Virus record (IMG/VR): IMGVR_UViG_3300046787_000286
Location: 16,060 to 80,059 of that record
Length of the DNA stretch: 64,000 nucleotides
Source of the DNA: a virus
Strand: one strand, 5' to 3'
The notes under the pieces were generated by a model that had not been told where the DNA came from, did no database searches, and saw only the letters and a program-made list of their open reading frames with translations. Positions within the stretch are counted from its first letter, which is position 1. Every line of letters begins with the position of its first letter. The position numbers were made by a program, and so were the translations under genes. Of the stretch, positions 1-64,000 are shown one piece after another.

Positions 1-285
1 ATGACAGTACTACATACAACTGGTAAAGTTTATACTGATATTCTTGTAACATGTTTGTTAGATTACGGCGAGCCACCAGGGCAACAAGCGTTTGATAATT
101 CAACAAACTTCAACGGTGAATATGTATTTGACGAATTAGGACTAAAGTGCTGGAATGGTGCAGTAGACAATCTAAGATTGATTACACACGTAATTTTTCA
201 CCCAGTACAAAAGAGTTTGAACCGTCAGATTCAAATTGATTATACATTACGAATCCAAACTTTGACTAATTTAAGTCAAGCGTAA
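1..285 (+). CDS. hypothetical protein (3' part; the gene may start upstream of the window)
   Basis: ORF runs in from the window edge and lies just upstream of the fibre-like genes. Confidence 0.3.
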   Translation: MTVLHTTGKVYTDILVTCLLDYGEPPGQQAFDNSTNFNGEYVFDELGLKCWNGAVDNLRLITHVIFHPVQKSLNRQIQIDYTLRIQTLTNLSQA

Positions 286-336
286 TATGTATAGATTATC
301 GGTAAATAAATAAATTAAGGACACGGAGTAACCCAA

Positions 337-1626
337 ATGGCATATACAATCAATCTAACTGATGGCGCAATCTTTGCTACTATTGCAGACGGCACTATCA
401 ACACATCTAGTTCAATGATTTTAGTAGGTAAGAACTACGCTGGCTACGGCGAGTTTATAGACGAAAACTTCATCCACTTGCTAGAAAATTCATCAAACAC
501 AACAGCCCCGGGCGCACCACTAACTGGTCAGATCTGGTGGGATTCCGGCAATGGAATTTTAAACGTTTACAACGGCTCTGCCTGGAAACGTATCGGTGGT
601 GCAACTGCAAGCGCAAGTGCTCCGAGTGGCGCAACAAGCGAGCAGGGCGACTTGTGGTATGATTCAACCAACGCACAGTTGAAAGTTTATACTGGAGCTG
701 CTTGGTTATTAGTTGGCCCAGCGTTTACTGCTGGCACTGGAACCACAGGCGCGATTGTTGACACTATTGTTGATAACGTTGCTGTTAGCCACGTTGTTAT
801 TAAATTCTATGTTGAAGATAGCGTTGTAGCAATTATGAGCAAAGATGCTACCTTTACTCCACAGTCGTCTATTACAGGATTTACAACAGTTCGTCCAGGC
901 ATGACAATGGCAACAACAGTTGGCGGCCAAACTCCATTGTTCCAAGGAACTGCAACAGATTCACAATTGCTCGACGGTATTGATTCTACAGGCTTTTTGA
1001 GCGCAACTAGTAACGATACTACAACTGGTACACTAGGTATCTTGAATGATTCTGGTCTATCAGTTGGTCAAGATAGCGATGCTAAGTTGAGCGTTTCTGG
1101 CGCAGGTGTTGTTACACTTGCTAACCAAACAAGCGGCCAAAATATGACATTCTCTGTTAACGTTGGCGGAACCCCAACTACTGCATTGACAATCTACGGT
1201 GCAAACGGTACAGTAAGTGGTAATCAAATTAATGCTAACTATGCCGACGTTGCAGAACGTTTTGCAGCAGACGAAGTATACGAAGCAGGTACTGTTGTTG
1301 AGCTCGGTGGCGCTAATGAAATTACAAGAGTTACTTCGGACCTAAGCGATAAAGTATTTGGTGTCATAAGTACTAGAGCAGCTTATCTAATGAACAGCGC
1401 CGCTGGTAATGATGAAACTCATCCTCCAGTTGCTATGACCGGTCGTGTTCCAGTTAAAGTCATTGGACAAATTAACAAAGGTGATCGTTTAGTATCAGCA
1501 GGTAACGGTATTGCAAGAGCTGCACAACCAGGCGAAGCAACAGCTTTCAACGTTATCGGTCGTAGCCTAACTGCCAAGGCAGACTCAAGTCTAGGCACAG
1601 TTGAAGCGATTGTAACGATCAAATAA
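337..1626 (+). CDS. tail fibre-like structural protein
   Basis: 429 aa, Ala/Gly/Thr/Ser-rich repetitive sequence typical of phage fibres; AGGA ribosome-binding site upstream. Confidence 0.5.
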   Translation: MAYTINLTDGAIFATIADGTINTSSSMILVGKNYAGYGEFIDENFIHLLENSSNTTAPGAPLTGQIWWDSGNGILNVYNGSAWKRIGGATASASAPSGATSEQGDLWYDSTNAQLKVYTGAAWLLVGPAFTAGTGTTGAIVDTIVDNVAVSHVVIKFYVEDSVVAIMSKDATFTPQSSITGFTTVRPGMTMATTVGGQTPLFQGTATDSQLLDGIDSTGFLSATSNDTTTGTLGILNDSGLSVGQDSDAKLSVSGAGVVTLANQTSGQNMTFSVNVGGTPTTALTIYGANGTVSGNQINANYADVAERFAADEVYEAGTVVELGGANEITRVTSDLSDKVFGVISTRAAYLMNSAAGNDETHPPVAMTGRVPVKVIGQINKGDRLVSAGNGIARAAQPGEATAFNVIGRSLTAKADSSLGTVEAIVTIK

Positions 1627-1639
1627 TTAGGAATCAATA

Positions 1640-2614
1640 ATGACTTATTCAGTAGGTGGATTAATACAAGCAACAGATTATAACGGGTTTGCTAGCACTA
1701 CCGCTAGCGGCAACGTTAATAGTATTTGGGGAACAGGTGCTGGTACTTACGGTTACGGTCAGTCAACCACTTTGTCAACAGTAGCAGCTGGTGGTACTGT
1801 AACCGCAACACAATGGGCCGACTTGGTTAATAGAATTAGTTCTATTGCAAGTCACCAAGGCACAACAATAACTGCACGTACCGCACCAGTGGCTGGTAAT
1901 ACAATTGCAATTCTAAATGCAGTTGCAACTGACTTGTCTACTTGTTTTACTAACCGTAACAATGCAGTTAGCTCGGGCAGTACTATTACCCCGGCTACTG
2001 GAACTTGGTGGCAGGCGACAAATACTCCAAACGCTGCTTGGACAATCACAACAACCCATACAATTACATTCGCTAACGCAGCAGCGGCACGTTATTTCTT
2101 TAACTCCGGTGGCTTGATTAAATGGGACGTTGCAAAAACATCTACTGGTACAGAAGCTGATACAGAATGGAACGATCTAGCGCAAACGCTAGTAGGGGAC
2201 ATTTACCTCAGCGGCGCTAACACTTCGCATACAATTAATGGTACTGCATACACTGGAACTACCAAGTCGGGCGGAACAGGAACTCCTACTACGTTAAACA
2301 CCACAGTTGGGTTCTACAACTTAACCACTGTGGCAACTACTTTGTACGACCAATTTGCAGATAGTTCTCCTTACACCAGTGACCATATTAGAATACAAGG
2401 CACAGTTAACGATAATACAAATCCAACAGTATTGACTTTAACTACAGCATGGATCAACGCTAGTTCAGCTACACCAGGTTCTACTGAAATTATTACAGGC
2501 GGCGCTGCTGGTACTGGACCAACTACAGTTGTTAACTATATTGCACCTGAAACAACTTATATCGCTAACACTTGGGGCGCAATTAGTATTTCTGCTACTA
2601 CCGGAGTAGCGTAA
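1640..2614 (+). CDS. tail fibre-like structural protein
   Basis: 324 aa, Thr/Ala/Gly-rich, similar composition to the previous gene; AGGA RBS. Confidence 0.45.
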   Translation: MTYSVGGLIQATDYNGFASTTASGNVNSIWGTGAGTYGYGQSTTLSTVAAGGTVTATQWADLVNRISSIASHQGTTITARTAPVAGNTIAILNAVATDLSTCFTNRNNAVSSGSTITPATGTWWQATNTPNAAWTITTTHTITFANAAAARYFFNSGGLIKWDVAKTSTGTEADTEWNDLAQTLVGDIYLSGANTSHTINGTAYTGTTKSGGTGTPTTLNTTVGFYNLTTVATTLYDQFADSSPYTSDHIRIQGTVNDNTNPTVLTLTTAWINASSATPGSTEIITGGAAGTGPTTVVNYIAPETTYIANTWGAISISATTGVA

Positions 2615-2630
2615 CCTAATTTAGGTTAAC

Positions 2631-2662
2631 CAAAAGGGCCTTAGGGCCCTTTACTTTTATTC
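2631..2662 (+). terminator. intrinsic terminator (GC hairpin + T-run)
   Basis: aagggcc-ttag-ggccctt hairpin followed by tttacttttatt, immediately after the fibre-like genes. Confidence 0.55.
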
Positions 2663-2684
2663 ATCCTTCCTGTATACTGTTTAA

Positions 2685-2990
2685 ATGAATACTGAAAACA
2701 TTGTTGCACACGCACGAGCTCGGTTTGATCACGAGAGTGCAAAACGAGTACTTAAAGAAAAATACCAGGCCAAACTGATATTTGCCCACAACGGCGGCAT
2801 GTTTAGAGCAACTCCTGAACTGCTTGCATTTGTGCAAAGCTGGCCTATTGCCGAACTGTATATTGCAGACTTGTATAACAACCCAATTGAAGTAGACAAA
2901 CAAGTATTCCTAGTAAAGTTGCAGCAACACTACCATGAACAAATGAATGCTTGGCATGTAGAGTATACAGAAATGAGCAACAAACGATGA
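2685..2990 (+). CDS. hypothetical protein
   Basis: 101 aa ORF; its stop overlaps the next start as ATGA. Confidence 0.4.
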   Translation: MNTENIVAHARARFDHESAKRVLKEKYQAKLIFAHNGGMFRATPELLAFVQSWPIAELYIADLYNNPIEVDKQVFLVKLQQHYHEQMNAWHVEYTEMSNKR

Positions 2991-3796
2991 CCACAGGCGC
3001 ACTGATATTTGCGTTCAACAATGAAAAAACTGATTACGTTAAGATGGCCACTTGGTGTGCTAAAAGGATTCGTGCGCACCTCGACATTCCGGTTGCAATC
3101 GTCACAGATAACACAAACAGTGGATTACATCAACAATTTGATCATGTCATTAACGCAGGAGCGCAAACCGGGGGTTCTAGATACTTTGAAGATTATGCAG
3201 ACTCTGTGTCGTGGCACAACGCCGGAAGAACTGACGCTTATAACTTATCTCCATTTGAGCAAACCCTTGTACTCGATTCCGATTACGTGGTCTGCGGTGA
3301 TCAATTACAGCAAGTCTTAAACGCTCCGCAGGACTTTCTAGCACATAGAGCAGCATTTAATGTTGCTCGCCCCGAAGAACCTTTTTTAGACACATTCGGG
3401 CGCAACAAATTTCCCATGTGGTGGGCCACAGTAATGATGTTTCGTAAAAGCCCTACAGCACAATACATTTTTGATTGTATGGAAATGATCAAACACAATT
3501 GGCAGCACTACAGAAACTTATACGGAATAACAGAACACCATTACCGTAACGACTATGCACTAAGCATTGCATTGGGTATTGTGAGTGGGCACACACTAAA
3601 AGTAGATTCGATTCCTTGGCCATTGATGAGTGCTATGCCTGATACAGAATTAACAAGAGACACGTATGGCAGTGCCGAAGCCTGGATCATGAAGTATGCA
3701 GGCCGTGACGGAAAGCCTAAAAGTGTTAGCATTGCAGGGCAAGACTTTCATGCAATGGGTAAAAAGTATTTGGAGGCAATAATTGACGCCAGTTGA
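2987..3796 (+). CDS. GT-A fold glycosyltransferase-like protein
   Basis: DxD-type motif (VLDSDYVV); N-terminal region paralogous to the next gene; start taken at the ATGA overlap (MTTGAL). Confidence 0.45.
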   Translation: MTTGALIFAFNNEKTDYVKMATWCAKRIRAHLDIPVAIVTDNTNSGLHQQFDHVINAGAQTGGSRYFEDYADSVSWHNAGRTDAYNLSPFEQTLVLDSDYVVCGDQLQQVLNAPQDFLAHRAAFNVARPEEPFLDTFGRNKFPMWWATVMMFRKSPTAQYIFDCMEMIKHNWQHYRNLYGITEHHYRNDYALSIALGIVSGHTLKVDSIPWPLMSAMPDTELTRDTYGSAEAWIMKYAGRDGKPKSVSIAGQDFHAMGKKYLEAIIDAS

Positions 3797-4559
3797 AGAA
3801 CGCGGATACATTATCCCTGCATTTAATGTTGGTAAGATTGACTATGTTGACTGTGCTAGATCGTTAGCAAAAACGCTGTTGCTGCATCATCCTGATGCTA
3901 GAATCTGTTTGTTAACCAACGACAAGTCGGCGACTGATCATCACTTGTTTGCTTACACGCACATAGTAGAAGACATTGATACTGCGAACCCTTATGCGAA
4001 TGACACACTGGTGTTTAGTCACACACCGTTTAGGCAAACAATTAAACTAGAAGCAGACATGATGGTTGCTAGTGCAGTTGACCATTGGTGGACACTGTTT
4101 GAACATCGTGATGTTGTTGTTAGTCGAGGCAGTAGGGACTTTTACGATCAACCTGCTACAAGTAGAAAGTATCGCAAACTGTTTGATAACAACAACTTGC
4201 CCGATGTGTACAACGCTATAACATATTGGCGAGTAAGCAAAACTGCCACAGATTTCTTTAAACTTGTAAGGAAAATCTTTACAAATTGGGAAAGCTACAA
4301 GATTTTATTAAAGTTTCCCGAGGAAGTACCGTCCACTGATGTAGTGTATGCAATGGCTGCACAAATATTGGGACCAGAACAAGTGACATTACCTCCAGGG
4401 CTAGGTCCACAGATTGTGCATATGAAGACTGGTATGAGTCCGTTCTCTGCGCCACATTGGACTGATGAATTAGTTTGGGAAATGAATCCGCTACGTATCC
4501 AAACTGTGGCGCAATGGGGCTTCGTGCATTTACATGTAAAGGATCGTATAGATGAATGA
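3783..4559 (+). CDS. glycosyltransferase-like protein (paralog of 2987..3796)
   Basis: shared IPAFN..K.DYV..CA N-terminal pattern with the upstream gene. Confidence 0.4.
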   Translation: MTPVEERGYIIPAFNVGKIDYVDCARSLAKTLLLHHPDARICLLTNDKSATDHHLFAYTHIVEDIDTANPYANDTLVFSHTPFRQTIKLEADMMVASAVDHWWTLFEHRDVVVSRGSRDFYDQPATSRKYRKLFDNNNLPDVYNAITYWRVSKTATDFFKLVRKIFTNWESYKILLKFPEEVPSTDVVYAMAAQILGPEQVTLPPGLGPQIVHMKTGMSPFSAPHWTDELVWEMNPLRIQTVAQWGFVHLHVKDRIDE

Positions 4560-4899
4560 AACTACACAAAACTTACTGGATGTATTTGCCAACTTAGCGC
4601 CCTGGCAACCGCCTGTTGTATTTTGGAGATTGCATTACGGTGAAGTAGGAGAGCCATTGTTTTACACCCAGGAAGATAAACCAGGTAATTACATTGATGT
4701 AACGCCTGAGCAATACCAACGTGCTAGCATGCAAGTTAAGGTAGTTAACAGGAAGTTAGTAGAGCTGTCAACTAAACGTACACGCAAGTTGATGCCTAGT
4801 ACAACAGGAACTCCTTGCTATCTCTCTGATGTTAGCATTGTTGTTCCAACAACTGAACAGCACCAGTGCTGGAGATTAAAAACAAATGAAACAAATTGA
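4552..4899 (+). CDS. hypothetical protein
   Basis: 115 aa ORF in a translationally coupled series. Confidence 0.4.
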   Translation: MNETTQNLLDVFANLAPWQPPVVFWRLHYGEVGEPLFYTQEDKPGNYIDVTPEQYQRASMQVKVVNRKLVELSTKRTRKLMPSTTGTPCYLSDVSIVVPTTEQHQCWRLKTNETN

Positions 4900-5812
4900 C
4901 ATCGCAGACTTAGACTGCATTTACCTATCGTATGATGAACCACAAAAAGAAGAGCATTGGGTCAAGATTAAGAACATGGTGCCTTGGGCACGAAGGGTCG
5001 ATGGCGTTAAGGGCAGCGATGCTGCTCACAAAGCAGCGGCACAGGCCAGTAACACTGATAGATTCATTCTCATTGATGGCGACAATCTCCCCGACCCGTC
5101 GTTTTTTAATCAAACGCTTGTTCTTCCTACAGAAGAATACGAGAACGCTGTTTTCCGCTGGCGGGCACGTAACAATATCAATGGACTAATGTATGGCAAT
5201 GGTGGTTTATCTTCGTGGACCAAGGAGTTTGTCCATAATATGCAGACTCATGAAGCTTCCGACGGACGCACCGAAACCCAGGTCGAGTTCTGTTTCGATC
5301 CCCTTTATTGGGCTATGCACGATTGTTATTCTACCACCTATCCCAATGGGAGTGCGTTCCATGCCTGGCGTGCAGGATTTCGCGAGGGTGTTAAAATGTG
5401 TCTTAACCGGGGTGCAAAGCCATCTGTTGCGGAGTTCCAAAGCCGTGTTCACAGCAAGAACTTGGATAACTTAACTATCTGGCACAACGTGGGTGCAGAT
5501 GTAGAATACGGTGAGTGGGCAATTGCAGGGTCACGTATGGGCACTTATATGACTATGTTAACAGCATGGGATTATACTGCGGTACAGAACTTTGACGAGT
5601 TAGAGAAGTTATGGGACACTGTTAAAGATGATAATCCAAGACATGTTGCGCTTAGAATCGCTACAGAGTTAAACGCACAACTAGACTTACCAATGATTAT
5701 TTTAGAATCTGAACAAAGTGCTTTCTTTAAGAAACACTACCTTTCTAACTGGCACAACCGTGGCATAATGGTTAGAGAGATTGATGTTATTAGACAACAA
5801 GAAGGCTGGTAA
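4886..5812 (+). CDS. hypothetical protein (glycan cluster)
   Basis: 308 aa ORF, contains FILIDGDN. Confidence 0.4.
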   Translation: MKQIDIADLDCIYLSYDEPQKEEHWVKIKNMVPWARRVDGVKGSDAAHKAAAQASNTDRFILIDGDNLPDPSFFNQTLVLPTEEYENAVFRWRARNNINGLMYGNGGLSSWTKEFVHNMQTHEASDGRTETQVEFCFDPLYWAMHDCYSTTYPNGSAFHAWRAGFREGVKMCLNRGAKPSVAEFQSRVHSKNLDNLTIWHNVGADVEYGEWAIAGSRMGTYMTMLTAWDYTAVQNFDELEKLWDTVKDDNPRHVALRIATELNAQLDLPMIILESEQSAFFKKHYLSNWHNRGIMVREIDVIRQQEGW

Positions 5813-5818
5813 CAGTTA

Positions 5819-7210
5819 ATGACCAAAAGCGTTTTTCAAAGCTCAGCAGATGAAATGCAAAGCAAGTTAGGTCCTGCAATGTGCCTTGCTAAATGGCAAC
5901 AAACCAGTTTACACTTAACTACAGGGCACACCAATTCATGCTATCATCCTCCGTTGCACAAAATTGAACTGAGTGACATAGAAAATAATCCGTCTGGATT
6001 GCATAACACTGAGCATAAAAAACAGCAACGTGTGATAATGCTAAAGAACGAACGCCCTTCAGAATGTTCCTACTGCTGGAACATGGAAGACCTGGGCAAA
6101 ACAAGCGATAGGCACTACAGATCAGGCGAACCTTGGGCAGCAGAACACTATGACACAATCAAAAACTCAACTGGACTCGAACGGGACGTTACACCTTCAT
6201 ACGTGGAGGTTAACTTTAATAATGCTTGCAATCTACGTTGCTCTTATTGCTCTCCTCAGTATAGTTCTAGCTGGGCCGATGAGTCCAATAGGCACGGCGC
6301 ATATCCTACTAGCGTACCTCATAACGCACCTGAATATTTTAGTGGCAGTAGGAGACCTATCCCGTCTAGGGAAGCTAATCCATACGTTGATGCGTTTTGG
6401 GAGTGGTGGCCGGAGCTTTACCCTAATCTAAAACATTTTAGAATGACTGGCGGCGAGCCACTAATGGATAAGAATACACACCGTGTATTAGATTACGTTA
6501 TAGCTAACCCCAGCCCGCAACTGCACTTGAACGTAACTTCAAACTTTTCAGTAGAAGAAGTACTGTGGCAAAAGTATCTAGACAAAGTCAAGCGCATTTG
6601 CGACGGCCGCATCGAACACTTTATGCAGTATGTGAGTTTAGATGGCTTTGGATCGCAAGCAGAATACATTAGACACGGGCTTGACTTTAGATTACTGTGG
6701 GACAGAGTAAATCAATTCTTAACAGAAGTTCCTGAGTATTCTAGTTTGACATTTATTGTAACAATGAATAATCTAAGCGTGAATTCATTCAGCAGCTTGA
6801 TGTCGGGCATATTTGGGTTGCGTCAGATATATTCTAAAACGTATCAACGTGTGTGGTTCGACACCCCTGTGCTTCGCGATCCTGCGTGGCAAAGTTTACA
6901 AATACTACCTGAAAGCTATGCTGACCGTTTGGAAACAACCTGGGCATGGATGGTAAATCCCTGTAAAGATGTGTCTGAGCCTAATCCGCTGCATGTGTTC
7001 AAGGACTATGAGCTTGCTAGATTAGATCGTGACATAGCGTGGATGCGTGAAGGGCAGAAAATGGACCCTGTGGAATTAAACAAGCGCAAAGCAGACTTCT
7101 ATCGTTTCTTTTCGGAGCACGATCGACGTCGCGGCACAGACTTCAATTTAATATTCCCTGAAATGAAATCATTCTGGCAGGAATGTGAGTACCATGCCAA
7201 AAACTCCTAA
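5819..7210 (+). CDS. radical SAM family protein, paralog 1
   Basis: CNLRCSYC (CxxxCxxC) and GGEP motifs; N-terminal C..C..CxxC; C-terminal D.RR..FPE motif. Confidence 0.7.
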   Translation: MTKSVFQSSADEMQSKLGPAMCLAKWQQTSLHLTTGHTNSCYHPPLHKIELSDIENNPSGLHNTEHKKQQRVIMLKNERPSECSYCWNMEDLGKTSDRHYRSGEPWAAEHYDTIKNSTGLERDVTPSYVEVNFNNACNLRCSYCSPQYSSSWADESNRHGAYPTSVPHNAPEYFSGSRRPIPSREANPYVDAFWEWWPELYPNLKHFRMTGGEPLMDKNTHRVLDYVIANPSPQLHLNVTSNFSVEEVLWQKYLDKVKRICDGRIEHFMQYVSLDGFGSQAEYIRHGLDFRLLWDRVNQFLTEVPEYSSLTFIVTMNNLSVNSFSSLMSGIFGLRQIYSKTYQRVWFDTPVLRDPAWQSLQILPESYADRLETTWAWMVNPCKDVSEPNPLHVFKDYELARLDRDIAWMREGQKMDPVELNKRKADFYRFFSEHDRRRGTDFNLIFPEMKSFWQECEYHAKNS

Positions 7211-8270
7211 GCTAGTGTTAGACACATTCTCAGAAGTATACAATCTACTAAAGCCTTATGCTGATGACGAATTCTGGGATTTGTCACAGCACGATATTAT
7301 CCCGGGCGCCACGTATGTTGTAGGGCGCAAGCAATGTATAGATCATCGCGAGCGTTTACTAGAGTTAGCAAATAACAACACTATACAGCTAGTTATAAGC
7401 AACCCGCACGAAGGTTCGCAAACACTAGCAGGGCAAATGACACGTCTGGGGTTCAAGAACGCCAACATCAAGCTAATAGGCGGGGGCAACATGCCTGCAG
7501 ACTGGGACTACATACTCTACGATAAGTTCCTGCCCGAAATACTGGACTACGAAGAAAACTTGATAGCAGCAGACTCTACTCTTGCAATATACAACAAAAC
7601 ATCTAAGCCATACCAGTTTCTTTTTCTAAATGGCAGAGCTCGCCCACATAGGGCAGACTTAATTCGCAAGCTCGCTACCAGATCATTGCTAAACAACAGC
7701 TTGTGGACCAATCTAGACTCAGGAAATGGTGCTGTGCAAACACTGCACCCAGCTTACGAAGTTCCTCGCTATAGAAACAATGCCACAACTGATCACTATG
7801 TCAAGTTCGAATTGTTTAATAATGAATGGGGAGAAATCTATTTAGAACCTGCGCCTTATATTGATACCTATTTTAGTTTGATAACAGAAACAGTATTTGA
7901 TATTCCTTATAGTTTCCGCACAGAAAAGATTTGGAAACCCATTGTTATGGGTCATCCTTGGATAGCAGTGGCCAACGCAGGCTTTTATAGAGACATGCGC
8001 AACCTAGGCTTCCAAACATACTCGCATCTAATAGACGAATCCTTTGACAGTATTGAAAATAATACAGACAGATTGGATAGAATAGTCGATATAGTAAAAG
8101 ATTTATGCAGTCAAGACCTTGCGGCTTTCTTGCAAGAGTGCTATAATACTAGTAAATACAATCAGCAACATCACAGGGAAATGGCCGCAAAGGTCCGAAA
8201 AGAATTTCCCGAACGCTTTTTCCAATTTATCAATGAACGATCTAGAATACCGCCAGCAAGTACTGGATAA
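7185..8270 (+). CDS. glycosyltransferase-like protein (TEK motif, fucosyltransferase-like)
   Basis: ETVFD..YSFRTEKIWKPIVMGHPW resembles the GT10 'ENS..TEK..PI..G' signature; two paralogs at 18810..21126. Confidence 0.4.
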   Translation: MSTMPKTPKLVLDTFSEVYNLLKPYADDEFWDLSQHDIIPGATYVVGRKQCIDHRERLLELANNNTIQLVISNPHEGSQTLAGQMTRLGFKNANIKLIGGGNMPADWDYILYDKFLPEILDYEENLIAADSTLAIYNKTSKPYQFLFLNGRARPHRADLIRKLATRSLLNNSLWTNLDSGNGAVQTLHPAYEVPRYRNNATTDHYVKFELFNNEWGEIYLEPAPYIDTYFSLITETVFDIPYSFRTEKIWKPIVMGHPWIAVANAGFYRDMRNLGFQTYSHLIDESFDSIENNTDRLDRIVDIVKDLCSQDLAAFLQECYNTSKYNQQHHREMAAKVRKEFPERFFQFINERSRIPPASTG

Positions 8271-9561
8271 ACTTTCACCTAGCTTTTGTGCTGCCAAATG
8301 GTACAATGCTACTATATGGCTGGGCTCAGGGCAAACAACCAGTTGCCATCACCCTCCTGCACATGCCATAGATGCAGAAGCAGTTAAAACAAACCCTGCT
8401 GCATTGCACAATACCAAACAAAAGAAAATTGATCGTTTAATGATGCAAAATGGGGAAAGACCCTCAGGTTGCGAATACTGTTGGAAAATTGAAGACATGG
8501 GAGTAGATGCAGTTAGCGATCGTGTGTACAAATCCAAGATATATCCCATAAAGGCTTTAAATGACGCATACTCGACACCTGCTGCACATGACGTGGATCT
8601 CCGTACTTTGGAGATTGCTTTTGATCGTACTTGTCAGTTTGCTTGTAGCTATTGCAACCCAGCATTTAGTTCTACATGGGTTAATGATATTAAACGTAAC
8701 GGACCCTACACTAACTTGGTTAGCGATGGTAGGAATCACTTCACTCATACTCATGAGTCTAGTCAGCTATATCGCTACGGGGAAACCAATCCGTATGTTG
8801 AGGCATTTTTTGACTGGTGGGAATCGAGCTTACATAGAACACTTCAAGAGCTACGAATCACAGGAGGAGAGCCCCTCATGTCCGCCCACACATGGAAGCT
8901 CATTGATTGGTTCAAAACAAATTCGGGCAAGAGTAATACACGCTTGGCTATCAATAGTAACCTCGGGACTGAGGTCGACGTCACACGTTTACTGGAATCC
9001 ACGCAGGGTCTAGACGTAGAAATATACACTAGCATGGAAGCTGTAGGTGCGCAAGCTGAATACATTCGCGACGGACTTGTATATGCAGACTGGCAAGCAA
9101 ACGTAGATAAGCTGTTAAACGCAGGTGTTACAGTACACTTTATGGCAACCATTAATGCTCTTTGTTTGGAAACTCTAACAGATCATTTAAATTACTTGCT
9201 GACCTTGAAAGAATTATACGGGCGTGATCGTGTTAATTTTACATTAAATATTCTACGCTTTCCGTCATTTCAAAGTGCTCTAGTACTGGATCCAGATGAT
9301 CGCACCTATTTTAAATTGGCGTTGCAGTCATGGCTAAACGCCAACGGCAACAGCCCTTTATTGCACGAACACGAAGTTAATCACACACAACGATTAATTG
9401 ATTACTTGGACATTGTTAAAACACCGCACTCGGATACGTTTGACATGCCCAAGTTACTGAATGACTTTAAACATTTCTACGAGCAATACGACCTGCGTAG
9501 GAAAAAGAATTTAAAAGAAACATTCCCTATTATTGGATATTGGTATAATTTATGTCTATAA
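8233..9561 (+). CDS. radical SAM family protein, paralog 2
   Basis: FDRTCQFACSYCNP, ITGGEP; start chosen at MNDLEY by N-terminal alignment to paralog 1. Confidence 0.7.
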   Translation: MNDLEYRQQVLDKLSPSFCAAKWYNATIWLGSGQTTSCHHPPAHAIDAEAVKTNPAALHNTKQKKIDRLMMQNGERPSGCEYCWKIEDMGVDAVSDRVYKSKIYPIKALNDAYSTPAAHDVDLRTLEIAFDRTCQFACSYCNPAFSSTWVNDIKRNGPYTNLVSDGRNHFTHTHESSQLYRYGETNPYVEAFFDWWESSLHRTLQELRITGGEPLMSAHTWKLIDWFKTNSGKSNTRLAINSNLGTEVDVTRLLESTQGLDVEIYTSMEAVGAQAEYIRDGLVYADWQANVDKLLNAGVTVHFMATINALCLETLTDHLNYLLTLKELYGRDRVNFTLNILRFPSFQSALVLDPDDRTYFKLALQSWLNANGNSPLLHEHEVNHTQRLIDYLDIVKTPHSDTFDMPKLLNDFKHFYEQYDLRRKKNLKETFPIIGYWYNLCL

Positions 9562-11255
9562 CCCAGACTTTAACAACATTGCGTGAACAATACAATGTGC
9601 TAGCAGTGGTCGATTTAGACCAAACTGCTAGCATGAGTTATTCAGACATGCAAGATTGGCTGCGTAATCAGTGTCAATCCTTGTATGCGCCAGAGTTCAA
9701 CCCAGGCGACAAAATTATTTTTACTTACTCAACAGACACGTATGTAAATGATGATAAGATTGGGTTATTGATTCGCAATTTACAAATATCCATACTTGCA
9801 GTTGATATTAGTACTGCATTTATCACAGTGGTTAGCACAAACCCAACGTTGCTAGCAGAACTAAAGCTAGTGCAAGCAATGAGTGAACTAGATATAGCAA
9901 TTGACGGTGTAGTAGTTGATGCGCCTTGGAACAAAAAAATTGTCAACAAGTACCCTAGCTCTATTAGGGAGTTGTACGATTATGATTCTGTTAACCCATT
10001 AAAGATGTCAATTAATGATTTAAGTGATCGCGAGAGGTCATTGCTTACCAAAAGTAAAGTATTTTGCATATACCCTTGGACACATTTAAATGCAGGTCCA
10101 GACGGACAGGCGTACCCGTGCTGCATGACTGATTTTAAATGTTCTGTGGGGGACACTAAAAAAGATACTCTGGCTACTATATGGAACAATGACCCAATGA
10201 AGCAGGTGCGCTTAGACATGCTAAACGAAACGCCCATTGAAGGATGTAGCCGCTGTTACGAACAAGAAAAGTCGGGCTTTGTTTCTGGCAGAATCAGTGC
10301 AAACAAGCACCACGGACATCATATTAGCAAGGTACTAGAAACCAACCCCGACGGTAGCCTGGACCAATTTAAAATGGTGTACTGGGATATTCGATTTAGT
10401 AACTTGTGTAATTTACGGTGCCGTAGCTGTGGGCACATTTACAGTAGTCAATGGTATCAAGATCAGGCCAAGCTAGCAGGGCCCGCCTGGGCAATTAACA
10501 ATCAAGTGTTGAATTATGCAGGGCGCACCGAAACAGATATGTGGGAACAATTAGAACCCCATTTAGAGTACGTGGAGCAGATTTATTTCGCGGGCGGTGA
10601 GCCATTACTAATGGAAGAACACTATAACATTCTTGAAGAATTACTCAAGCGTGGCCGCACAGATGTTCGATTGATATACAATACAAACTTTACGCACACT
10701 AAGTTAAAGGACAAGTATGTGTTTGAATACTGGAAAAAGTTTGATAGTGTTAGCGTAGGTGCAAGTTTAGACGCAATGGGCCCACGTGGCGAGTATATTA
10801 GAAAAGGCACAAACTGGGCGCAAGTTGAACGCAACAGAGAAAAGATGCTTGAAATTTGCCCGGGTGTTGATTTTTATATTAGTGCAACCCTGAGCATTCT
10901 AAATGCCAAACACCTGCCGGACTTTCATAAAAACTGGGTGGAGCGTGGACTTATTAAAACTCAGGACTTTAACGTAAACATTCTATTAGATCCTTCGTAC
11001 TATCGAATTGACATTGCATCAGAACAGTACAAAGAAGAAATAGCTGCACTGTATCGCGAACACTTGTTCTGGATTGAACAACACGGTGATCATCTTGGCC
11101 GTGCTACTACAGGATTTGAATCAGCTATTAAGTTAATGAATGCAACGGACAACAGCACGTTAATTCCCAAGTTCTGGGAAAAGACTGAGCAGTTGGATGC
11201 TTTAAGAAATGAAACATGCTTGGATATCATACCTGAATTAAAGGCGCTAAAATGA
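9552..11255 (+). CDS. radical SAM family protein, paralog 3 (with N-terminal extension)
   Basis: FSNLCNLRCRSCG, FAGGEP; extra ~170 aa N-terminal domain. Confidence 0.7.
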   Translation: MSITQTLTTLREQYNVLAVVDLDQTASMSYSDMQDWLRNQCQSLYAPEFNPGDKIIFTYSTDTYVNDDKIGLLIRNLQISILAVDISTAFITVVSTNPTLLAELKLVQAMSELDIAIDGVVVDAPWNKKIVNKYPSSIRELYDYDSVNPLKMSINDLSDRERSLLTKSKVFCIYPWTHLNAGPDGQAYPCCMTDFKCSVGDTKKDTLATIWNNDPMKQVRLDMLNETPIEGCSRCYEQEKSGFVSGRISANKHHGHHISKVLETNPDGSLDQFKMVYWDIRFSNLCNLRCRSCGHIYSSQWYQDQAKLAGPAWAINNQVLNYAGRTETDMWEQLEPHLEYVEQIYFAGGEPLLMEEHYNILEELLKRGRTDVRLIYNTNFTHTKLKDKYVFEYWKKFDSVSVGASLDAMGPRGEYIRKGTNWAQVERNREKMLEICPGVDFYISATLSILNAKHLPDFHKNWVERGLIKTQDFNVNILLDPSYYRIDIASEQYKEEIAALYREHLFWIEQHGDHLGRATTGFESAIKLMNATDNSTLIPKFWEKTEQLDALRNETCLDIIPELKALK

Positions 11256-12637
11256 GCGCCTGGGCAGAGTTTTACAACAGTATTCGCGATCCTTCATGGC
11301 CGGATTGTAACAGTGAAACTGACTTTAAAACCTTGCCGCAGCACATACAGCAAGAGTGTTGTGAAGTATTTGGCTATGAGCCTGGCCACTTTGCAACCCA
11401 CAGTAAGTTGCCCAATCGAGTATTTCCTATAAAGACTGAAACTGCTTGCCAATTAAAATGGAATTGGAGTACTGTGTTCTTAACGTCTGAAGAAACTGCC
11501 AGTTGTCACAGAACAAATCATCACAAGTTTGACACAGGCTTGTTTGATTTTCACAATACTCCTTCCAAGCTGGATGATCGTGAACAAATGCTGCAAGGTA
11601 AATGGCCCCAGGCAGGCTGTGACTACTGTAAGAATATAGAAGACGCAGGCGGCGCCAGTGATCGTATTACCAATTTAGATTTCCCGGGCATGCATGCACC
11701 TGTTGAATTAGATCAAGACCCTACTGCTGTTAATGTAACGCCCAGGATACTAGAAGTGTATTTTGACAATACCTGCAACTTAAAATGCTTGTATTGCGGC
11801 CCGCACTTTAGTAGTTTGTGGGACGCTGAAAACGTACGAGCAGGTATCCCAGCATTCAATAAAAGTGCAAACATTGAACAAAATAAACAAAAGCTGTTTG
11901 ACTGGCTAAAGTTAAACCGACAGCATCTCGGTGTGTTTAATATACTAGGCGGTGAACCATTGTATCAGCGCGAGTTGGAGCAGTGTTTAGACTTGTTTGA
12001 ACAATACCCTGCGCCGGACCTAAAGCTACAAATCTTTACCAATCTAAATGCCAAATTGTTACATGTACAAAAGATAGTAGAACGTGTAAACTCGCTAATA
12101 GATAGCGGGTGTATTAGGGAGTTTGAAGTTACTGCTAGTCTTGACTGTTGGGGAGAGCAGCAGGAGTATGTGAGATACCCATTAGACTTAGCAGTTTGGG
12201 AACGTAATTTTGAATACCTGCTGAGTCAACGCTGGATCAATTTAATTGTTAGCTCAACAGTTACTCCTTTAACTATTAAAACTCTACCTGAGCTGCTGTT
12301 AAAAATTCAAACATGGAACAAGACTAGGCCTGTGTATCATTATCAGAACTCTGTAAACAGCCCTAGCTATTTGTTCATTGATATATTTGGGGATATATTT
12401 AGAAATGATTTTGATCGTGCTGTTGCACTAAAACCCGCAACTACCCCCGAAGAAGTTGCTAGTAAGAATTATCTACAAGGCATTGCAGCACAGTCTGCAC
12501 ACGCAGGTGCAAACATAAAAGAAATCAGCAAGTTGTTTAATTTTTTAAATACTATAGACCAAAGAAGAAATACCAATTGGTCAACCACATTCCCCTGGCT
12601 TGTTAATGAGTTTAACAAATACGGATTAATTAAATGA
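11252..12637 (+). CDS. radical SAM family protein, paralog 4
   Basis: FDNTCNLKCLYCGP, ILGGEP; ATGA overlap with the upstream gene. Confidence 0.7.
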   Translation: MSAWAEFYNSIRDPSWPDCNSETDFKTLPQHIQQECCEVFGYEPGHFATHSKLPNRVFPIKTETACQLKWNWSTVFLTSEETASCHRTNHHKFDTGLFDFHNTPSKLDDREQMLQGKWPQAGCDYCKNIEDAGGASDRITNLDFPGMHAPVELDQDPTAVNVTPRILEVYFDNTCNLKCLYCGPHFSSLWDAENVRAGIPAFNKSANIEQNKQKLFDWLKLNRQHLGVFNILGGEPLYQRELEQCLDLFEQYPAPDLKLQIFTNLNAKLLHVQKIVERVNSLIDSGCIREFEVTASLDCWGEQQEYVRYPLDLAVWERNFEYLLSQRWINLIVSSTVTPLTIKTLPELLLKIQTWNKTRPVYHYQNSVNSPSYLFIDIFGDIFRNDFDRAVALKPATTPEEVASKNYLQGIAAQSAHAGANIKEISKLFNFLNTIDQRRNTNWSTTFPWLVNEFNKYGLIK

Positions 12638-13842
12638 ATATTCCACACGATAAATTTTGCGTACTACCTTGGATCAGCTTAGAAGCATCACCCATTGGTA
12701 CTGTGCGCCCATGCTGTTTGGCAAAATATGAACTGTACGACAATGATGGCAGCAAGTTTAATCTAGCCACAGCTAAGTTTACTGGCATACAGAACTCTAC
12801 AGAAATGCGCTCGTTGCGCGAACAGTTCCTAGAAGGCACAAAGCCTGCCACATGCGAAAAGTGCTGGGCCGAAGAAGATGCCGGACGTACATCAAAGCGT
12901 ATGCACACACTAGATAGACTAAAGCACATGGGCATTACAGGGGACTGGACTACAGATGCCAAGCCTTTAATGTTCTTGGACCTAAAGCTGGGCAACATCT
13001 GTAACCTAAAGTGCCGTATATGCGGGTCATGGTCAAGCTCACAGTTTGCGTCAGAAGAACTAAAGTTTGTGTCTGACAAAAAGAATTCATTCCATTATCA
13101 AATGCTTCGAGACGGTGCATGGCCCAGGGAAAACGAATCATTTTGGACAGAAATAGATAATGCATTAACAGATATTCGTTACATTGAATTCACTGGTGGG
13201 GAGCCATTTCTAATACAAGAACACTTTGATATGCTGCAAGGCATTGTGGATCGTGGTATTGCGCACAATGTAGAAATACATTACAATACAAATGGCACTC
13301 AATACCCTGAGCAAGCCGAGCAGATCTGGAAGCACTTTAAAACCGTGGAAATTGCATTTTCAATTGATGATCTAGACACACGCTTTGAATACCAACGCTC
13401 TAACGCTGTGTGGGCAGAAGTATGTGCTAACCTAGATCGATTCCGCGACTTAAAAGAAACACATGCCAATATCAAGCTACAGATATGCACCACTGTAAAT
13501 GTGTTTAATGTGTACTATATAGATCAAGTTGCAGATTGGATTGCTAACAATAGAGAATCCTTTGATTTTGTATACTGGAATATGTTACACGAAATTTGGT
13601 ACTTCTCTATCAGTCGATTGCCCCACACAGTAAAAACAGTGCTAGAAACACATTTAAACTCCTGTGCTATTCCCACTGAGTTTGTGGGAGAGTTTAAAAA
13701 GATTATTGATTTTATGAACAACGGCGAATCATCAGATGGCTCTGCTATGTTAGCAGCAATGAAACAATTGGATCAACGTAGAAATCAGAACTTATCACAC
13801 GTAATGCCAGAGCTGGCAGGATTAATTGGTTATGACATTTAA
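12634..13842 (+). CDS. radical SAM family protein, paralog 5
   Basis: LGNICNLKCRICGS, FTGGEP; ATGA overlap. Confidence 0.7.
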   Translation: MNIPHDKFCVLPWISLEASPIGTVRPCCLAKYELYDNDGSKFNLATAKFTGIQNSTEMRSLREQFLEGTKPATCEKCWAEEDAGRTSKRMHTLDRLKHMGITGDWTTDAKPLMFLDLKLGNICNLKCRICGSWSSSQFASEELKFVSDKKNSFHYQMLRDGAWPRENESFWTEIDNALTDIRYIEFTGGEPFLIQEHFDMLQGIVDRGIAHNVEIHYNTNGTQYPEQAEQIWKHFKTVEIAFSIDDLDTRFEYQRSNAVWAEVCANLDRFRDLKETHANIKLQICTTVNVFNVYYIDQVADWIANNRESFDFVYWNMLHEIWYFSISRLPHTVKTVLETHLNSCAIPTEFVGEFKKIIDFMNNGESSDGSAMLAAMKQLDQRRNQNLSHVMPELAGLIGYDI

Positions 13843-14938
13843 ATGTAAACTACCCTGGCAGGCTCTGCACATTGTAACAGGTATGATCGCTCCTTGTTGC
13901 AATTTTTCAAGGGTAGGTCCACCGCCAGCTAGTCTTGACGAATATATCAACAGCGCAGAACTAAAGTCTATTAGACAGCAACTGTCGCAAGGGGTAGCTC
14001 CTCGGGAGTGCAAGAACTGTGTTCACGAAGAAAAGATTTCTGGACACAGTCATAGAACTCTTTCAAATCGATTTGAAAATAATGATCCTGTGTATGAATT
14101 TGAAAATGTGTCTATTGTTACTAGCAATACATGCAATCTAAAATGCACTAGCTGCACGGGTAATAGCAGTTTTGTTCGTGGCTTAGAATTAACAAAAATG
14201 GGTCTAGCCGCCAAGTCACCAGGACATTTTACTCATACATTAGATATTGATGCGCTAATAAATTACCCCATTAAATCATTAACAATATCTGGTGGCGAGC
14301 CATTTGTTGATAGTACTAGAGAAGTGCTGGACAAACTTGTGCATGCGGGCCGCAGCACTGTGATTGATCTAAGACTAAATTCAAACTGCACAATGATAAC
14401 ACGTGACTGGTTAGAGTATCTTAACAGTAACTTTAAATCAACCATGATCAAGGCCAGCTTGGATGGAGTAGGCGCAGTTAATGATTATTTGCGTTACCCC
14501 AGTAACTGGGATGAAATTGCAGCAAACTTAGCAATGCTCAAAGAATACCCACGCATTACTGCTGTGTTAGTAACCAGCGTATTGAGTAATCTAAGCGTGA
14601 TTAGATTTCATGATCTTATCAATTGGTGTGTTGATAACAACATTGAAGATCTAGTGGTATTAACACTTCGTAACCCTGTACACATGCAACCACATGTGCT
14701 ACCTGCAGAGCTAAAGCAACAACTGTTATTGACATATACTGAATTGAGAGAAAAACACAAACACGCTGGAGATCGCATTGTGGAATGTATTGATACATGT
14801 ATAGGGATTTGTAGCAATCAAACCTCCACTGCTGATGAATTCACTCGCGCACTAGAATGGTATCAAGCACATGATCGCCATCGCGGCAATAACATATTTG
14901 ATGTATTCCCAGAATTAAAACCATATGAACAAACCTGA
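13826..14938 (+). CDS. radical SAM family protein, paralog 6
   Basis: TSNTCNLKCTSCTG, ISGGEP. Confidence 0.7.
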   Translation: MVMTFKCKLPWQALHIVTGMIAPCCNFSRVGPPPASLDEYINSAELKSIRQQLSQGVAPRECKNCVHEEKISGHSHRTLSNRFENNDPVYEFENVSIVTSNTCNLKCTSCTGNSSFVRGLELTKMGLAAKSPGHFTHTLDIDALINYPIKSLTISGGEPFVDSTREVLDKLVHAGRSTVIDLRLNSNCTMITRDWLEYLNSNFKSTMIKASLDGVGAVNDYLRYPSNWDEIAANLAMLKEYPRITAVLVTSVLSNLSVIRFHDLINWCVDNNIEDLVVLTLRNPVHMQPHVLPAELKQQLLLTYTELREKHKHAGDRIVECIDTCIGICSNQTSTADEFTRALEWYQAHDRHRGNNIFDVFPELKPYEQT

Positions 14939-16220
14939 CACAATGTGTTTAGCGCCGTGGGTGCATACATATCTAAGCCCGCAAACAGAGCGTAGAATGT
15001 GCTGTGCGAGTCGCGAACCTGCACAGAACTTTACCCAGTATATAGACACTGGCGCCGGTACCGGGAAATACATTCCTTTAACACTGGAGCAGCACTGGAA
15101 TAGTGACCACATGAAGAGTGTGCGTAAAAGAATGATGAACGGGGAAACTCTCCCAGAATGTGAAGTATGCAATGACCGACTCCTTAACACTTCAGTATAC
15201 CGCACCTACTTCGATCATTTATTTCAGCACAAACTCCCCGAAGTTTACGCTACAACGCTGGAGGATGGTTTCACGACTATGGCTCCTGTATCGTGGGATT
15301 ATAGGTTCAGTAACTTATGTAACTTCAAGTGCAGGACCTGCGGAGATATGCTATCATCAGCCTGGGAATCAGAGCAGAAGACTCATAGCATGGTTAATTG
15401 GCACGACAGCAAAAACAATTGGATGGTACCCGAAATTCGCAAAGAGATATCACAATTTCAGGATGGTGAGATTGAGGCCGAATTTAGTGCGGCTGTAGAA
15501 AATCATTCAGTAGAAGAAATATACTGGGTAGGTGGAGAACCGCTGATGTACGAACAGCATTGGCGCTATATGAAAAGAATTGTGGAGCTGGGTGATGGAC
15601 CTAAACTATACGCTAGATACAATACTAATTTGTCTAGAATTAGCTATCGGGGTATATCTCTTTATAGGGATATCCTCGCTCATGTACGGGATTGGCAGAT
15701 ATGTGCTAGCTTGGATGGAACTAACGAAATCGGTGAATATATTCGTACAGGACTGGATTACAAACAGTTCTTTGATAATTTTGAATACGGATTACAACAT
15801 GCAAAGCACCGCAGACAAATGCGTATTGACTTTACCCTCACACTACCCGGGATGTTCGAGACTGGTGCGATACAACGCCTGGCTCAGTACTGGGGCGTGG
15901 AACTACTAAGCAAGGTAATCTTTAGCTTTAGTCCAGATATCATAATGAGTCCGCTGGCTCTGCCCCGGCACATACTGCATCCTTGGCTAGATGAATTGAT
16001 TGCAGAATGTACTCAAGACAGCATGCGTGATGTATTAACACAGCTAAAGAACCGCCCTACGTTTGATGAACAATGGCCAAATGAGTACCAAGCAGCTCTT
16101 GCTCGAGGCCGGGCTCGTGTGTTAAAATTAGAACAAATACGCACACAAAAAGTAACCATGACTGACATATTGAGTCAGCGTAAAGATGTATTAGAATGGT
16201 GGATGAACATTGAAACTTGA
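14925..16220 (+). CDS. radical SAM family protein, paralog 7
   Basis: FSNLCNFKCRTCGD, WVGGEP; the start may instead be at MCLAPW (14943). Confidence 0.7.
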   Translation: MNKPDTMCLAPWVHTYLSPQTERRMCCASREPAQNFTQYIDTGAGTGKYIPLTLEQHWNSDHMKSVRKRMMNGETLPECEVCNDRLLNTSVYRTYFDHLFQHKLPEVYATTLEDGFTTMAPVSWDYRFSNLCNFKCRTCGDMLSSAWESEQKTHSMVNWHDSKNNWMVPEIRKEISQFQDGEIEAEFSAAVENHSVEEIYWVGGEPLMYEQHWRYMKRIVELGDGPKLYARYNTNLSRISYRGISLYRDILAHVRDWQICASLDGTNEIGEYIRTGLDYKQFFDNFEYGLQHAKHRRQMRIDFTLTLPGMFETGAIQRLAQYWGVELLSKVIFSFSPDIIMSPLALPRHILHPWLDELIAECTQDSMRDVLTQLKNRPTFDEQWPNEYQAALARGRARVLKLEQIRTQKVTMTDILSQRKDVLEWWMNIET

Positions 16221-17250
16221 TGAAATTGAAATCACCCTGCGTGGCAAAGACAGTGAGTTAACTGTTTACATAGACATAGATAACAACAGTCTAAGCCGTA
16301 AATGGCTGGGTGCATTAAATCATTTAATTGCAAATGATTATCATTTAGAAAAGAATTACTGCTGGCTAGGGTGGACAGGGACAGAAAGATCAGTTGATTT
16401 ATTGTGTCAAAACATTAACCGTAGTGTTGAGCATATTAACCGCAGCGCATTAGACTATTACATAGCTACAGATCCATTTACCTCTGCTAATGTAGTAGAT
16501 GAAAAGCTAGGTGTAAACCACGAGCGCATGAATCTGCTGCATCGTTGGTTTGAAGACCTGCAAGGATGGTCTGGCAGTATCTCAAACCACTATAACAGTG
16601 CAGACACAGAAACACGCTGGCATATACGTCAATTAAATCTCCTGTGCCACGAGCTAGAAAGCCTTGTGTTAAGCATACGCAAAGACTCAACAGCACCAGA
16701 ATGGAAGCGCCCTAGTCAATTAATGTGTTGGCTAAATGCTCCACGTTATGAATTAGAGGAAGAAGATTATGAGCTCTTTGGGGTTGATACTATTAATCGT
16801 AGTCTCGGTGGTGTGTATGTGGGAGTTAATAAAGCAGTGGGCAAACATCATTGGGAAGTGTTCTGTGACGAAGGCAGAGATAGTAGAATTGGTGAGCTGG
16901 TTACTAGTTCCTTACGTTCGCAAACTCAAGCCGCTGGGGACTTTGATATTGAATGGGCCCGTGACCCTGGAGCGTTTCACTGGCAGATCAAACAACTGGG
17001 TGAGTTTAAAGAGTGGCTTACAAATAACGGGTTCGACCCAGACGATAAGCACCTTACAATCGGGCACCCGCAAGTGGGACAAGTGGATCTCAACAGGTCG
17101 TTTGGGTCAACTGACTATCGAGAGATATGGCGCCAGCTATCCACTAAGCTGGATGTGTATAAAATACGCACATCATCTGCTGAAGCTATATATGATTACA
17201 GATGGTCGGATATCGATTATGCTAAACAACAACAAAGGTATTTAAAATGA
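16210..17250 (+). CDS. hypothetical protein
   Basis: 346 aa ORF coupled to the radical SAM array. Confidence 0.45.
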   Translation: MKLDEIEITLRGKDSELTVYIDIDNNSLSRKWLGALNHLIANDYHLEKNYCWLGWTGTERSVDLLCQNINRSVEHINRSALDYYIATDPFTSANVVDEKLGVNHERMNLLHRWFEDLQGWSGSISNHYNSADTETRWHIRQLNLLCHELESLVLSIRKDSTAPEWKRPSQLMCWLNAPRYELEEEDYELFGVDTINRSLGGVYVGVNKAVGKHHWEVFCDEGRDSRIGELVTSSLRSQTQAAGDFDIEWARDPGAFHWQIKQLGEFKEWLTNNGFDPDDKHLTIGHPQVGQVDLNRSFGSTDYREIWRQLSTKLDVYKIRTSSAEAIYDYRWSDIDYAKQQQRYLK

Positions 17251-17344
17251 AATGGATTAAAAATCTATGGGCAAGGATCACGTTAGAAATACGTTATCGT
17301 AAAAAACTAAAAGAACTACGTAAACGCGACCCATTTATCTACAA

Positions 17345-18826
17345 ATGAATACACTAGGCATATCAGCAGGGTTTCATGATGCAGCAGCGTCTGTAATTGA
17401 CCGCGACGGTAACATACTGTTTGCCAGTCATTCTGAACGTTATAGTAAACAAAAGAGTGACTCAGATATTTCGTTAGAAATGTTAAACGAAATAGATATG
17501 AGTACTGTAGATACCATTGCGTACTACGAGCGTCCTTTAGTTAAACAACTACGTCAATTTTATTCCGGACAAGGGATTGAGTGGGATAAGCTAACTACTC
17601 GACAAGTATTAGAACAACAGTTGGGCTACAACAGAATTGGCAATCGCAAGCTAAAAAGCTACAATCATCACTTGTGTCATGCAGCCGCAGGCTTTCAAAC
17701 CAGCTCGTTTGATCGTGCTACTGTAGTTGTGATTGATGCAGTAGGCGAGTTTGAAACCATTACTATATGGGGAGCAGAATATGATAAACACGGTCGTGCA
17801 AAGTATAAGAAACTTTGGCAACAACATTACCCACATTCAATTGGACTCTTTTACACTGGAGTTACTCAGCGGGTTGGCCTACGCCCACTAGACGAAGAAT
17901 ACATTCTAATGGGAATGGCAGCATACGGCAGTAACGACGTTAGTAATCGCATGCGTTATGATCTAATAGACGACGAATGGGAAATACGTTTCAAGGAGAA
18001 CTTGCATCTAGGACTGTCAGTTAAATATCTAAGCGATTATTCAGACTTTGATATTGCTGCCGGCGCACAAGACTTGGTAGAAGACCTGATACTCAACGTT
18101 ATGGTTCGAGCAAGAAAGTTCAAGTGGAGCAGTAATTTAGTCTACATGGGCGGTGTTGCTCTTAATTGCTCTGCTAATAGGAGAATTGGAAATTATTTCG
18201 ATAATATATGGATTATGCCTAATCCTGGCGATGCTGGCAGTAGTCTTGGCGCTGCCGCTTTGGCTCATGGGCGTAAAATTAACTGGAGCAACGCTTATCT
18301 CGGGCATGATATTCCTGGTGCTTATCCTGTTAACGACATACTTGATGAGCTACTTGTTCGGAAGATTGTGGGAGTGGCTTCCGGGAGAGCCGAGTTCGGT
18401 CCAAGAGCACTTGGAAACAGAAGCCTGCTTGCAGATCCTAGAGGCAGCGAGATTAAGGAGAAAGTAAATGACATTAAACGTAGACAACAATTCAGACCAT
18501 TTGCGCCCGTTATTTTGGAGGAACTGGCTGATACTTACTTTGATATGCCTCGTGGCTTCAGTAATAGTAGGTATATGCAGTCAGTCGCTCGTTGTAGGGT
18601 ACCTGAGTTATTTCCTGCTATCGTTCACGCTGACGGCACTAGTCGTGTTCAGACAGTGCCGAAAGATGGATCAGGCATTAGAGAACTGCTTGAAAAATGG
18701 TACGTAATGACTGACTGCCCCATGTTGCTTAACACAAGTTTAAACATACGTGGGGAGCCTATGGTTAACGATCGAGCAGACGCTGACCGCTTTGAACGAG
18801 AGTATGGGGTTAGAGTATGTTCTTAA
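17345..18826 (+). CDS. carbamoyltransferase (NodU/CmcH family)
   Basis: N-terminal MNTLGISAGFHDAAASVID..HSERYSKQK and overall architecture typical of O-carbamoyltransferases. Confidence 0.7.
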   Translation: MNTLGISAGFHDAAASVIDRDGNILFASHSERYSKQKSDSDISLEMLNEIDMSTVDTIAYYERPLVKQLRQFYSGQGIEWDKLTTRQVLEQQLGYNRIGNRKLKSYNHHLCHAAAGFQTSSFDRATVVVIDAVGEFETITIWGAEYDKHGRAKYKKLWQQHYPHSIGLFYTGVTQRVGLRPLDEEYILMGMAAYGSNDVSNRMRYDLIDDEWEIRFKENLHLGLSVKYLSDYSDFDIAAGAQDLVEDLILNVMVRARKFKWSSNLVYMGGVALNCSANRRIGNYFDNIWIMPNPGDAGSSLGAAALAHGRKINWSNAYLGHDIPGAYPVNDILDELLVRKIVGVASGRAEFGPRALGNRSLLADPRGSEIKEKVNDIKRRQQFRPFAPVILEELADTYFDMPRGFSNSRYMQSVARCRVPELFPAIVHADGTSRVQTVPKDGSGIRELLEKWYVMTDCPMLLNTSLNIRGEPMVNDRADADRFEREYGVRVCS

Positions 18827-20000
18827 CCAGCTCTGCTAGCTTTAGTTTCTTATCCAAGCTGCTGAGATATAGCTGACGATTATACTGCATATCTTCCCAC
18901 ATACTCATATACCAGGCGTGCATGTCCAGGTTTTTTATTTTCTTTACAGCTTCCACACATAGTTTAAAACGCTCAGTGTTATCTTCCACTTCGTCATAAC
19001 TGTTGTCAATTGCATAGTCATAGGTTCTGTACCCTAATTTACGCAAAGTCTTTAATGTATGTGGAGTACCGAATACCACAAATGGTTGTCCGTGACGAAT
19101 AGGTTTAAACACCTTTTCACTAATGAAACAACCGTTGCTGCCGTCTGCATCAAAGAACGTTTCTAGTACTAAATGACAATAGCTATCAGCATAGTGCTCA
19201 GGTACAAACATCCAGTGACTGTTATGTTCTGTGGCGTTTTGTTCGTCGCACTTGTAAGGCCCTGCTGCTAAAAACTCAGCCATGCTGGTATCTAGCCTGG
19301 CAAATTGATGCACTTGAATTGGGTTGTCTTCGTAACGATCGCCAATGTCCACATTGCCGTAACTCCAGTAGCTATTGCCCAGCAACTGATTATTATACAA
19401 ATGACTCACAATAGTTGAGCGCCACCATTTGTGTACACGACTTAATAGTGTAAACTCTCTATTGCGCTTGAACAGGTGAGGCTCACACCCAATTTGCGGA
19501 ATATCATTCCATACTACACTATTGCGCCAGTAAAACAATTCGTGATCAGCAAAGTAAACAAAGTTATCTATACTGTCTGCTTCTGTGTTACCGGATATAA
19601 AGCGATAGCAGTCTACTGGCAAGTTATGCTCCGCACACAGTTGATCTAGTCGTGCTTTTTCGTGATGCGGATTGTCGCCTTCGTGATAATAGAATAACGC
19701 ACGTAATTTGCCACTACGCAGATAGCTTCTAACTTGCTCGCTCATTAGGCCAAAGAAGTCTAGTGAAAAGTCAAACCAACTGATACCAATAGGGTAGAAC
19801 GCATTGGGCGGCAATGACTCGTTGATGTAGCTGATGTTAATAGGAAAGCCGTGATCCGCTGCATAGTAGAATATGCGTATGGGACAAATAAATGGATACT
19901 CGTCACCTATGTCACTGTATCCTGTGCGTGTGTCTGTCCAGGGTGCTAGATTAGGGTAAGGCCCTGCAGAGCCTGTTCGATCATAAACGAGATTCAGCAT
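18810..20000 (-). CDS. glycosyltransferase-like protein (TEK-motif paralog)
   Basis: LETFFD...ISEKVFKPIRHGQPF, paralogous to 7185..8270. Confidence 0.4.
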   Translation of the reverse strand: MLNLVYDRTGSAGPYPNLAPWTDTRTGYSDIGDEYPFICPIRIFYYAADHGFPINISYINESLPPNAFYPIGISWFDFSLDFFGLMSEQVRSYLRSGKLRALFYYHEGDNPHHEKARLDQLCAEHNLPVDCYRFISGNTEADSIDNFVYFADHELFYWRNSVVWNDIPQIGCEPHLFKRNREFTLLSRVHKWWRSTIVSHLYNNQLLGNSYWSYGNVDIGDRYEDNPIQVHQFARLDTSMAEFLAAGPYKCDEQNATEHNSHWMFVPEHYADSYCHLVLETFFDADGSNGCFISEKVFKPIRHGQPFVVFGTPHTLKTLRKLGYRTYDYAIDNSYDEVEDNTERFKLCVEAVKKIKNLDMHAWYMSMWEDMQYNRQLYLSSLDKKLKLAELVKNIL

Positions 20001-21126
20001 GAATATCCTTTAACATAGATTGTAGCTCGTCCCACAGAATCTCTTCAAAACCACCATTATAGAAGTGTTTCCAATTATGCTCGACCGTCTCACGACAAAG
20101 GTGGAATAGTGCAATTCTTTCTTCAACGGAAAGGTCACAAAGAGTTTTAAGCAAGCTGGCAATCGCTGCGATACGCTCATGAGGATCCGCAATTGTGTCG
20201 TAGGTCTCATCCCATATATGCCCAAAAGTCTTAAATCCATAACTACGCAAATACTCCAAACTGCCTTGTGTTGCTACTAGCACAAACGGCATACCTAATG
20301 CAATAGGTTTAAATGTTTTCTCTGTTAAATGATGTCTGCGACCATCTGCAACAGTTTCGGTTACTAAGTATAGCAGACTATCTGCTGCTTGGTCAAACAA
20401 ACTGAGCCAGCATGAATGCATGGGGTGATCAGTTTCGTTCTCAAAGTTAATAGGCAACTGCTGTGCAGCAAACACATCCTGTATATCTGGGTAGATTCCT
20501 AACAATGGCTCAGCAGCATCTACTATGCTTATGTTCTCAGCAGGGCACACAGCAGGGCACGAAATGTGATTGTCTGTTAGATTGTTCTTGAATATGTGAT
20601 AAAGCATTTCCAATCTGTGTTTGCGTTCGCCTGCAATAATACGGTTAGGTGCTATAAACGTTCGAGTAGGAGCACGTTTAGCAATAGGTGTAATTAGGAA
20701 TGTTTTATTATATCCTCTATACCAGTCTAGTGCTGCCCAACCGTGAAAGAAATAGTAATAACTGCGCCAGCCAAAAGATGCACACAATTCATCCACAGCA
20801 TCGCTATCACGTTCACTGGTTACAATGCTACCGGGCCACTTTTTGTAACCTTCAAATTTGGGTAAATTCTCAGCGTTCCAGTGAATGTCGTAATTGTGGT
20901 AATCTCTAACTCGATCAAACGTAGGTAAGTGTATACCCAAATGAATTGGCTCTTGATCAAAAAATAGTGTATAATTATACTCGGGTATGTCATTTAGTCC
21001 ATAATTAAGTATACTATCAGGATCGCTTCTACCGAATGGATCGCAAAATTGTATTCTATGGCCTGGTAAATTTTTCTTAAACCACGGCCAAAATGTATTT
21101 TGATATATTTCGTCTATTCTAAACAT
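19981..21126 (-). CDS. glycosyltransferase-like protein (TEK-motif paralog)
   Basis: VTETVADG..LTEKTFKPIALGMPF. Confidence 0.4.
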   Translation of the reverse strand: MFRIDEIYQNTFWPWFKKNLPGHRIQFCDPFGRSDPDSILNYGLNDIPEYNYTLFFDQEPIHLGIHLPTFDRVRDYHNYDIHWNAENLPKFEGYKKWPGSIVTSERDSDAVDELCASFGWRSYYYFFHGWAALDWYRGYNKTFLITPIAKRAPTRTFIAPNRIIAGERKHRLEMLYHIFKNNLTDNHISCPAVCPAENISIVDAAEPLLGIYPDIQDVFAAQQLPINFENETDHPMHSCWLSLFDQAADSLLYLVTETVADGRRHHLTEKTFKPIALGMPFVLVATQGSLEYLRSYGFKTFGHIWDETYDTIADPHERIAAIASLLKTLCDLSVEERIALFHLCRETVEHNWKHFYNGGFEEILWDELQSMLKDIHAESRL

Positions 21127-22930
21127 GTTTGATATTTTTTATATTGGCCAGAAGCCAAATCTTTTTGCCCACGAGCAGCCAGTTGATAGCATAAAGCAAG
21201 CACAAGAACTCAGCAGAACTAGATATTGTTGGGTAATAAATTACTTAGCGGATCTGGGCAGTTGGGATTTTCTTTGGGAACCAAGTCCGTGGCAAAGTCA
21301 CTTTAGACATGCATGGCCCAGCCAACATCAAAAAGACGCAGGCGTATATCTTGTTCCCAAGACCTGGAATGGAACTGACACACACTACCATACTAGCCCT
21401 GCTGTAACTAGACTATCAGGTGTCGACAACTGGAGCGGTGTTAATTATAACTTTGACTATTCGTGGCACCCAGACTACAGTGAGCCACCGTACATTTATC
21501 AGTTTGGTACACAGCACCAACGCACAGGTGGCCCACAATATATTATTCCGGGCGCAACAGAAATCAAGTTTGTAGACCAATACAAGGTCAAAGTTGATAG
21601 GGTTGCTACAGCTATTGTAGAAATTGATCACTTGGACGGTAATGCAGGACACATACCCGGTGCTACTGATAGAGCAAGATACTTTGACAACTACAGAGAT
21701 ACGCTGATTCGTATTGCAAAAAAATTAAACGGGCAACACGAATTTGCTTGGATATGTTCTAGCATCTGCGACTACGAAGGGTTTGACTTTTCGTGGCACC
21801 CAGAGCAGTGGCAAGCAACAATGCTTCATGTATTCCCCAGCAATGATCAAAAGTTTGGCGATACATTCTTTATGCATGTGCCTACCTTTGCGTATCGAGC
21901 AGAACAGTTTAAATTACTAGACTGGTATGATGTAAACTTTATTGATACAGTAGTACCTAGACGTCGATTACCTGTGATAGAACACACCAGTGACAGTCAA
22001 GCAGAAGCAATCAAAAGCACCGACTGGGCAGGGCCATTGGCATTGTTTACAGTGGACGGATTGCCAATGACTATCCCCGCAGTGTCTTTATGGAGACAAG
22101 AAACAAAAACAATCATGCCGTTGAGTAAGGGCGCAAGTTCTGTAATTGTTCCTAAAACAGCAGTGCCATATATCAAAACACAGCTATACGATTACCCTTA
22201 CATAGATAAAACTAATACTAGGCGTGCTAGCGATCAACCTCTAGACATTGTGTTTATCAGCAACGGTGAATCAAATGCAGAAGACAACTGGATGATGTTG
22301 GAAAACAGGATCTTGTTGTTGGAACCAAACAAACTACACAGAGTAGATAGAGTCAACGGTCGAGCTGCTGCTTATCATGCCGCTGCTAGAGCAAGTACTA
22401 CACCTTGGTTCTTTGCAGTGTTTGGCAAGTTAGCAATCGATTTAAGATTTGATTGGGAGTGGCAACCTGATCGCATGCAGGAAGCCAAGCACTACATCTT
22501 CCACGCTCGTAATCCTGTTAATGGATTAGAGTATGGCCATCAGGCAATGATTGCTTACAACAAGCAATTGGTATTAAACAATCCTGGGGTAGGACTAGAC
22601 TTCACACTAGATAGCCCACACGAGGTTGTTCCTATCCTTACAGGCACAGCCTATTATAATGATAGTGCGTGGCAGTGCTGGCGCACAGCGTTTCGCGAAG
22701 TTCTAAAGCTCAAAGCAAGTCTTCCTGATGTAGAAGCAGAGTATCGTATTAGTCGCTGGCTACTCCCTAACTTTGGAGATATTGATAAGTGGAGCCAGTT
22801 GGGCGCACAAGATGCAGTTGAGTACTACGATGAAGTGGACGGAGACTTCGATGCTCTTAAAAAGAGCTATGAATGGGAATGGCTAGCAAGCTATGCGTTC
22901 GTTAAACGCAGTCTAGTACCTGGTCAATAA
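21125..22930 (+). CDS. hypothetical protein with internal repeats
   Basis: 601 aa; repeated FD(Y/F)SWHP motifs; its start codon overlaps the divergent gene's start (CATG). Confidence 0.5.
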   Translation: MFDIFYIGQKPNLFAHEQPVDSIKQAQELSRTRYCWVINYLADLGSWDFLWEPSPWQSHFRHAWPSQHQKDAGVYLVPKTWNGTDTHYHTSPAVTRLSGVDNWSGVNYNFDYSWHPDYSEPPYIYQFGTQHQRTGGPQYIIPGATEIKFVDQYKVKVDRVATAIVEIDHLDGNAGHIPGATDRARYFDNYRDTLIRIAKKLNGQHEFAWICSSICDYEGFDFSWHPEQWQATMLHVFPSNDQKFGDTFFMHVPTFAYRAEQFKLLDWYDVNFIDTVVPRRRLPVIEHTSDSQAEAIKSTDWAGPLALFTVDGLPMTIPAVSLWRQETKTIMPLSKGASSVIVPKTAVPYIKTQLYDYPYIDKTNTRRASDQPLDIVFISNGESNAEDNWMMLENRILLLEPNKLHRVDRVNGRAAAYHAAARASTTPWFFAVFGKLAIDLRFDWEWQPDRMQEAKHYIFHARNPVNGLEYGHQAMIAYNKQLVLNNPGVGLDFTLDSPHEVVPILTGTAYYNDSAWQCWRTAFREVLKLKASLPDVEAEYRISRWLLPNFGDIDKWSQLGAQDAVEYYDEVDGDFDALKKSYEWEWLASYAFVKRSLVPGQ

Positions 22931-23990
22931 CATATTCAACTTCTGAATCTGTTAGCTCAGGATAGATAGGCAAGCTCAAACAACGTCTGCTTAGAGCTTC
23001 TGCGCCACTAAAGAAACGTTCGCTGTGGTAGCAATTACTATATGCTGGTAAACTCCACAAAGGCTCTGTGTAATGCACTTTTGTTTCAATGCCACGTTCT
23101 TTAAGTTTAGCGGCCACTTGATCTCGGTTGTCTAGTGCAATAACAAACTTGTGATAGCAATGCTTGTCAAAGTTTGTTTTATCTATTAAACTACGCACAG
23201 GGCTATTTTCTAAACGAGTCATCCAGTCTTGTGCAATAACTCGTCTACGATGTTGCCAGTAATCAATAGCGCGAGTCTTGACCATCATTTGGGCACAGTC
23301 TATTTCACTCATGCGAGAGTTAGATCCTGCCATGTGATGTTTGTGATGTTTTCCGTGTGTGGTCCAGTCTCTAGCAAACGAAGCCAGTAACGAATCATCT
23401 GTTACAATAGCGCCGCCGTTGCCATAGTTTGCTAGATTCTTTGTGGGATCGAAACTAATAGCAGTGGCTTTACTGCGACGTCTACATTTATCTGCAAGCC
23501 AATGCTGGGCACCATCCTCGATTACGTAGTCTGAATAGTAATACGCAGTATCATCAGCAAGTGCCTGTCCGTATAACCCAACTACGCATACGGCTTGACG
23601 ACTACGACTGCGATCGATCTTGTTGTAGTCTATTTGTCCGTAAGCATCTGTGTCAATAAGATCTATTTCCCAACCTGCACGACTCCATGCGTTGGCAGTA
23701 GCAGGGAATGTTAGTGCAGGGAGTATCACACGCGGAGGGTGTATACTTTGTTCTTCGGCATAATACGCAGCAATAATTTCTAATGCTTGTGTGCCAGAGT
23801 GGCAGGTTACTGCATGTCGTTGACGATTCTTGTTAGCAAGCCATTCTTCGAACAGTGTAGTTTGTTCCCCGCTCATGAGGTTACCTGAACGCAACACTCG
23901 ATCAGTTGCATCCAGGATTTCTTCTCTGAGATTGTTATACTGCCTTTGGATTCCAGTAAACGGAATTGTTAAGCCATTTGTAGTATTCAT
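22902..23990 (-). CDS. DegT/DnrJ/EryC1/StrS-family PLP-dependent sugar aminotransferase
   Basis: IPF..QY N-terminus, SFDPTKNL.. lysine region, HAVTCHSGTQALE. Confidence 0.75.
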   Translation of the reverse strand: MNTTNGLTIPFTGIQRQYNNLREEILDATDRVLRSGNLMSGEQTTLFEEWLANKNRQRHAVTCHSGTQALEIIAAYYAEEQSIHPPRVILPALTFPATANAWSRAGWEIDLIDTDAYGQIDYNKIDRSRSRQAVCVVGLYGQALADDTAYYYSDYVIEDGAQHWLADKCRRRSKATAISFDPTKNLANYGNGGAIVTDDSLLASFARDWTTHGKHHKHHMAGSNSRMSEIDCAQMMVKTRAIDYWQHRRRVIAQDWMTRLENSPVRSLIDKTNFDKHCYHKFVIALDNRDQVAAKLKERGIETKVHYTEPLWSLPAYSNCYHSERFFSGAEALSRRCLSLPIYPELTDSEVEYVIDQVLDCV

Positions 23991-24903
23991 GGAATCCTTG
24001 TTCTACGTCAATCTTGGGGTCAAAACCTAGTTTAGCTCTAGCCTTGTCAATGTTTAGTGCGCCACGACTTGGAAAGTCTGCGTCTTTGTCTTTTACTTCT
24101 ATTGAGCCTTTGCCCACAATACTAACCACCATTTGGGCGGCTTGGAGGAGTGAGACTGAATGAGATTTAGTAATGTTGTAAGTATCGTTCGCAGCACCCA
24201 CTTCCAGTGCAGCCGCCACAATTCCATCCGCAGCGTCATCGACATAGGTAAAGTCCAGTGTCTCCGACGCTCCGTTAACCTTAAGGGTTTCACCACGCAT
24301 GGCTGTAAGCATAAACTTTGCAACAACTCTATCTTCCACGTCCAGAGGCCCGTATACTGCCGATGGACGTATGATAACATACTCCATTCCTGTTCGTCGT
24401 GCGTAATCTTTGACAAGCCATTCTCCTGCAAGTTTCATAATGCCGTATTGTCCCTGTGGGTTGCATACTGCATCTTCTGTGACTTGATCTTGAAAGTCAC
24501 CATACACCATTGAACTGGAGATATAAACAAAACGTCTAACTCCGTGTGCTTTAGCACTTTCTAGCAAGTTGATCAAGCCACGCATCATTACATCCGCACC
24601 TGCTTGTGGGTTTGCGTTTACAACTTTCTGTCTAGGAAAGCTGGCCATGTGTATCAACACTTCTGGCTTGGTAGATTTTACAACAAAATCAATATTGTCT
24701 TTGTCTGCAATATTAGTACTGTAATGCAAGTGGTACCCAATCTTATCACCACGTTGATGCATTAAGTAATCAATTTCGCTTTGCGGAATGATGCCGTAGG
24801 TTGTTTTGTTGTCGACAATACTTGTGTGATGTTTTAAATCTTTCAAGCGTTTGATAACGTTGTGACCGATTAGGCCGTACCCGCCTGTTACTAATATTTT
24901 CAT
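23935..24903 (-). CDS. NAD-dependent sugar epimerase/dehydratase
   Basis: MKILVTGGYGLIGHNV Rossmann motif; YxxxK region (YGIMKLAGE). Confidence 0.75.
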   Translation of the reverse strand: MKILVTGGYGLIGHNVIKRLKDLKHHTSIVDNKTTYGIIPQSEIDYLMHQRGDKIGYHLHYSTNIADKDNIDFVVKSTKPEVLIHMASFPRQKVVNANPQAGADVMMRGLINLLESAKAHGVRRFVYISSSMVYGDFQDQVTEDAVCNPQGQYGIMKLAGEWLVKDYARRTGMEYVIIRPSAVYGPLDVEDRVVAKFMLTAMRGETLKVNGASETLDFTYVDDAADGIVAAALEVGAANDTYNITKSHSVSLLQAAQMVVSIVGKGSIEVKDKDADFPSRGALNIDKARAKLGFDPKIDVEQGFHEYYKWLNNSVYWNPKAV

Positions 24904-25181
24904 TTATTCATCCATTTCATTTGATACCATGTGTAGACTTTTTCGTCCATTACTGTAAAGTCTCCACCTATGCTATACTGCCAGTATCTTCCGTTTTTAT
25001 AAACGCCCGGCCATCCATATGTTTCTTTTAGCCATTGTATTTGATCACTAGTTGGAATGCCCTTGCTTTTGTGTAACGTCATTGGGATAAATGTTTTTGT
25101 ATCGTTATCCCAAACTTGTTTCTTTACTGGAGGCGGAAGTGTGACTTCTACATCAATGTATTCTATTTTTTGTTCCCACAT
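24900..25181 (-). CDS. hypothetical protein
   Basis: 93 aa ORF overlapping its neighbours. Confidence 0.4.
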   Translation of the reverse strand: MWEQKIEYIDVEVTLPPPVKKQVWDNDTKTFIPMTLHKSKGIPTSDQIQWLKETYGWPGVYKNGRYWQYSIGGDFTVMDEKVYTWYQMKWMNK

Positions 25182-25495
25182 AGCAGCCTCCAGAATGTTT
25201 CGTTTTGTTCACTAAGGCGGGCCATTATTTGATACTTGGTGCCCCAGCTATTGTAGTCCATGCCACTGATCCAGTAAGGTTTTTCTTCGGCATGCTCCAT
25301 TACAAACTTGCCAGCTTCGGTCTGCTGCCAATCGTAAATTGGACTAGCGACCCACAAGTCTGGATCTTCTACATCACCCATTGTTATTTCATGCACACAT
25401 ACATCGCGAAAACGCACTGCCTTCCCGTCTATTACTTTTGTAAATTCAGGTTGCCAGTGCTTGTATTCGGCTTGTTCGTTTCGTGTTATTGCCAT
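25163..25495 (-). CDS. hypothetical protein
   Basis: 110 aa ORF with a promoter-like element upstream. Confidence 0.4.
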   Translation of the reverse strand: MAITRNEQAEYKHWQPEFTKVIDGKAVRFRDVCVHEITMGDVEDPDLWVASPIYDWQQTEAGKFVMEHAEEKPYWISGMDYNSWGTKYQIMARLSEQNETFWRLLCGNKK

Positions 25496-25500
25496 ATATT

Positions 25501-25529
25501 AGTATAGCATACCTGCTAGTACTAATCAA
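25501..25529 (-). promoter_or_regulatory. sigma70-like promoter (TTGATT-N17-TATACT)
   Basis: -10 at 25501-25506 and -35 at 25524-25529, both read on the minus strand. Confidence 0.4.
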
Positions 25530-25532
25530 CTA

Positions 25533-26432
25533 CTACACAGCCATTTTGGCTTTGATTGAGTCCATTGGTGCATAGTTTTCTAGACGCATACTATCCATTG
25601 TAAATTTATCAATTTCGTGTATGTTAGCATCTAGCCAAAGCTGCGGAAGCTCTGTTGGTGTGCGTGTTAACTGTTCTTTAACTTGCTCGATATGATCTTG
25701 ATAGATATGTGTGTCGCCTGTAGAGATAACAAGCTCTCCTACCTTTAAGTCGCACACTTGAGCGATCAGGTGTGTTAACAATGCGTAACTAGCAATGTTA
25801 AACGGCAACCCCAAGAACACATCAACACTTCGTTGGTACATGTGGCAACTGAGTTCACGGTTCTTGTTTACATAGAACTGACTCATAACATGACAAGGTG
25901 GCAAGCCCATTTGATCCAGTTCGCCTACATTCCATGCACTTAGAATGTGTCTACGCCCGTTTGGATCTGACTTTAATCCTGCAATAAGATTTGCAAGTTG
26001 ATCAACTTCAATTTGATCTACAGCTAGTCTTGTTCCGCCTTTATGTGCAGCACCCAGATCTTTTTCAACACGATACTTGTTCCAGTGTCTCCACTGCACA
26101 CCATATACTCTACCCAAGTCACCATCAAACTGTGCTCGTGGTTTCCAATAAGGCGCTTGAGCATTGGGGGTCCAAATTGTGACTTTTCCTTCTGCGGTAC
26201 CGTGTGTAATTTCTGCAAGTCTGCGCTCATCGTTGCTTCCTTCGATGAACCAAAGTAGCTCACCACTACAGGCTTTCCAAGCTAGCTTCTTTGTAGTCAC
26301 AGCAGGAAAGCCCTTACGCAAATCAAAACGAAGACTACGGCCAAATACACTAATAGTGCCGGTGCCAGTTCTATCGTCCTTGGCCTCGCCATTGTCTAAT
26401 ATATCTTGCAGTAGGTCTAAGTATTGTTTCAT
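25533..26432 (-). CDS. thyA: thymidylate synthase
   Basis: DRTGTGT.SVFG, LPPCH active-site motif, full-length ThyA. Confidence 0.9.
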   Translation of the reverse strand: MKQYLDLLQDILDNGEAKDDRTGTGTISVFGRSLRFDLRKGFPAVTTKKLAWKACSGELLWFIEGSNDERRLAEITHGTAEGKVTIWTPNAQAPYWKPRAQFDGDLGRVYGVQWRHWNKYRVEKDLGAAHKGGTRLAVDQIEVDQLANLIAGLKSDPNGRRHILSAWNVGELDQMGLPPCHVMSQFYVNKNRELSCHMYQRSVDVFLGLPFNIASYALLTHLIAQVCDLKVGELVISTGDTHIYQDHIEQVKEQLTRTPTELPQLWLDANIHEIDKFTMDSMRLENYAPMDSIKAKMAV

Positions 26433-26734
26433 GATAATTTTTGTAGTAGTTCGTCTGTTTTGGGCTGGAGCATTTCTGCTACCATTGCAGCGTCAATCAC
26501 ATATTCGAGATCGCGGACTTGATCGCCGTAATCACCGATAGTGCGAATTACCGCTGTTTCGATTTCGTCAAAGTCGAGACCTTGACGTTTGAGATTATGT
26601 AGATTAATTGTGCGTTGCTTGCCACCTTTAAGTTTTATTAGAACTTTTTTAATACATTCTAATGGAACTTCGGTGGCAGTTACTTCGCTAATTAATCTTT
26701 CCCAGTGTTGCAGTGTTCGATTATCAAGCGGCAT
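26429..26734 (-). CDS. hypothetical protein
   Basis: 101 aa ORF. Confidence 0.4.
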   Translation of the reverse strand: MPLDNRTLQHWERLISEVTATEVPLECIKKVLIKLKGGKQRTINLHNLKRQGLDFDEIETAVIRTIGDYGDQVRDLEYVIDAAMVAEMLQPKTDELLQKLS

Positions 26735-27452
26735 TAGTAGCAGTAACCTTGCTAGCGTTAGAAGGGCGACCGCGCTTTGGCTTTACTGACTCTTTAGAAG
26801 TTAGCGGAACATTAGTAGGAATTGGAGCAGGTGCAACAACAGTTGGATCCATGCGCTCCGCATCCTTTTTCATTCTAGCAGCTTCGGCAATTAAACCTTT
26901 GGCCTCTGCTTCCATTCGGGTAGCCTGAGTAAGCATGTTTTGCGCAATTGCACGATCACTTAGTGCATCGTCACTTGACTGAACAGGTGCCTGCGGGTTC
27001 TGACTATTTTTGTACGCAGCTTCGGCAGCACGTTTAATTTCTGGTGCAACCATGCCACGGGCAGCATCGTTTTGTGCCATGCGTCGAATAGCTTCTTCGC
27101 CAGTCTTCATCTCGTTTAACATGTTGTTGAGTTCGTCTAGACGAATTGAACTATCAGGCCGAGGTGTAACTAACACATCGGCAGTTCGAACTTTCTTGAT
27201 CATGTTCTCTTTATGGAGAGTTTCAAGGATCACGCGACCGTCGGGTAATAGGCTGCGATGTAATGCGTCGGCAAAGTTTTCTGCTTGCTGCCCCATGTCG
27301 CTTTCGATTACCTTCATGATAGCCGATTCCCAAGGTGCTGGTAGTGTGTCTGGATAAATGACCAAGCACATGTGACCTTCTTGCGGCACCTCACGGAATA
27401 GCACAGCTACTTTGCGATCACCGTGGCGACCAATATGTTTCATAATTTTCAT
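26724..27452 (-). CDS. hypothetical protein
   Basis: start moved to MKIMKH, which has an AAGGAG RBS; Ala/Glu-rich with a basic C-terminus. Confidence 0.45.
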   Translation of the reverse strand: MKIMKHIGRHGDRKVAVLFREVPQEGHMCLVIYPDTLPAPWESAIMKVIESDMGQQAENFADALHRSLLPDGRVILETLHKENMIKKVRTADVLVTPRPDSSIRLDELNNMLNEMKTGEEAIRRMAQNDAARGMVAPEIKRAAEAAYKNSQNPQAPVQSSDDALSDRAIAQNMLTQATRMEAEAKGLIAEAARMKKDAERMDPTVVAPAPIPTNVPLTSKESVKPKRGRPSNASKVTATNAA

Positions 27453-27453
27453 T

Positions 27454-27687
27454 TTATTCTCCTTGGGGTTGTTCAGCATCATCTGCTGATTGTTCTTGCG
27501 CTTGTGACTGTGCAATAACGGCTTCTAAGAAGTTTGACAGCTTGGTATAGACTGTTCCTACTTCTAACATTTCTTCTGCTTTATACGCACCGCGTTCTGC
27601 GGCTAGGTTAATAACATTGCGAATGCTAACAAGATCGCTGATTGAGATATTTGTTTCCATGACAATATTTAATGTTGTATTGTTCAC
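27454..27687 (-). CDS. hypothetical protein
   Basis: 77 aa ORF. Confidence 0.35.
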   Translation of the reverse strand: MNNTTLNIVMETNISISDLVSIRNVINLAAERGAYKAEEMLEVGTVYTKLSNFLEAVIAQSQAQEQSADDAEQPQGE

Positions 27688-27698
27688 GGGAATAGTTT

Positions 27699-27730
27699 TT
27701 GAACGTAAAAAATACCCCTTTACGGGGTAT
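27699..27730 (-). terminator. intrinsic terminator
   Basis: atacccc-hairpin-ggggtat followed by TTTTTT on the minus strand. Confidence 0.55.
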
Positions 27731-27744
27731 TTCGGTAAGATTGA

Positions 27745-27993
27745 TTAGCTGTTTTTCTGCTTGAGAAGATACATTGTGACTTCTGCGCCACTAACTTTAA
27801 CTAATTCAGTTGGATACTTGTTGCAAGATCCCCAGCTTCTGGCACCCACCGCTTTAACACCAACCATCTTGGGATTGAGTTTGACTACTGTGCCCACGTG
27901 CATCATGTTGGAACGAGGGTACACAATACAATCGCCTATTTCAAGTGGTTGCCCAAACAGATCGTTATGTTTGATAGGTTCTTTTACAGCCAT
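27745..27993 (-). CDS. hypothetical protein
   Basis: 82 aa ORF. Confidence 0.4.
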   Translation of the reverse strand: MAVKEPIKHNDLFGQPLEIGDCIVYPRSNMMHVGTVVKLNPKMVGVKAVGARSWGSCNKYPTELVKVSGAEVTMYLLKQKNS

Positions 27994-28298
27994 GAATGAG
28001 CGCTCCAGTTGTTGAGATAACGCATACTACCTTTGCCAGCTGCGCCGAAATGTTTGATCATAAAATTGTTATAAGTCACACGCCACTTCTTTTGAATAGG
28101 CTCCGGTGAGTGGCAAGCGAGGTGGTGTAAGCGACTGTGAATACTGCCGATGGTGCGCTTATTAACTCCCCAGCCTGCTAGAAACCATTTGGCACGAGTT
28201 GGAAAGTTGTAGTTAATCCATGCGTTATCGTAGCCCATGCGGCGCAACTTAATAGTTGCCTTCTTGCTTGATTCCATTGGGCGAAACATTTTATTCAT
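27984..28298 (-). CDS. hypothetical protein
   Basis: 104 aa ORF. Confidence 0.4.
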   Translation of the reverse strand: MNKMFRPMESSKKATIKLRRMGYDNAWINYNFPTRAKWFLAGWGVNKRTIGSIHSRLHHLACHSPEPIQKKWRVTYNNFMIKHFGAAGKGSMRYLNNWSAHSWL

Positions 28299-28534
28299 TT
28301 GTATGCCTTGATGTCTTTGTGTTTAACAACAATAATATTATGGATGTTACCTTGATACTTAATAGGCAGGTCTAAGTGTATGGTAACTTCAGGACCGTCG
28401 CGATCATTGAGCTGACGATCATTGCCTACACTTCCTACAAACGGAATCTTGTTCCACTTGCCAGTTACACGATCGCCGATGTTCCATTTGCTATGATAAC
28501 GATTAGCCTCAAAGTAATTTGCTACATTGCTCAT
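28295..28534 (-). CDS. hypothetical protein
   Basis: 79 aa ORF. Confidence 0.4.
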   Translation of the reverse strand: MSNVANYFEANRYHSKWNIGDRVTGKWNKIPFVGSVGNDRQLNDRDGPEVTIHLDLPIKYQGNIHNIIVVKHKDIKAYK

Positions 28535-28737
28535 ACTTCCAAGCTCTTGATATAGTCGTTGGCACGTTGAGTGGCTTCTTCAATAGACTCCGCTAACAAA
28601 GTAATAAACGCATGGTCTCCGAGTATCTCCATGTCATATGGCACACTTCCGTTAAATTGGAAACGCTTGGGCATGGTAACTTGAACTTCGAACTCTTGAA
28701 GTTTGCCAATGCGATTAATTACTTGTTTCGCGTCCAT
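28531..28737 (-). CDS. hypothetical protein
   Basis: 68 aa ORF. Confidence 0.35.
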   Translation of the reverse strand: MDAKQVINRIGKLQEFEVQVTMPKRFQFNGSVPYDMEILGDHAFITLLAESIEEATQRANDYIKSLEV

Positions 28738-28987
28738 TGTCTACTCCAAAATGTTGTTTGATCAATGCTTGATAGTTTGCCATTGCGTATGCAAGATCAG
28801 TTTCTCCCATTTCGAGATACCTGTCTTCTTCTTGTTCCGCTAACTGGATACATTTATCAACAATCAATTTTGCAAATGCTTCCTGCATGTTGGGATTGAT
28901 ACTGGGGTAGTGGCTACCGCCTGCTTGGAGACTAAAGTTCTTTAGTATTGGATTCATTAAATTGTCTTTCTGCACACATGATTTCAA
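28715..28987 (-). CDS. hypothetical protein
   Basis: 90 aa ORF. Confidence 0.35.
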   Translation of the reverse strand: MKSCVQKDNLMNPILKNFSLQAGGSHYPSINPNMQEAFAKLIVDKCIQLAEQEEDRYLEMGETDLAYAMANYQALIKQHFGVDNGRETSN

Positions 28988-29147
28988 ATGTGCCCCACAG
29001 TTGATTAAACTTGTGTTCGTAGTAGGTACTTAGTGCGTTGAGACTATCGGTGCTGGCATTTTGTTTTGCCATCATTGTGATGTCTTCTGTTACTTTCCAA
29101 CACTCTAGTATCTGTTGCTCTAAATCAAATCGATTAGTCATTACCAT
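28932..29147 (-). CDS. hypothetical protein
   Basis: 71 aa ORF. Confidence 0.35.
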   Translation of the reverse strand: MVMTNRFDLEQQILECWKVTEDITMMAKQNASTDSLNALSTYYEHKFNQLWGTFEIMCAERQFNESNTKEL

Positions 29148-29265
29148 TCATCCTTTGCTTTACGTGCTTCGCTTACAATCTTCTTGATTATAGTCCAAAT
29201 AGGATGCCATAGATATCCTGCTACAAATCCCCAGGCAAACATTTCAACTGCTTCTTTAAAGCTAG

Positions 29266-29448
29266 TCATGGGTTCAATCCAAATCCAGATGCGTCAAGAG
29301 CATCCATCTCGCGGGTCCAACGTTCAAGTAACTTGCGAAACTCTTTGCGGTTGTCTTCGTCGTGGAATACGTCTCCACTAAACACAGCCGCATCTACTGC
29401 GTCGAGGTGCTCGTCGTCTAGACGTTTGTATGCTTGTTCGTATGTCAT
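29266..29448 (-). CDS. hypothetical protein
   Basis: 60 aa ORF. Confidence 0.3.
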   Translation of the reverse strand: MTYEQAYKRLDDEHLDAVDAAVFSGDVFHDEDNRKEFRKLLERWTREMDALDASGFGLNP

Positions 29449-29694
29449 TTTTCTGTTTCCTTGCTAGCTTTGCCTGCACGATAACCTGTGTAGATTAGAC
29501 TACCAACAACAGCTACAATGCCTACTGCCATTAAAAATTCTACTAGCACAATCATTTTAAGTCCTCTACATTAAAACGTTTGCGAAGTTTAGTTGCAAAA
29601 TAACCTTTAAGGATGACTTCATCAAACATAAAGAACAGCCCAATCAACATTACAAACGTCATTGTAATCATAAAAAGGTCAGCAAAAAACATAA

Positions 29695-30816
29695 TTAATC
29701 CCAGCTAGATGAGCTTGATGAAGAACTGTCGCTTGAGCTAGAGCCACTGTCCCAGCTACTTGAGCTAGATGAGCTATCTGAACTGCTACTCCAACTAGAG
29801 CTTGACTTGCTTGAACTAGAGCTGTCGTCGTCCCAGCTAGAGCTACGTGAGCTAGACTTAGCAGGAGCATCGTCCCAGGAGCTGTCTCGACTTGGGGCAG
29901 GTACTTCACGTACAGTTTCACGAACCACAGTGCGCTCAGTATCGTGCGAGTGGTGCGACCCACTCAACATGTTACCAATCAACACACCAGTCAGCATGTC
30001 GTTGCTACCTGAGTTAGTATGCACTACAGTCTGAGTTGGCTGCACTGCTTGTGCCGAAGTGCGGTACATTCGTGCGCTGGCTTCTGCGGCATCTGCACGG
30101 GCTTGTGCTTCACGGCGCTCTTGTGCTTCAAGGAACAGGCGTTGCTTTTCTGCCGCTTCTTCTTTAACCTGCTTAACCGATTTCAACTTGTCAGGATTCT
30201 CTGGATCGAAACGTTCGTGTCCGTAGTTCTTATGAGCTTTGAGAGCAGCTTCAGCAGCCAGTTCAGCTTTGCGTTCGGCATCTTGTTTGGCAAGCATGTC
30301 CATATGTTCCTGCTTACGCTTTGCATCACGTTCTGCGCGGATGCGATCCAATTCTGCTTCACGTTCTGCTTCTGCTTTTGCTTCGGCTTCTTGTTCTTTA
30401 CGCATATACAGCATGAATGCAAAACCAATTGCACTTGCTAGGATCAACGCCATAATAGTGTTGCGCCAAAAGTGCGTTTCCTCGATGCTCTCAATCTTTG
30501 AAACTTGCGGAGTAATTGCATCCTTTAAACTTTGCACACTTGATGCAGGTGCAAAGTCCAACGTCGGGTTCAACCCTGTTGCAATGTTAAGAGCTTTTTG
30601 TGCTTTTTCCAAGTTACCCATGCCCGCTTGTGCTTGTGCCATTGCATAAAATGCTTTGGCTGACTTGGGATGGTTTTGGATAATTGTTTCCAACCCACTT
30701 GCGGCAGCTTGGTATTGATGTTGTTGGATCAGTGTTTGGATCTGATCAAATGACGCTTCAGCTTGTGCGGCAATTGCCATCAAACCAAACGCTACTGCTA
30801 CTAGAAACTTTTTCAT
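29695..30816 (-). CDS. secreted/membrane protein with TPR-like N-terminal domain, coiled coil and Ser-rich tail
   Basis: signal peptide MKKFLVAVAFGLMAIAAQA; one internal TM segment; EAKAEAEREAE charged coiled coil; SSSSS/SSW low-complexity C-terminus. Confidence 0.5.
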   Translation of the reverse strand: MKKFLVAVAFGLMAIAAQAEASFDQIQTLIQQHQYQAAASGLETIIQNHPKSAKAFYAMAQAQAGMGNLEKAQKALNIATGLNPTLDFAPASSVQSLKDAITPQVSKIESIEETHFWRNTIMALILASAIGFAFMLYMRKEQEAEAKAEAEREAELDRIRAERDAKRKQEHMDMLAKQDAERKAELAAEAALKAHKNYGHERFDPENPDKLKSVKQVKEEAAEKQRLFLEAQERREAQARADAAEASARMYRTSAQAVQPTQTVVHTNSGSNDMLTGVLIGNMLSGSHHSHDTERTVVRETVREVPAPSRDSSWDDAPAKSSSRSSSWDDDSSSSSKSSSSWSSSSDSSSSSSSWDSGSSSSDSSSSSSSSWD

Positions 30817-30824
30817 ACTTGTCC

Positions 30825-31067
30825 TTACTTAGGTGAATACTCTTTGCCGTCAATGATAACCGAAGTAGTTCCGGATTTGTCACTTTGACGAACTGCGGTT
30901 GTGCTGTTTGGGCATCGTGCCACTGTAATGCTTGCACCATCTCCGTCTGTTAAACGAAAGAACTTGCAGTCCTTTAATTCGTCGGGTAGAACTGGATAGT
31001 TTTTAACTCGTGCATCAGGACTGCATCCAGCTAGCACCAACAGTCCGATAATAAACAAATGCTTCAT
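30825..31067 (-). CDS. putative lipoprotein
   Basis: signal peptide with LAGC lipobox. Confidence 0.5.
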   Translation of the reverse strand: MKHLFIIGLLVLAGCSPDARVKNYPVLPDELKDCKFFRLTDGDGASITVARCPNSTTAVRQSDKSGTTSVIIDGKEYSPK

Positions 31068-31096
31068 AGTGTCCTTTTGATGCTGTCTATGTGTAT

Positions 31097-31125
31097 ATTA
31101 TAGCAAATCAATAGTTTTTAGTCAA
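31097..31125 (-). promoter_or_regulatory. sigma70-like promoter TTGACT-N17-TATAAT
   Basis: -10 at 31097-31102, -35 at 31120-31125 (minus strand); member of a repeated promoter family. Confidence 0.6.
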
Positions 31126-31129
31126 CTAA

Positions 31130-31423
31130 TTAGCGTACCTTAAAGAATTGGAACTCTTGGAACAGGACTGTAAAAGCAACGCCTTTGACAGCTGGATTAG
31201 TGCTCTTGCGCACGCCAAACATCTTGGCGCCTTTAGCCAAGTCCATCTCCCAACCCACAAGGGTCATGCCAGCCATGAACAAGATAGCAAGGATGCTCAA
31301 GGGCCACAGGACGCCCAGCAAGAACACAACGCTTACATCTTCGTGCGGTACACGAGCGGCAAATGCACCAACGAGTAGGATAACGCCTGTTGCGTAGATT
31401 GCGTATGCTGTAAGAAAGTCCAT
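31130..31423 (-). CDS. membrane protein
   Basis: 97 aa, three hydrophobic helices. Confidence 0.45.
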   Translation of the reverse strand: MDFLTAYAIYATGVILLVGAFAARVPHEDVSVVFLLGVLWPLSILAILFMAGMTLVGWEMDLAKGAKMFGVRKSTNPAVKGVAFTVLFQEFQFFKVR

Positions 31424-31456
31424 GTTCTACTCCTGTTTGTTGCTGTCTATGTGTAT

Positions 31457-31485
31457 ATTATAGCAAATCGGGCATTATTGGTCAA
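31457..31485 (-). promoter_or_regulatory. sigma70-like promoter TTGACC-N17-TATAAT
   Basis: identical 31-nt core GTTGACCAATAATGCCCGATTTGCTATAATA also present at 34598 and 51223. Confidence 0.65.
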
Positions 31486-31537
31486 CCGTGAAAAAAGGTA
31501 ACACTTTCGTATTACCTTTTGTAGGGGCTAGTTTTTG

Positions 31538-32383
31538 TTATTTGCTTACGTTAATAAACGGGACATTGTTGCCAAGCACAGTGTTGGGCAGTTGACCGTT
31601 CCACTTTTCGATTGCTTGCAATTGTACGTATGCCGCGCCGCCTTGATGTTGAATGGCACTTGCTTGGATCGCAATAGCTTCGGCTTCACCTTTAGCTTGT
31701 GCAATACGGCTCTTAGCTTCAACTTGAATACGTTCGTAGTCTTGATCAGCTCGCAATTTGGCCTGTGTAGCAATAACCTTTTGCTCAATAGCATCTTGAT
31801 ATGCTTTGCTGAATCCAAAGTTAACCAAGCTCACGTTGTTCACAACAATGTTGAATGGTGCCAACTTTTCGCTCAGTCGAGCCATAATGTCTAAGTTAAC
31901 TGCATCGCGTTTGGTGATCAGTTCTTCACTGGTATAGTGACCAACTGCTGACTTAAACGATTCGTTAATAGCCGGTCCTAGCACCTTTGTGTCTACGTCC
32001 AGTCCAAACTCTTTGTAGATGTGCGGCACTTTGTTTGGCGTCAAGCGATAGTTGATAACAATATCAGTATGCACTTGTTGAATATCTTTGGTGCCGGCAC
32101 TTGCGTTATTCAAGTTAGCACGAGCAAGTCGAACGTCAACATACTTGACATTACTAATTGGATTAACAAACTGAGCGCCTTCGGTTAGCACAGTTTGATT
32201 AACTTCGCCCATTGTAATCTGCACACCCACGTGACCAGCAGGCACAATAGTGAATGAGCTATAGATTACACCAATAGCAAAGATTACAATACCTGCTACA
32301 TTAGCCAGCACTTTTTGCTGGAGGAAAACTGCAATAGCCGCAGATGCAACTACTGCAAGAATAAAGAAAAATACAATTGTAAA
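31538..32383 (-). CDS. SPFH/band-7 (prohibitin/HflC-like) membrane protein
   Basis: N-terminal TM anchor then the band-7 region (VPAGHVGV...); start moved to MFTIVFFF, which overlaps the upstream small gene's stop (TAATG). Confidence 0.7.
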   Translation of the reverse strand, partial: FTIVFFFILAVVASAAIAVFLQQKVLANVAGIVIFAIGVIYSSFTIVPAGHVGVQITMGEVNQTVLTEGAQFVNPISNVKYVDVRLARANLNNASAGTKDIQQVHTDIVINYRLTPNKVPHIYKEFGLDVDTKVLGPAINESFKSAVGHYTSEELITKRDAVNLDIMARLSEKLAPFNIVVNNVSLVNFGFSKAYQDAIEQKVIATQAKLRADQDYERIQVEAKSRIAQAKGEAEAIAIQASAIQHQGGAAYVQLQAIEKWNGQLPNTVLGNNVPFINVSK

Positions 32384-32385
32384 CA

Positions 32386-32544
32386 TTATTTGATCCCACA
32401 AGCCGTTTTGATTTTGTCTGCTTCGACGCCGGCTTTGATAGCCTCGATGCGACATTGATTGTTACCGTATTCGATGATCACCAAGGGTGAAAACATTATT
32501 ACGATAAACCCCATGAACATACCAACGATCCACTTATCACTCAT
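32386..32544 (-). CDS. small membrane protein (52 aa)
   Basis: GGAGG RBS 6 nt upstream; hydrophobic helix; coupled to the SPFH gene. Confidence 0.4.
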   Translation of the reverse strand: MSDKWIVGMFMGFIVIMFSPLVIIEYGNNQCRIEAIKAGVEADKIKTACGIK

Positions 32545-32782
32545 TTGTTACCTCCGGAACGTCTTTCCAGGCACTCCACTGCATGTTAGCAGTTTTTGCA
32601 AGACTTTCATTGTCCCACATGCCTGCAGCCGCAGCACGAATTGTAACGTCAACCATTTGACGATACTGTAGCTTCTGCTTAACCACTGTGTGTTTGTCAA
32701 ACTCCTTACCAAATTGGATTTCGTGCGCAGGAGGAACAATGTATTCTTCCTCCTCCCGGGCTAGCCACCGCATCTCTATCAT
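32537..32782 (-). CDS. hypothetical protein
   Basis: 81 aa ORF. Confidence 0.35.
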   Translation of the reverse strand: MIEMRWLAREEEEYIVPPAHEIQFGKEFDKHTVVKQKLQYRQMVDVTIRAAAAGMWDNESLAKTANMQWSAWKDVPEVTNE

Positions 32783-34090
32783 TTAGCGACCTTTCTTTTC
32801 TTCGTCGTAGTAGGCGTATTGTCCCCATGGTGGAACAATGGTAGTAGTTCCGTGCAAGATAAACACTGTGTCAGTGTAGTTCTCGTCGCCCCAGCTACCA
32901 AATGGGTAACCGTCAGTAAACATAATCAAACGCTTGGGTTCAATTTCTTCTGCCTTCAAGTAGTTGTAAACACAGTCAAAGTCTGTGCCACCGCCACCTT
33001 TGACTTCGTAGTCACAGATTGAATCTAAGTTTTCTGAATCGTACTGAGCAGGATTGTATGCTTCAGTATCAAACGTCACAACGTGAATCTTGTAAGCAGG
33101 GAACGAGTCCATGATGCCTTGGATCTCACTCAAGAAGTCCTTTAGCATGCTTTCTGAAATAGAACCAGATGCGTCCAATGCCACAGCAATGTCAATCATT
33201 GGGTCCAGTTTCATGCCAGGCATAACTGCATCCATGTGCCAGCCTTTGCGGCTTGAGCGCATCCATGTGTAGTCGGACTTGATAGTAGATTCCAATTGCA
33301 TACGCAACAGTTCACGCCAGTTCATCTTTGGCTCAGTCAAGTCATTGATCATGCGTTTGACGCCAGCTGGGATATTGCCTGCATCTTGTGTGGCACTTGC
33401 CGCTGCCAACATAGCTTCTTTGATCTCGTCCTTGATAGCGTCGCGATCAGCCTGGCTCAACTTTGGACGACCTTTGCCTTCTTGGTCGCCGTCGCCGTCG
33501 CCGTCACCTTCGCCATCCAAATGCTCGTCGATCATTTTGTCCAACAAGTCACTCATGTTGATCTTTTGAGCGTTTTGCATCAAGTCGTCATAAACTTCTT
33601 CTGAGCTCATGCCTTCGTATTTTTTGTCATACAAGCAAGGCACAGTAGTAATCATTTCGCCCACGTTGTGCTTTTTCAAGTCTGCGTTAACACAGAAGTC
33701 GTTGGCAAAGTTCCAGATTTTTGGATCACGATCGCCACGGCGACCAAAGTGATCATAAACGCAGTGTAACACTTCGTGTCCAAACAAGAATTCAATTTCC
33801 TTTGGACGAAGCATTTCAACGAAACGAGTGTTGTAATAAAAATTACGGCCGTCAGTTGCCGCAGTACCGCACCATTCATCGGCATTGATCAACTTCAAAC
33901 GAGTGGCCAAGTTACCAAAGAAGCTGGCTTTCAACAGCAAGCCCACGCGGGCAGTGATCAGTTTTTCGCGAACTTTGCGATCCAGTGCTGGGTCTGTAGG
34001 GCCGATAAGATCTTTAAACTTAGCTGACTCTTTGCTGTCGGCAGTAGTGCCAGCAGTAGCATGCAGTACGTCTGGGTTAAAATATTGCAT
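32783..34090 (-). CDS. von Willebrand factor A domain protein (CobT-like partner of the CobS ATPase)
   Basis: MIDAS motif DASGS; acidic D/G-rich linker; vWA fold. Confidence 0.65.
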   Translation of the reverse strand: MQYFNPDVLHATAGTTADSKESAKFKDLIGPTDPALDRKVREKLITARVGLLLKASFFGNLATRLKLINADEWCGTAATDGRNFYYNTRFVEMLRPKEIEFLFGHEVLHCVYDHFGRRGDRDPKIWNFANDFCVNADLKKHNVGEMITTVPCLYDKKYEGMSSEEVYDDLMQNAQKINMSDLLDKMIDEHLDGEGDGDGDGDQEGKGRPKLSQADRDAIKDEIKEAMLAAASATQDAGNIPAGVKRMINDLTEPKMNWRELLRMQLESTIKSDYTWMRSSRKGWHMDAVMPGMKLDPMIDIAVALDASGSISESMLKDFLSEIQGIMDSFPAYKIHVVTFDTEAYNPAQYDSENLDSICDYEVKGGGGTDFDCVYNYLKAEEIEPKRLIMFTDGYPFGSWGDENYTDTVFILHGTTTIVPPWGQYAYYDEEKKGR

Positions 34091-34116
34091 AGGTATCCTT
34101 TGTTGTGTTATGTGTT

Positions 34117-34145
34117 AGTATAGCAGATCACAATTTACTGGTCAA
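34117..34145 (-). promoter_or_regulatory. sigma70-like promoter TTGACC-N17-TATACT
   Basis: -10 at 34117-34122, -35 at 34140-34145, upstream of the vWA gene. Confidence 0.55.
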
Positions 34146-34149
34146 CGTA

Positions 34150-34563
34150 TTACTTGACTAATGCGTAGGGTTTATCCCAGCGGCCAATGTTGATGTCAAT
34201 GTAGTGCGAGCGATGAAAGTAATCTGTTTGGATGTCGCTGTGATCAAAGTAGTCTGGGCCTTTCATTGCCGCAACAATCTCAGTCAAAAACGTTTTAGCA
34301 ACACCGCTGAAGTGCTCGTGATACCAGTATGTGTTGACATCGATAGAGTTAGTAGCAGGTTGAAATGGCAAGTGTTCTGGGCGAGATTTTGCACCGCATA
34401 CTTGGTTGTAATTGCCAATGAAGTCGATGCCACCTTGCTGGATGTTAAGCACAAGGCTGGAGTGATGACGAACTGCAAGGCTAGCTTTGACACCGTACTT
34501 TTTGCAGATTGCTTTGATAGCTGGTGCCAATTTTGCTTTCATTTCCTGGGATACAAATGCCAT
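34150..34563 (-). CDS. hypothetical protein
   Basis: 137 aa ORF, promoter upstream. Confidence 0.45.
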   Translation of the reverse strand: MAFVSQEMKAKLAPAIKAICKKYGVKASLAVRHHSSLVLNIQQGGIDFIGNYNQVCGAKSRPEHLPFQPATNSIDVNTYWYHEHFSGVAKTFLTEIVAAMKGPDYFDHSDIQTDYFHRSHYIDINIGRWDKPYALVK

Positions 34564-34597
34564 CTCAAACTCCTGTTTTGTTGCTGTCTATGTGTAT

Positions 34598-34626
34598 ATT
34601 ATAGCAAATCGGGCATTATTGGTCAA
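34598..34626 (-). promoter_or_regulatory. sigma70-like promoter TTGACC-N17-TATAAT
   Basis: identical core to 31457..31485. Confidence 0.65.
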
Positions 34627-34661
34627 CCAAAAAGTGTAACTTAAAAAGTAGTACTAGAGTA

Positions 34662-34949
34662 TTACAAATTCAAGTACTTTAGCTGGAACCAGCTTTGTGC
34701 TTTGTCGTCAAAGAAATCTAGATGTACTTGGTCTTCGTAGTGCATGTTGGTACCATTATTAGTCTTGTGTTCGTTTGGTACGAGCCCTTGGTGGTAGCGA
34801 TATGTAAACCCAAGCTCACGTTTCATTCGCGGTCGCACTGCCATGCCCATGCCAAAGTCCCGGAGGATGCTTGCATAGATGTCTGACCACTCTCCAGGAT
34901 TGTGAAAGATGATTAGATGTTTTTTAACAGTGACTTTGCTCACGACCAT
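34662..34949 (-). CDS. small protein, WF.LK-motif paralog family
   Basis: C-terminal ..QSWFQLKYLNL. Confidence 0.4.
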   Translation of the reverse strand: MVVSKVTVKKHLIIFHNPGEWSDIYASILRDFGMGMAVRPRMKRELGFTYRYHQGLVPNEHKTNNGTNMHYEDQVHLDFFDDKAQSWFQLKYLNL

Positions 34950-35311
34950 CCACCGCCTAGCCGTTTCCAGGCCAGCCGTTGTTCCATTATTAATTTGAAC
35001 TTACGTGCTTCATCTTCTTTGATAAATTTGCAGCCAATAACCACATGATGATCTGATACGTATCGCGCGGCGCCTTCTTGATCTTGGAACCATGCAGCTT
35101 CGTTGAGATACATAGTTTCAAATTGGTCCGGCTTGTTGTATTCATGCACGCCGAGTATGGCCTCAACAACACCAATGTCATCAAACAAGATTGCCAACAA
35201 GTTTTTGGCTTTGTTTGCATTGTTTACAACAACCATTTCAAATCCAGGCCAGCTCACTGACCAGTGATTATCAGGCAAGTCTTTTAAAACAAAACGTTCT
35301 GTTACTTCCAT
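34940..35311 (-). CDS. small protein, paralog family (divergent)
   Basis: part of the tandem overlapping array. Confidence 0.35.
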   Translation of the reverse strand: MEVTERFVLKDLPDNHWSVSWPGFEMVVVNNANKAKNLLAILFDDIGVVEAILGVHEYNKPDQFETMYLNEAAWFQDQEGAARYVSDHHVVIGCKFIKEDEARKFKLIMEQRLAWKRLGGGWS

Positions 35312-35610
35312 TTTAACATCAACATGGTGTAAAGTTTTTCGTGCATGTCAAACACATTGAAGTGCATGTACCACTGCTTATCTATATGCTCGTGTCTGTG
35401 CCACATGTCGGGATCTTGTTCTTGCACCCAGCCACTAACTAGGCTAGGCTTACATTGTACTGTATACCAGGTTTCTCCGTCAACTTGGGCTTGATCCAAA
35501 ATGCGAATTGCTGGCGGGTTCGCTATGTCCATGTATGTGCTTTTGCCCGTTTGTTGAGCAGCCATTAGTGTAGTAATTTGGCCTTTACGCCATCCTGTTG
35601 CTGTGGTCAT
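35302..35610 (-). CDS. small protein, paralog family
   Basis: C-terminal ..YTMLMLKWK. Confidence 0.35.
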   Translation of the reverse strand: MTTATGWRKGQITTLMAAQQTGKSTYMDIANPPAIRILDQAQVDGETWYTVQCKPSLVSGWVQEQDPDMWHRHEHIDKQWYMHFNVFDMHEKLYTMLMLKWK

Positions 35611-35827
35611 CTAATAAGATTTCAAAAAGTGTTGCGTATTGTGTTTCGGGTTCCATGTGAAACCCTGAACCCCAAACTATCCATACCTTACGCTTATATG
35701 CCTGCTGCCAGCCAATACGTTGTCCTGTAATTGTCTTGCGTGGCCACATAACAAATGTCTTGGTCCAAGGATAACAATCTGCTCCATCGGTAATAATTTG
35801 TTTTATTTCCATCGTAACAAAAACCAA
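35585..35827 (-). CDS. small protein (array member)
   Basis: 80 aa. Confidence 0.3.
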   Translation of the reverse strand: MVFVTMEIKQIITDGADCYPWTKTFVMWPRKTITGQRIGWQQAYKRKVWIVWGSGFHMEPETQYATLFEILLDDHSNRMA

Positions 35828-36063
35828 TCACGGTCTGCTTCATTTCTAAACCAAAACTTAGCATTGTTTACATACCAACGACAGCTAGGTGTAAACACAC
35901 CATCTTTAGGAGTGGGACCAAATGTTTCTACACACCACGCAACCATGTTATTCCAAGTGTCAATCCCGCCCCAGTCACCGGCTGGATCCCAGTTGGGCAC
36001 TGGCTTCACAGTCCAGTACCTTGCACCAAATACTCGACCTTCGTTGATCTCAAATTGTCTCAT
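35803..36063 (-). CDS. small protein, paralog family
   Basis: C-terminal ..DRDWFLLRWK. Confidence 0.4.
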   Translation of the reverse strand: MRQFEINEGRVFGARYWTVKPVPNWDPAGDWGGIDTWNNMVAWCVETFGPTPKDGVFTPSCRWYVNNAKFWFRNEADRDWFLLRWK

Positions 36064-36323
36064 GAAAACTTCAGCGCAAATATTGTAGCATCCTCGTCGT
36101 CTTCAAACTCAACAAATTTGCCAGCCCAATCGGGTGCCATATAGGACGGCGCCTGGCAATTCTGTTTGCACCAGTAATGAATTTCGCCCCAGTTATATTT
36201 GGGGTTGTAAGTTGCTCTGTGCAATTTTGGCACTTTAAAAGTTGGATGTTCTTTCCAAGGGTAAGTGTATGTAATCATGCTGTTCCAAATTTTAATGCAA
36301 ACATTATAGCAGGCTGTTCCCAC
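36060..36323 (-). CDS. small protein, paralog family
   Basis: C-terminal ..EDDEDATIFALKFS. Confidence 0.4.
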   Translation of the reverse strand: MGTACYNVCIKIWNSMITYTYPWKEHPTFKVPKLHRATYNPKYNWGEIHYWCKQNCQAPSYMAPDWAGKFVEFEDDEDATIFALKFS

Positions 36324-36604
36324 TCGAACTGATATGTGACATATCCATTGTCAAACTCTCTAGTGTCTAAGTACCAACGCTGAAAGTAGCCTGTACCAGT
36401 TACTGGGTACGCTTCACACCATTCATATGCGCCTTCACAAGCATCACGGCGCAGCCGCACCTTGTAGCGAAAGTCTGGGTTTGATCGGCCGCCGCCACCG
36501 TAGAACTTTTCCATTAACTCCACCTCAAACAAAATGCAGTCAGAGTTGACGTATTGGGGAATACCACAGTCATTCCAACAAATGCAGAACCGTTGTCCCA
36601 GCAC
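36275..36604 (-). CDS. small protein, paralog family
   Basis: C-terminal ..QPAIMFALKFGTA. Confidence 0.4.
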   Translation of the reverse strand: MLGQRFCICWNDCGIPQYVNSDCILFEVELMEKFYGGGGRSNPDFRYKVRLRRDACEGAYEWCEAYPVTGTGYFQRWYLDTREFDNGYVTYQFEWEQPAIMFALKFGTA

Positions 36605-36723
36605 CAGTTTCGCAATTCAGTTTCATGATCTGCCCAGTAATGGAAGTCTGACAGTATAACCATTTGTTCGGCGTCAGTTAACACGCAAGGGACGACAATG
36701 AATCTCTCTTGAGTTGAAACCAT
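36514..36723 (-). CDS. small protein (array member)
   Basis: 69 aa. Confidence 0.25.
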   Translation of the reverse strand: MVSTQERFIVVPCVLTDAEQMVILSDFHYWADHETELRNWCWDNGSAFVGMTVVFPNTSTLTAFCLRWS

Positions 36724-36962
36724 GTTGCATCCTTGTGTGCTTTAAAGTATATGTCGCACCATTTGCGTTTAATAACAGCAGGAGCAGAGTCAAGCCATTC
36801 ATATCGTGTCCGATGAAACCATGTGCCTTTTCTAGTGCCACCTTTGCCAAATAAATTTTGTGCAAGTATTAGAGCATTAAACACATGCTCGTCATAATCT
36901 TTACGAGTCCACCATCCGTTGCCTTGTTCTTCTGCTAGTACACTAATTCTTGTAGACTTCAA
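36678..36962 (-). CDS. small protein, paralog family
   Basis: C-terminal ..KDATWFQLKRD. Confidence 0.4.
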   Translation of the reverse strand: MKSTRISVLAEEQGNGWWTRKDYDEHVFNALILAQNLFGKGGTRKGTWFHRTRYEWLDSAPAVIKRKWCDIYFKAHKDATWFQLKRDSLSSLAC

Positions 36963-36966
36963 TTGA

Positions 36967-37209
36967 TCAACCCCACTTTAATTTAAAGATCATAGCGTCC
37001 GAACTTTTTTCAAATGCAAATTTACGCATTGCAAAACTTCCAACCCAATGTCCACTACACCGGCTATTGCACCAAATAGTGAGTCCCATCCAACTTGTTG
37101 CCGCAGTATGTTCGTCTCCAGGCTCTAGCACAGTCCAGCCACGTTTGACAGCACCGCGCACACTCCGGGGATTTGACACTTTGTATGGTAAATGATATCC
37201 TCTAGACAT
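36967..37209 (-). CDS. small protein, paralog family
   Basis: C-terminal ..SSDAMIFKLKWG. Confidence 0.4.
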   Translation of the reverse strand: MSRGYHLPYKVSNPRSVRGAVKRGWTVLEPGDEHTAATSWMGLTIWCNSRCSGHWVGSFAMRKFAFEKSSDAMIFKLKWG

Positions 37210-37591
37210 TTGTTATATCAATTGGGTGAGACAACTGGAACCAACCAAGTTCTTTTTCACTGGCCAAGTAGATTCGATAGTCATTGTATTGCACAGAGTA
37301 AGCCCAATGCTGGTTGATGTCTTCATCTTGTACCACAGTATTAATTGGATCCATTCTGCGTTGTAACAAGTTGGAACGAGTCTCCACGTCTTGTGACCAA
37401 CCCCAATTAGTAGTCATCCAACGTCTAGAACGATCAAAGTCTAATACGCCAGTGCCTTTCCAGGTGCTTTTAGAAAACTCTAGCATATAAGCAAATTGAG
37501 CACACCAGCTATGTCGACGATCTAATTTAGTTACTTCGTATCTCATAATAAAGAAAAAGGCTGTGGGGGACACAGCCTGTGCAACCCCCAC
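37202..37591 (-). CDS. small protein, paralog family
   Basis: ..EKELGWFQLSHP. Confidence 0.4.
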   Translation of the reverse strand: MGVAQAVSPTAFFFIMRYEVTKLDRRHSWCAQFAYMLEFSKSTWKGTGVLDFDRSRRWMTTNWGWSQDVETRSNLLQRRMDPINTVVQDEDINQHWAYSVQYNDYRIYLASEKELGWFQLSHPIDITNV

Positions 37592-37602
37592 TGCCTTCTA
37601 GT

Positions 37603-38694
37603 TTAGGCCGAAGCCTGCAAAATGTACTTGCCGTACTTGTCGTGGAACTGATCAAAGTTCTTCAACTTGGTAGGCTGGAATGGCAAGTTGTATGTGGTAA
37701 GCGCAATACGAGCACCCATCACAACCAACTCAGTTTCAAAGTTCTTCATCATGTATGAGAAGAAGTTATCTGCCATTTCGTGGAACTTCTTAGAATCCAC
37801 TTTTGCTTCCACTGCACCCTTCAATTCGTAGCACATGGAAATCACCAGTGAGTACATCGCTGACACTTCCTTGACATTCAAGTCCATGACCTTGCCTGAC
37901 AAAATGTCTTCTGGCTTGGGCATGCGACCTGCAATCTTACGGTGAGCCATAAACTTCACAGCAAGACCTTCGCCAACAGTACCTGCAATCAAGTTGGTTG
38001 CTGTTTCGTCATCTACAGTTTCGTCATCCAACAGCTGGCTCACAAAGGTCCATGAACGTGGAGTAGCGAACGCCCGGCTTGCAGATTTTGCATCAAAGTC
38101 ATACAAGTCTTGCTTGGCAAAGCTCAAGTAACCCACAACGTCTTTGTTGATGTTGGCGTTAACGGCCCATTCTTGCCAGCTTGGGAAGTCAACACGCATT
38201 TCTTGGTGAACAAAACGGTTGCTCAACGGAGTTGGCATACGATATGTCACACCTTTGTCTGACTCACGGTTACCTGCGGCAACCATAACCACGTTGTCTG
38301 GCAACATATACTTGCCAATACGACGGTTCAAAATCAACTGATAAGCCGCAGATTGCACAGAAGGTGCAGCCGAGTTCATTTCGTCCAAGAACAACACCAC
38401 AACTGGGTATTGTGCGGCAGTTTCTGCGTCGGGCAAGTCAACTGGAGCTGCCCAGTCCATTTTGCCATTGTCTTTGTTGTAGAATGGGATACCACGAATG
38501 TCTGTGGGCTCCATCTGACCTAAACGCAAGTCATACATGATACCACCGAGGTCCTTGGTAATACCTTCAACAAGCTCTGACTTACCGATACCAGGAGGGC
38601 CCCACAAGAAGATTGGGCGTTTAACTTTGAAAGCCTGCAAAATGGATTTACGGGCTTGGACTGCGGTAACGGTACGTGCATCTGATACTGACAT
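37603..38694 (-). CDS. cobS: CobS-like AAA+ ATPase (MoxR/CbbQ family)
   Basis: Walker A GPPGIGKS, Walker B LFLDE; same size and architecture as the phage CobS proteins reported from cyanophages and pelagiphages. Confidence 0.75.
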   Translation of the reverse strand: MSVSDARTVTAVQARKSILQAFKVKRPIFLWGPPGIGKSELVEGITKDLGGIMYDLRLGQMEPTDIRGIPFYNKDNGKMDWAAPVDLPDAETAAQYPVVVLFLDEMNSAAPSVQSAAYQLILNRRIGKYMLPDNVVMVAAGNRESDKGVTYRMPTPLSNRFVHQEMRVDFPSWQEWAVNANINKDVVGYLSFAKQDLYDFDAKSASRAFATPRSWTFVSQLLDDETVDDETATNLIAGTVGEGLAVKFMAHRKIAGRMPKPEDILSGKVMDLNVKEVSAMYSLVISMCYELKGAVEAKVDSKKFHEMADNFFSYMMKNFETELVVMGARIALTTYNLPFQPTKLKNFDQFHDKYGKYILQASA

Positions 38695-38735
38695 GGGCTG
38701 TGCCTTTCTGTTTAAAAATTAACTACTGAAACTCT

Positions 38736-38764
38736 ATTATAGCAAAAGTTGATTTATTGGTCAA
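38736..38764 (-). promoter_or_regulatory. sigma70-like promoter TTGACC-N17-TATAAT
   Basis: -10 at 38736-38741, -35 at 38759-38764, upstream of cobS. Confidence 0.6.
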
Positions 38765-38767
38765 CTA

Positions 38768-38932
38768 TTAGCTGTTGATTGTTGCAAACGGACTGTTGTT
38801 TTCATGCAACTGTTCTTGCTCTTCGAAGATCCAAGAAATTGGAATATCAAGCGCATAAGCAATGTCAACTGGTTCTTCGCCACGCTCAAGGCGCTCTTGG
38901 ATCATTATTGATAAATCACTCATCTTGCTCAT
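38768..38932 (-). CDS. small acidic protein (54 aa)
   Basis: start moved to MSKMSDL, which has an AAGGAG RBS; the annotated longer start lies upstream of the promoter's predicted transcription start. Confidence 0.4.
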   Translation of the reverse strand: MSKMSDLSIMIQERLERGEEPVDIAYALDIPISWIFEEQEQLHENNSPFATINS

Positions 38933-38962
38933 TTGCAACTCCTTGTTTCTTACTATGTACAT

Positions 38963-38991
38963 AGTATAGCAAAAACAGAATTAATGGTCAA
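38963..38991 (-). promoter_or_regulatory. sigma70-like promoter TTGACC-N17-TATACT
   Basis: -10 at 38963-38968, -35 at 38986-38991. Confidence 0.5.
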
Positions 38992-39020
38992 TAAAAAACC
39001 CTACACAGTGTAGGGTTTAA
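38991..39020 (-). terminator. intrinsic terminator (hairpin with A/T runs on both sides)
   Basis: aaaaaaccctacacagtgtagggtttaaaaa, directly after the stop of 39038..40174. Confidence 0.5.
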
Positions 39021-39037
39021 AAAGTAGTACTTGAGTA

Positions 39038-40174
39038 TTACACACTAGCAACTTTATACAACGGGCTTAGATGCCCTTTTAATCCTTCGTTGACTGTGTT
39101 GTTATTGAACCATTTTTTGCCGCATTGGCGTTCTAGTTCCCACAGGCTACCTTCCCACTTGAGTCTCGCTTCTAACTGCCCATCCAAAAACCACTTGGAC
39201 AGTTCGTTGTAGATAGCACCAGTTGGCTTTTTAATCTGCCATGTGTTATGATTCCAGTCTGCATAGATACTGAAGTTTACTTCTTTGTAATAACTTTCGT
39301 CGTGGAAGCTAGCAACATTACTCATGTGTTTGATTAGATTGAGTTTGTTGTTGGCACGAAGCCAGTTTACAACCACATGACTTTGCTTGATTGCTAGTTC
39401 GGGCATGTTCGGAGACCAATAAAAGTACTCGTCGTTCTCCCAGTACTCGCCAAGTATGTCATTAGTTGGCAAGGTGCCAGTGGTCATAATAACATCTAAA
39501 AATGCAAAGTAGATGTTATTGTCATCACGAAGCAGTCTTGGCTTATCTACCCCGTAAACAAACCCAACACGTTTTCCGCGATGCACTAACTCGTTGTGCT
39601 CTCGGAATACTTTGTGAAACTTGCTACGAACCATGCAAGTAGGATCGAATCTAACTCCGGCTGACCAAATCCAATCAGGGTCGTTAGCAGCTTCTACTAT
39701 GTGCTTGGTCCAATCAAACACGTTAACTTTGATTTTTTTATCCGCTACAAGTTTTTTAAGAGCGGGCAGGGCCTGTTGAATTTCTCTAGTGTAGTAACCG
39801 GGGTCACGACCAAATCCCAATCGAGAGTATTCTTTCTCTTCGGCTTCGAATGCACCGAACATGTAGATCTCATCTATGCGGATATTATTTTTAATAAACG
39901 CATTGAGGATATTCCAACTATCAACTCCGCCTGAATAGAACAACACTAAATGGTCATATGCTTCGCGAAGTTGTAATGCTCGCTGTTTGTATAGCTCTTC
40001 TAGCTCTACAGTTGGTTCGAGATCCCACTTGTGCGCTCCGAAGATAGCGTCGTGATAGTCCCACTCAATCCACGAACCTGGATTAGCGTTGACTTCTAAT
40101 ATGGCTTCTAGTTTGTTTAAAAAAGGTTTACCGTTTGCACAGTAAATCCCTTTATTATGATACAGATATGTCAT
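39038..40174 (-). CDS. PP-loop (SGGxDS) ATP pyrophosphatase superfamily protein
   Basis: LVLFYSGGVDSWN motif; 378 aa. Confidence 0.5.
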   Translation of the reverse strand: MTYLYHNKGIYCANGKPFLNKLEAILEVNANPGSWIEWDYHDAIFGAHKWDLEPTVELEELYKQRALQLREAYDHLVLFYSGGVDSWNILNAFIKNNIRIDEIYMFGAFEAEEKEYSRLGFGRDPGYYTREIQQALPALKKLVADKKIKVNVFDWTKHIVEAANDPDWIWSAGVRFDPTCMVRSKFHKVFREHNELVHRGKRVGFVYGVDKPRLLRDDNNIYFAFLDVIMTTGTLPTNDILGEYWENDEYFYWSPNMPELAIKQSHVVVNWLRANNKLNLIKHMSNVASFHDESYYKEVNFSIYADWNHNTWQIKKPTGAIYNELSKWFLDGQLEARLKWEGSLWELERQCGKKWFNNNTVNEGLKGHLSPLYKVASV

Positions 40175-41064
40175 TGGCGAGCGTTATTAATTTGTTGCTT
40201 AAATTGTTCTTGTTTGATTCTAACAGTGTTCATAGATGTTGCATAAAACTCTTCTACAGTAACATTATCAAACACTGGAGGTCTAACAGCAGATAGCTTG
40301 TAGATTTCTTCTGGTCCTACGAATTTTGTGGCATTGTTCAAGATAATACCAATAGCTTTCCTGCGAGTTTCGTTCATGCTTTTAGAAGCAACGATAATAT
40401 TAAAAACATATGGTGCGTCCATACCAAGTTCTTTAAGAGTTTTTACTTTGGGCTCTTGCGGCAAACGAGTTTGACAACTTGCTGCTACCATTTTTAAATT
40501 TGAATTTTTTGTCTTTAGAGCTGCATAGGATTCGTAACGATCGATAACAAACTCAACACCATTATTGCCGGCCATGTTGATTAACGCATCATTATTAGAT
40601 TTGAACACAATATAACGAGTTTTAAACTTATACTTTTCTGCAAGCATTAGACCGGTTAGATGTGAAGCATTGCCGTATCCTACTCCCCCGAGTGTAAACT
40701 CAGTTTGATTTTTAAAATCCTTGTTAGTCACAACAGCCCAACATGCATTTCCTAATGCATACACTGGCACGTAGTTTTCTTCTTTAAGTTTGCCAGTAGC
40801 AATATTATCAACATACGCCGGTGCTATAATAGCTAGACTATTTTCTGTAGTTAGTGATGTTACTGCAATTGTTTGATTACCACCTGGTTTAAACTCTAGT
40901 ATAAAGGTATAGGCGGTTTGAGATGAATTTGCTGCATCAATGATTTTATACAAGGCAGGCGTTGCACTATGGCTTGGTGAATACGGCGAATAAATTTTGA
41001 TAACTTCGCTAGCGTTAACAACTGCCGAGCCAAGAAGTAATAATGTAAAAAAAAGTTTTTTCAA
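40171..41064 (-). CDS. secreted periplasmic solute-binding-like protein
   Basis: signal peptide MKKLFFTLLLLGSAVVNA; ~300 aa, alpha/beta character. Confidence 0.35.
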   Translation of the reverse strand: MKKLFFTLLLLGSAVVNASEVIKIYSPYSPSHSATPALYKIIDAANSSQTAYTFILEFKPGGNQTIAVTSLTTENSLAIIAPAYVDNIATGKLKEENYVPVYALGNACWAVVTNKDFKNQTEFTLGGVGYGNASHLTGLMLAEKYKFKTRYIVFKSNNDALINMAGNNGVEFVIDRYESYAALKTKNSNLKMVAASCQTRLPQEPKVKTLKELGMDAPYVFNIIVASKSMNETRRKAIGIILNNATKFVGPEEIYKLSAVRPPVFDNVTVEEFYATSMNTVRIKQEQFKQQINNARQ

Positions 41065-41242
41065 TTTTAAATCTCCTAAATAAGAATAACTTAAGAGCTA
41101 GTAGAAGACCTCTACTCACGGACGGCGTTATAGGCATATTATGCTAGTAAAAGAGTAAAGTACTCTAGGCGTCGATTTGATTCCGACGTCGGAAAGAACT
41201 CCGGCGTTGCAATATTATTTATTATCTGATACCCGAAGAAAA

Positions 41243-41548
41243 TTATTCTTCAGGTGTAATACCGTTTGAGTGCTTGTCTGTCTGCCGTTCCACATCTTGC
41301 ATCAGTCTGCGTTCTTGCGTTGTTAACCGTTCTTTCTTAGTCCAGGCATTTCTACGAGGGTTGCCGCAAAGTGTGCATCCTGGTGTACCACAATCCATAG
41401 CATGGCGCTTGGCTAGACGATGTGGTTCCTTGTCTAGTTTTGTGTTATGGCTGCTGCTTTGTTTGGCAATTTTAAGTTGTCTTGCAATAAACACATCTGT
41501 CTTATGACGACGGCGGGAATTTAAGAATTTTGCTGTTTCGTTGCTCAT
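41243..41548 (-). CDS. basic Cys-containing small protein (possible zinc-binding regulator)
   Basis: CGTPGCTLCGNPRR, lysine/arginine-rich. Confidence 0.35.
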   Translation of the reverse strand: MSNETAKFLNSRRRHKTDVFIARQLKIAKQSSSHNTKLDKEPHRLAKRHAMDCGTPGCTLCGNPRRNAWTKKERLTTQERRLMQDVERQTDKHSNGITPEE

Positions 41549-41599
41549 ACAGTTATTTAAGTTGGGTAGAACTAATTATAAAAGTTCTACCCCTTAAAA

Positions 41600-42115
41600 T
41601 CAACTGTTTAGAACACGAGCAACACTAGTGATTACACTAGCAATCCGCCCGATATCGCGCAACTGCTCAACTGTGTAACCTTCTTGTTTTAAAGTCTCGT
41701 AGTGAGCCTTTACACAAAAATGGCACTTGCCTACAATACTCGCTGCCAAGCTGTATGCTTCGAATCGAGCTTTAGTTGTGCCGCCATGTGAACTAATAGC
41801 GTTCATGCGTAACTGGGCCGGCAAACCTTTTAAGTTCTCGTCATCGGCCATTTCGACATAGGGGTACCAGATGTTGTTTTGTGCCATGATCGAGCCGGCT
41901 GTTAGTGCAGCATCACGCTCTTTTGTGTCAACAATGCTGCTACTAATAAAAGTAATCAGTTTGCCGTTACCTGTTGCAAAGGCCGCAGCCAGTGCAATTG
42001 CTTCTGCTTCCTCTGGTGCCAAGGTACTGCGTTTGATCACAGCGTCAAGATTTAACTTGGTGTCCTTAGCATACTCAGGAAGACCTTCTTTAAGTTGGTC
42101 TACCCATGCAGTCAT
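41600..42115 (-). CDS. AhpD-like/carboxymuconolactone decarboxylase family protein (alkylhydroperoxidase D-like)
   Basis: CxxC..H-type core (GKCHFCVKAH); size matches; stop overlaps the peroxiredoxin gene. Confidence 0.55.
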   Translation of the reverse strand: MTAWVDQLKEGLPEYAKDTKLNLDAVIKRSTLAPEEAEAIALAAAFATGNGKLITFISSSIVDTKERDAALTAGSIMAQNNIWYPYVEMADDENLKGLPAQLRMNAISSHGGTTKARFEAYSLAASIVGKCHFCVKAHYETLKQEGYTVEQLRDIGRIASVITSVARVLNS

Positions 42116-42654
42116 TACAGAGTCTCCCCGCCTACTGTACGGTTACAAGCGCAAAGTTCGCCAGTCTGCAATGCGTCAAGAATACGCAGAGTTTCTTCTG
42201 GGCTACGGCCAACGTCCAAGTTGTTGACAGTAACGTGTTGGATAACGTTGTCCGGGTCAACGATGAATGTTGCGCGAAGTGCCGCACCTGCTGGCGCATA
42301 GAACACACCTAGTTGTTCGACCAAGCTCAACTCACCACGCTGTGTATCAGCAAACTGAGTGTGAGTAATTTTCTTCAAATCACTGTGTGCCATTTGCCAT
42401 GCTGTCTTACAGAACTCGTTGTCTGTTGAACCTGTTAGCAATACTGCATCGCGATCAGCAAAGTCACCAGTCAACTTATCGTAGGCCACAATTTCAGTTG
42501 GGCAAACGAATGTGAAGTCTTTTGGATAGAACACGATTACTTTCCATTTGCCTTCGAAGCTTTGGTCTGTAATTGTGAAGTATGCGTCTTCTGGTTGGCC
42601 TGGCTTAACTCCTGTGACTGCGAACGCTGTTAGTTTATCACCGATTGTTTTCAT
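42115..42654 (-). CDS. peroxiredoxin (AhpC/TSA family, 2-Cys)
   Basis: FTFVCPTEI peroxidatic Cys motif; resolving Cys near the C-terminus. Confidence 0.8.
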   Translation of the reverse strand: MKTIGDKLTAFAVTGVKPGQPEDAYFTITDQSFEGKWKVIVFYPKDFTFVCPTEIVAYDKLTGDFADRDAVLLTGSTDNEFCKTAWQMAHSDLKKITHTQFADTQRGELSLVEQLGVFYAPAGAALRATFIVDPDNVIQHVTVNNLDVGRSPEETLRILDALQTGELCACNRTVGGETL

Positions 42655-42758
42655 TGGGTTCTCCTATTAAAAAATGAAAGTATATGTCTTGTTGACATGT
42701 TGTTATTATAATAGTATATAGCAATGAAGTCTACGAAAAAATAGGTTTTTCCTATTGT

Positions 42759-42998
42759 TTATCGCAATGTCGACAATATAGATTTTCTATAGTGCTTGGT
42801 GTAGATTTTGGGATAGGGAGCTTCCGGTTGCCACGCTGTCTCGGCGGCAGGAAAGTAATGTTGCACAAATGCAGGTGCTGTCTTTTGCGGAAAGCTATCT
42901 GTGAACTCTGTGATGCAAGTGTAGGTTGCAGGATTGTATGGCAACCCACTTGTGGTTGCACGAAGTAGTTGTAGATTTTCTTCGTCGTGGTCTGACAT
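42759..42998 (-). CDS. hypothetical protein
   Basis: 79 aa; the alternative overlapping ORF 42752..43057 runs into the tRNA. Confidence 0.3.
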   Translation of the reverse strand: MSDHDEENLQLLRATTSGLPYNPATYTCITEFTDSFPQKTAPAFVQHYFPAAETAWQPEAPYPKIYTKHYRKSILSTLR

Positions 42999-43009
42999 AC
43001 TTTATTTAT

Positions 43010-43093
43010 TGGTGCCCAGGGCGAGACTCGAACTCGCACGGATTTCTCCACTACCACCTCAAGATAGCGTGGCTACCATTACACCACCTGGGC
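43010..43093 (-). tRNA. tRNA-Leu (anticodon GAG), class II
   Basis: acceptor GCCCAGG/CCTGGGC, anticodon loop TTGAGGT, long variable arm, encoded CCA. Confidence 0.75.
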
Positions 43094-43468
43094 TTATCTT
43101 ATTGCTTTTGCTCTAGCGTGAATAACATCATCAACATTGCCTTTAACAATGACATTGGTGTAGGTGTCTACAAATTCGCTAGCATGATCTACCACACGAT
43201 TGTCAGGTTCGTGGTAGGTCCTAACTCGCTCGCTACCTGCTAGGTTGCGTTCCTTGTCTTTGTGGAAGTGTGCCTGAATGCGTGACAAGCAGGTAATGTA
43301 GGCTGCACGTTTGTTATCTTCGCGGCTACGGCTGTTAGTGCCGTTCGCTTGAATGCCAGTGGGCTCATGAATGCATCGGCAACAATTTTGATGCTTGTTA
43401 CGATGTTGCCCACCTTTGCCTGTTCCAGAGAACCACTCGTAACGAAATTGATCTTCTGTAATTTTCAT
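43094..43468 (-). CDS. peptidyl-tRNA hydrolase domain protein (ArfB/class I release factor-like, GGQ motif)
   Basis: SGTGKGGQHRNK...HEPTGIQANG; start moved to MKITEDQ so that it does not overlap the tRNA. Confidence 0.6.
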   Translation of the reverse strand: MKITEDQFRYEWFSGTGKGGQHRNKHQNCCRCIHEPTGIQANGTNSRSREDNKRAAYITCLSRIQAHFHKDKERNLAGSERVRTYHEPDNRVVDHASEFVDTYTNVIVKGNVDDVIHARAKAIR

Positions 43469-43483
43469 TGCAGTCTCCTGATT

Positions 43484-43557
43484 GGTGCGCGATGAGAGAT
43501 TCGAACTCCCGACATCTGTCGAGTCAGAACAGCGCTCTACCACTGAGCTAATCGCGC
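43484..43557 (-). tRNA. tRNA-Val (anticodon GAC) probable
   Basis: GCGCGAT acceptor, D arm GCTC/GAGC, anticodon loop CTGACTC (T at position 37 is unusual), T loop TTCGAAT. Confidence 0.55.
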
Positions 43558-43735
43558 AAAAAAAGCAGTAGGGTTACTGCAAACAGAATGAACTGAGTGG
43601 CTTGCCCTACTGCGGATGTTGTGTGCATACTACTTGTCTCATTATACTCCGCATGCAAGGGAGAGGCTTCTAACAGTAGGCGTTTAGAGTTCGGCGTTAG
43701 CGGAAACATCTAACCGTTTTGTCCTACTGTGTTAT

Positions 43736-43818
43736 TGGTGCGGACGGTGAGACTCGAACTCACACGCACTAGGCACTGGCTTCTAAGACCAGCGTGGCTA
43801 CCATTACACCACGTCCGC
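43736..43818 (-). tRNA. tRNA-Leu (anticodon TAG), class II
   Basis: acceptor GCGGACG, anticodon loop CTTAGAA, long variable arm. Confidence 0.75.
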
Positions 43819-43824
43819 AATTTT

Positions 43825-44052
43825 TTATCTAACTTTTTTAAGATACTCTGGACCGACTTTGCCGGCTTGCACTTCAAGTAATGCAGTAACTGAAGCATTC
43901 AACTGACCAGGATTTTCTGATCGTTTATGCCTGACAATAAGTTCACGCACTCTAGCAGATGCTGCGATTACTAAATCGAATCTGTTGCCAATTTGTTCAA
44001 CACAAGCGTCTGTATCAATTTGAGTTCCGCGACTTTCAGTGAGAATTTTCAT
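43825..44052 (-). CDS. hypothetical protein
   Basis: 75 aa ORF between tRNAs. Confidence 0.4.
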   Translation of the reverse strand: MKILTESRGTQIDTDACVEQIGNRFDLVIAASARVRELIVRHKRSENPGQLNASVTALLEVQAGKVGPEYLKKVR

Positions 44053-44072
44053 AAAATATCTAAGTTAGTTGT

Positions 44073-44146
44073 TGGATGCGGGAGACAGATTCGAACTGCC
44101 GATGCACCTGGCTTATGAGACCGGTGTGGTGGCCACCCTTCCCGCG
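44073..44146 (-). tRNA. tRNA-Met (anticodon CAT), atypical with short D arm and C1:A72 mismatch
   Basis: CGCGGGA...CTCATAA...GGCAGTTCGAATCTGTC TCCCGCA T CCA; resembles the initiator tRNA 5' end but is only 71 nt before CCA. Confidence 0.45.
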
Positions 44147-44153
44147 TAATTAC

Positions 44154-44720
44154 TTATACCAATTGTTCTGCTTGGAGCAAAGCAACTGTGTCGGCATCCA
44201 ATTCGATTTCGGTGCGAACGTTGAGTTCTAACACTTTGTCATTGATGCTTTGCTTTTCTTTCTTGAGGCTTCGCATGTCGGCTTTGTAGGCTTCGATTTG
44301 AAGGTTGTCTAACACGCCAGTGTCGACGTTGTCGTTGTAACCGTAAACACGGTTCTTGTTGTCTGTGTTGCGAAGTTTTTCTAACTTGCCGTTGAGAACA
44401 ACGTAAGACTCAGCAGCCTTGCTCTCTGTCAGGCCTTTCAGGTGTCCTAGACGCTTGTCAACAAACGCAGCTTCAGCAAGCAAATCGCTTACGCCACTTT
44501 CTACGTTAGCACGACCAACACGGGCACGGATGCCATACAACACCTTGGTCAACTTTGCACGACGAAGGTCGCTTTCAACTAATGCACCACGTGCAACAGC
44601 GATCTCACCTTCAACGGTCTGGAACTCGTTTAGGGAGATCGATGTTTTTACATCAATGGTTTTGATGTGATCCTGAATTGTGTTTTGCAGGGCGTTTGCT
44701 TTGCGAAGTGTAATCTTCAT
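44154..44720 (-). CDS. hypothetical protein
   Basis: 188 aa, coiled-coil character. Confidence 0.5.
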   Translation of the reverse strand: MKITLRKANALQNTIQDHIKTIDVKTSISLNEFQTVEGEIAVARGALVESDLRRAKLTKVLYGIRARVGRANVESGVSDLLAEAAFVDKRLGHLKGLTESKAAESYVVLNGKLEKLRNTDNKNRVYGYNDNVDTGVLDNLQIEAYKADMRSLKKEKQSINDKVLELNVRTEIELDADTVALLQAEQLV

Positions 44721-44743
44721 ATTCGAGTTCCTTTCTATTTGAA

Positions 44744-44772
44744 TTAGTAGCAGTGAGCGTATGGCAAGTCAA
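44744..44772 (-). promoter_or_regulatory. sigma70-like promoter TTGACT-N17-TACTAA
   Basis: -10 at 44744-44749, -35 at 44767-44772. Confidence 0.45.
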
Positions 44773-45025
44773 TCGCCGGACAATGTGCAAGAGACATTAG
44801 CGAATGATAATTTTTCAGGTTATCACTTTACTAAAGCAAAATACAAGAGACAGAGGATACCAATATTTCCGAGCATCAACAAACAGCGACTATAACAGCC
44901 AGTATAATCTCGGATCACTGGATCACGATTGGTAATTCCAGTAAGCATTTCAAGTGCTAACTAGAGGTGCAATCTCTCATCTCCATACACATCACAGTCC
45001 TGTTTTAAGAAACAGGCAAAAACTT

Positions 45026-45103
45026 TGGAGTCCCGGGTAGGATTCAAACCTACGAATCGATGGATTTGCAATCCACGCCATTAAGTCGCTCTGGTACCGA
45101 GAC
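45026..45103 (-). tRNA. tRNA-Cys (anticodon GCA)
   Basis: acceptor GTCTCGG/CCGGGAC, anticodon loop TTGCAAA, T arm GTAGG-TTTGAAT-CCTAC, CCA. Confidence 0.65.
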
Positions 45104-45526
45104 ATATTCTTTATATGTAAACACACTAAAACGCGACCTTAGTTTCCCAGTTACGGTATTGTCAGTTGGTATAATGTGTTTGCATATAAAGTGGCGGACT
45201 GAGAATACATCCTAACCTAGTAACACCTCGGACATTATTACAAACCTTGCGAGTCTGCTTTCTTCCGACTTCCACTAAAACCATATTGCTATGTATTCTA
45301 GTCTGTTACCAGTATCGCCGTTTTTAAAGACAGGCAGTAGTCTTGTCGTCACATGCTACTCTACACCATCTATCCCGTTGACCTTTAGAGCCATTCACTG
45401 TCGCTAAACAGCTACGAAACTTCCAGTATAAACAGATTTCACCTTGCGAGTTACGTCTGACTGTATTGCCTTGCGGCTACAGCATTAGATACTTTTCACA
45501 CATGACCGAGTCAGTCTTTGCATTTT

Positions 45527-45598
45527 AATCGTTAGCGGGAGTTGAACCCGCAGTCGACTCCTTAACAGGGAGTTGGCCTACCATTAGCCTATAACAAC
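45527..45598 (-). tRNA. tRNA-Asn (anticodon GTT), no encoded CCA
   Basis: GTTGTTA TA GGCT AATGGTA GGCC A ACTCC CTGTTAA GGAGT CGACT GCGGG TTCAACT CCCGC TAACGAT T. Confidence 0.65.
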
Positions 45599-46105
45599 CT
45601 ACTGCGATGTGCTGACTCAGTTGCTTCATACTCTTTTGGAATACAAAATACAACACACCACGTTCCTTTTGTCTTGCGAACTACTCAGACGTCTTTTGCG
45701 ATATGTGTCGGGTCTCGGCTTTCGCGTACCTCCACTTACCACTCAAACTGCATACGAGCCCTAGGGTGCAACCCCTCGGACAAATACACTACCCTTTCTC
45801 ATACCAATTAACTGGACTGGTTTCGTTGTGAAGTCAGCACCACCTGTTACTTTCCATCTACTCAAGTTCCCCTTGATGCAATCTCAGGCTTGTAAGCAAA
45901 CGTTCTTTCCACAACATCCAGCGTCATTGTTACAACCACCGGTCTTATCAGTGATCGCTCCCTTGCAGGAGTGAGCAGGCTTGCCTAAGTGAACTATTTT
46001 TAGTAGCGGAGTTATGTAGGCATACCTCCTTTGGCTGTGTCACCACAGTTATTCTTCACTAGATAGCAAGCTACCTAGTAGGACATTAAGCTGCCCTTAT
46101 ATTCT

Positions 46106-46134
46106 ATTATAACATTGATTGCTGCACTTGTCAA
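46106..46134 (-). promoter_or_regulatory. sigma70 consensus promoter TTGACA-N17-TATAAT
   Basis: -10 at 46106-46111, -35 at 46129-46134; faces the ORF-free RNA region. Confidence 0.6.
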
Positions 46135-46164
46135 CCATCAACATTACCAAATCTGTAAACAACT

Positions 46165-46240
46165 GCACACTTACAGGACTCGAACCTGACGACCAGGGCA
46201 ATAGCCCTAGCTATGAATCCAACCATATCAGCGTGGCCTA
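46165..46240 (-). other. tRNA-like element (T-arm CAGG-TTCGAGT-CCTG), unresolved
   Basis: canonical T-loop but I could not build an acceptor or anticodon stem. Confidence 0.25.
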
Positions 46241-46288
46241 CGCCTTTATGTGCATGTGTTTAAAGACTTTGTTACTGTCTAAGTATCT

Positions 46289-46317
46289 ATTATAGCAAAT
46301 TACGATATACTTGTCAA
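46289..46317 (-). promoter_or_regulatory. sigma70 consensus promoter TTGACA-N17-TATAAT
   Basis: -10 at 46289-46294, -35 at 46312-46317; divergent from the radical SAM gene 46333. Confidence 0.6.
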
Positions 46318-46332
46318 CTACTTTTTTGCATT

Positions 46333-47541
46333 TTGGGTAAAGTGTTATATAAATATTCCACTATGAATAAATCTAAAACTTTTTGTATAGCCACTCATGT
46401 TTGTATGGCAGTACAAAACGAAGTTGACTACTGTTGTTGCAACGCCAACAAAGAAAGTTGGAAAACAAATGACCACCAAGTCATGCGTGTAAACGAACAC
46501 TCTCCCAAACAAGCCTGGAACAGCTATTCTCGTAAAATAATAAGAGAAGTATTAGATAATGGGCAACAACATCATTCGTGCCAGAAGTGTTGGGACATTG
46601 AGGCTGCTGGTAGCATAAGTCAACGTATGACATTGAATAATATGTTTGTTGATGTTGAGTTACTCAACGACCAACCGCAGATTATAATTATAAAACCCGG
46701 AAATACTTGTAATTTTGCATGCCGAATGTGCAATCCTGAAACTAGCTCAAGCTGGTATTCGGATGCATACAAATTAGAAAAATCTACTTTGCCCTTTTCC
46801 GAATACACTCGTAAGTTTGAAACTATACGAAACAGTTTTAACCGTGATAATGAAAATTTTTGGAATACCTTCAAACAGTGGTTGCCAACTATAAAGTACA
46901 TTGACATTTACGGCGGAGAACCATTCTTAGCTCCTGCATTGTTTGATCTACTAGAGCACGGAGTTAACATAGGTGCTGCAAAAGAAGTTTCTTTGCAACT
47001 GCATACAAATGCATCAATCATGAATCAACATTATCTTGATATTTTAAGTCAGTACAAAAAAGTTACCTGTAAAGTAAGTATTGATTCAAGTGATCCGAAG
47101 AAAAACGATTACATACGGCATCAAGGAAACTTTGATAAAACAATAGCTAATGCAAAATTATTCAAAACATTTTTTGATCAACATAAAAATTTAAATTTTG
47201 GAGTAACATACACACTTACGCCGTTGAATGTGTTCCATGTGGATCAAGATAAAGAACTTATTAGCGAACTATTAGAATTACCTAAAATAGATGTAAACAT
47301 AGTAACTACACCAGAATACGACATACGTCACTTACCGATTCCAGTTAAGGACTTTCTAATTAATAATATTAACGATAGCTCGGTGAACAATTTTCTAAAA
47401 CAAACTATACCAGGTTGCGACATTGAGTGGCCAAAATTCTGTAAAGTAACTGATGAGTTAGATGCCATACGCAACCAAAGTTTTGCCGAAACATTCCCCG
47501 AATGGTGGGAAATGCTCAAACCATACTGGGTGTCTCAATGA
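46333..47541 (+). CDS. radical SAM family protein, paralog 8 (isolated copy)
   Basis: PGNTCNFACRMCNP, IYGGEP, C-terminal FPEWW motif; N-terminal Cys cluster. Confidence 0.65.
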   Translation: MGKVLYKYSTMNKSKTFCIATHVCMAVQNEVDYCCCNANKESWKTNDHQVMRVNEHSPKQAWNSYSRKIIREVLDNGQQHHSCQKCWDIEAAGSISQRMTLNNMFVDVELLNDQPQIIIIKPGNTCNFACRMCNPETSSSWYSDAYKLEKSTLPFSEYTRKFETIRNSFNRDNENFWNTFKQWLPTIKYIDIYGGEPFLAPALFDLLEHGVNIGAAKEVSLQLHTNASIMNQHYLDILSQYKKVTCKVSIDSSDPKKNDYIRHQGNFDKTIANAKLFKTFFDQHKNLNFGVTYTLTPLNVFHVDQDKELISELLELPKIDVNIVTTPEYDIRHLPIPVKDFLINNINDSSVNNFLKQTIPGCDIEWPKFCKVTDELDAIRNQSFAETFPEWWEMLKPYWVSQ

Positions 47542-47969
47542 AACTATTACTAGGACTTAGGGGCACAGCAGAATGTAATGATGTTTGTGTTGAGGTTTTT
47601 GTAAATCAAAAATTAATTGCTCAACGCACATCTCAACTTGACGAATTTATAACCGAACTAGTATTGCCAGAAAACCCTGCTGCTCATGTGGTAGAGATCT
47701 GCATATCTGGGAAAACAGAAAAACATACAGAAGTCGATGCACAGGGCAACATTGTATCTGATGTAGCATTTATAATAGAAACGCTACAAATCGAAGACAT
47801 AGACATGAAGCCAGTGTTCTGCCAAGGCAGACAGTGCTACTATCACTCATCGAACATTCCCAATGGGCCAATAATTCAAGATGAGTTATACGATTATATA
47901 GGGTTTAACGGAAAAGTTCAACTCGAATTCTTTACACCTATATATCTATGGATGAGTGAATACTTTTGA
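47538..47969 (+). CDS. hypothetical protein
   Basis: start at MKLLLG, ATGA-coupled to radical SAM paralog 8. Confidence 0.4.
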   Translation: MKLLLGLRGTAECNDVCVEVFVNQKLIAQRTSQLDEFITELVLPENPAAHVVEICISGKTEKHTEVDAQGNIVSDVAFIIETLQIEDIDMKPVFCQGRQCYYHSSNIPNGPIIQDELYDYIGFNGKVQLEFFTPIYLWMSEYF

Positions 47970-47979
47970 ACTTTTCCTG

Positions 47980-48471
47980 TTACGCTACTTGAGCATGCCC
48001 GCGAGCATTGCCTAAGCTACGGAAGCGATCAGCTGCATAAGAAGCTGCAAACGCTTGTGGCTTAACTAAGGGTTCAACGTTGCATACGCCACGTATGTAA
48101 CCGATAGCTTGGCTAACAACACAGCTTGAACCGTGCATTTCGTTAGGGTTAATATCCAAGTGAACTTCGACATCGCGACCTTCTAACACATCGGCTAACT
48201 TCAAATACAATGCTGACACTTTATAAACTTCAGTCATCAAGCGAGTGCTAGGACGGCTTGCACGTTGGTCATAATCGCGTTCGCGAGTTACTTCACCAAA
48301 CAGCTTACAACCGTGGTTGCCATCGATATGAACCACAATGACTGCTGTATAAACAGCATGCCATACGCCGTTGATTCTTGTACGTTCAGAGTCACAACCA
48401 ATATAAATTTTAGTTTCTAGACTTTGTTCTACTATGAAGTCACGGATTTCATCGATGTTAAATTTTGTCAT
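47980..48471 (-). CDS. hypothetical protein (possibly RNase H-like fold)
   Basis: 163 aa ORF. Confidence 0.35.
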   Translation of the reverse strand: MTKFNIDEIRDFIVEQSLETKIYIGCDSERTRINGVWHAVYTAVIVVHIDGNHGCKLFGEVTRERDYDQRASRPSTRLMTEVYKVSALYLKLADVLEGRDVEVHLDINPNEMHGSSCVVSQAIGYIRGVCNVEPLVKPQAFAASYAADRFRSLGNARGHAQVA

Positions 48472-48487
48472 TATTTCCTCTTTTATT

Positions 48488-48563
48488 TGGCGACCCCTGA
48501 TGGATTCGAACCACCGACACGCGGCTTTGGAGACCGCTGTTCTGCCAACTGAACTAAGGAGCC
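48488..48563 (-). tRNA. tRNA-Trp (anticodon CCA)
   Basis: GGCTCCT TA GTTC AGTTGGCA GAAC A GCGGT CTCCAAA GCCGC GTGTC GGTGG TTCGAAT CCATC AGGGGTC G CCA. Confidence 0.8.
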
Positions 48564-48568
48564 ATTTT

Positions 48569-48642
48569 TGGTAGCCTGTAGAGGTTACGATCCTCTGTCG
48601 CTCGATTATCAGTCGAGTGCTCTACCATTGAGCTAACGGGCT
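48569..48642 (-). tRNA. tRNA-Ile (anticodon GAT), atypical T-loop ATCGTAA
   Basis: anticodon arm CTCGA-CTGATAA-TCGAG; acceptor has one C:A mismatch. Confidence 0.55.
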
Positions 48643-48826
48643 ATTTTACTTTTACCTTTTGCAGGATATCTTTTCGCATCAAAAAGATTCTTGGGGAATT
48701 CTCTTGATGCACTGCAATATACTCTACCCCATCTATCCACTGGGAGAGTTTTGTGTTATCACATACAACACGTTCGCGATTTAGTTTATTCTCAAATGTC
48801 ACGGGTTTCATCTCCTCCTCCCTTCA

Positions 48827-48901
48827 TGGCCGGTCCTGCAGGAATCGAACCCACATCTCCAAGTTCGAAGCATGGCATTCTATCCATTGAACTAAGGACC
48901 G
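48827..48901 (-). tRNA. tRNA-Arg (anticodon TCG)
   Basis: acceptor CGGTCCT/AGGACCG, anticodon loop CTTCGAA, T:T mismatch in the anticodon stem. Confidence 0.65.
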
Positions 48902-48908
48902 AAAATTA

Positions 48909-49085
48909 ATTACCTTCTAACTGCTCTATTTTATCGGCAGCTTCTTCAAGTAAGTCAGCAATGCGATCGGGCTTGCCCTCTTCTACACTCTTGCGTCCTT
49001 GAATCTGTCGCCTAATCTCTGCTCGCTTACGCAAGCGAAAGACTAGGCTTTGTTCACTAACAGGTAGATGACTTTCGTCAATCAT
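48909..49085 (-). CDS. small ORF (58 aa) coupled to the RNA ligase gene
   Basis: ATG overlaps the ligase stop; charged helical peptide. Confidence 0.25.
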
Positions 49086-49987
49086 ACTGTTTCCATATAG
49101 TTACGTACCCACTCTAAACGAGCTTGCTCGTCCATAGCAGTATACTCAACAATGTTAGCACGGATAGCATCCACTAGTGGATAGTATTCTTCGTCTAGTT
49201 GGTGCTTGATGTCTTTGTTCAAGTCTACTAACTTGTCTGTACGTGGATTGCGAGCAACCCACTTTGAAGTCAAGTAGTATGGTGACTTGATTTTAGCACT
49301 CACACCTTCGTTAGTGTAGAATACAAAACCTTCGTGCTTGCATTCCTTTGCTAAGTTCTTCAATGCAGCCATTGAAGTTGTTACACTTTCTGGCTTGTGA
49401 CAGTTAAACAACAATGCTAAGTCTTGCAACACACATGGATCGTGCCCCACTTTAGATCCAAACTCGTTTTCGCGATAGCCTAAAACATACATGCCTGCCT
49501 TCTCTGGAACGATATGAGGGTCACTTGGGTGAACACACTCGAACATCACAGTCATACCGTCTAGTTCATCGTCACAAAATGCTATACGCCAATCAGCTAA
49601 AGAACCATGAGTCAACATCATTTCTTTTGCCAGGTCAACGTATGGGCTGTCAGTGCTACCTGTAGTAGAAACTAGCACGTCGCCGTTATACCAAGTTATA
49701 GCAACCATAAAGCCGTTGACCTTACGATATGCTAGCACTTCTGTATCGTCGGCCAGCACTGGTGCTTCCTTTTCGATACCGTAGTTGTAGATCTTTGTGA
49801 ATGGATATGACACTAGGTTGAAATCCTTGTCCACAATAGACCCACGACATTCAGCAATGTATTCATTCCACAGGTTATCGTAGAACACTTTCTTCTTGTA
49901 CTTTAGCACGTAGATACCGTCGCCGGCTTCCTTCATGTTAACCAAGTTAGAAGTAGCTACATACTCCTTCAACTCATCTTTAAACAT
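49082..49987 (-). CDS. ATP-dependent RNA ligase-like protein
   Basis: nucleotidyltransferase motifs: KVNG (motif I-like), EGFVF (motif IV), AKIKSPYY (motif V); start placed at MFKDEL, which overlaps the kinase stop. Confidence 0.55.
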   Translation of the reverse strand: MFKDELKEYVATSNLVNMKEAGDGIYVLKYKKKVFYDNLWNEYIAECRGSIVDKDFNLVSYPFTKIYNYGIEKEAPVLADDTEVLAYRKVNGFMVAITWYNGDVLVSTTGSTDSPYVDLAKEMMLTHGSLADWRIAFCDDELDGMTVMFECVHPSDPHIVPEKAGMYVLGYRENEFGSKVGHDPCVLQDLALLFNCHKPESVTTSMAALKNLAKECKHEGFVFYTNEGVSAKIKSPYYLTSKWVARNPRTDKLVDLNKDIKHQLDEEYYPLVDAIRANIVEYTAMDEQARLEWVRNYMETV

Positions 49988-50441
49988 ACCAAATTTCCTT
50001 AAAGCCTTCTTCTTCAGTTGGCATTTCAAAATTGTTAATCATTGAACGCATAACGTTCTCCGGAATTGCCTTACCTGGTCGGCTAGCTAATCGACGTTCG
50101 TGTTCTTCCTTTTCGGGAGTACGAAACACAACAGCAATCTTTTCATAGTTAGACAAAATTGCCAACTTAGACTTGCGAGATTTTGCGCTAGTATTAGTTT
50201 GATCCCAAATACAATCTACTTGGTTCGCGTGGCAAACTCGTGCTTGATTGTCCATCAACTTCATTGCAATAGGCGCATATTCTTTGAACACTTCGTTGTA
50301 AGTTTTACCTACACGTTCTGCATGCTCGTCAATAAAACGATCGCTAGAGATAACCGGAACACCATCAGTCCAATTTTGTGCTTTGATCCAAGTGCTCTTA
50401 CCTGAACCTGGCACACCAATTAACATGTAAACTTTTGGCAT
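49980..50441 (-). CDS. P-loop polynucleotide kinase-like protein
   Basis: MLIGVPGSGKST Walker A; 153 aa. Confidence 0.55.
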   Translation of the reverse strand: MPKVYMLIGVPGSGKSTWIKAQNWTDGVPVISSDRFIDEHAERVGKTYNEVFKEYAPIAMKLMDNQARVCHANQVDCIWDQTNTSAKSRKSKLAILSNYEKIAVVFRTPEKEEHERRLASRPGKAIPENVMRSMINNFEMPTEEEGFKEIWYV

Positions 50442-50450
50442 AATTACTCC

Positions 50451-50993
50451 TTAGTGGTGAGCTCGAATCTCACCTTTTAATGCGTCTGCAATCATGTCGT
50501 CCATGTTGCTAACCACACGACCTGTTGCGTCAAAAGCTACATCACGGGCACGATACTTTTCCATGCCAGTCTTTGCACCATGTACATGACCGTAGAAGTG
50601 AACACTACCACGATGCATTTGGTCCCACTCCCAGATAGGGTAGTGCAACATGATAACAATTTGACCTTCATGGTTGTAACGCAAGTACTGATGCACTTCC
50701 TTAAACTCTGCACGGAATGCAGGGTCATTCAACAACTTGCGGTCATGATTGCCTTCAACCAAAATCTTACTACCATTCAACCGGCGCAAGATATCCACTG
50801 CGTCTTTTGCTGGCAAGAAAGCAAAGTCACCCAAGATGAATGTTTCATCTTCTGGCGCAACACTTGCGTTCCATTCTTTAATCATCTTTTCTCGCATGTC
50901 AGCCACATCAGTGAAGCCTGCCCGAGTTACTGGGCAAAACTTCATAATGTTTGCGTGACCAAAATGCAAGTCACTTGTAATCCATTTTGTCAT
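50451..50993 (-). CDS. calcineurin-like metallophosphoesterase
   Basis: SDLHFGH, GDFAF, GNHD motifs. Confidence 0.7.
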   Translation of the reverse strand: MTKWITSDLHFGHANIMKFCPVTRAGFTDVADMREKMIKEWNASVAPEDETFILGDFAFLPAKDAVDILRRLNGSKILVEGNHDRKLLNDPAFRAEFKEVHQYLRYNHEGQIVIMLHYPIWEWDQMHRGSVHFYGHVHGAKTGMEKYRARDVAFDATGRVVSNMDDMIADALKGEIRAHH

Positions 50994-50995
50994 TA

Positions 50996-51193
50996 TTATT
51001 CTCCGATGTATTCACGAACCCAATCAAAGTGAGCTTCGTCTGCTTTAACCCACTTGAACTGTTCTCGACGACGGTTGATTTTGTCAAAGTCAAAACAGAT
51101 AAAGATCCAGCCCTTGTCCTCTGAGAACATGACGGTATTTTGGACTTTGACAATCTGTACGATTTTGTCTTTCATCTTTGCTACTATCATCAT
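50996..51193 (-). CDS. hypothetical protein
   Basis: 65 aa ORF, promoter upstream. Confidence 0.35.
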   Translation of the reverse strand: MMIVAKMKDKIVQIVKVQNTVMFSEDKGWIFICFDFDKINRRREQFKWVKADEAHFDWVREYIGE

Positions 51194-51222
51194 GCTAGAT
51201 CCTTTTGCTTTGTTATGTGTAT

Positions 51223-51251
51223 ATTATAGCAAATCGGGCATTTTTGGTCAA
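51223..51251 (-). promoter_or_regulatory. sigma70-like promoter TTGACC-N17-TATAAT
   Basis: -10 at 51223-51228, -35 at 51246-51251; same core as 31457 and 34598. Confidence 0.6.
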
Positions 51252-51271
51252 CCAAAAAATGTAGTACTTAA

Positions 51272-51754
51272 TTACACATCGCCTTCGCGGGTTGGACTAT
51301 CTTCTAATCCCCACTCAACGCCATTGATTGTGTGGGGCTCTGCTTCGTCATAAGTCCAACCCAGCGCCTTCATCATCTTGTGCTTGACAAGTAAGTTAGG
51401 ACTACGAAATGCTTCAGTGTCATCAAAGCCTAACATTACCCCAATTTCTGCAACTGCACCCGAACGGCACACTCCTGCGTGGCAATGAACAATAACGTTC
51501 ATGCGTTGACCGTATGCTTTGAGCAACAAGTCAACCAATTGCTTGGCCTGTTCATCTGTGCATTTGCATTCGTCTGGAAAGTTATCTTTGTCCTCAGCAT
51601 CCAAGAATTCAAACTGATGAACTTCACGGAATTCATACTTGGGAACAGGAAACTCGTATGCTGGATCTACAATCTGAATCAGCATAGAGTTAATGCCGGG
51701 GGTAATATGAAACCCTTGACGAATGTCACTCATGCTTACATTTTGAATCCACAT
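51272..51754 (-). CDS. dual-specificity/protein-tyrosine phosphatase
   Basis: HCHAGVCRSG CX5R active-site signature. Confidence 0.7.
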   Translation of the reverse strand: MWIQNVSMSDIRQGFHITPGINSMLIQIVDPAYEFPVPKYEFREVHQFEFLDAEDKDNFPDECKCTDEQAKQLVDLLLKAYGQRMNVIVHCHAGVCRSGAVAEIGVMLGFDDTEAFRSPNLLVKHKMMKALGWTYDEAEPHTINGVEWGLEDSPTREGDV

Positions 51755-51755
51755 A

Positions 51756-51800
51756 AAAAATCTCCTTTAATGCGTTATTATAACACTAAAGGAGATTTTG
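51756..51800 (-). terminator. hairpin with flanking A/T runs (terminator at the end of the tRNA cluster)
   Basis: aaatctcctttaa...ttaaaggagattt. Confidence 0.4.
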
Positions 51801-51830
51801 GTCAAGTACTACCTTAGTACTACTTTTGTT

Positions 51831-51905
51831 TGGTACCTGGTGACGGTTTCGAACCGCCGACCCGCTGCGTGTAAAGCAGCCGCTCTCCCCCTGAGCTAAC
51901 CAGGC
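51831..51905 (-). tRNA. tRNA-Val (anticodon TAC)
   Basis: GCCTGGT TA GCTC AGGGGGA GAGC G GCTGC TTTACAC GCAGC GGGTC GGCGG TTCGAAA CCGTC ACCAGGT A CCA. Confidence 0.8.
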
Positions 51906-51913
51906 AAATTGTT

Positions 51914-51987
51914 TGGAGCGGGGTGCGGGAATCGAACCCGCAACTTCAACTTGGAAGGATGGTGTTTTACCACTAAACTAACCCCGC
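51914..51987 (-). tRNA. tRNA-Gly (anticodon TCC) probable
   Basis: acceptor GCGGGGT/ACCCCGC, loop CTTCCAA; two mismatches in the anticodon stem. Confidence 0.5.
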
Positions 51988-51995
51988 ATTAAATC

Positions 51996-52071
51996 TGGCT
52001 CCCCAGCGTGGGATCGAACCACGGACACCTTGATTAACAGTCAAGTGCAACTACCGCTGTGCTACTGGGGA
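51996..52071 (-). tRNA. tRNA-Asn (anticodon GTT)
   Basis: acceptor TCCCCAG/CTGGGGA, anticodon arm CTTGA-CTGTTAA-TCAAG. Confidence 0.75.
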
Positions 52072-52080
52072 ATATTTTTT

Positions 52081-52170
52081 TGGCGGTGCGAAAGAGACTC
52101 GAACTCTTAAAGCGGCTTTCACCACTCGACGGATTAGCAATCCGCTCCAATACCATTATGGGACCGCACC
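52081..52170 (-). tRNA. tRNA-Ser (anticodon GCT), class II
   Basis: anticodon loop TTGCTAA, long variable arm, T arm AAGAG-TTCGAGT-CTCTT. Confidence 0.75.
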
Positions 52171-52174
52171 AAAC

Positions 52175-52549
52175 TTAACAAGGTATCGAACTTAGTTCAT
52201 CTACCTGCTGCCTAGTAATATAATGAACTTTTTTACCGTCCATAATACTTATAGGCATATAAACTACTCTATCTATGTCTGACAGATAAACTGCCCAACA
52301 GTCGATTAAATCTCTATTAATAGCAACACCCTTCCCGTTTACCATAGAAGATGCTGCTATTTCATATCTATCACCTCTTCCCGGTGATCTATATTTTATT
52401 TGCAATCTAAACAATCTACCCTCTGAATCAACTGCTATACAGTCAACTGGATTATAGTCATCAAACGGTGTAAACGCGGTAAATCCTTTGGTGTATAAGT
52501 CTCCTATAACTTTAATAAGTCCTAGGTTGCCTTTTTCATTAACATTCAT
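52175..52549 (-). CDS. PD-(D/E)xK-type nuclease-like protein (Hjc/restriction-fold)
   Basis: D..(V)D.E...RLQIK motif; sits between tRNA genes and has its own promoter. Confidence 0.4.
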   Translation of the reverse strand: MNVNEKGNLGLIKVIGDLYTKGFTAFTPFDDYNPVDCIAVDSEGRLFRLQIKYRSPGRGDRYEIAASSMVNGKGVAINRDLIDCWAVYLSDIDRVVYMPISIMDGKKVHYITRQQVDELSSIPC

Positions 52550-52626
52550 GTGTATCTCCTGCTATGTTTATTTAGCAGATGATGCATCTGTTTGAATTAC
52601 CGTCCTGCCCGTCTTCCAATTATTCT

Positions 52627-52655
52627 ATTATATATCCAACTGCATGTGCAGTCAA
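52627..52655 (-). promoter_or_regulatory. sigma70-like promoter TTGACT-N17-TATAAT
   Basis: -10 at 52627-52632, -35 at 52650-52655. Confidence 0.55.
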
Positions 52656-52661
52656 CTATTT

Positions 52662-52744
52662 TGGTACCCCTGGTCAGATTCGAACTGACATATTATACTC
52701 CTCTGTTTGAGAGAGGCGACTTTACCAAGTTTGTCCACAGGGGC
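52662..52744 (-). tRNA. tRNA-Leu (anticodon CAA), class II
   Basis: anticodon arm CCTCT-CTCAAAC-AGAGG, long variable arm. Confidence 0.75.
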
Positions 52745-52749
52745 ATTTA

Positions 52750-52824
52750 TGGTGGATGTAGCTAGATTCGAACTAGCGGTAGGCACCGTATGAAGATGCT
52801 GCATTACCACTTTGCTATACATCC
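52750..52824 (-). tRNA. tRNA-Met/Ile2 (anticodon CAT)
   Basis: GGATGTA ... GCATC TTCATAC GGTGC ... GCTAG TTCGAAT CTAGC TACATCC A CCA. Confidence 0.75.
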
Positions 52825-52939
52825 ATATAGAAGCACTCTCAAATGCAGGCCTAGGAGGAGTCAAGCTCTGAAACCTTTGCGTATGCATCCACTAGGGTCT
52901 CTTCTCCCGCTTTGACTTATGCTAAGAATACTTCTATAT

Positions 52940-53014
52940 GGGGTGTTAGATGGGGAACGATCCCATACTATCGCTTTCACAGAGCAATGTGCAGACCACT
53001 ACACTACTAACACC
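52940..53014 (-). tRNA. tRNA-His (anticodon GTG) with encoded G-1
   Basis: G-1 pairs with C73; anticodon arm TTGCT-CTGTGAA-AGCGA; T-loop ATCGTTC; CCA. Confidence 0.75.
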
Positions 53015-53639
53015 ATAAATATTTTTGTGAAAACTTACTACAGTCAAACACCAGCCGGATTAGACTTTCAATTGAGTCTAAGTGATGATGGCGTGTGTTG
53101 CATTATAGTTTACGACACTTACGATTGTGAACTTGTCATGCGCTATTTCACTAACGTCAATCGAGCTCTACGCTTTATCAACAATCTCTAATACCATATA
53201 GAAACACATTCTTGACGTAAAGGGTCTTTTCATCGCGCTGGTTAGGCTGCTTCATAGTGAGACTCAACTATTAACCAAGTTGCTCGAAGTCTACTATCAA
53301 TGATGAATGCATTTCTATATGGCATTTGTAAAGCCGGCTCACTTTGAGCACCCTCGTCCTCCACGGACGGAGTTCTATTGTCATCATCAGTAGCATCCAA
53401 CAACGCAGGGCCCATTGTTATCTTACTCTACCAACTTATCGCGTCCCTTGCTCATACCCGTCGGTAATCACTCAGGCTTTCATTTAAACTACAGCTTAAC
53501 AAATACCATATGAAAACATTCTGTTGTGCTTGAAACAGTGACAACCCATCTTCCTGGCAACTTTTACCTGTATAGTCGACTTCAGGGTTACTCGATGAAC
53601 TCCAGTGTAGTTGTTCAGAATGTTTACATATAGCAAGCT

Positions 53640-53730
53640 CATTGTAGGCAGGGCTCGAACCTGCACACAGTCCTTACGGATAATGTCGCCCCTATAACGG
53701 GGCAATGTCTACCAATTCCATCACTACGAG
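53640..53730 (-). other. tRNA-like element (T-arm GCAGG-TTCGAGC-CCTGC plus GCCCC hairpin), unresolved
   Basis: T-arm is clear but acceptor pairing is not. Confidence 0.25.
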
Positions 53731-53963
53731 CTCCTGGAGTTAATTACTCTCCAGCATGGGTGTTACCTGCAGATAACACTTACCATATGTAAACACACTA
53801 ACGAACCTGGCTGTGGGCCGCGAACCCACTGTTTTCGCGTGGCACCAGCAAGTATTGCCACAATTACTGGTTAATGTGTTTGCATATGGTAGGGCTGCGG
53901 GGTAATGATCCCCGTTCTACTGGTTAAAAGCCAGTTGCTTCACCTTAAAGCTTCAACCCCATA

Positions 53964-54039
53964 TGGTCCCTCTGGTGGGAGTCGAACCCACACGTCACGG
54001 ATTAAGAGTCCGGCATGCTGCCTTAACATCTCAAAGGGA
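53964..54039 (-). tRNA. tRNA-Lys (anticodon CTT)
   Basis: CCCTTTG AG ATGT TAAGGCA GCAT G CCGGA CTCTTAA TCCGT GACGT GTGGG TTCGACT CCCAC CAGAGGG A CCA. Confidence 0.7.
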
Positions 54040-54148
54040 TGGATTGTAAAAATTGTCTTTTACGTGCCATCCCGGACCATACAGGGTACAGGGATGACAC
54101 TAACGTTTACCTGAACGTTTCATATCAAAGTTTCCTTATAAAAAATTT

Positions 54149-54224
54149 TGGTGCCGAAGAATGGATTTGAACCAGTGACACACGGATTTTCAATCCGCTG
54201 CTCTACCAACTGAGCTACATCGGC
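54149..54224 (-). tRNA. tRNA-Phe (anticodon GAA)
   Basis: GCCGATG TA GCTC AGTTGGTA GAGC A GCGGA TTGAAAA TCCGT...; close to the E. coli tRNA-Phe consensus. Confidence 0.8.
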
Positions 54225-54231
54225 AATTGTT

Positions 54232-54305
54232 TGGTGCTCTCACCAGGTATCGATCCTGGGTTTCTACATTACCAATGTAGTGTAATGCCTTTATACTATG
54301 AGAGC
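54232..54305 (-). tRNA. tRNA-Thr (anticodon GGT)
   Basis: acceptor GCTCTCA/TGAGAGC, anticodon arm CTACA-TTGGTAA-TGTAG, T-loop ATCGATA. Confidence 0.75.
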
Positions 54306-54560
54306 TTATTCTTCGTCGACTTCTTCTGAGTCGATTACTACAATATCTTCTGCATCGATGTCTTCTTCATCGATTTCGTCGAGTACAACTTCTGCTTCTT
54401 CAACTACAGGTGCAGCCACAGGTTTCTTAGGTCTACCCCATGCCGAGTAACTTGCACCTTCTACTCTACCGCTTACATTCGGTTCAATTTTTTGAATAGT
54501 GCCTCCACGAGCTAAGAACTCCTGGATAGCAAGGTCGGTTGAATTGTCTCTGTTACTCAT
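54306..54560 (-). CDS. small acidic protein (84 aa)
   Basis: start moved to MSNRDN to avoid overlapping the tRNA; Asp/Glu-rich C-terminus. Confidence 0.35.
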   Translation of the reverse strand: MSNRDNSTDLAIQEFLARGGTIQKIEPNVSGRVEGASYSAWGRPKKPVAAPVVEEAEVVLDEIDEEDIDAEDIVVIDSEEVDEE

Positions 54561-54578
54561 ATGTTCCTTTAAGTTAAT

Positions 54579-54653
54579 TGGTCCGGCGTGCAGGAATCGA
54601 ACCCACATTCATGAGGTAGAAGCTCATTGTACTATCCATTGTACTAACGCCAG
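54579..54653 (-). tRNA. tRNA-Arg (anticodon TCT)
   Basis: anticodon arm ATGAG-CTTCTAC-CTCAT, acceptor CTGGCGT/ACGCCGG. Confidence 0.7.
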
Positions 54654-54659
54654 ATATGG

Positions 54660-54770
54660 TAGGAGCGGTGGGAATTGAACCCACGTTAACTGCCTTATCT
54701 AGACAGTGCTTACGGCTGTATAAGGGCCGCCCTTAGGCCAACATTAGCAACACTCCCATTGAAAAACACA
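54660..54770 (-). other. tRNA-like element ~110 nt (T-arm GTGGG-TTCAATT-CCCAC, CCA), class II-like or disrupted
   Basis: possible acceptor GGGAGTG/CGCTCCT, but I found no canonical anticodon arm. Confidence 0.3.
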
Positions 54771-54845
54771 CTTAGACGTAGTAGTTCTTTAGTCCACTAA
54801 GATACACGACTACCACTCGTGTCATTAGTTAAATGTGTTTATCAA

Positions 54846-54920
54846 TGGAGTCGCATACGGGTTACGATCCCGTCTGGTCACCTTGAAAGGGTGATGACCT
54901 CACCAGAAGTCTAATGCGAC
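54846..54920 (-). tRNA. tRNA-Glu (anticodon TTC)
   Basis: GTCGCAT TA GACT TCTGGTGA GGTC A TCACC CTTTCAA GGTGA CCAG ACGGG ATCGTAA CCCGT ATGCGAC T CCA. Confidence 0.75.
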
Positions 54921-55148
54921 ATTGTTGAATTTGTAAGTAGTTGAGCCACTTTTATCTCAACTTTTTTCCTGATTATACAAGTCCGGACAGGGGGCGGCAT
55001 GACACTTGGGATACTAAGTCCAGCGTGGCAACCATACTGCACCGATCCTTTCGGATCAGCCGGGAGTCGAACCCGCTTGCCTTTTACTACACAACACCTT
55101 CGAAGAATATTGAATAGCGTGACATTCTCTTGCTGACACTTACAAAAT

Positions 55149-55222
55149 TGGTGGAGGATAACAGAATCGAACTGTTGCGAAAACCTTGCAAAGGTCCCAG
55201 GCTACCACTACATCAATCCCCC
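55149..55222 (-). tRNA. tRNA-Ala (anticodon TGC)
   Basis: acceptor GGGGGAT/ATCCTCC, loop TTTGCAA, T arm AACAG-TTCGATT-CTGTT. Confidence 0.7.
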
Positions 55223-55233
55223 GAATTTTTTAC

Positions 55234-55308
55234 TGGAGCCTTTGTAAAGAATCGAACTTCAGTTCCCGGCTTCGTAGACCAGTGTATTATCCATTATACG
55301 ACAAAGGC
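55234..55308 (-). tRNA. tRNA-Arg (anticodon ACG)
   Basis: acceptor GCCTTTG/CAAAGGC, anticodon arm CTGGT-CTACGAA-GCCGG. Confidence 0.7.
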
Positions 55309-55317
55309 AAATTGTTA

Positions 55318-55393
55318 GGCCCCGGAGGGAGGAATCGAACCTCCATTGGTTGTATACGGACCGTGTTACCATTACACTACAACCGGGATATAG
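55318..55393 (-). other. pseudo-tRNA/tRNA-like element (canonical D and T arms, no anticodon stem, ends CCT)
   Basis: GTGT-AATGGTA-ACAC and GGAGG-TTCGATT-CCTCC arms, but the middle does not fold. Confidence 0.3.
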
Positions 55394-55546
55394 GTTTTTG
55401 AGAGTTCCAACTATCTTTCTCAAGGACTCGCCGGGCTTGTCTCGTATGAGGGAGTTTAAACTACCTTGTGTTGCTACTGGTGTGTCAGTCTCAAGAATAG
55501 GGACCTAGCGCACAAGGGACTCAACCTCTACGTCTATCTCAAAAAT

Positions 55547-55620
55547 TGGTGCCCCATAACAGAATCGAACTGCTATCCCCGGATTACAAAACCGGTGTTC
55601 TACCATTTAACTAATGGGGC
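55547..55620 (-). tRNA. tRNA-Thr (anticodon TGT)
   Basis: acceptor GCCCCAT/ATGGGGC, loop TTTGTAA, T:T at 31:39. Confidence 0.65.
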
Positions 55621-55629
55621 AAATTGTTG

Positions 55630-55715
55630 GCTCCGTGTGTGAGATTCGAACTCACCTAGTCACTGATTAACAGTCAGGTCCTTGCACCTAGCTTGGATTT
55701 CACGGAATAAAATTG
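55630..55715 (-). other. tRNA-like element with GTT anticodon-type hairpin and aberrant 5' half
   Basis: CCTGA-CTGTTAA-TCAGT hairpin and GTGAG-TTCGAAT-CTCAC T-arm; acceptor has one mismatch; too long in the D region. Confidence 0.3.
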
Positions 55716-55728
55716 GCGTTCCTTGTAG

Positions 55729-55915
55729 ATTTTCACTACTGCTACACTAACGAGAGCGTTACAAGTCTTCCTTATCGTGCAGCTGGTTAGGCCTATTGTC
55801 AGGAGTTACGAAGCGTTTAGTATTCAGATCTGACCTGCGACCAAGCAGCGATGCCTGTCAACTACTACTTCACCTTGCAGAGCACTGAGAGCTCGCTGTG
55901 TCATCCTTTACGGAG
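55729..55915 (-). other. ~190-nt RNA with tRNA-like termini (acceptor GTTCCTC/AAGGAAC + G + CCA, T-loop-like TGAAAAT) enclosing a ~115-nt insert
   Basis: begins and ends at the conserved inter-tRNA spacer; the internal part has GAGC-TCTCAGT-GCTC hairpins. Confidence 0.3.
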
Positions 55916-55926
55916 GAACATAAAAT

Positions 55927-56001
55927 TGGCGGTCCCAGGGGGTAACGATCCCCCTCCTCAGCAGTGACAGTGCTGTGTGCGTCCATGAACACCTTGAGAC
56001 C
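55927..56001 (-). tRNA. tRNA-Asp (anticodon GTC)
   Basis: GGTCTCA AG GTGT TCATGGAC GCAC A CAGCA CTGTCAC TGCTG AGGA GGGGG ATCGTTA CCCCC TGGGACC G CCA. Confidence 0.75.
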
Positions 56002-56076
56002 TAAATTAAGAAAAACACATTGTAAGGGGTTCTCTGGTCACCTCTACACGCTTTTGTATACGCAATGTGTCTTATA

Positions 56077-56161
56077 TGGTGGAGGTGGCTGGACTTGAAC
56101 CAACAATGCACAAGGGCGGCGGATTTACAGTCCACTGGGGATACCATTTTCCTACACCTCC
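56077..56161 (-). tRNA. tRNA-Tyr (anticodon GTA), class II
   Basis: acceptor GGAGGTG/CACCTCC, anticodon arm GTGGA-CTGTAAA-TCCGC, long variable arm. Confidence 0.75.
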
Positions 56162-56265
56162 ATAATTCTTCTGCCGACCGGACCTGCCCCGATAATATAC
56201 TAGATACGTTAAATCTAGCCTTTCTAATGATACGTGCTTTCTTCACACGAATGACGACAAATTCT

Positions 56266-56349
56266 TGGTAGGACCGACCGGAATCGAACCGGTACGCATT
56301 ACGCGGCAGATTTTAAGTCTGCTGTGGCTACCTATTACACCACGGTCCC
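56266..56349 (-). tRNA. tRNA-Leu (anticodon TAA), class II
   Basis: anticodon arm GCAGA-CTTAAAA-TCTGC, long variable arm, T arm ACCGG-TTCGATT-CCGGT. Confidence 0.75.
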
Positions 56350-56360
56350 ATAAATTGTTC

Positions 56361-56568
56361 TGGCGGTGCGAAACCATCTGCACACTTACGCCTCTTAGCT
56401 TCTCACACCCGGGTGTTTACGCTTGGGTCATCGCCTGAAACTTGGTGGACAACAATGGGAATCTAACCCACTTCTCCCTCCTATGCTATTAGGAAGTTTC
56501 AGCACAGCATCAGTGCATCACGACAGTAAGTCCATAAACTTGGAAGAGCGTAGGGGAGTCGAACCCCT
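56361..56568 (-). other. unresolved structured region with tRNA 3'-half-like elements (..TCGCACC G CCA; AGGGG-TTCGACT-CCCCT ACGCTCT T CCA)
   Basis: two CCA-terminated T-arm/acceptor-like 3' halves with no matching 5' halves, downstream of the HNH gene. Confidence 0.25.
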
Positions 56569-57006
56569 CTACAAGTCTTCTAAATCTTTTATACTCAAAC
56601 TGGCTCGGTTAGTTTTTCCACTGCCCCAGCCAGTTTGCAATCCTTTTAGCATATTTGCTTTTGCCTCTGGGCTAGCGTTTCTGCTACCCCATGTGTCTGT
56701 TTGTGTATGACAGTTAGGACAAAGCCAAGTCACATTGTCAATGGTATTGTTTTTTGGATCGCCGTCGATATGTTCTAACTGGAGAACTAATTTCTTGCCA
56801 TTCCAATCACTAATACCACAACAACTGCACTTATACTCTGAAAATCTCTTTAGATAAGTTTTAGCATTGCCTTTATTGGCTTTGCCACTTTCCATTATAG
56901 TTTTTATCCTATAATCTTGAGTGCATTCTCTACTACAAAAATGCCCTGATTGTTGCGAATCAAAATACTTGTATTCTGTGTTGCAACTTTTACACAATCC
57001 AATCAT
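56569..57006 (-). CDS. HNH homing endonuclease
   Basis: HIDGDPKNNTIDNVTWLCPNCH HNH/zinc motif; N-terminal CxxC..CxxC. Confidence 0.7.
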   Translation of the reverse strand: MIGLCKSCNTEYKYFDSQQSGHFCSRECTQDYRIKTIMESGKANKGNAKTYLKRFSEYKCSCCGISDWNGKKLVLQLEHIDGDPKNNTIDNVTWLCPNCHTQTDTWGSRNASPEAKANMLKGLQTGWGSGKTNRASLSIKDLEDL

Positions 57007-57048
57007 TGGTTAGTTCTCCTTGCATTTATTTAGCAAACTAACCAATAA

Positions 57049-57123
57049 TGGTACTCCGAAGGAGAATCGAACTCCTCTTTCCGCCTTGAAAGGGCAGCGT
57101 CCTAACCGATAGACGACCGGAGC
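57049..57123 (-). tRNA. tRNA-Glu (anticodon TTC), second copy
   Basis: GCTCCGG TC GTCT ATCGGTTA GGAC G CTGCC CTTTCAA GGCGG AAAG AGGAG TTCGATT CTCCT TCGGAGT A CCA. Confidence 0.65.
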
Positions 57124-57632
57124 ATAATAAACACTATACATAAACACATTGGGATGATTGACAACAACCTATCTAGGCTAACCACGCTATCGTCTAGCGA
57201 CTGGCTGTCAAACACATTACAATCCTACCTGGTCCAGCGTGACTACTGATCAAAGCCTAAGCCGATTTCCATCTTTCATGTAACATAGCACGGCTGACAC
57301 GGCTGTCAACATCGCGATGCTATTGTTACCTACTGGGGCGGTAACCCAATGCGTTTGTGTATAGTGTCCGGAACTGAATCCGGATTCACTATACAAAAAT
57401 AAATTTTTAATGAACATTAGCTAGTTGCCTAACTAAGTGTCTAGTATAACATGATTGCCGATACTAGTCAATTTATTTGTTGCAAGTCCTTACACTTTGT
57501 AGGGTTACTTGGTATTCAGTTAGTTGCCTAACTTCCTAACTAGCCTCTAGTATAACACTCTTTTGATAAGTGGTCTACCACAAAATATTAACCCTACGCA
57601 ATGTAGGGTTATGTAATACTTTTGTTTGTAGA

Positions 57633-57708
57633 TGGTCTCCATAGAAGGATTTGAACCTTCACCACATGCTCCCAAAGCATGGACGCTACCAGGTTACGCC
57701 ATACGGAG
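57633..57708 (-). tRNA. tRNA-Pro (anticodon TGG)
   Basis: anticodon arm CATGC-TTTGGGA-GCATG, T arm GAAGG-TTCAAAT-CCTTC. Confidence 0.7.
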
Positions 57709-57713
57709 ATAAA

Positions 57714-57935
57714 TTATTTTACTTTTGGTTCTTTTGATTTGTCAAGCTCATGTGGCTCAGCAAATCTTGTAGGTGGATGGTCAAATGTTAGCCCCATCGA
57801 CTTAAACCAACCTAATGGTTTCCAGTACTTGTGTATAATGTTGTTGACTATAACTAACCCAACAATGATTACAACAAAACCCATCATTGTCAATACTGAC
57901 CCGGCTAAAAATACCGCTGCTTGATCCATGTCCAT
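57714..57935 (-). CDS. small single-pass membrane protein (73 aa)
   Basis: hydrophobic helix GSVLTMMGFVVIIVGLVIV; fits exactly between two tRNAs. Confidence 0.35.
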   Translation of the reverse strand: MDMDQAAVFLAGSVLTMMGFVVIIVGLVIVNNIIHKYWKPLGWFKSMGLTFDHPPTRFAEPHELDKSKEPKVK

Positions 57936-57951
57936 AATTTTTAAAGTCCTT

Positions 57952-58027
57952 TGGAGCGGGCAAAGAGACTCGAACTCTCGACATCTTCCTTGGCAAGGAA
58001 GTGCTCTACCAACTGAGCTATACCCGC
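57952..58027 (-). tRNA. tRNA-Gly (anticodon GCC)
   Basis: GCGGGTA TA GCTC AGTTGGTA GAGC A CTTCC TTGCCAA GGAAG ... Confidence 0.8.
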
Positions 58028-58077
58028 ATTATATTTTACTTATTATACAACACTCTTGCTGTGTTGTAAAGACATTT

Positions 58078-58154
58078 TGGTGCCGCCACGTGAACTCGAA
58101 TCACGGACCTTCCGCTTATCAAGCGGATGCTCTAACCAACTGAGCTATGGAGGC
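58078..58154 (-). tRNA. tRNA-Ile (anticodon GAT)
   Basis: GCCTCCA TA GCTC AGTTGGTTA GAGC A TCCGC TTGATAA GCGGA AGGTC CGTGA TTCGAGT TCACG TGGCGGC A CCA. Confidence 0.8.
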
Positions 58155-58159
58155 ATATT

Positions 58160-58248
58160 TGGAGGAAGGATGGTAGAATCGAACTCCAACCGCTTTCGCA
58201 GTCCATCTGTTTTCAAGACAGTGCAGGGCCCAGCCCTGATAACCTTCC
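58160..58248 (-). tRNA. tRNA-Ser (anticodon TGA)-like, class II, aberrant T-stem
   Basis: GGAAGGT... CTTGAAA anticodon loop, GCGAAAGC variable hairpin; T-stem TGGAG/CTACC pairs poorly and there is an extra nucleotide before the acceptor 3' strand. Confidence 0.4.
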
Positions 58249-58254
58249 ATGTTG

Positions 58255-58328
58255 TGGTCTGGGTAGGAAGAATCGAACTTCCGCATCAAGTATCCAAGAC
58301 TCGGAGACTACCACTATCTTATACCCAG
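58255..58328 (-). tRNA. tRNA with anticodon TGG (Pro-like), second copy
   Basis: acceptor CTGGGTA/TACCCAG, anticodon arm CGAGT-CTTGGAT-ACTTG, T arm GGAAG-TTCGATT-CTTCC. Confidence 0.5.
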
Positions 58329-58335
58329 ATTGTTT

Positions 58336-58410
58336 TGGTGGACCGTAGGAGAATCGAACTCCTGCTAAAGCGTTGCAAACGCCCTGTGCTACCATTATCA
58401 CTAACAGCCC
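58336..58410 (-). tRNA. tRNA-Ala (anticodon TGC), second copy
   Basis: GGGCTGT ... GGGCG TTTGCAA CGCTT ... AGGAG TTCGATT CTCCT ACGGTCC A CCA. Confidence 0.65.
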
Positions 58411-58419
58411 ATAAATTGT

Positions 58420-58493
58420 TGGCACGGGAACTAGGGATCGAACCTAGGACGACAGAGTCAAAGTCTGTTGTGTTACCTCTACACCATTCCCGA
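58420..58493 (-). tRNA. tRNA-Gln (anticodon TTG)
   Basis: D arm GTGT-AGAGGTA-ACAC, anticodon arm ACAGA-CTTTGAC-TCTGT, T arm CTAGG-TTCGATC-CCTAG; T1:T72 mismatch. Confidence 0.65.
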
Positions 58494-58666
58494 ACAAATT
58501 TTTAACGCACTGTTGCCAATGCGTGTATTAAAAAGCACAGATGTCTATGCTCTTTAATACGCTGGGTTTTTTCACACACCACAAAAGGTGCTTCTCATCC
58601 CCCAGGCCGCCCTCATTCTAGATTTTTATAGTGACTCTACGGCTCGCGTTGCCTAACCACTGTTGC

Positions 58667-58822
58667 TTAACCCAAGACCGGAGTCTTGCGTCTAGCCTTA
58701 AACTGTGCTGTTGCACGTTCTAGCTTCTGAGTAATGAGCGTTTGTCTTTGCTCAGAAGTTAAAGTATGCGTCCTCAACCAATCCTTCTTATCGTTGGGTA
58801 TGGATTTTACTATGTCTGTCAT
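58667..58822 (-). CDS. small ORF (51 aa) upstream of the tRNA array
   Basis: MTDIVKSIPNDKKDW...; weak AGGAA RBS. Confidence 0.25.
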   Translation of the reverse strand: MTDIVKSIPNDKKDWLRTHTLTSEQRQTLITQKLERATAQFKARRKTPVLG

Positions 58823-58854
58823 TAATTGTCAATTCCTACTTTAGTTTTACAAAA

Positions 58855-58900
58855 CAAAAAACCCTAGGAGTTTTAGTCCTAGGGTCCTTTAGTTTGTAAG
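58855..58900 (-). terminator. bidirectional hairpin terminator
   Basis: aaaaaa-ccctagga-gttttagt-cctaggg-tcctttagttt. Confidence 0.5.
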
Positions 58901-59067
58901 TTACTTGCTGTTAAGCGTAACCTGCTCCCTCGGACCCTAAGATAATCTCTGGTGTGCGATCATTACTATTCATTCCTGATGCAAACCATACGGCGGGGCA
59001 TGTGCCCAAGCCTTTAGCCTGTGTCTGGAGTGATAACGAATAATAATGTATGTTGTTCATGTTAGTA

Positions 59068-59096
59068 TTATATGTGTTTATTTATACCTTGTCAAC
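59068..59096 (-). promoter_or_regulatory. sigma70 consensus promoter TTGACA-N17-TATAAT
   Basis: -10 at 59068-59073, -35 at 59091-59096; faces the tRNA array. Confidence 0.55.
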
Positions 59097-59145
59097 CTAG
59101 TGTTGAGCTTTTATTTAGCCTTTTGGCAAAATTAGTTTGATTATG

Positions 59146-59328
59146 TTATGATTTTCGTCTAGAACAGTTGGGATCATTGCAAACACTAATTCTCTTGCGA
59201 TCACAGTGTGGACAATCTTTTGCGATCATCCATGTTTTTAAAAACATGGGTTTTTCATTCTTACCCGGTTTATCATTGCCTGAACATTGCGTGTAAATCA
59301 TAATAGCCTCCTTGGCTACTATATACAA
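59146..59328 (-). CDS. small Cys-rich (zinc-ribbon-like) protein
   Basis: strong AAGGAGG RBS; CxxC...CxxC. Confidence 0.5.
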   Translation of the reverse strand: MYIVAKEAIMIYTQCSGNDKPGKNEKPMFLKTWMIAKDCPHCDRKRISVCNDPNCSRRKS

Positions 59329-59361
59329 CGCCTTGCAAGTTACTTACGTTGACACAAAAGG

Positions 59362-59390
59362 TAAAAAAGAATGCCCGCCGAAACGGGCAT
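59362..59390 (-). terminator. intrinsic terminator of the tmRNA gene
   Basis: ATGCCCG-UUUCGG-CGGGCAU followed by UCUUUUUU on the minus strand. Confidence 0.65.
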
Positions 59391-59776
59391 GGTTGTTTAG
59401 GTTACAAGGTAAGTCCTACCCCGGGTGCATGGGTTATTAAGCCAATACAGCAGCACGACGAGCGATTTTTACACCGCGAGCGTTGATAGCTACTTCACCT
59501 TTTGTATTTGCGTTTGCATTTACGTTTTTTTGCGTCTACGGCCGAGTTCCCCCAACCCTACGGCTTCTGCTTTGCCGAGCTGTCCACTTGTTTACTTGTT
59601 GCCCTGTCGAAACCATGGCAGGCCCATTATAAAACACACTATTCCGTTATCCCACGTCTAGAACGATAACTGGGGCTCCGTAGAGCTAATGTGTTTTATG
59701 GTGGACCTGGCGGGAGTCGAACCCGCGTCCAGAACACTTTTCTCTTTGCTTCTTTCCTTACGGTTTTTACAGCAAT
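59365..59776 (-). ncRNA. ssrA: circularly permuted (two-piece) tmRNA gene: acceptor piece (~59699-59776) - intervening hairpin - coding piece (~59365-59625) with tag reading frame 59440..59517
   Basis: 3' acceptor/T-arm GGACGCGGGTTCGACTCCCGCCAGGTCCACCA is nearly identical to the E. coli tmRNA 3' end. Downstream of it on the RNA lie GGGCCUGCCAUGGUUUCGACAGGG (5' acceptor/P2-like), resume codon GCA, the frame ANANTKGEVAINARGVKIARRAAVLA, and UAAUAA. Confidence 0.8.
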
Positions 59777-59782
59777 ACAACA

Positions 59783-59811
59783 ATTATATATGACTTCTTT
59801 TAAAAAGTCAA
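59783..59811 (-). promoter_or_regulatory. sigma70 consensus promoter TTGACT-N17-TATAAT driving ssrA
   Basis: -10 at 59783-59788, -35 at 59806-59811, minus strand. Confidence 0.7.
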
Positions 59812-59814
59812 TAG

Positions 59815-59840
59815 AAAAGCCCACCGAAGTGGGCTTAATA
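59815..59840 (-). terminator. intrinsic terminator after the OMP gene, overlapping the ssrA -35 box
   Basis: AAGCCCAC-UUCG-GUGGGCUU followed by UUCUAUUGACUUUUU. Confidence 0.5.
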
Positions 59841-59856
59841 GTTAATCTAGTTTAGA

Positions 59857-60405
59857 TTAGAAGCCGAAACTTAGACCTAAACCAAATGCTTTCTCTTTGA
59901 TATCCTGAGCAGAACGGCTTGCATTTAAGTTAACTGCAACATTCTTTGCGACTGGCAAAGAGTATGTTGCAAATGAAACTGTTTGCTTAGTACGTGCGCC
60001 GTCTTCAGTTGAACCTACACGAGTCTTTGCACCCAACAACAAGAAGCCTGGACCGACTGGGCGACCATAAGTTGCACCAACTAAGCCATAGTTGAAACTT
60101 GCGCCACCGTTGAAGCCATTGTCATGACCAGCACCGATGAATGGAGTAATACCTGCGATGTTAACCTTGTTGTTAGCAACAGTAGTTTCCAAACTGTTCA
60201 CAACAACGCCGTCATTAAAACGTGCGGTTCGAGATTGCAAGTTGACTTGGTAGTCACCGAAGCCTTTTCCAGCACGAATATATTGGGCTGTGCTGTCAGT
60301 TGCACCTTTGCGACCTTGTACGTTTTCAACGTCAACTGATACAAAGTCTACTGCAAAAGCAGAGCTAGAAATGGCCAAAGCCAAGATTGCGAAGATTTTT
60401 TTCAT
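59857..60405 (-). CDS. outer-membrane beta-barrel protein (OmpX/OmpA-like small OMP)
   Basis: signal peptide MKKIFAILALAISSSAFA; alternating beta-strand pattern; C-terminal ...GLSFGF with a terminal Phe. Confidence 0.55.
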   Translation of the reverse strand: MKKIFAILALAISSSAFAVDFVSVDVENVQGRKGATDSTAQYIRAGKGFGDYQVNLQSRTARFNDGVVVNSLETTVANNKVNIAGITPFIGAGHDNGFNGGASFNYGLVGATYGRPVGPGFLLLGAKTRVGSTEDGARTKQTVSFATYSLPVAKNVAVNLNASRSAQDIKEKAFGLGLSFGF

Positions 60406-60487
60406 GTAATTTCCTTTTAGTTAAAATGACTTGCGTCACTTTACATTATATATTCGTAGCTACGTTAAGTCAAGTAAAAACGACAAA

Positions 60488-61042
60488 TTACTTGTTGGTG
60501 TCTTCTACAGGAACCCATCCTAATTTAAAAAAGTCTTCTCGGATCTCATCTGTGACACAGCTTTCACTAACATACTTGACAATGTCCATGCCTTGCTCTA
60601 GAGCCGATGCTATCTGCTGTTCAGTAAGCTCGCCTTTAATTCCTGAGCAGTACCAATCAATGTAGTCCCCAGACTCTACCATGTCAGCAACAATACCCCC
60701 GGCATAACGCCAGGAGCAAGAGTAAGTTTGCCCTTTCAGCAGCGGCCACACATCATTCTTTTGCCAGTCTTGATTGCACAAGGCAGCATAGATATTTTGT
60801 GCATAGCTTTCACGAGACTTAGCTTTGTCGCAGATCCACTCAGTGCTACGAAGATCATATTCCAAATTGTTCTGTTGCCACTCGGGCTCGGCTTCTTTTT
60901 TCTTAACCATATCACTCCACACACGCTCCCGCTCAATGGTTTGTCGAACTTCTTCATCAGTGTTGGGATCGCGCCCTTCTGCTATTACATCGTCGATGCG
61001 ACACTTGCTGTGAAAGGTACCTTTAATGGGACTTGAGTTCAT
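60488..61042 (-). CDS. hypothetical protein
   Basis: 184 aa ORF with a consensus promoter upstream. Confidence 0.45.
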   Translation of the reverse strand: MNSSPIKGTFHSKCRIDDVIAEGRDPNTDEEVRQTIERERVWSDMVKKKEAEPEWQQNNLEYDLRSTEWICDKAKSRESYAQNIYAALCNQDWQKNDVWPLLKGQTYSCSWRYAGGIVADMVESGDYIDWYCSGIKGELTEQQIASALEQGMDIVKYVSESCVTDEIREDFFKLGWVPVEDTNK

Positions 61043-61143
61043 ATAGCTAAGAAAGTTAAATGGTGCGACTGGAGGATTACGATACCTCGACCCAGCGATT
61101 ATGAGTCGCTTGCTCTTCCTCTGAGCTACAGTCGCTTATGTGT

Positions 61144-61172
61144 ATTATACAACTATCCTAGATAATTGTCAA
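61144..61172 (-). promoter_or_regulatory. sigma70 consensus promoter TTGACA-N17-TATAAT
   Basis: -10 at 61144-61149, -35 at 61167-61172. Confidence 0.55.
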
Positions 61173-61552
61173 TTGTAATTATCTAAAAACTTTTCCAAAT
61201 CGCCGTATAAGTTAACTAACACAGCTTCACGGCTGCTAAAGAAAATTAGTTTAGCGACTCTTTGTTTTTCTACTTTGATGTAGTATGGCATTTGCAGCCT
61301 ACGATCTAACTCTAAAATAGTTTTTTGGTTAAATCTAGACTTTGCCGGAATGTCAAATTCGTAGAACTCTATCTCTAACTCTTTAACAAATGCATCGTAC
61401 CCATGTTTGGTTAAACGCATGCCACCGTTTTCTCTAAAGTTGTACCACCAAGTTATCCTTGCTTGGTCCACAGTCCAACTACCTGGTGGCAGTTTCTCCA
61501 CCAGTTGTCGGGTGAGCTCTACCTTATCGCGCACCTGGGTAGATTTGTTCAC
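61169..61552 (-). CDS. hypothetical protein
   Basis: 127 aa ORF. Confidence 0.4.
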   Translation of the reverse strand: MNKSTQVRDKVELTRQLVEKLPPGSWTVDQARITWWYNFRENGGMRLTKHGYDAFVKELEIEFYEFDIPAKSRFNQKTILELDRRLQMPYYIKVEKQRVAKLIFFSSREAVLVNLYGDLEKFLDNYN

Positions 61553-61820
61553 CTTGTGTTAGTAACACTACAGTGAACTTGTCTGTTTTGAATTGAGTAT
61601 TCAACTTCTTGGCCAAGTTAATAGCATGCCCTGGATTAGAGAATGATACCTTCTTATACTTCGGCCCTGGATATTGCACCAAAAGATTAGAAGTTTTAAG
61701 ATTGATTGGCTTGTTATCATAGAACACTGCCCATACACCCTCACTGGCTAATACCTGCTCAGATTTGTATGTTGCTTTGTCTGTTAGTTCAACAAGAACT
61801 TTTGGTTTAGGTCTACTCAT
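61524..61820 (-). CDS. hypothetical protein
   Basis: 98 aa ORF. Confidence 0.4.
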   Translation of the reverse strand: MSRPKPKVLVELTDKATYKSEQVLASEGVWAVFYDNKPINLKTSNLLVQYPGPKYKKVSFSNPGHAINLAKKLNTQFKTDKFTVVLLTQGEQIYPGAR

Positions 61821-61850
61821 AACAATATTTATCCAAGAAAACGGCGCAGT

Positions 61851-62060
61851 TTACTTAAACGTGCCGCCTTCTATGGAAACTTGTATTATTTCTTCTGCAG
61901 GCTTTGCAGCCATCTGCTCTCGGTAACTTTGTAACTCTAACAAAATTCTTGTGATTTCAGCTGACATTGCCTTAGCATCAGACAACGGAATGCTCATGTC
62001 TCGTAGTCCACGAGCTTCCGTACCTTGTACCCTATCGATAAACTTTTGTAAGTGTATCAT
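61851..62060 (-). CDS. hypothetical protein
   Basis: 69 aa ORF. Confidence 0.35.
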   Translation of the reverse strand: MIHLQKFIDRVQGTEARGLRDMSIPLSDAKAMSAEITRILLELQSYREQMAAKPAEEIIQVSIEGGTFK

Positions 62061-62473
62061 TGCTTTCTAACAAACGGTTTAAGATCAGGTGCTACCCAGC
62101 CCAGCGGCTTGAGTACTTTACCATCTTCGCGCTTGCGTACCATACCTGTTTCACTGTCAATTTTAGCAAAGTTAGTTTTCATAACTTCTTTCCAGGCACC
62201 TTCGGCGTCTGCGCCCATTGAATGTATAGCACCAATAGTAACAACTAAAATGTCAATCAATGCATCCAAGTCGTCTTCCATGGTAACAGAATCTTCTAAT
62301 TCCTGCACTTCTTCTTTGATAAGATTAAAATAGAGTTTATATTGCTCTATATTTTCGCCAGCAGTGGATTGACCACATGCTTGCATAAATTTTTGTTGGT
62401 CCTTAAATGGATTGGTCATTTGCTTCTTCCTTTGTATGAAATGGTCCATGGTATTTGTAACGCTGTAGTGCAA
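62057..62473 (-). CDS. mazG: MazG-like nucleotide pyrophosphohydrolase
   Basis: FMQACGQ...EEVQEL...DALIDILVV...WKEVMKTNFAK pattern of the phage MazG family. Confidence 0.55.
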   Translation of the reverse strand: MHYSVTNTMDHFIQRKKQMTNPFKDQQKFMQACGQSTAGENIEQYKLYFNLIKEEVQELEDSVTMEDDLDALIDILVVTIGAIHSMGADAEGAWKEVMKTNFAKIDSETGMVRKREDGKVLKPLGWVAPDLKPFVRKQ

Positions 62474-62855
62474 TCAACTTTGGGTTTTGAATTGTTTTCC
62501 AATTCTTGCCTCGTTGAATAGTATACCACCCGGCAGCGAACCATGATTTAGATTTGTTAGATTTTGTAAACAACGGTAATCGATGTTTAACGTCCCAAAT
62601 TGGATTGTAAATCCTACCGGCAGTTTCGTAACCGTGTACGTCACCTACCGCAGTTTTCTTTTTTGTTTTAGGAGGCTGCTCGAACACAATATTGTGTAGT
62701 TGAGTAACCATCTTGATAGATTTGTACTGCTGAATAGTATCGTTTAAACGAACTTGAAACCCGCCACTTTGACATGCTTCGACATTGCCTATTTTTTTGT
62801 CGTCTTGTTGTAGAATCCAAAACTGTTTATCAATTACTGGTTTAGCTACGATCAT
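62403..62855 (-). CDS. hypothetical protein
   Basis: 150 aa ORF. Confidence 0.4.
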   Translation of the reverse strand: MIVAKPVIDKQFWILQQDDKKIGNVEACQSGGFQVRLNDTIQQYKSIKMVTQLHNIVFEQPPKTKKKTAVGDVHGYETAGRIYNPIWDVKHRLPLFTKSNKSKSWFAAGWYTIQRGKNWKTIQNPKLIALQRYKYHGPFHTKEEANDQSI

Positions 62856-63885
62856 TTAATACTCCTTTGTATGTTTCATTCATCCAGCGACTAATTGGAT
62901 CAGCAAACTCACTCAACTTGTTAAGTTCGAATTTTCCACAGAACTTGAGAAAGTGCATGCCCACTTGCCCAACATCTTTGTGGCTAATTTGCTCTAAGAT
63001 TGCTGCATCTACAGTTGCTTTGATGTCGTCGGGTTGAGCTGTTAAATCAATCAAGGTTCGATTGCGTTCGTAGTCGTCGAGAACTTTGTGCTCTTGTTCA
63101 TTATGATCGGTCCAGCGTTGCAACATGAGATTGTTCCAAGAATATCCTTTCTTGTCACGATCTTCAAACGCTTCTGTAAGACCTACTCGATTCTTGCTAC
63201 CTTTGATAGGAGCACCAGGGTAAGCAGAAAATACATTATCGCCAGTATCACCTCGGATACATTTCAAGAACAATGCCCATTTGTGCCAGTTTGTGGGAGC
63301 CACAAAGCTGGGATCATGTTTTTCAACTTTAATCTTGCTGTCACTCTTAACTGTAAACTTCAACGAACGACCCTTGTCATCTTCTACCCCGTTGACAGTA
63401 AACAAGTGATCGGTGATACCATTATAGAGACTGACGTTTGGTGCAACCAATTGCACAAAATCAGAATCTGAACTTACAATAACATGTTCGTCTTGAGGGT
63501 GTAAAGCAATCCAACGTGCAATGATGTCATCAGCTTCTGCTGTAGCACAGCGAATAACACTACAGTTGGTTTTTGTAGACAAGTATTTAGTCATCTCGTC
63601 ATACGTTTGCCAAAACAGGGTATCTTCTTCTGCTTCTGTTTCTGTCATTGCCTGGCGTGCTACTGTGCGATTGGCTTTGTAAGGCTTGTATGCGTCTTTG
63701 CGCCAGCTACGCCCTTCCAGTGCGAAAACCATGTGATCTGCGCCAAACTTGCGAGCTACTTTGTTTGCGCTCATCATTGTAACTTGCAACGAGAACCCTA
63801 ATTTAGTCCAAGTATCACTAGCACGGTGCGCTGAATGACGGGCACGAAAAAACATATTGGATGTGTCAATTAGCACATATTTCAT
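62842..63885 (-). CDS. rnh: RNase H / 5'-3' flap endonuclease (T4 rnh-like, FEN family)
   Basis: MKYVLIDTSNMFFRA N-terminus; acidic clusters EADDIIA and SSDSDFVQL typical of 5' nucleases. Confidence 0.75.
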   Translation of the reverse strand: MKYVLIDTSNMFFRARHSAHRASDTWTKLGFSLQVTMMSANKVARKFGADHMVFALEGRSWRKDAYKPYKANRTVARQAMTETEAEEDTLFWQTYDEMTKYLSTKTNCSVIRCATAEADDIIARWIALHPQDEHVIVSSDSDFVQLVAPNVSLYNGITDHLFTVNGVEDDKGRSLKFTVKSDSKIKVEKHDPSFVAPTNWHKWALFLKCIRGDTGDNVFSAYPGAPIKGSKNRVGLTEAFEDRDKKGYSWNNLMLQRWTDHNEQEHKVLDDYERNRTLIDLTAQPDDIKATVDAAILEQISHKDVGQVGMHFLKFCGKFELNKLSEFADPISRWMNETYKGVLNDRS

Positions 63886-64000
63886 TAGAAGCCTTAGATT
63901 ATCTGGTTACGAACAATGTATTGTAGCATATAATTTGCCCAAAAGCAATGAGCGTCTTTACCAAAATGCCAAGAATCGGGCGCTACAGTTTGAAACCCGT

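Follow-up and report, generated by a model that had tools for sequence, protein, structure and literature searches.

The window analysed here, a stretch of 64,000 nucleotides from an uncultured giant phage, carries a block of about 22 kb (positions 2987-24903) that adjoins tail-fibre genes and raises the question of what the block makes and on which acceptor. It extends from the ATG of A1 at 2987 to the start of an SDR gene on the minus strand at 24903. A first-pass annotation had interpreted it as an island for an aminated, carbamoylated deoxy-sugar polymer similar to cyanophage LPS islands, and each of the sugar genes that it listed was found between those two positions. The region can be divided into three putative sub-modules: M1 (2685-8270; h101, A1, A2, h115, B1, R1, and T1), M2 (8233-18826; R2-R7, U346, a micro-ORF, and CT), and M3 (18810-24903; T2, T3, B2, DegT, and SDR). 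Most of the protein families encoded in the block are undescribed.

The first gene of M1 is h101 (2685..2990, + strand), coding for a conserved protein of 101 aa that was found in 81 of 83 related loci and showed no Pfam or NCBIfam match. A strong terminator-like hairpin (2633-2652) separates it from the fibre genes, so co-transcription with them is not assured. A1 (2987..3796, +) and its paralog A2 (3783..4559, +) share 24% identity (BLASTP E 1.4e-8): A1 is a GT-A-fold, GT8-like (retaining-type) glycosyltransferase candidate with an LDSD motif and an invariant C-terminal His, and A2 has LEAD in place of LDSD, the second Asp being invariant in the alignment. A2 also matched phrog_1903, which has no assigned function (E 1.4e-8). 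The GT-A fold, the DxD motif, and the downstream His liken both proteins to CAZy family GT8 (glycogenin, LgtC). They are followed by h115 (4552..4899, +), which encodes a conserved protein of 115 aa present in 81 of 83 loci with a median identity of 41% and lacking any family match in Pfam, PHROG, or NCBIfam.

T1 (7185..8270, +; TEK-family HMM E 5e-73), T2 (18810..20000, -), and T3 (19981..21126, -), the last being the family member that was modelled, are candidate glycosyltransferases. They matched each other in pairwise BLASTP with E values from 1e-15 to 3e-19, and E257, T258, E269, K270, K273, P274, I275, and G278 are invariant across them. All three are paralogs within one GT-B family that is specific to viruses and whose invariant motif is ET...TEK..KPI..G. 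Their GT-B fold and E-x(10-13)-TEK-x2-KP-x3-G motif are reminiscent of CAZy family GT10 (alpha-1,3-fucosyltransferases), whose FEN...TEK motif we take to be comparable. Neither A1/A2 nor T1-T3 matched Glyco_transf_8, Glyco_transf_10, or any solved glycosyltransferase at the HMM or sequence level. Fold and motifs agree with GT8 and GT10, and membership of these two families was not borne out by HMMs.

No protein of the block is more conserved than B1 (4886..5812, +). B1 is weakly GT2-like and carries ILIDGDN at the DxD position; a glycosyltransferase fold is only hinted at by a match to Glyco_tranf_2_3 that lies below the cut-off (E 0.005 over 38 residues) and was obtained for three of 26 family members, and no PDB sequence match was found. 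B2 (21125..22930, +) consists of N-terminal FD(F/Y)SW.P repeats and a C-terminal B domain in which FGK replaces DxD; over residues 373-567 it shares 30% identity with B1 (E 2e-12), and it had no Pfam match. B2 homologs range from 533 to 2132 aa according to the copy number of a repeat unit estimated at ~65-70 aa. B1 and the C-terminal part of B2, a weakly GT2-like pair, are a second set of paralogs that the first-pass annotation may also have meant.

The radical-SAM array reported earlier beside the sugar genes comprises seven tandem N-terminal-twitch paralogs located from 5819 to 16220 on the + strand, all exceeding the NF033640 cut-off of 170 bits. R1 (5819..7210; 319.6 bits) contains CX3CX2C and four upstream Cys. 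The start of R2 (8233..9561; 283.4 bits) was set at the ATG at 8233, which fits its homologs, the longest ORF beginning at 8119. R3 (9552..11255; 395.5 bits) bears an N-terminal extension of ~165 aa and a SPASM match (E 2e-12) N-terminal of the Radical_SAM domain. R4 (11252..12637; 226.7 bits) is rare in relatives, reaching at least 40% identity in nine of 80 carbamoyltransferase-centred loci (median 42%), the other loci giving mostly 22-41%. The best PDB sequence matches of R5 (12634..13842; 341.4 bits) were SkfB (E 3e-4) and BlsE (E 0.07). R6 (13826..14938; 235.8 bits) is an extra paralog specific to this window, with no ortholog at 40% identity or above in 163 loci, and R7 (14925..16220; 282.3 bits) is 65-71% identical in relatives.

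Downstream of the array lies U346 (16210..17250, +), which encodes a conserved 346-aa protein with no match in Pfam, PHROG, NCBIfam, or PDB and is always located upstream of the micro-ORF. Kinship between U346 and the SGNH-like proteins that occupy the same position elsewhere was considered and rejected (hhalign probability 0.4%). The micro-ORF (17247..17348, +; 33 aa, MKWIKNLWARITLEIRYRKKLKELRKRDPFIYK) overlaps the end of U346 on one side and the start of the carbamoyltransferase gene on the other, and its translation is coupled to that of both genes. Its C-terminus, RKRDPFIYK, is near-invariant: among 54 distinct DNA versions residues 17-33 hardly change despite codon variation, and six Leu codons are used at each of two invariant Leu positions. 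Strong purifying selection acts on the micro-ORF. Neither this ORF nor the association with tail-fibre genes had been noticed in the first-pass annotation. CT (17345..18826, +), announced there as an O-carbamoyltransferase, indeed contains both Pfam domains of the NodU/CmcH/TobZ family (Carbam_trans_N, E 3.6e-36; Carbam_trans_C, E 2e-46); its NodU score of 130.7 bits is far under the equivalog cut-off of 1000. It is 45% identical to ORF199 of Ralstonia phage RsoM2USA, 48% to the protein of Marine virus AG-345-D19, and 28-31% to "Nol-like" gene products of cyanophages and pelagiphages.

The two remaining M3 genes were also confirmed. DegT (22902..23990, -; Pfam E 2.3e-62) codes for a DegT/DnrJ/EryC1-family sugar (or cyclitol) aminotransferase that scored under every equivalog cut-off; its closest solved relatives are Gln-scyllo-inositol transaminase (3.6e-41), QdtB (1.8e-39), the 2oga "Transaminase" (2.4e-36), and WbpE (1.8e-33). 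The predicted NAD epimerase/dehydratase (23935..24903, -) is an extended SDR of the nucleotide-sugar epimerase/oxidoreductase type (Pfam Epimerase E 7.7e-45), and its closest solved relative is UDP-glucose 4-epimerase (1.3e-27). Its motif, YISSSMVYG...YGIMK, is presumably GalE-like, without the dehydratase Asp-Glu pair, and its score against the 4,6-dehydratase equivalog was 133.7 bits for a cut-off of 365. These results do not support a deoxy-sugar product.

In an abundant uncultured jumbo-phage lineage related to RsoM2USA, the block is a core module with conserved synteny. Contigs of this lineage measure ~320-374 kb. The block proteins have thousands of metagenomic homologs: more than 6000 each for B1, T3, and the A family, B1 having at least 8000, of which the 120 listed are 79-90% identical to it; B1 orthologs taken together show 75-90% identity. 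At least 331 IMG/VR stretches encode relatives of B1 and at least 597 relatives of CT. Of 57 long loci, 44 retain the order fib2-A1-A2-B1-R1-R2-R3-R5, and 40 of 53 retain R5-R7-CT. Dozens of independent metagenomic contigs repeat this gene set and order, far more than chance would produce. The block is therefore a conserved part of the lineage and not an accessory or variable LPS island, as "island" had implied. Upstream of it are a fibre gene, whose product carries a Peptidase_G2 chaperone domain, and a gene for a fibre-like protein with 30% Ser+Thr.

RsoM2USA (343.8 kb) was the only cultured relative found, and among isolated phages it alone has homologs of A1, A2, B1, R1, R2, the micro-ORF, and CT, all annotated as hypothetical except the micro-ORF, which is unannotated. 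Its A1, A2, B1, and R1 homologs (32-38% identical) are arranged as in the block, in the order fibre(ORF355)-ORF354-A1-A2-ORF351-B1-R1, and lie downstream of the baseplate genes and of ORF361, a giant structural-protein gene. Mass spectrometry identified the ORF361 product as a protein of the virion (PMC8504454). ORF350 is 38% identical to B1 and adjoins ORF349, which is 36% identical to R1 (E 1e-100). The R2, micro-ORF, and CT homologs (45-53% identical) are in the ORF199-203 region, ORF202 (53% identical to R2, E 3e-152) lying three genes from the carbamoyltransferase, and SGNH-like proteins stand in place of U346. Unlike in the block described here, M1 and M2 are ~95 kb apart in RsoM2USA, and the 40 kb around its carbamoyltransferase contain no TEK, A, or B member; with no glycosyltransferase or fibre genes near it there, M2 may serve a different target from M1. 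M3 was not found in RsoM2USA: tblastn with T3 gave no match in any isolated phage of the collection.

A hydrophobic span is absent from 21 of the 22 block products and marginal in the R3 extension; none of the 22 has a span typical of Wzx, Wzy, WaaL, GtrA/B, or a phosphoglycosyl transferase, and no flippase, polymerase, ligase, GtrA/B, or initiating transferase was matched in Pfam. These results do not support an LPS-like pathway and indicate that the glycan acceptor is probably cytoplasmic. Since no membrane component was found and M1 keeps its place beside tail-fibre and baseplate genes even in distant phages, a phage-made virion component is the most likely acceptor, and the gene order in RsoM2USA makes decoration of virion fibres the best guess. 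We thus tentatively propose, with a probability of about 0.4, that the block is a conserved module working wholly in the cytoplasm, where it would assemble a glycan on such a component, and not on host LPS, and tailor it. The SDR would epimerise or oxidise a host nucleotide-sugar, and DegT would transaminate the presumed product to an amino sugar; by analogy, the keto intermediate could alternatively arise via a BtrN-like twitch radical-SAM dehydrogenase. A1 and A2, possibly B1, and T1-T3, judging from their folds, would add sugars stepwise to a soluble acceptor, for which the Ser/Thr-rich fibre proteins encoded just upstream are candidates. CT would O-carbamoylate the product with carbamoyl phosphate and ATP, following the chemistry of its family, and the radical-SAM paralogs may alter it further. 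No polymerase is present that would make the proposed polymer, and the number of transferases, five to seven, points to a defined oligosaccharide. Virus-encoded glycosylation of virions has precedents in the Mimivirus fibril clusters, the PBCV-1 capsid glycosyltransferases, and mycobacteriophage capsid and tail glycosylation; in contrast to these systems, the present block is known from its genes alone. To our knowledge, neither radical-SAM enzymes, a carbamoyltransferase, nor a coupled micro-ORF form part of them. Several points speak against virion decoration: a set of five to seven radical-SAM enzymes has no precedent in the making of a protein glycan; LgtC, a lipooligosaccharide enzyme, scores no worse than GT8 enzymes that glycosylate proteins; and the hairpin before h101, the faint fold signal of B1, and the distant M2 and missing M3 match in RsoM2USA weigh in the same direction.

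The recurrence of micro-ORF, CT, and twitch radical-SAM genes in three distant phage groups raised the idea of a peptide scaffold. Micro-ORF homologs adjoin the carbamoyltransferase in RsoM2USA and in Marine virus AG-345-D19, and a cassette of SGNH-like protein or U346, micro-ORF, CT, and N_Twi_rSAM is common to both and to this lineage. The substrate could then be the micro-ORF product, in a RiPP-like pathway in which twitch radical-SAM enzymes and CT would modify the RKRDPFIYK end and the transferases would glycosylate the product, or an aminocyclitol/aminoglycoside-like small molecule. Purifying selection on the micro-ORF and its coupling to U346 and CT favour a peptide, and HypF-type relatives of CT carbamoylate a protein C-terminus; the transaminase closest to DegT favours a small molecule, and the combination of twitch radical-SAM, DegT, and TobZ-type carbamoyltransferase is a signature trio of aminoglycoside pathways. 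The solubility of all the enzymes suits either version. Parallels may be drawn with mycofactocin (MftA peptide, radical-SAM/SPASM MftC, GT2 MftF) and 2-deoxystreptamine antibiotics (BtrN, BtrR, TobZ), with which the block presumably shares auxiliary-cluster radical-SAM enzymes, a DegT-type transaminase, a TobZ-family carbamoyltransferase, glycosyltransferases, and a short Tyr-containing peptide. However, the likeness is one of gene repertoire only: the twitch domain here is N-terminal, and no scaffold peptidase, exporter, cyclitol synthase (2-deoxy-scyllo-inosose synthase), or RiPP-recognition (PqqD-like) domain was detected, the last in Pfam and NCBIfam. Moreover, the micro-ORF peptide lacks Cys, a basic amphipathic helix of this kind would suit a small CT subunit or a nucleic-acid binder just as well, and in RsoM2USA M1 accompanies fibre genes and not the peptide. 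We consider such a pathway unlikely.

Alternatively, the soluble transferases and tailoring enzymes might modify undecaprenyl-linked LPS or capsule intermediates of the infected host, a role that has been suggested for the "LPS" genes of cyanophages. Lipid carriers of the host can serve peripheral transferases, and LgtC and WaaG-type enzymes appear among the fold neighbours of the block transferases. The resemblance to cyanophage islands holds in that the clusters of T4-like cyanophages and pelagiphage HTVC008M, whose function is likewise putative, share the soluble Nol-like carbamoyltransferase beside glycosyltransferase and nucleotide-sugar genes; in HTVC008M it adjoins a glycosyltransferase, a methyltransferase, and a UDP-glucose dehydrogenase. 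It fails in that those clusters lack the N-twitch radical-SAM array, the micro-ORF, and the A, B, TEK, and U346 families, and the block here, unlike them, is a lineage core beside fibre genes. Envelope remodelling is made improbable by this conserved position, by the 65-90% conservation of genes that are not strain-variable, and by the lack of the membrane functions named above. In addition, a scan of 185,579 species genomes of bacteria and archaea, insensitive because one peptide pattern was used, found the TEK family at only 11 loci, every one of them in MAGs or uncultured-organism bins. Hypermodification of DNA, with the GT-B enzymes placing exotic tailored sugars on phage bases like the T4 alpha-/beta-glucosyltransferases, appears very improbable.

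Relatives of the lineage carry extra genes inserted within the same frame, coding for TEK transferases (59), DegT (18), SDR (8), SGNH/GDSL-like proteins (53+22), an APS-kinase-like kinase (14), and an AMP-binding enzyme (13), a pattern of surface-glycan-like diversification.

In the block, 22 genes follow one another without gaps. Upstream of them lie a tail-fibre gene (337-1626), whose product has a chaperone domain of the Peptidase_G2 type, and fib2 (1640-2614), which codes for a fibre-like protein with 30% Ser+Thr. On the plus strand are found h101 (2685-2990), the GT8-like candidates A1 (2987-3796) and A2 (3783-4559), h115 (4552-4899), the weakly GT2-like B1 (4886-5812), the radical-SAM gene R1 (5819-7210) and the TEK-motif candidate transferase gene T1 (7185-8270), followed by the R1 paralogs R2 (8233-9561), R3 (9552-11255), R4 (11252-12637), R5 (12634-13842), R6 (13826-14938) and R7 (14925-16220), by U346 (16210-17250), by a micro-ORF for 33 aa (17247-17348) and by CT (17345-18826), a carbamoyltransferase gene of the NodU/TobZ type. 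The remaining part contains T2 (18810-20000) and T3 (19981-21126), both coding for TEK-motif proteins, the aminotransferase gene DegT (22902-23990) and SDR (23935-24903), all on the minus strand, and on the plus strand B2 (21125-22930), which is paired with B1. The start codons of T3 and B2 stand back to back on a common CATG (21124-21127), and the 3' ends overlap by 17 nt between CT and T2 (18810-18826) and by 29 nt between B2 and DegT (22902-22930). Since there is no intergenic DNA at the strand switches, any promoters or terminators there must sit within coding sequence. Between fib2 and h101, a terminator-like hairpin (2633-2652, plus strand) of eight pairs, five of them G-C, with a T-rich tail is the strongest of its kind in the first 20 kb of the window; a promoter-like site (2650-2678) is located 3' of it.

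The first-pass annotation had described this block as an island. Synteny across relatives led us to discard a variable island and to see in the block a core that a jumbo-phage lineage has conserved: 44 of the 57 long loci retain the order fib2-A1-A2-B1-R1-R2-R3-R5, and 40 of 53 retain R5-R7-CT. A megablast search with 25 kb found no counterpart among 50,697 phage records. Metagenomic homologs number more than 6000 for each of T3, B1 and the A family; in the 120 best matches listed for each, identities to the window protein are 65-100%, 79-90% and 55-63%, respectively. In IMG/VR, 331 stretches carry B1 relatives and at least 597 carry CT relatives; the contigs that bear them reach 320-374 kb. 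Tailoring genes that relatives have inserted within the same frame code for extra TEK transferases, DegT and SDR enzymes, SGNH/GDSL-like proteins and further radical-SAM/SPASM proteins, as well as for an AMP-binding enzyme and an APS-kinase-like kinase; a frame that stays fixed while its tailoring genes are swapped is the pattern of surface-glycan loci. Several related loci (L126:12169-12960, L050:11843-12928, L134:9376-10035 and similar) contain in the block an APS-kinase-like P-loop kinase, an adenylate-forming AMP-binding enzyme and many SGNH/DUF6071-like proteins, which hints that in relatives the product may be sulfated, acylated or O-acetylated. Orthologs of T3, 65-66% identical, are also present on 148- and 183-kb contigs of the MAG 'Haliscomenobacter sp. 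EUL_031' (NZ_JBBAKG010000001/3; L167, L168, L175), which are probably phage contigs binned with the bacterium and possibly a hint of a host in the Saprospiraceae.

The assignment of A1, A2 and T1-T3 as glycosyltransferases held at the level of folds and motifs, and failed at that of membership in the GT8 and GT10 HMM families. The fold of A1 and A2 is GT-A, closest to that of GT8 enzymes, and the A family contains the motif LD(S/A)D with an invariant second Asp (D99), together with an invariant H255, in 26 and 33 sequences; both residues are candidate metal/nucleotide-sugar ligands. Neither protein matched Glyco_transf_8 or any other Pfam family at E<=0.01, nor any NCBIfam model, and the profile found no PDB chain at E<=10. 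T1-T3 have a GT-B fold, as expected of CAZy GT10, and in the TEK family the motif ET...TEK..KPI..G, which resembles that of GT10, is invariant; T1-T3 had no Pfam match, and none of 80 diverse members matched GT10 (PF00852) or another Pfam GT family. This GT-B family comprises about 13,000 representative clusters. In a scan with a single peptide pattern its relatives were near-absent from bacterial genomes, a weak indication that the family is virus-restricted, and tblastn with T3 against phage records gave no match. A distant member is present in another phage-like contig (L166:5097-7695), head to head with a UDP-glucose/GDP-mannose dehydrogenase gene.

B1 matched Glyco_tranf_2_3 of Pfam weakly (E 0.005) across 38 residues around ILIDGDN. 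Of 26 B-family members, 3 gave weak matches to the same model and there was a LAG1-DNAbind match, attributable to the B2 repeats; we treat the Pfam result for these 26 as noise. Proteins of the B2 type show FGK in place of DxD and have N-terminal FD(F/Y)SW.P repeats; depending on the number of copies, homologs are 533 to 2132 aa long. The repeat unit has about 65-70 aa (...NW.IP..ID...FDFSWHPD...PPYIY.FGTQWQKTGGP.Y..PGATEIKY... in L137:11491-17889, plus strand, and other B2 homologs); it has no Pfam model and was found neither outside the B2 family nor in the fibre proteins, which were searched for it. By hhalign, B was unrelated to A, and U346 to the SGNH-like group. Single-sequence and profile searches of PDB sequences with A, B, TEK and U346 returned nothing meaningful, NCBIfam gave no match for A1, A2, B1, B2, T1, T3, U346, h101, h115 or the micro-ORF, and in PHROGs only phrog_1903, of unknown function, was matched. 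U346, h101 and h115 had no family match in any search made. Four protein families are undescribed by any curated library: the GT8-like family, B, the apparently virus-restricted GT-B (TEK) family and U346.

The carbamoyltransferase, the DegT aminotransferase and the SDR were all confirmed by Pfam, and none reached an NCBIfam equivalog cut-off. CT has the two domains of NodU/CmcH/TobZ carbamoyltransferases, both near full length: Carbam_trans_N (Kae1-like, E 3.6e-36) and Carbam_trans_C (YrdC-like, E 2e-46). Since it falls below the NodU equivalog cut-off (130.7 vs 1000 bits), its substrate is left undefined. The nearest solved relatives of DegT are Gln-scyllo-inositol transaminase, QdtB, the 2oga transaminase and WbpE, which we take to be C3-type aminotransferases. 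Those of SDR are UDP-glucose 4-epimerases; its sequence contains SSSMVYG and YGIMK, a GalE-like signature, and in our reading appears to lack the dehydratase Asp-Glu pair. An aminated deoxy-sugar had been proposed for the product. Its deoxy part was rejected, because SDR scored 133.7 bits against the dTDP/NDP-hexose 4,6-dehydratase equivalog cut-off of 365 and is closest to UDP-glucose 4-epimerases. Given the relatives of DegT and the epimerase-like SDR, an amino sugar would be a reasonable component, and 'deoxy' is unsupported.

The seven radical-SAM proteins R1-R7 are all members of NF033640 (N_Twi_rSAM, 'twitch domain-containing radical SAM protein'), with 226.7-395.5 bits against a curated cut-off of 170 bits for the full-length HMM. 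The CX3CX2C SAM-cluster motif is intact in all seven, each time preceded by at least four Cys in a C...C(C)...CxxC pattern (auxiliary-cluster/twitch segment), and in R3 and R5 a Pfam SPASM match lies N-terminal of the Radical_SAM match. Few relatives have R4, and for R6 no ortholog reaches 40% identity, so both are regarded as extra paralogs. An eighth N_Twi_rSAM paralog (46333-47541, plus strand, 246.8 bits) is located outside the block, on the strand opposite to its neighbours and in the segment of lowest GC of the window (0.368). No functional description of NF033640, or of the N-terminal twitch radical SAM family, was found in the literature. Twelve radical-SAM genes have been noted in a marine T4-like genome (PMC5332604); beyond that note, we found no description of radical SAM in jumbo phages or of the gene combination of the block.

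The micro-ORF, with 33 codons between U346 and CT, overlaps both neighbours and is translationally coupled to CT; in relatives it is present in the JGI gene calls. Its residues 17-33 (YRKKLKELRKRDPFIYK) are almost invariant, ending in ...RKRDPFIYK, and synonymous codons vary freely: among 54 distinct DNA versions, all six Leu codons are used at each of two invariant Leu positions. In the Ralstonia jumbo phage RsoM2USA, an unannotated 36-aa ORF between ORF201 and ORF200 ends in ...RKQDPFIYK (L164:20892-21002, minus strand), and in the marine virus AG-345-D19 a 39-aa ORF that overlaps the CT start ends in ...RKSDPYIYEE (L179:5703-5822, plus strand), with a twitch radical-SAM gene after CT. The CTs of S-CAM8 and HTVC008M, which are more distant, have no such micro-ORF beside them, and no description of the DPFIY motif was found in the literature. 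Because the cassette [SGNH-like or U346]-micro-ORF-CT-N_Twi_rSAM is common to the window lineage, RsoM2USA and AG-345-D19, we consider it to predate the remainder of the block. The peptide may serve CT as a small subunit, or it may itself be the substrate. As regards a RiPP-type pathway, an ORF of this kind is coupled to CT and close to radical-SAM genes in three phage groups, and no RRE/PqqD domain was detected by Pfam or NCBIfam.

RsoM2USA was the only isolated phage in which homologs were found. It has the order fibre (ORF355)-ORF354-A1 (ORF353)-A2 (ORF352)-ORF351-B1 (ORF350)-R1 (ORF349), after baseplate genes and ORF361, a 2541-aa virion protein (PMC8504454). Its orthologs of R2 (53% identical) and CT (45%) lie instead about 95 kb from this segment, among three SGNH-like paralogs; the RsoM2USA paper makes no mention of these genes. 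A virion (fibre) target for the product is favoured mainly because this neighbourhood of A1, A2, B1 and R1 with the fibre is conserved in RsoM2USA at 32-38% identity. Decoration of the virion or its fibres with a glycan also fits the folds, the solubility of the products and the swapped tailoring genes, and we tentatively prefer it, at a probability of roughly 0.4; the glycan itself is predicted, and a further caveat is the terminator-like hairpin that separates fib2 from h101. An LPS-like pathway, as suggested in the first-pass annotation by comparison with cyanophages, did not survive hydropathy and Pfam analyses, which failed to find the integral-membrane steps of a Wzx/Wzy or ABC route. 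In 21 of the 22 products no Kyte-Doolittle window of 19 residues reached 1.6, and no Pfam match to an initiating phosphoglycosyl transferase, flippase, polymerase or ABC exporter was found in the block. Therefore, the block does not encode the canonical route to LPS or capsule, and its acceptor must be accessible from the cytoplasm; remodelling of host LPS, with every membrane step missing, is quite improbable.

A peptide-scaffold or aminoglycoside-like product, which we hold to be unlikely, would account for the micro-ORF and the radical-SAM array, for the transaminase of the scyllo-inosose type and for the position of the R2-CT segment (8233-18826) on its own in RsoM2USA. In a specific form, which we judge slightly less likely still, the micro-ORF product would be the substrate or scaffold. 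Its C-terminal Tyr-Lys region would be modified by the twitch radical-SAM proteins and the HypF/TobZ-type CT, and the phage transferases would then glycosylate it, yielding a phage-made, peptide-derived glycoconjugate (cofactor, effector or virion ligand). If true, this would be a kind of ribosomal-peptide pathway undescribed for viruses, conserved among freshwater jumbo phages, a Ralstonia phage and a marine virus. Glycosylation of DNA rests on the fold match, which does not discriminate, and is opposed by canonical ThyA/ThyX, making it very improbable. The ThyA gene adjoining the block downstream (25533-26432, minus strand) codes for a bona fide thymidylate synthase that passes the equivalog cut-offs, which eliminated this homolog as a hydroxymethylase; within the 64-kb window, no hydroxymethyl-pyrimidine synthesis (ThyA-like hydroxymethylase) or T4-type glycosylation acceptor was found. 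Close relatives carry ThyX (PF02511) in the same position (L001:3767-4453, L002:2976-3662), a non-orthologous replacement.

Glycosylation by virus-encoded enzymes is known in giant viruses, in chloroviruses and in a few mycobacteriophages, and in cyanophages by annotation only. Such clusters being already known, what is new here is the jumbo-phage core, the four undescribed families, the radical-SAM array and the undescribed coupled micro-ORF. An abundant, uncultured lineage of jumbo phages has this 22-kb glycosylation-type block as a conserved core, in which a radical-SAM family without known function is present in five to seven copies. Decoration of the tail fibres by the product of the block, if it occurs, would matter for how hosts are recognised and how receptors or defences of lake bacteria are evaded, and would for the first time place the N-twitch radical-SAM family in a biological context. 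The micro-ORF-CT-radical-SAM cassette is a concrete testable unit, and its presence in the cultured RsoM2USA opens the role of the phage 'Nol-like' carbamoyltransferases to experiment.

The content of the window fits a jumbo phage from a lake that belongs to the Rak2/PA5oct-related assemblage; we infer its freshwater origin. Elsewhere it contains MoxR/VWA, peroxiredoxin, RNA ligase and RNase H genes. About 37 tRNA genes are arrayed at 43010-61135 (minus strand), two of them with odd anticodon loops (46165-46253, 53640-53730), and a permuted tmRNA (59346-59791) encodes the tag peptide ANANTKGEVAINARGVKIARRAAVLA. A full-length GOLLD RNA (45196-45661, minus strand; Rfam RF02032, 197.6 bits, E 3e-54) has a tRNA-Asn embedded at 45526-45599.

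Follow-up and report, generated by a model that had tools for sequence, protein, structure and literature searches.

A conserved jumbo-phage cassette of twitch-domain radical SAM paralogs among glycan-type genes

Introduction

Why would a phage carry eight genes for enzymes of a single radical SAM family, and on what would these enzymes act? The window analyzed here, a 64,000-nt stretch of viral DNA, is part of a 214-kb contig from an abundant jumbo-phage lineage, in which related contigs reach 349 kb. It contains 8 ORFs of one radical SAM family, 7 of which lie in one tightly packed operon. An earlier note, made from the sequence alone, had listed these 8 ORFs, all of which were found where it placed them, and had read the locus as a series of radical-mediated steps in the tailoring of a glycan.

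The radical SAM array

The genes of the operon, its downstream flank, and the detached eighth copy are as follows.

4886..5812, + strand: g308, possible GT-A-like protein, immediately 5' of rSAM1 (sub-threshold Pfam Glyco_tranf_2_3 match, E 0.005, residues 43-80 around 'FILIDGDN')
5819..7210, + strand: rSAM1, N_Twi_rSAM paralog, 463 aa, type A, core; NF033640 319.6 bits
7194..8270, + strand: g358, GT-B-fold glycosyltransferase between rSAM1 and rSAM2 (GT-B fold of the model)
8233..9561, + strand: rSAM2, N_Twi_rSAM paralog, 442 aa, type A, core; NF033640 283.4 bits
9552..11255, + strand: rSAM3, N_Twi_rSAM paralog, 567 aa, type B, core; NF033640 395.5 bits
11252..12637, + strand: rSAM4, N_Twi_rSAM paralog, 461 aa, type A-like, accessory; NF033640 226.7 bits
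12634..13842, + strand: rSAM5, N_Twi_rSAM paralog, 402 aa, type B, core, the copy that was modeled; NF033640 341.4 bits
13832..14938, + strand: rSAM6, N_Twi_rSAM paralog, 368-370 aa, type B, accessory; NF033640 235.8 bits
14925..16220, + strand: rSAM7, N_Twi_rSAM paralog, 431 aa, type B, core; NF033640 282.3 bits
16210..17250, + strand: g346, conserved protein with an 11-nt overlap with rSAM7; no match in Pfam, NCBIfam, PHROGs, or PDB sequences
17247..17348, + strand: pep33, 33-aa ORF (MKWIKNLWARITLEIRYRKKLKELRKRDPFIYK), with ATGA overlaps with both neighbors
17345..18826, + strand: NodU/CmcH/TobZ-type carbamoyltransferase, 493 aa, core (Pfam Carbam_trans_N E 3.6e-36, Carbam_trans_C E 2e-46)
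18810..20000, - strand: g396, GT-B glycosyltransferase paralog of g358 (profile comparison by hhalign, probability 99.7%, E 2.9e-26, 291 columns)
19981..21126, - strand: g381, GT-B glycosyltransferase paralog of g358 (hhalign, probability 99.2%, E 2.4e-19; match over the C-terminal domain)
21125..22930, + strand: g601, C-terminal half paralogous to g308 (hhalign, probability 99.1%, E 1.3e-18); no family or PDB match
22902..23990, - strand: DegT/DnrJ/EryC1-family PLP sugar aminotransferase (PF01041, E 2.3e-62, full length)
23935..24903, - strand: SDR NDP-sugar epimerase/dehydratase (Pfam Epimerase E 7.7e-45, GDP_Man_Dehyd E 1.2e-35)
46363..47541, + strand: rSAM8, detached N_Twi_rSAM paralog, 392-402 aa, in the tRNA array; NF033640 246.8 bits

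All 8 copies pass the NCBIfam model NF033640 (N_Twi_rSAM, "twitch domain-containing radical SAM protein"; curated cutoff 170 bits), and the matches cover approximately positions 1-397 of the 398-position profile in every copy. As all copies score 227-396 bits on this one curated full-length model, their membership of a shared family is far beyond chance, and the motif combination that had seemed to match no named subfamily thus has a name. No published paper or solved structure was found for NF033640, and none of its members has an assigned function.

In an alignment of the 8 copies (copy-1 numbering), the invariant positions are C22, C41, C83, and C86 in the N-terminal part; C137, C141, and C144, which form the CxxxCxxC motif; S149; G211-G212-E213-P214 (GGEP); and N242, S273, Y283, R285, and R438. 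The 7 cysteines, the GGEP motif, and 4 arginines were invariant in 52 paralogs and orthologs. The proteins thus combine CxxxCxxC with a GGE-type SAM-binding motif, as is typical of the radical SAM superfamily; apart from these 8, no ORF of the window shows CxxxCxxC in a radical SAM setting. Two N-terminal variants occur: C-x2-KW … SC(Y/H)H in type A (rSAM1) and C-x2-PW … CC in type B (rSAM3). rSAM3 also carries an extra N-terminal stretch of approximately 165 aa without family assignment.

The alignment bears out the earlier description of 4 N-terminal cysteines, CxxxCxxC, and GGEP as common to all copies, and corrects it in detail. The cysteine of the proposed C-x3-W motif is invariant, but its tryptophan is missing in copy 8; likewise, of the C-terminal D(Q/R)RR…FPE motif, one arginine is kept in every copy, but the rest is variable and copy 7 lacks FPE. 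The spacing from the N-terminal CxxC to CxxxCxxC is 38-51 residues rather than about 55. Loss of the CxxxCxxC cysteines, which the note had named as an argument against its reading, did not occur, as all 8 copies retain every cluster ligand. Together, these sequence features support the reading of all 8 copies as intact radical SAM enzymes that share a conserved N-terminal module with 4 cysteines.

Successive genes of the operon overlap by 4-38 nt, with ATGA-type 4-nt overlaps at 11252 (joining rSAM4 to rSAM3), 12634, and 17247/17345; the single gap, of 6 nt, separates g308 from rSAM1 (5812/5819). Because the genes are packed with such overlaps, they are probably translationally coupled. The 7 copies had been described as running head-to-tail, which holds for the tight packing, but the non-rSAM gene at 7194-8270 splits copies 1 and 2. 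The most likely start of rSAM2 is the ATG at 8233 (442 aa), the TTG at 8119 being where the ORF opens; for rSAM6 and rSAM8, the ATG codons at 13832 and 46363, respectively, are the most likely starts. The eighth copy is a low-GC insert (GC 0.356 versus 0.429 for the window) within a 38-gene tRNA/tmRNA array, where it sits between the tRNA genes at 46165-46253 and 48488-48563, on the strand opposite to the tRNAs. No close relative of it was found in IMG/VR.

Twitch domain and predicted cofactors

The 4 invariant N-terminal cysteines precede the radical SAM core and have the placement of a twitch domain, or half-SPASM. The N-terminal regions of copies 3 and 5 pass the gathering score of the Pfam SPASM model (in rSAM3 over residues 172-236, E 2e-12). 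Among PDB entries, the twitch domain of BtrN matched the N-terminal domain profile best, with the 4 cysteines aligned, but at an E of only 0.26. In the AF2 model of rSAM5 (pLDDT 89.6), a beta-hairpin followed by helices surrounds the 4 cysteines. Each copy is a partial-TIM-barrel AdoMet radical core with a twitch domain before rather than after the core, and the 4 invariant cysteines should hold one auxiliary [4Fe-4S] cluster.

None of the 8 copies matches the cobalamin-binding domain (PF02310) in Pfam. C-methylation, one of the reactions suggested earlier, is therefore unlikely for these 8 enzymes. A separate gene for a B12-dependent radical SAM enzyme occurs in the related island L002 and in the bacterial locus L008. 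RRE/PqqD-like domains are absent from all 8 copies in both Pfam and NCBIfam.

Distribution and age of the copies

Orthologs, defined by an identity of at least 45%, were sought in 48 related phage loci, each of which contains 5-9 N_Twi modules. rSAM1, rSAM2, rSAM5, rSAM7, and the carbamoyltransferase were each found in all 48, and rSAM3 in 47. The 5 core copies form separate ortholog groups with median identities of 65-71%. By comparison, rSAM4 has an ortholog in only 1 of the 48 loci and rSAM6 in none, while g308, g346, and g381 are present in 40, 43, and 38, respectively. In most of these loci, the DegT and SDR genes fall at the limit of the flanking sequence that was covered and were left unscored.

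Pairwise identity among the 8 copies is 18-32%. Copies 1 and 2 are 38-47% identical to bacterial homologs (rSAM1 shares 47% with a fused bacterial protein), and rSAM2 shares 53% identity with RsoM2USA_202 of Ralstonia phage RsoM2USA, whereas both share at most 32% with their own paralogs. By these identities, the paralogs split before spreading into phages and bacteria, in agreement with the old diversification that had been proposed. Stable fused N_Twi proteins of two and three modules exist as well.

Genomic context

The surroundings of the array are rich in glycan-type genes. A two-Rossmann-domain GT-B fold was found for g358, g381, and g396, and in fold g358 resembles T4 BGT/AGT, another phage GT-B enzyme, and a glycosyltransferase of a chlorovirus. 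The glycan flanks described in the note thus hold for the carbamoyltransferase, the DegT aminotransferase, the SDR enzyme, and the downstream GT-B paralogs, but upstream of the array a glycosyltransferase is suggested only by a below-threshold GT2/DxD match. As the window contains no nucleotidyltransferase, the host would have to supply NDP-sugars. N_Twi genes and a carbamoyltransferase gene are also neighbors in RsoM2USA, the viral single-cell contig AG-345-D19, and the bacterial locus L007.

Bacterial homologs, too, lie among glycosyltransferase and NDP-sugar genes, which strengthens the glycan context. In bacterial MAGs, mostly of Bdellovibrionota, these homologs adjoin GT2s, carbamoyltransferases, or a complete NDP-sugar pathway. 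At L008, a fused N_Twi protein is encoded beside an SDR enzyme, a GHMP kinase, a nucleotidyltransferase, DegT, a GT2, and the B12-dependent enzyme; at L210, two GT2s adjoin 3 N_Twi genes; and at L007, the carbamoyltransferase adjoins an array of 6 radical SAM genes. A Pfam census of 145 neighbors at 33 bacterial-MAG loci, again mostly Bdellovibrionota, gave Radical_SAM 9 times and Glycos_transf_2, the most frequent other family, 8 times, and also showed ABC transporter, carbamoyltransferase, and epimerase families. Of the 34 full-length bacterial-MAG loci, 21 have just one N_Twi gene, in several cases next to a housekeeping operon, for example that of ATP synthase.

The operon also contains pep33, an ultra-conserved small ORF that ends in …RDPFIYK and is apparently coupled to the carbamoyltransferase gene. 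Across 72 loci, its last 21 residues hardly vary, whereas the neighboring proteins are approximately 65% identical, and its last 22 codons differ from those of L002 by 8 synonymous and 0 nonsynonymous changes. A copy is present in RsoM2USA.

Candidate functions

Since no family member has an assigned function, it is the gene neighborhood, rather than any feature of the enzymes, that points to sugar as the substrate class. We give about an even chance to the reading in which the phage makes a carbamoylated amino-sugar glycan and the copies act in succession on its sugar units by radical tailoring. The 5 core copies and the NodU/TobZ-type carbamoyltransferase would then act as one conserved cassette. 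The SDR enzyme and the DegT aminotransferase would supply amino-deoxy sugar precursors, and each radical SAM enzyme would use a 5'-deoxyadenosyl radical to abstract hydrogen at a carbon position of its own, in either an NDP-sugar or a glycan on a carrier or acceptor, with the nearby auxiliary cluster resolving the substrate radical by electron transfer. Possible outcomes, which like the sequential action of the copies are suggested by analogy and context, include keto-sugar oxidation, epimerization, dehydration/deoxygenation, or deamination, as in BtrN, HygY, AprD4, and DesII. The carbamoyltransferase would add O-carbamoyl groups, and the 3 GT-B paralogs, possibly along with the 2 g308-like proteins, would transfer the products, yielding a heavily tailored glycan during infection on a virion protein, the host envelope, or DNA.

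Several points count against sugar as the substrate: twitch and SPASM enzymes very often act on peptides or proteins, the operon includes the ultra-conserved pep33, the window lacks a nucleotidyltransferase, and many bacterial loci have a lone N_Twi gene, some beside housekeeping operons. The enzymes could instead be RiPP-like maturases that cross-link, epimerize, or oxidize residues of pep33 or of a structural protein of the virion, which the glycosyltransferases and the carbamoyltransferase would then decorate. Mycofactocin offers a precedent, as its rSAM-SPASM enzyme acts on a precursor peptide with a C-terminal tyrosine and a GT2 acts later. This fits the twitch/SPASM architecture, the extreme purifying selection on a peptide gene coupled inside the operon, a tail fiber-like gene just upstream (337-1626), and weak secondary matches to the models of the mycofactocin radical SAM enzyme, ScmE, PapB, SkfB, and anSME. 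All peptide-maturase models, however, score 15-36 bits against cutoffs of 265-855, and no RRE/PqqD domain or peptidase was found in the window or among the 145 bacterial neighbors (RRE/PqqD and RiPP-peptidase families being absent from the top 25 of the census). Moreover, pep33 tracks the carbamoyltransferase rather than the radical SAM genes: of 120 loci with pep33-type peptides, 88 have a carbamoyltransferase gene on the same strand but only 22 an N_Twi gene, and no pep33-like ORF lies near L007, L008, or the N_Twi cluster of Vibrio phage K566. We therefore consider maturation of a peptide or protein unlikely.

It is distinctly unlikely that the cassette serves to hypermodify a nucleotide or DNA base, with the radical SAM enzymes acting on nucleotides or DNA-linked substrates and the GT-B enzymes attaching sugars or similar groups to phage DNA so that it evades host restriction, much as T4 attaches glucose to hmC in its DNA. 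The nearest solved relatives of the radical SAM core are the nucleotide- or nucleoside-acting viperin, MoaA, and BlsE, viperin is the second-best NCBIfam match for several copies, and a thymidylate-synthase-fold gene lies 600 nt past the island. Against the viperin models (NF038283/TIGR04278), however, the copies reach 17-37 bits, with cutoffs of 180 or 450, and the thymidylate-synthase-fold gene passes two NCBIfam thymidylate-synthase equivalog cutoffs (342.5 versus 327 and 325.1 versus 108 bits), and nothing about it points to a hydroxymethylase. Among the annotated ORFs of the window, none was recognized as a hydroxymethylase, DNA kinase, DpdA, or preQ0 gene, and the GT2, ABC transporter, and NDP-sugar genes of the bacterial contexts are typical of surface glycans. 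The accessory status of rSAM4 and rSAM6 and the lineage-specific, low-GC rSAM8 could also reflect an array of redundant or decaying duplicates, of which only one or two would function. We regard this as highly improbable, given the retention of every cluster ligand and of GGEP in all copies, the separate, near-universal ortholog groups of the core copies, the divergence of the paralogs before their spread, and the stable fused proteins.

Comparison with known systems

The closest counterpart of the glycan-tailoring enzymes proposed here is NF033640 itself, whose approximately 398-position model the 8 phage proteins match end to end, with the same four-Cys module, CxxxCxxC, and GGEP. BtrN, the butirosin 2-deoxy-scyllo-inosamine dehydrogenase and founding twitch-domain radical SAM enzyme, acts on an amino-sugar-like substrate; its one auxiliary [4Fe-4S] cluster sits on a C…C…CxxC twitch motif, with which the 4 N-terminal phage cysteines align (E 0.26). 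Sugar-tailoring enzymes of the DesII, AprD4, and HygY type show no specific sequence relationship to the phage copies, and DesII lacks an auxiliary cluster. Viperin, BlsE, and MoaA align over only approximately 195 of 402 residues, with family scores far under the cutoffs, and, unlike the phage copies, have no N-terminal twitch domain. Compared with the maturases anSME, SkfB, PqqE, and MftC, the phage copies lack an RRE, have the reversed domain order and 4 rather than the 7 cysteines of SPASM, and appear not to be consistently linked to a cognate precursor.

Multiple radical SAM genes have been reported in a phage before: Nishimura et al. 2017 (PMC5332604) described a T4-like environmental genome with 12 such genes, which they related to phage Fe-S cluster metabolism. 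For these marine phages, that paper assigns no family and describes no glycan context. Mycobacteriophage virion glycosylation, the glycan machineries of chloroviruses and mimiviruses, and T4 DNA glucosylation employ the virus's own glycosyltransferases and sugar-modifying enzymes, and the present phage likewise carries genes for such enzymes. A whole battery of radical SAM enzymes is, to our knowledge, not part of any of those systems. While the family name was already known, what is new is its setting: a conserved five-copy jumbo-phage cassette, with up to 9 modules per locus.

Eight paralogues of a named radical SAM family

The plus strand of 5819-16220 contains seven radical SAM ORFs (rSAM1 to rSAM7), and an eighth (rSAM8) lies at 46333-47541; a six-frame scan of the window revealed no other CxxxCxxC ORF of this kind. 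All eight proteins could be aligned over their full length, at 18-32% pairwise identity. Invariant positions of this alignment, in the numbering of rSAM1, include four N-terminal cysteines (C22, C41, C83, and C86), the radical SAM triad C137-x3-C141-x2-C144, and S149, GGEP211-214, N242, S273, Y283, R285, and R438. The shared architecture proposed in the earlier note was thereby borne out, as every cluster cysteine and the GGEP motif are invariant in all eight copies. Two of its details had to be revised: the spacing from the N-terminal CxxC to CxxxCxxC is 38-51 residues across the copies, not about 55, and of the C-terminal motif D(Q/R)RR.N....FPE, one arginine is invariant while the rest is not. 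The start codons are probably ATG 8233 for copy 2, ATG 13832 for copy 6, and ATG 46363 for copy 8.

The motif combination had not been matched to a named radical SAM subfamily in the earlier note. An NCBIfam search placed all eight copies in NF033640 (N_Twi_rSAM, "twitch domain-containing radical SAM protein"), which matched each of them end to end with 227-396 bits (cutoff 170). In the same search, all other families, among them viperin, MoaA, the NirJ families, the mycofactocin radical SAM protein, PapB, and BlsE, scored far under their own cutoffs. Pfam detected nothing beyond the generic Radical_SAM domain except SPASM, which matched the N-terminus of copies 3 and 5. The domain order of N_Twi_rSAM proteins is reversed, with the twitch (half-SPASM) domain first. 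When a profile of this N-terminal domain was compared with the PDB, the BtrN twitch domain ranked first, with all four N-terminal cysteines falling on BtrN cluster positions; as the E-value was only 0.26, this match is corroboration rather than proof. In BFVD, the whole fold was found again in about 20 uncultured Caudovirales proteins (TMq 0.75-0.82), with more distant matches in Vibrio phages KVP40 and phi-pp2.

N_Twi_rSAM is a named family without a known reaction. Full-text literature searches found no paper on it, and no solved structure was found; the nearest mention is of a T4-like marine genome with 12 radical SAM genes (PMC5332604). A preprint on amoC jumbo phages and a paper on cyanophage S-SCSM2R were set aside as sources, since neither treats the family.

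A profile search (E ≤ 1e-30) returned about 7,450 N_Twi_rSAM clusters at 50% identity, including many in which two or three modules are fused. Such fusions suggest cooperation between modules, and together with the family's tendency to occur in arrays they point to multi-step chemistry on one scaffold. Many homologues from bacteria and metagenomes combine two or three complete modules in one polypeptide of 800-1,466 aa (e.g., P0121-P0128 and P0241-P0285; 10001-12763 of locus L007 and 9782-12601 of locus L008).

Organization of the gene island

The genes accompanying the radical SAM paralogues were as follows:

4886-5812 (+), g308, paralogous to part of g601
7194-8270 (+), g358, GT-B glycosyltransferase
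16210-17250 (+), g346
17247-17348 (+), pep33, 33-aa ORF
17345-18826, two-domain NodU/CmcH/TobZ-type carbamoyltransferase (Pfam)
18810-20000 (-), g396, GT-B glycosyltransferase
19981-21126 (-), g381, GT-B glycosyltransferase
21125-22930 (+), g601
22902-23990, DegT aminotransferase (Pfam)
23935-24903, SDR epimerase/dehydratase (Pfam)

The seven ORFs described as tandem copies are real, but the 358-aa g358, which does not encode a radical SAM protein, separates copies 1 and 2. From 4886 to 18826, all junctions are overlaps of 4-38 nt (three of them ATGA) or a 6-nt gap, a packing that would fit a single, translationally coupled operon. rSAM3 is extended at its N-terminus by about 165 aa (9552-10050, +) without any family match; the extension is missing from the orthologues in the related loci L002 and L003 (420-422 aa) and present in homologues P0130 and P0131.

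Searches of Pfam (to E 10), NCBIfam, and PHROGs with g346, g358, g381, g396, and g601 gave only Pfam matches far under threshold. The same was true of three ORFs at 1640-4559, except for one match of 3783-4559 to phrog_1903 (unknown function). Profiles of g308, g346, and g601 had no meaningful match among PDB sequences, and tblastn of g358 and g396 against phages found none. g308 had a sub-threshold GT2/DxD match only and is paralogous to the carboxyl-terminal half of g601 (hhalign 99.1%); it retains a GT2-like DGD motif, where g601 has FAK. The three GT-B glycosyltransferases are paralogues of one another, occur in about three copies per related phage locus, and may form an unclassified family. 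Their common motif, TETV…TEK(I/T)(W/F)KPI…LG(F/Y)(Q/R)T(F/Y)…D(E/N)S(F/Y)D, recalls GT10 fucosyltransferases.

Further genes in the window were those for a tail-fibre-like protein, a 5'-3' exonuclease, and ThyA, and the following:

32783-34090 and 37603-38694 (both -), DUF2201 metallopeptidase/VWA protein and MoxR-type AAA ATPase
41600-42115 (-), CMD/AhpD-like gene
42115-42654 (-), adjoining AhpC/peroxiredoxin gene
43010-61135 (-), dense array of 37 tRNA genes, two with odd anticodon loops
47980-48471, RNaseH-like gene, interspersed in the tRNA array
49082-50029, RNA ligase, interspersed in the array with small ORFs
59346-59791, tmRNA, within the array

The window is best placed taxonomically by the DUF2201/VWA and MoxR pair: both proteins found their best matches in jumbo phages (PA5oct-like phages, Ralstonia phage RsoM2USA, and others), with 48% identity between the DUF2201 protein and its homologues in PA5oct-like Pseudomonas jumbo phages. 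The tRNA array, tmRNA, RNA ligase, and RNaseH-like gene could constitute a tRNA supply and repair module. Within this array, rSAM8 lies on the opposite strand and has a GC content of 0.356, against 0.429 for the window. As no close relative of rSAM8 was found in IMG/VR, the insert was probably acquired horizontally and recently. rSAM8 (46363-47541, +) overlaps a 155-aa ORF of no assigned function (47502-47969, +), and the GC content of the insert is 0.36-0.38.

A conserved five-enzyme core in jumbo phages

Megablast of the radical SAM array against GenBank phages gave no match. Proteins identical to rSAM1 and rSAM3 are encoded on a 214-kb JGI contig, rSAM5 orthologues (63-77% identity) were present in 163 IMG/VR stretches on contigs of up to 349 kb, and more than 120 metagenomic protein clusters showed at least 70% identity. 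Conservation was assessed in the 48 IMG/VR loci with full ±10-kb flanks, which encode five N_Twi modules in 37 cases, six in 7, seven in 3, and nine in one.

Orthologues of island genes in 48 IMG/VR loci
rSAM1, rSAM2, rSAM5, rSAM7: 48/48 each
Carbamoyltransferase: 48/48
rSAM3: 47/48
g346: 43/48
g308: 40/48
g381: 38/48
rSAM4: 1/48
rSAM6: 0/48

These counts indicate a conserved five-enzyme core with lineage-specific additions, rather than an unconstrained, hypervariable island. The core paralogues resemble their respective orthologues (median 65-71% identity) more than they resemble one another, and copies 1 and 2 are closer even to bacterial homologues (38-47%) than to the other copies, so that the diversification is old, as the earlier note had supposed, and not the result of recent duplication. 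As far as our searches show, there is no earlier description of this cassette of five radical SAM proteins, a carbamoyltransferase, and GT-B glycosyltransferases, which is conserved in an abundant lineage of jumbo phages.

The phage-type island, with 67-68% identity to rSAM1 and homologues of g258, g308, g358, and g601, is also carried by two contigs (183 and 148 kb; NZ_JBBAKG010000001.1 and NZ_JBBAKG010000003.1) assigned to a Haliscomenobacter sp. MAG. Either a jumbo phage was mis-binned, or these contigs hint at a Saprospiraceae host.

Glycan genes beside bacterial homologues

Bacterial homologues were sought with an alignment of type-A sequences only, type A being the N-terminal cysteine variant of copies 1 and 2. 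The homologues in MAGs came overwhelmingly from the predatory Bdellovibrionota, including Halobacteriovorax marinus; about 65 of 80 loci (L213-L292) were from MAGs of this group, among them Bdellovibrio, Bacteriovoracaceae, Halobacteriovorax, and Pseudobdellovibrio. Among 145 neighbouring genes (±3 kb) annotated with Pfam at 33 bacterial-MAG loci, Radical_SAM was the most common family (9), followed by Glycos_transf_2 (8), and ABC-transporter, carbamoyltransferase, and epimerase families were present. The 25 most common families included no RRE/PqqD or RiPP-peptidase family.

Individual loci showed similar neighbours. The fused gene of L008 is accompanied by genes for an SDR, a GHMP kinase, a nucleotidyltransferase, DegT, a GT2, a split transketolase, and a B12-binding radical SAM protein. 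Two GT2 genes adjoin three N_Twi genes in L210, and in L007 and L211 radical SAM genes (by Pfam Radical_SAM/SPASM matches) form arrays of about five to six, with a carbamoyltransferase gene next to that of L007. The link to glycan genes thus extends beyond this phage, and the glycan-biosynthesis context first suggested for the island holds, with carbamoyltransferase, DegT, and SDR identified by Pfam in the window and GT2 and NDP-sugar genes beside bacterial homologues. B12-binding radical SAM genes without a counterpart in the window occur in related islands (L002, 2413-3807; L008, 20794-22290). If C-methylation occurs in these pathways, such a gene is the likelier candidate for it.

A small peptide accompanies the carbamoyltransferase

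Between g346 and the carbamoyltransferase gene, with ATGA overlaps on both sides, lies pep33 (MKWIKNLWARITLEIRYRKKLKELRKRDPFIYK), which ends in …RKRDPFIYK. The 21 C-terminal residues hardly vary across 72 loci whose flanking proteins are about 65% identical, and its last 22 codons differ from those of L002 by 8 synonymous and 0 nonsynonymous changes. The equivalent cluster of RsoM2USA contains an unannotated copy ending in …KQDPFIYK, and a similar ORF is found at 15892-16014 (-) of L005. A tblastn search of GenBank phages with pep33 gave no match, probably owing to low-complexity filtering. A scan for KDPFIYK followed by a stop codon matched at least 120 IMG/VR stretches. Among the 120 matches listed, 88 had a carbamoyltransferase(-like) gene, always on the strand of the peptide and directly adjacent in 29, usually downstream, while only 22 had an N_Twi gene. 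This co-occurrence points to the carbamoyltransferase, rather than the radical SAM proteins, as the partner of pep33, which could be its substrate, subunit, or docking tail. One unrelated phage locus has the peptide among replication-type genes, together with a Carbam_trans_N-only protein. The C-terminal motif is also found capping longer, unrelated N-terminal domains.

Candidate pathway and alternatives

The best available reading, to which we give about an even chance on the strength of gene context, is that each paralogue carries out radical tailoring of a particular sugar carbon. A 5'-deoxyadenosyl radical would abstract hydrogen from that carbon, and the neighbouring putative auxiliary cluster would resolve the substrate radical, with oxidation, epimerisation, dehydration, or deamination as possible outcomes. 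Precedents for such chemistry are BtrN, HygY, AprD4, and DesII. The SDR and DegT pair would supply 4-amino-4,6-dideoxy-type NDP-sugars, the substrate class of DesII, and the carbamoyltransferase and glycosyltransferases would finish the product and transfer it to the virion, the host envelope, or DNA. Four of only 19 invariant positions are arginines, which may mark an anionic handle common to the copies, for example a diphosphate.

Maturation of peptides or proteins by the radical SAM proteins is unlikely: pep33 was the candidate substrate within the operon, and was downgraded because it tracks the carbamoyltransferase. We regard nucleotide or DNA hypermodification as quite improbable; the thymidylate-synthase-fold gene adjoining the island had hinted at a hydroxymethylase, but passes the ThyA equivalog cutoffs and is a bona fide ThyA. 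That the copies, each with its cluster cysteines intact, are redundant or decaying duplicates is very improbable. The rest of the probability is assigned to no particular reading.

Building on sugar tailoring, a broader and more tentative reading is possible, in which N_Twi_rSAM enzymes constitute a large class, so far unrecognised, that modifies carbohydrates by radical chemistry, and a widespread clade of 330-350-kb jumbo phages uses a fixed five-enzyme radical cascade with the carbamoyltransferase and pep33 to furnish virions or infected cells with a hypermodified glycan or glycopeptide. If so, phages with relatives from environmental metagenomes would perform oxygen-sensitive radical chemistry, and their product would be of a previously unseen kind. 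Eight phage-encoded Fe-S enzymes also raise the question of cluster supply and oxygen protection during infection. Ten further small ORFs at 24.9-41.5 kb had no ferredoxin, flavodoxin, or Isc match. The nearby AhpC/AhpD-like pair may be relevant to protection; speculatively, it would provide peroxide defence shielding these oxygen-labile enzymes.

Being compact and conserved, with five distinct paralogues and candidate partner enzymes, the phage cassette offers a practical entry to the N_Twi_rSAM reaction. A glycan product would be relevant to the recognition of hosts by phages, to the evasion of immunity or defence, and to the natural-product chemistry of glycans. To our knowledge, the cassette would then also be the first glycosylation system of a virus to be centred on radical SAM tailoring.
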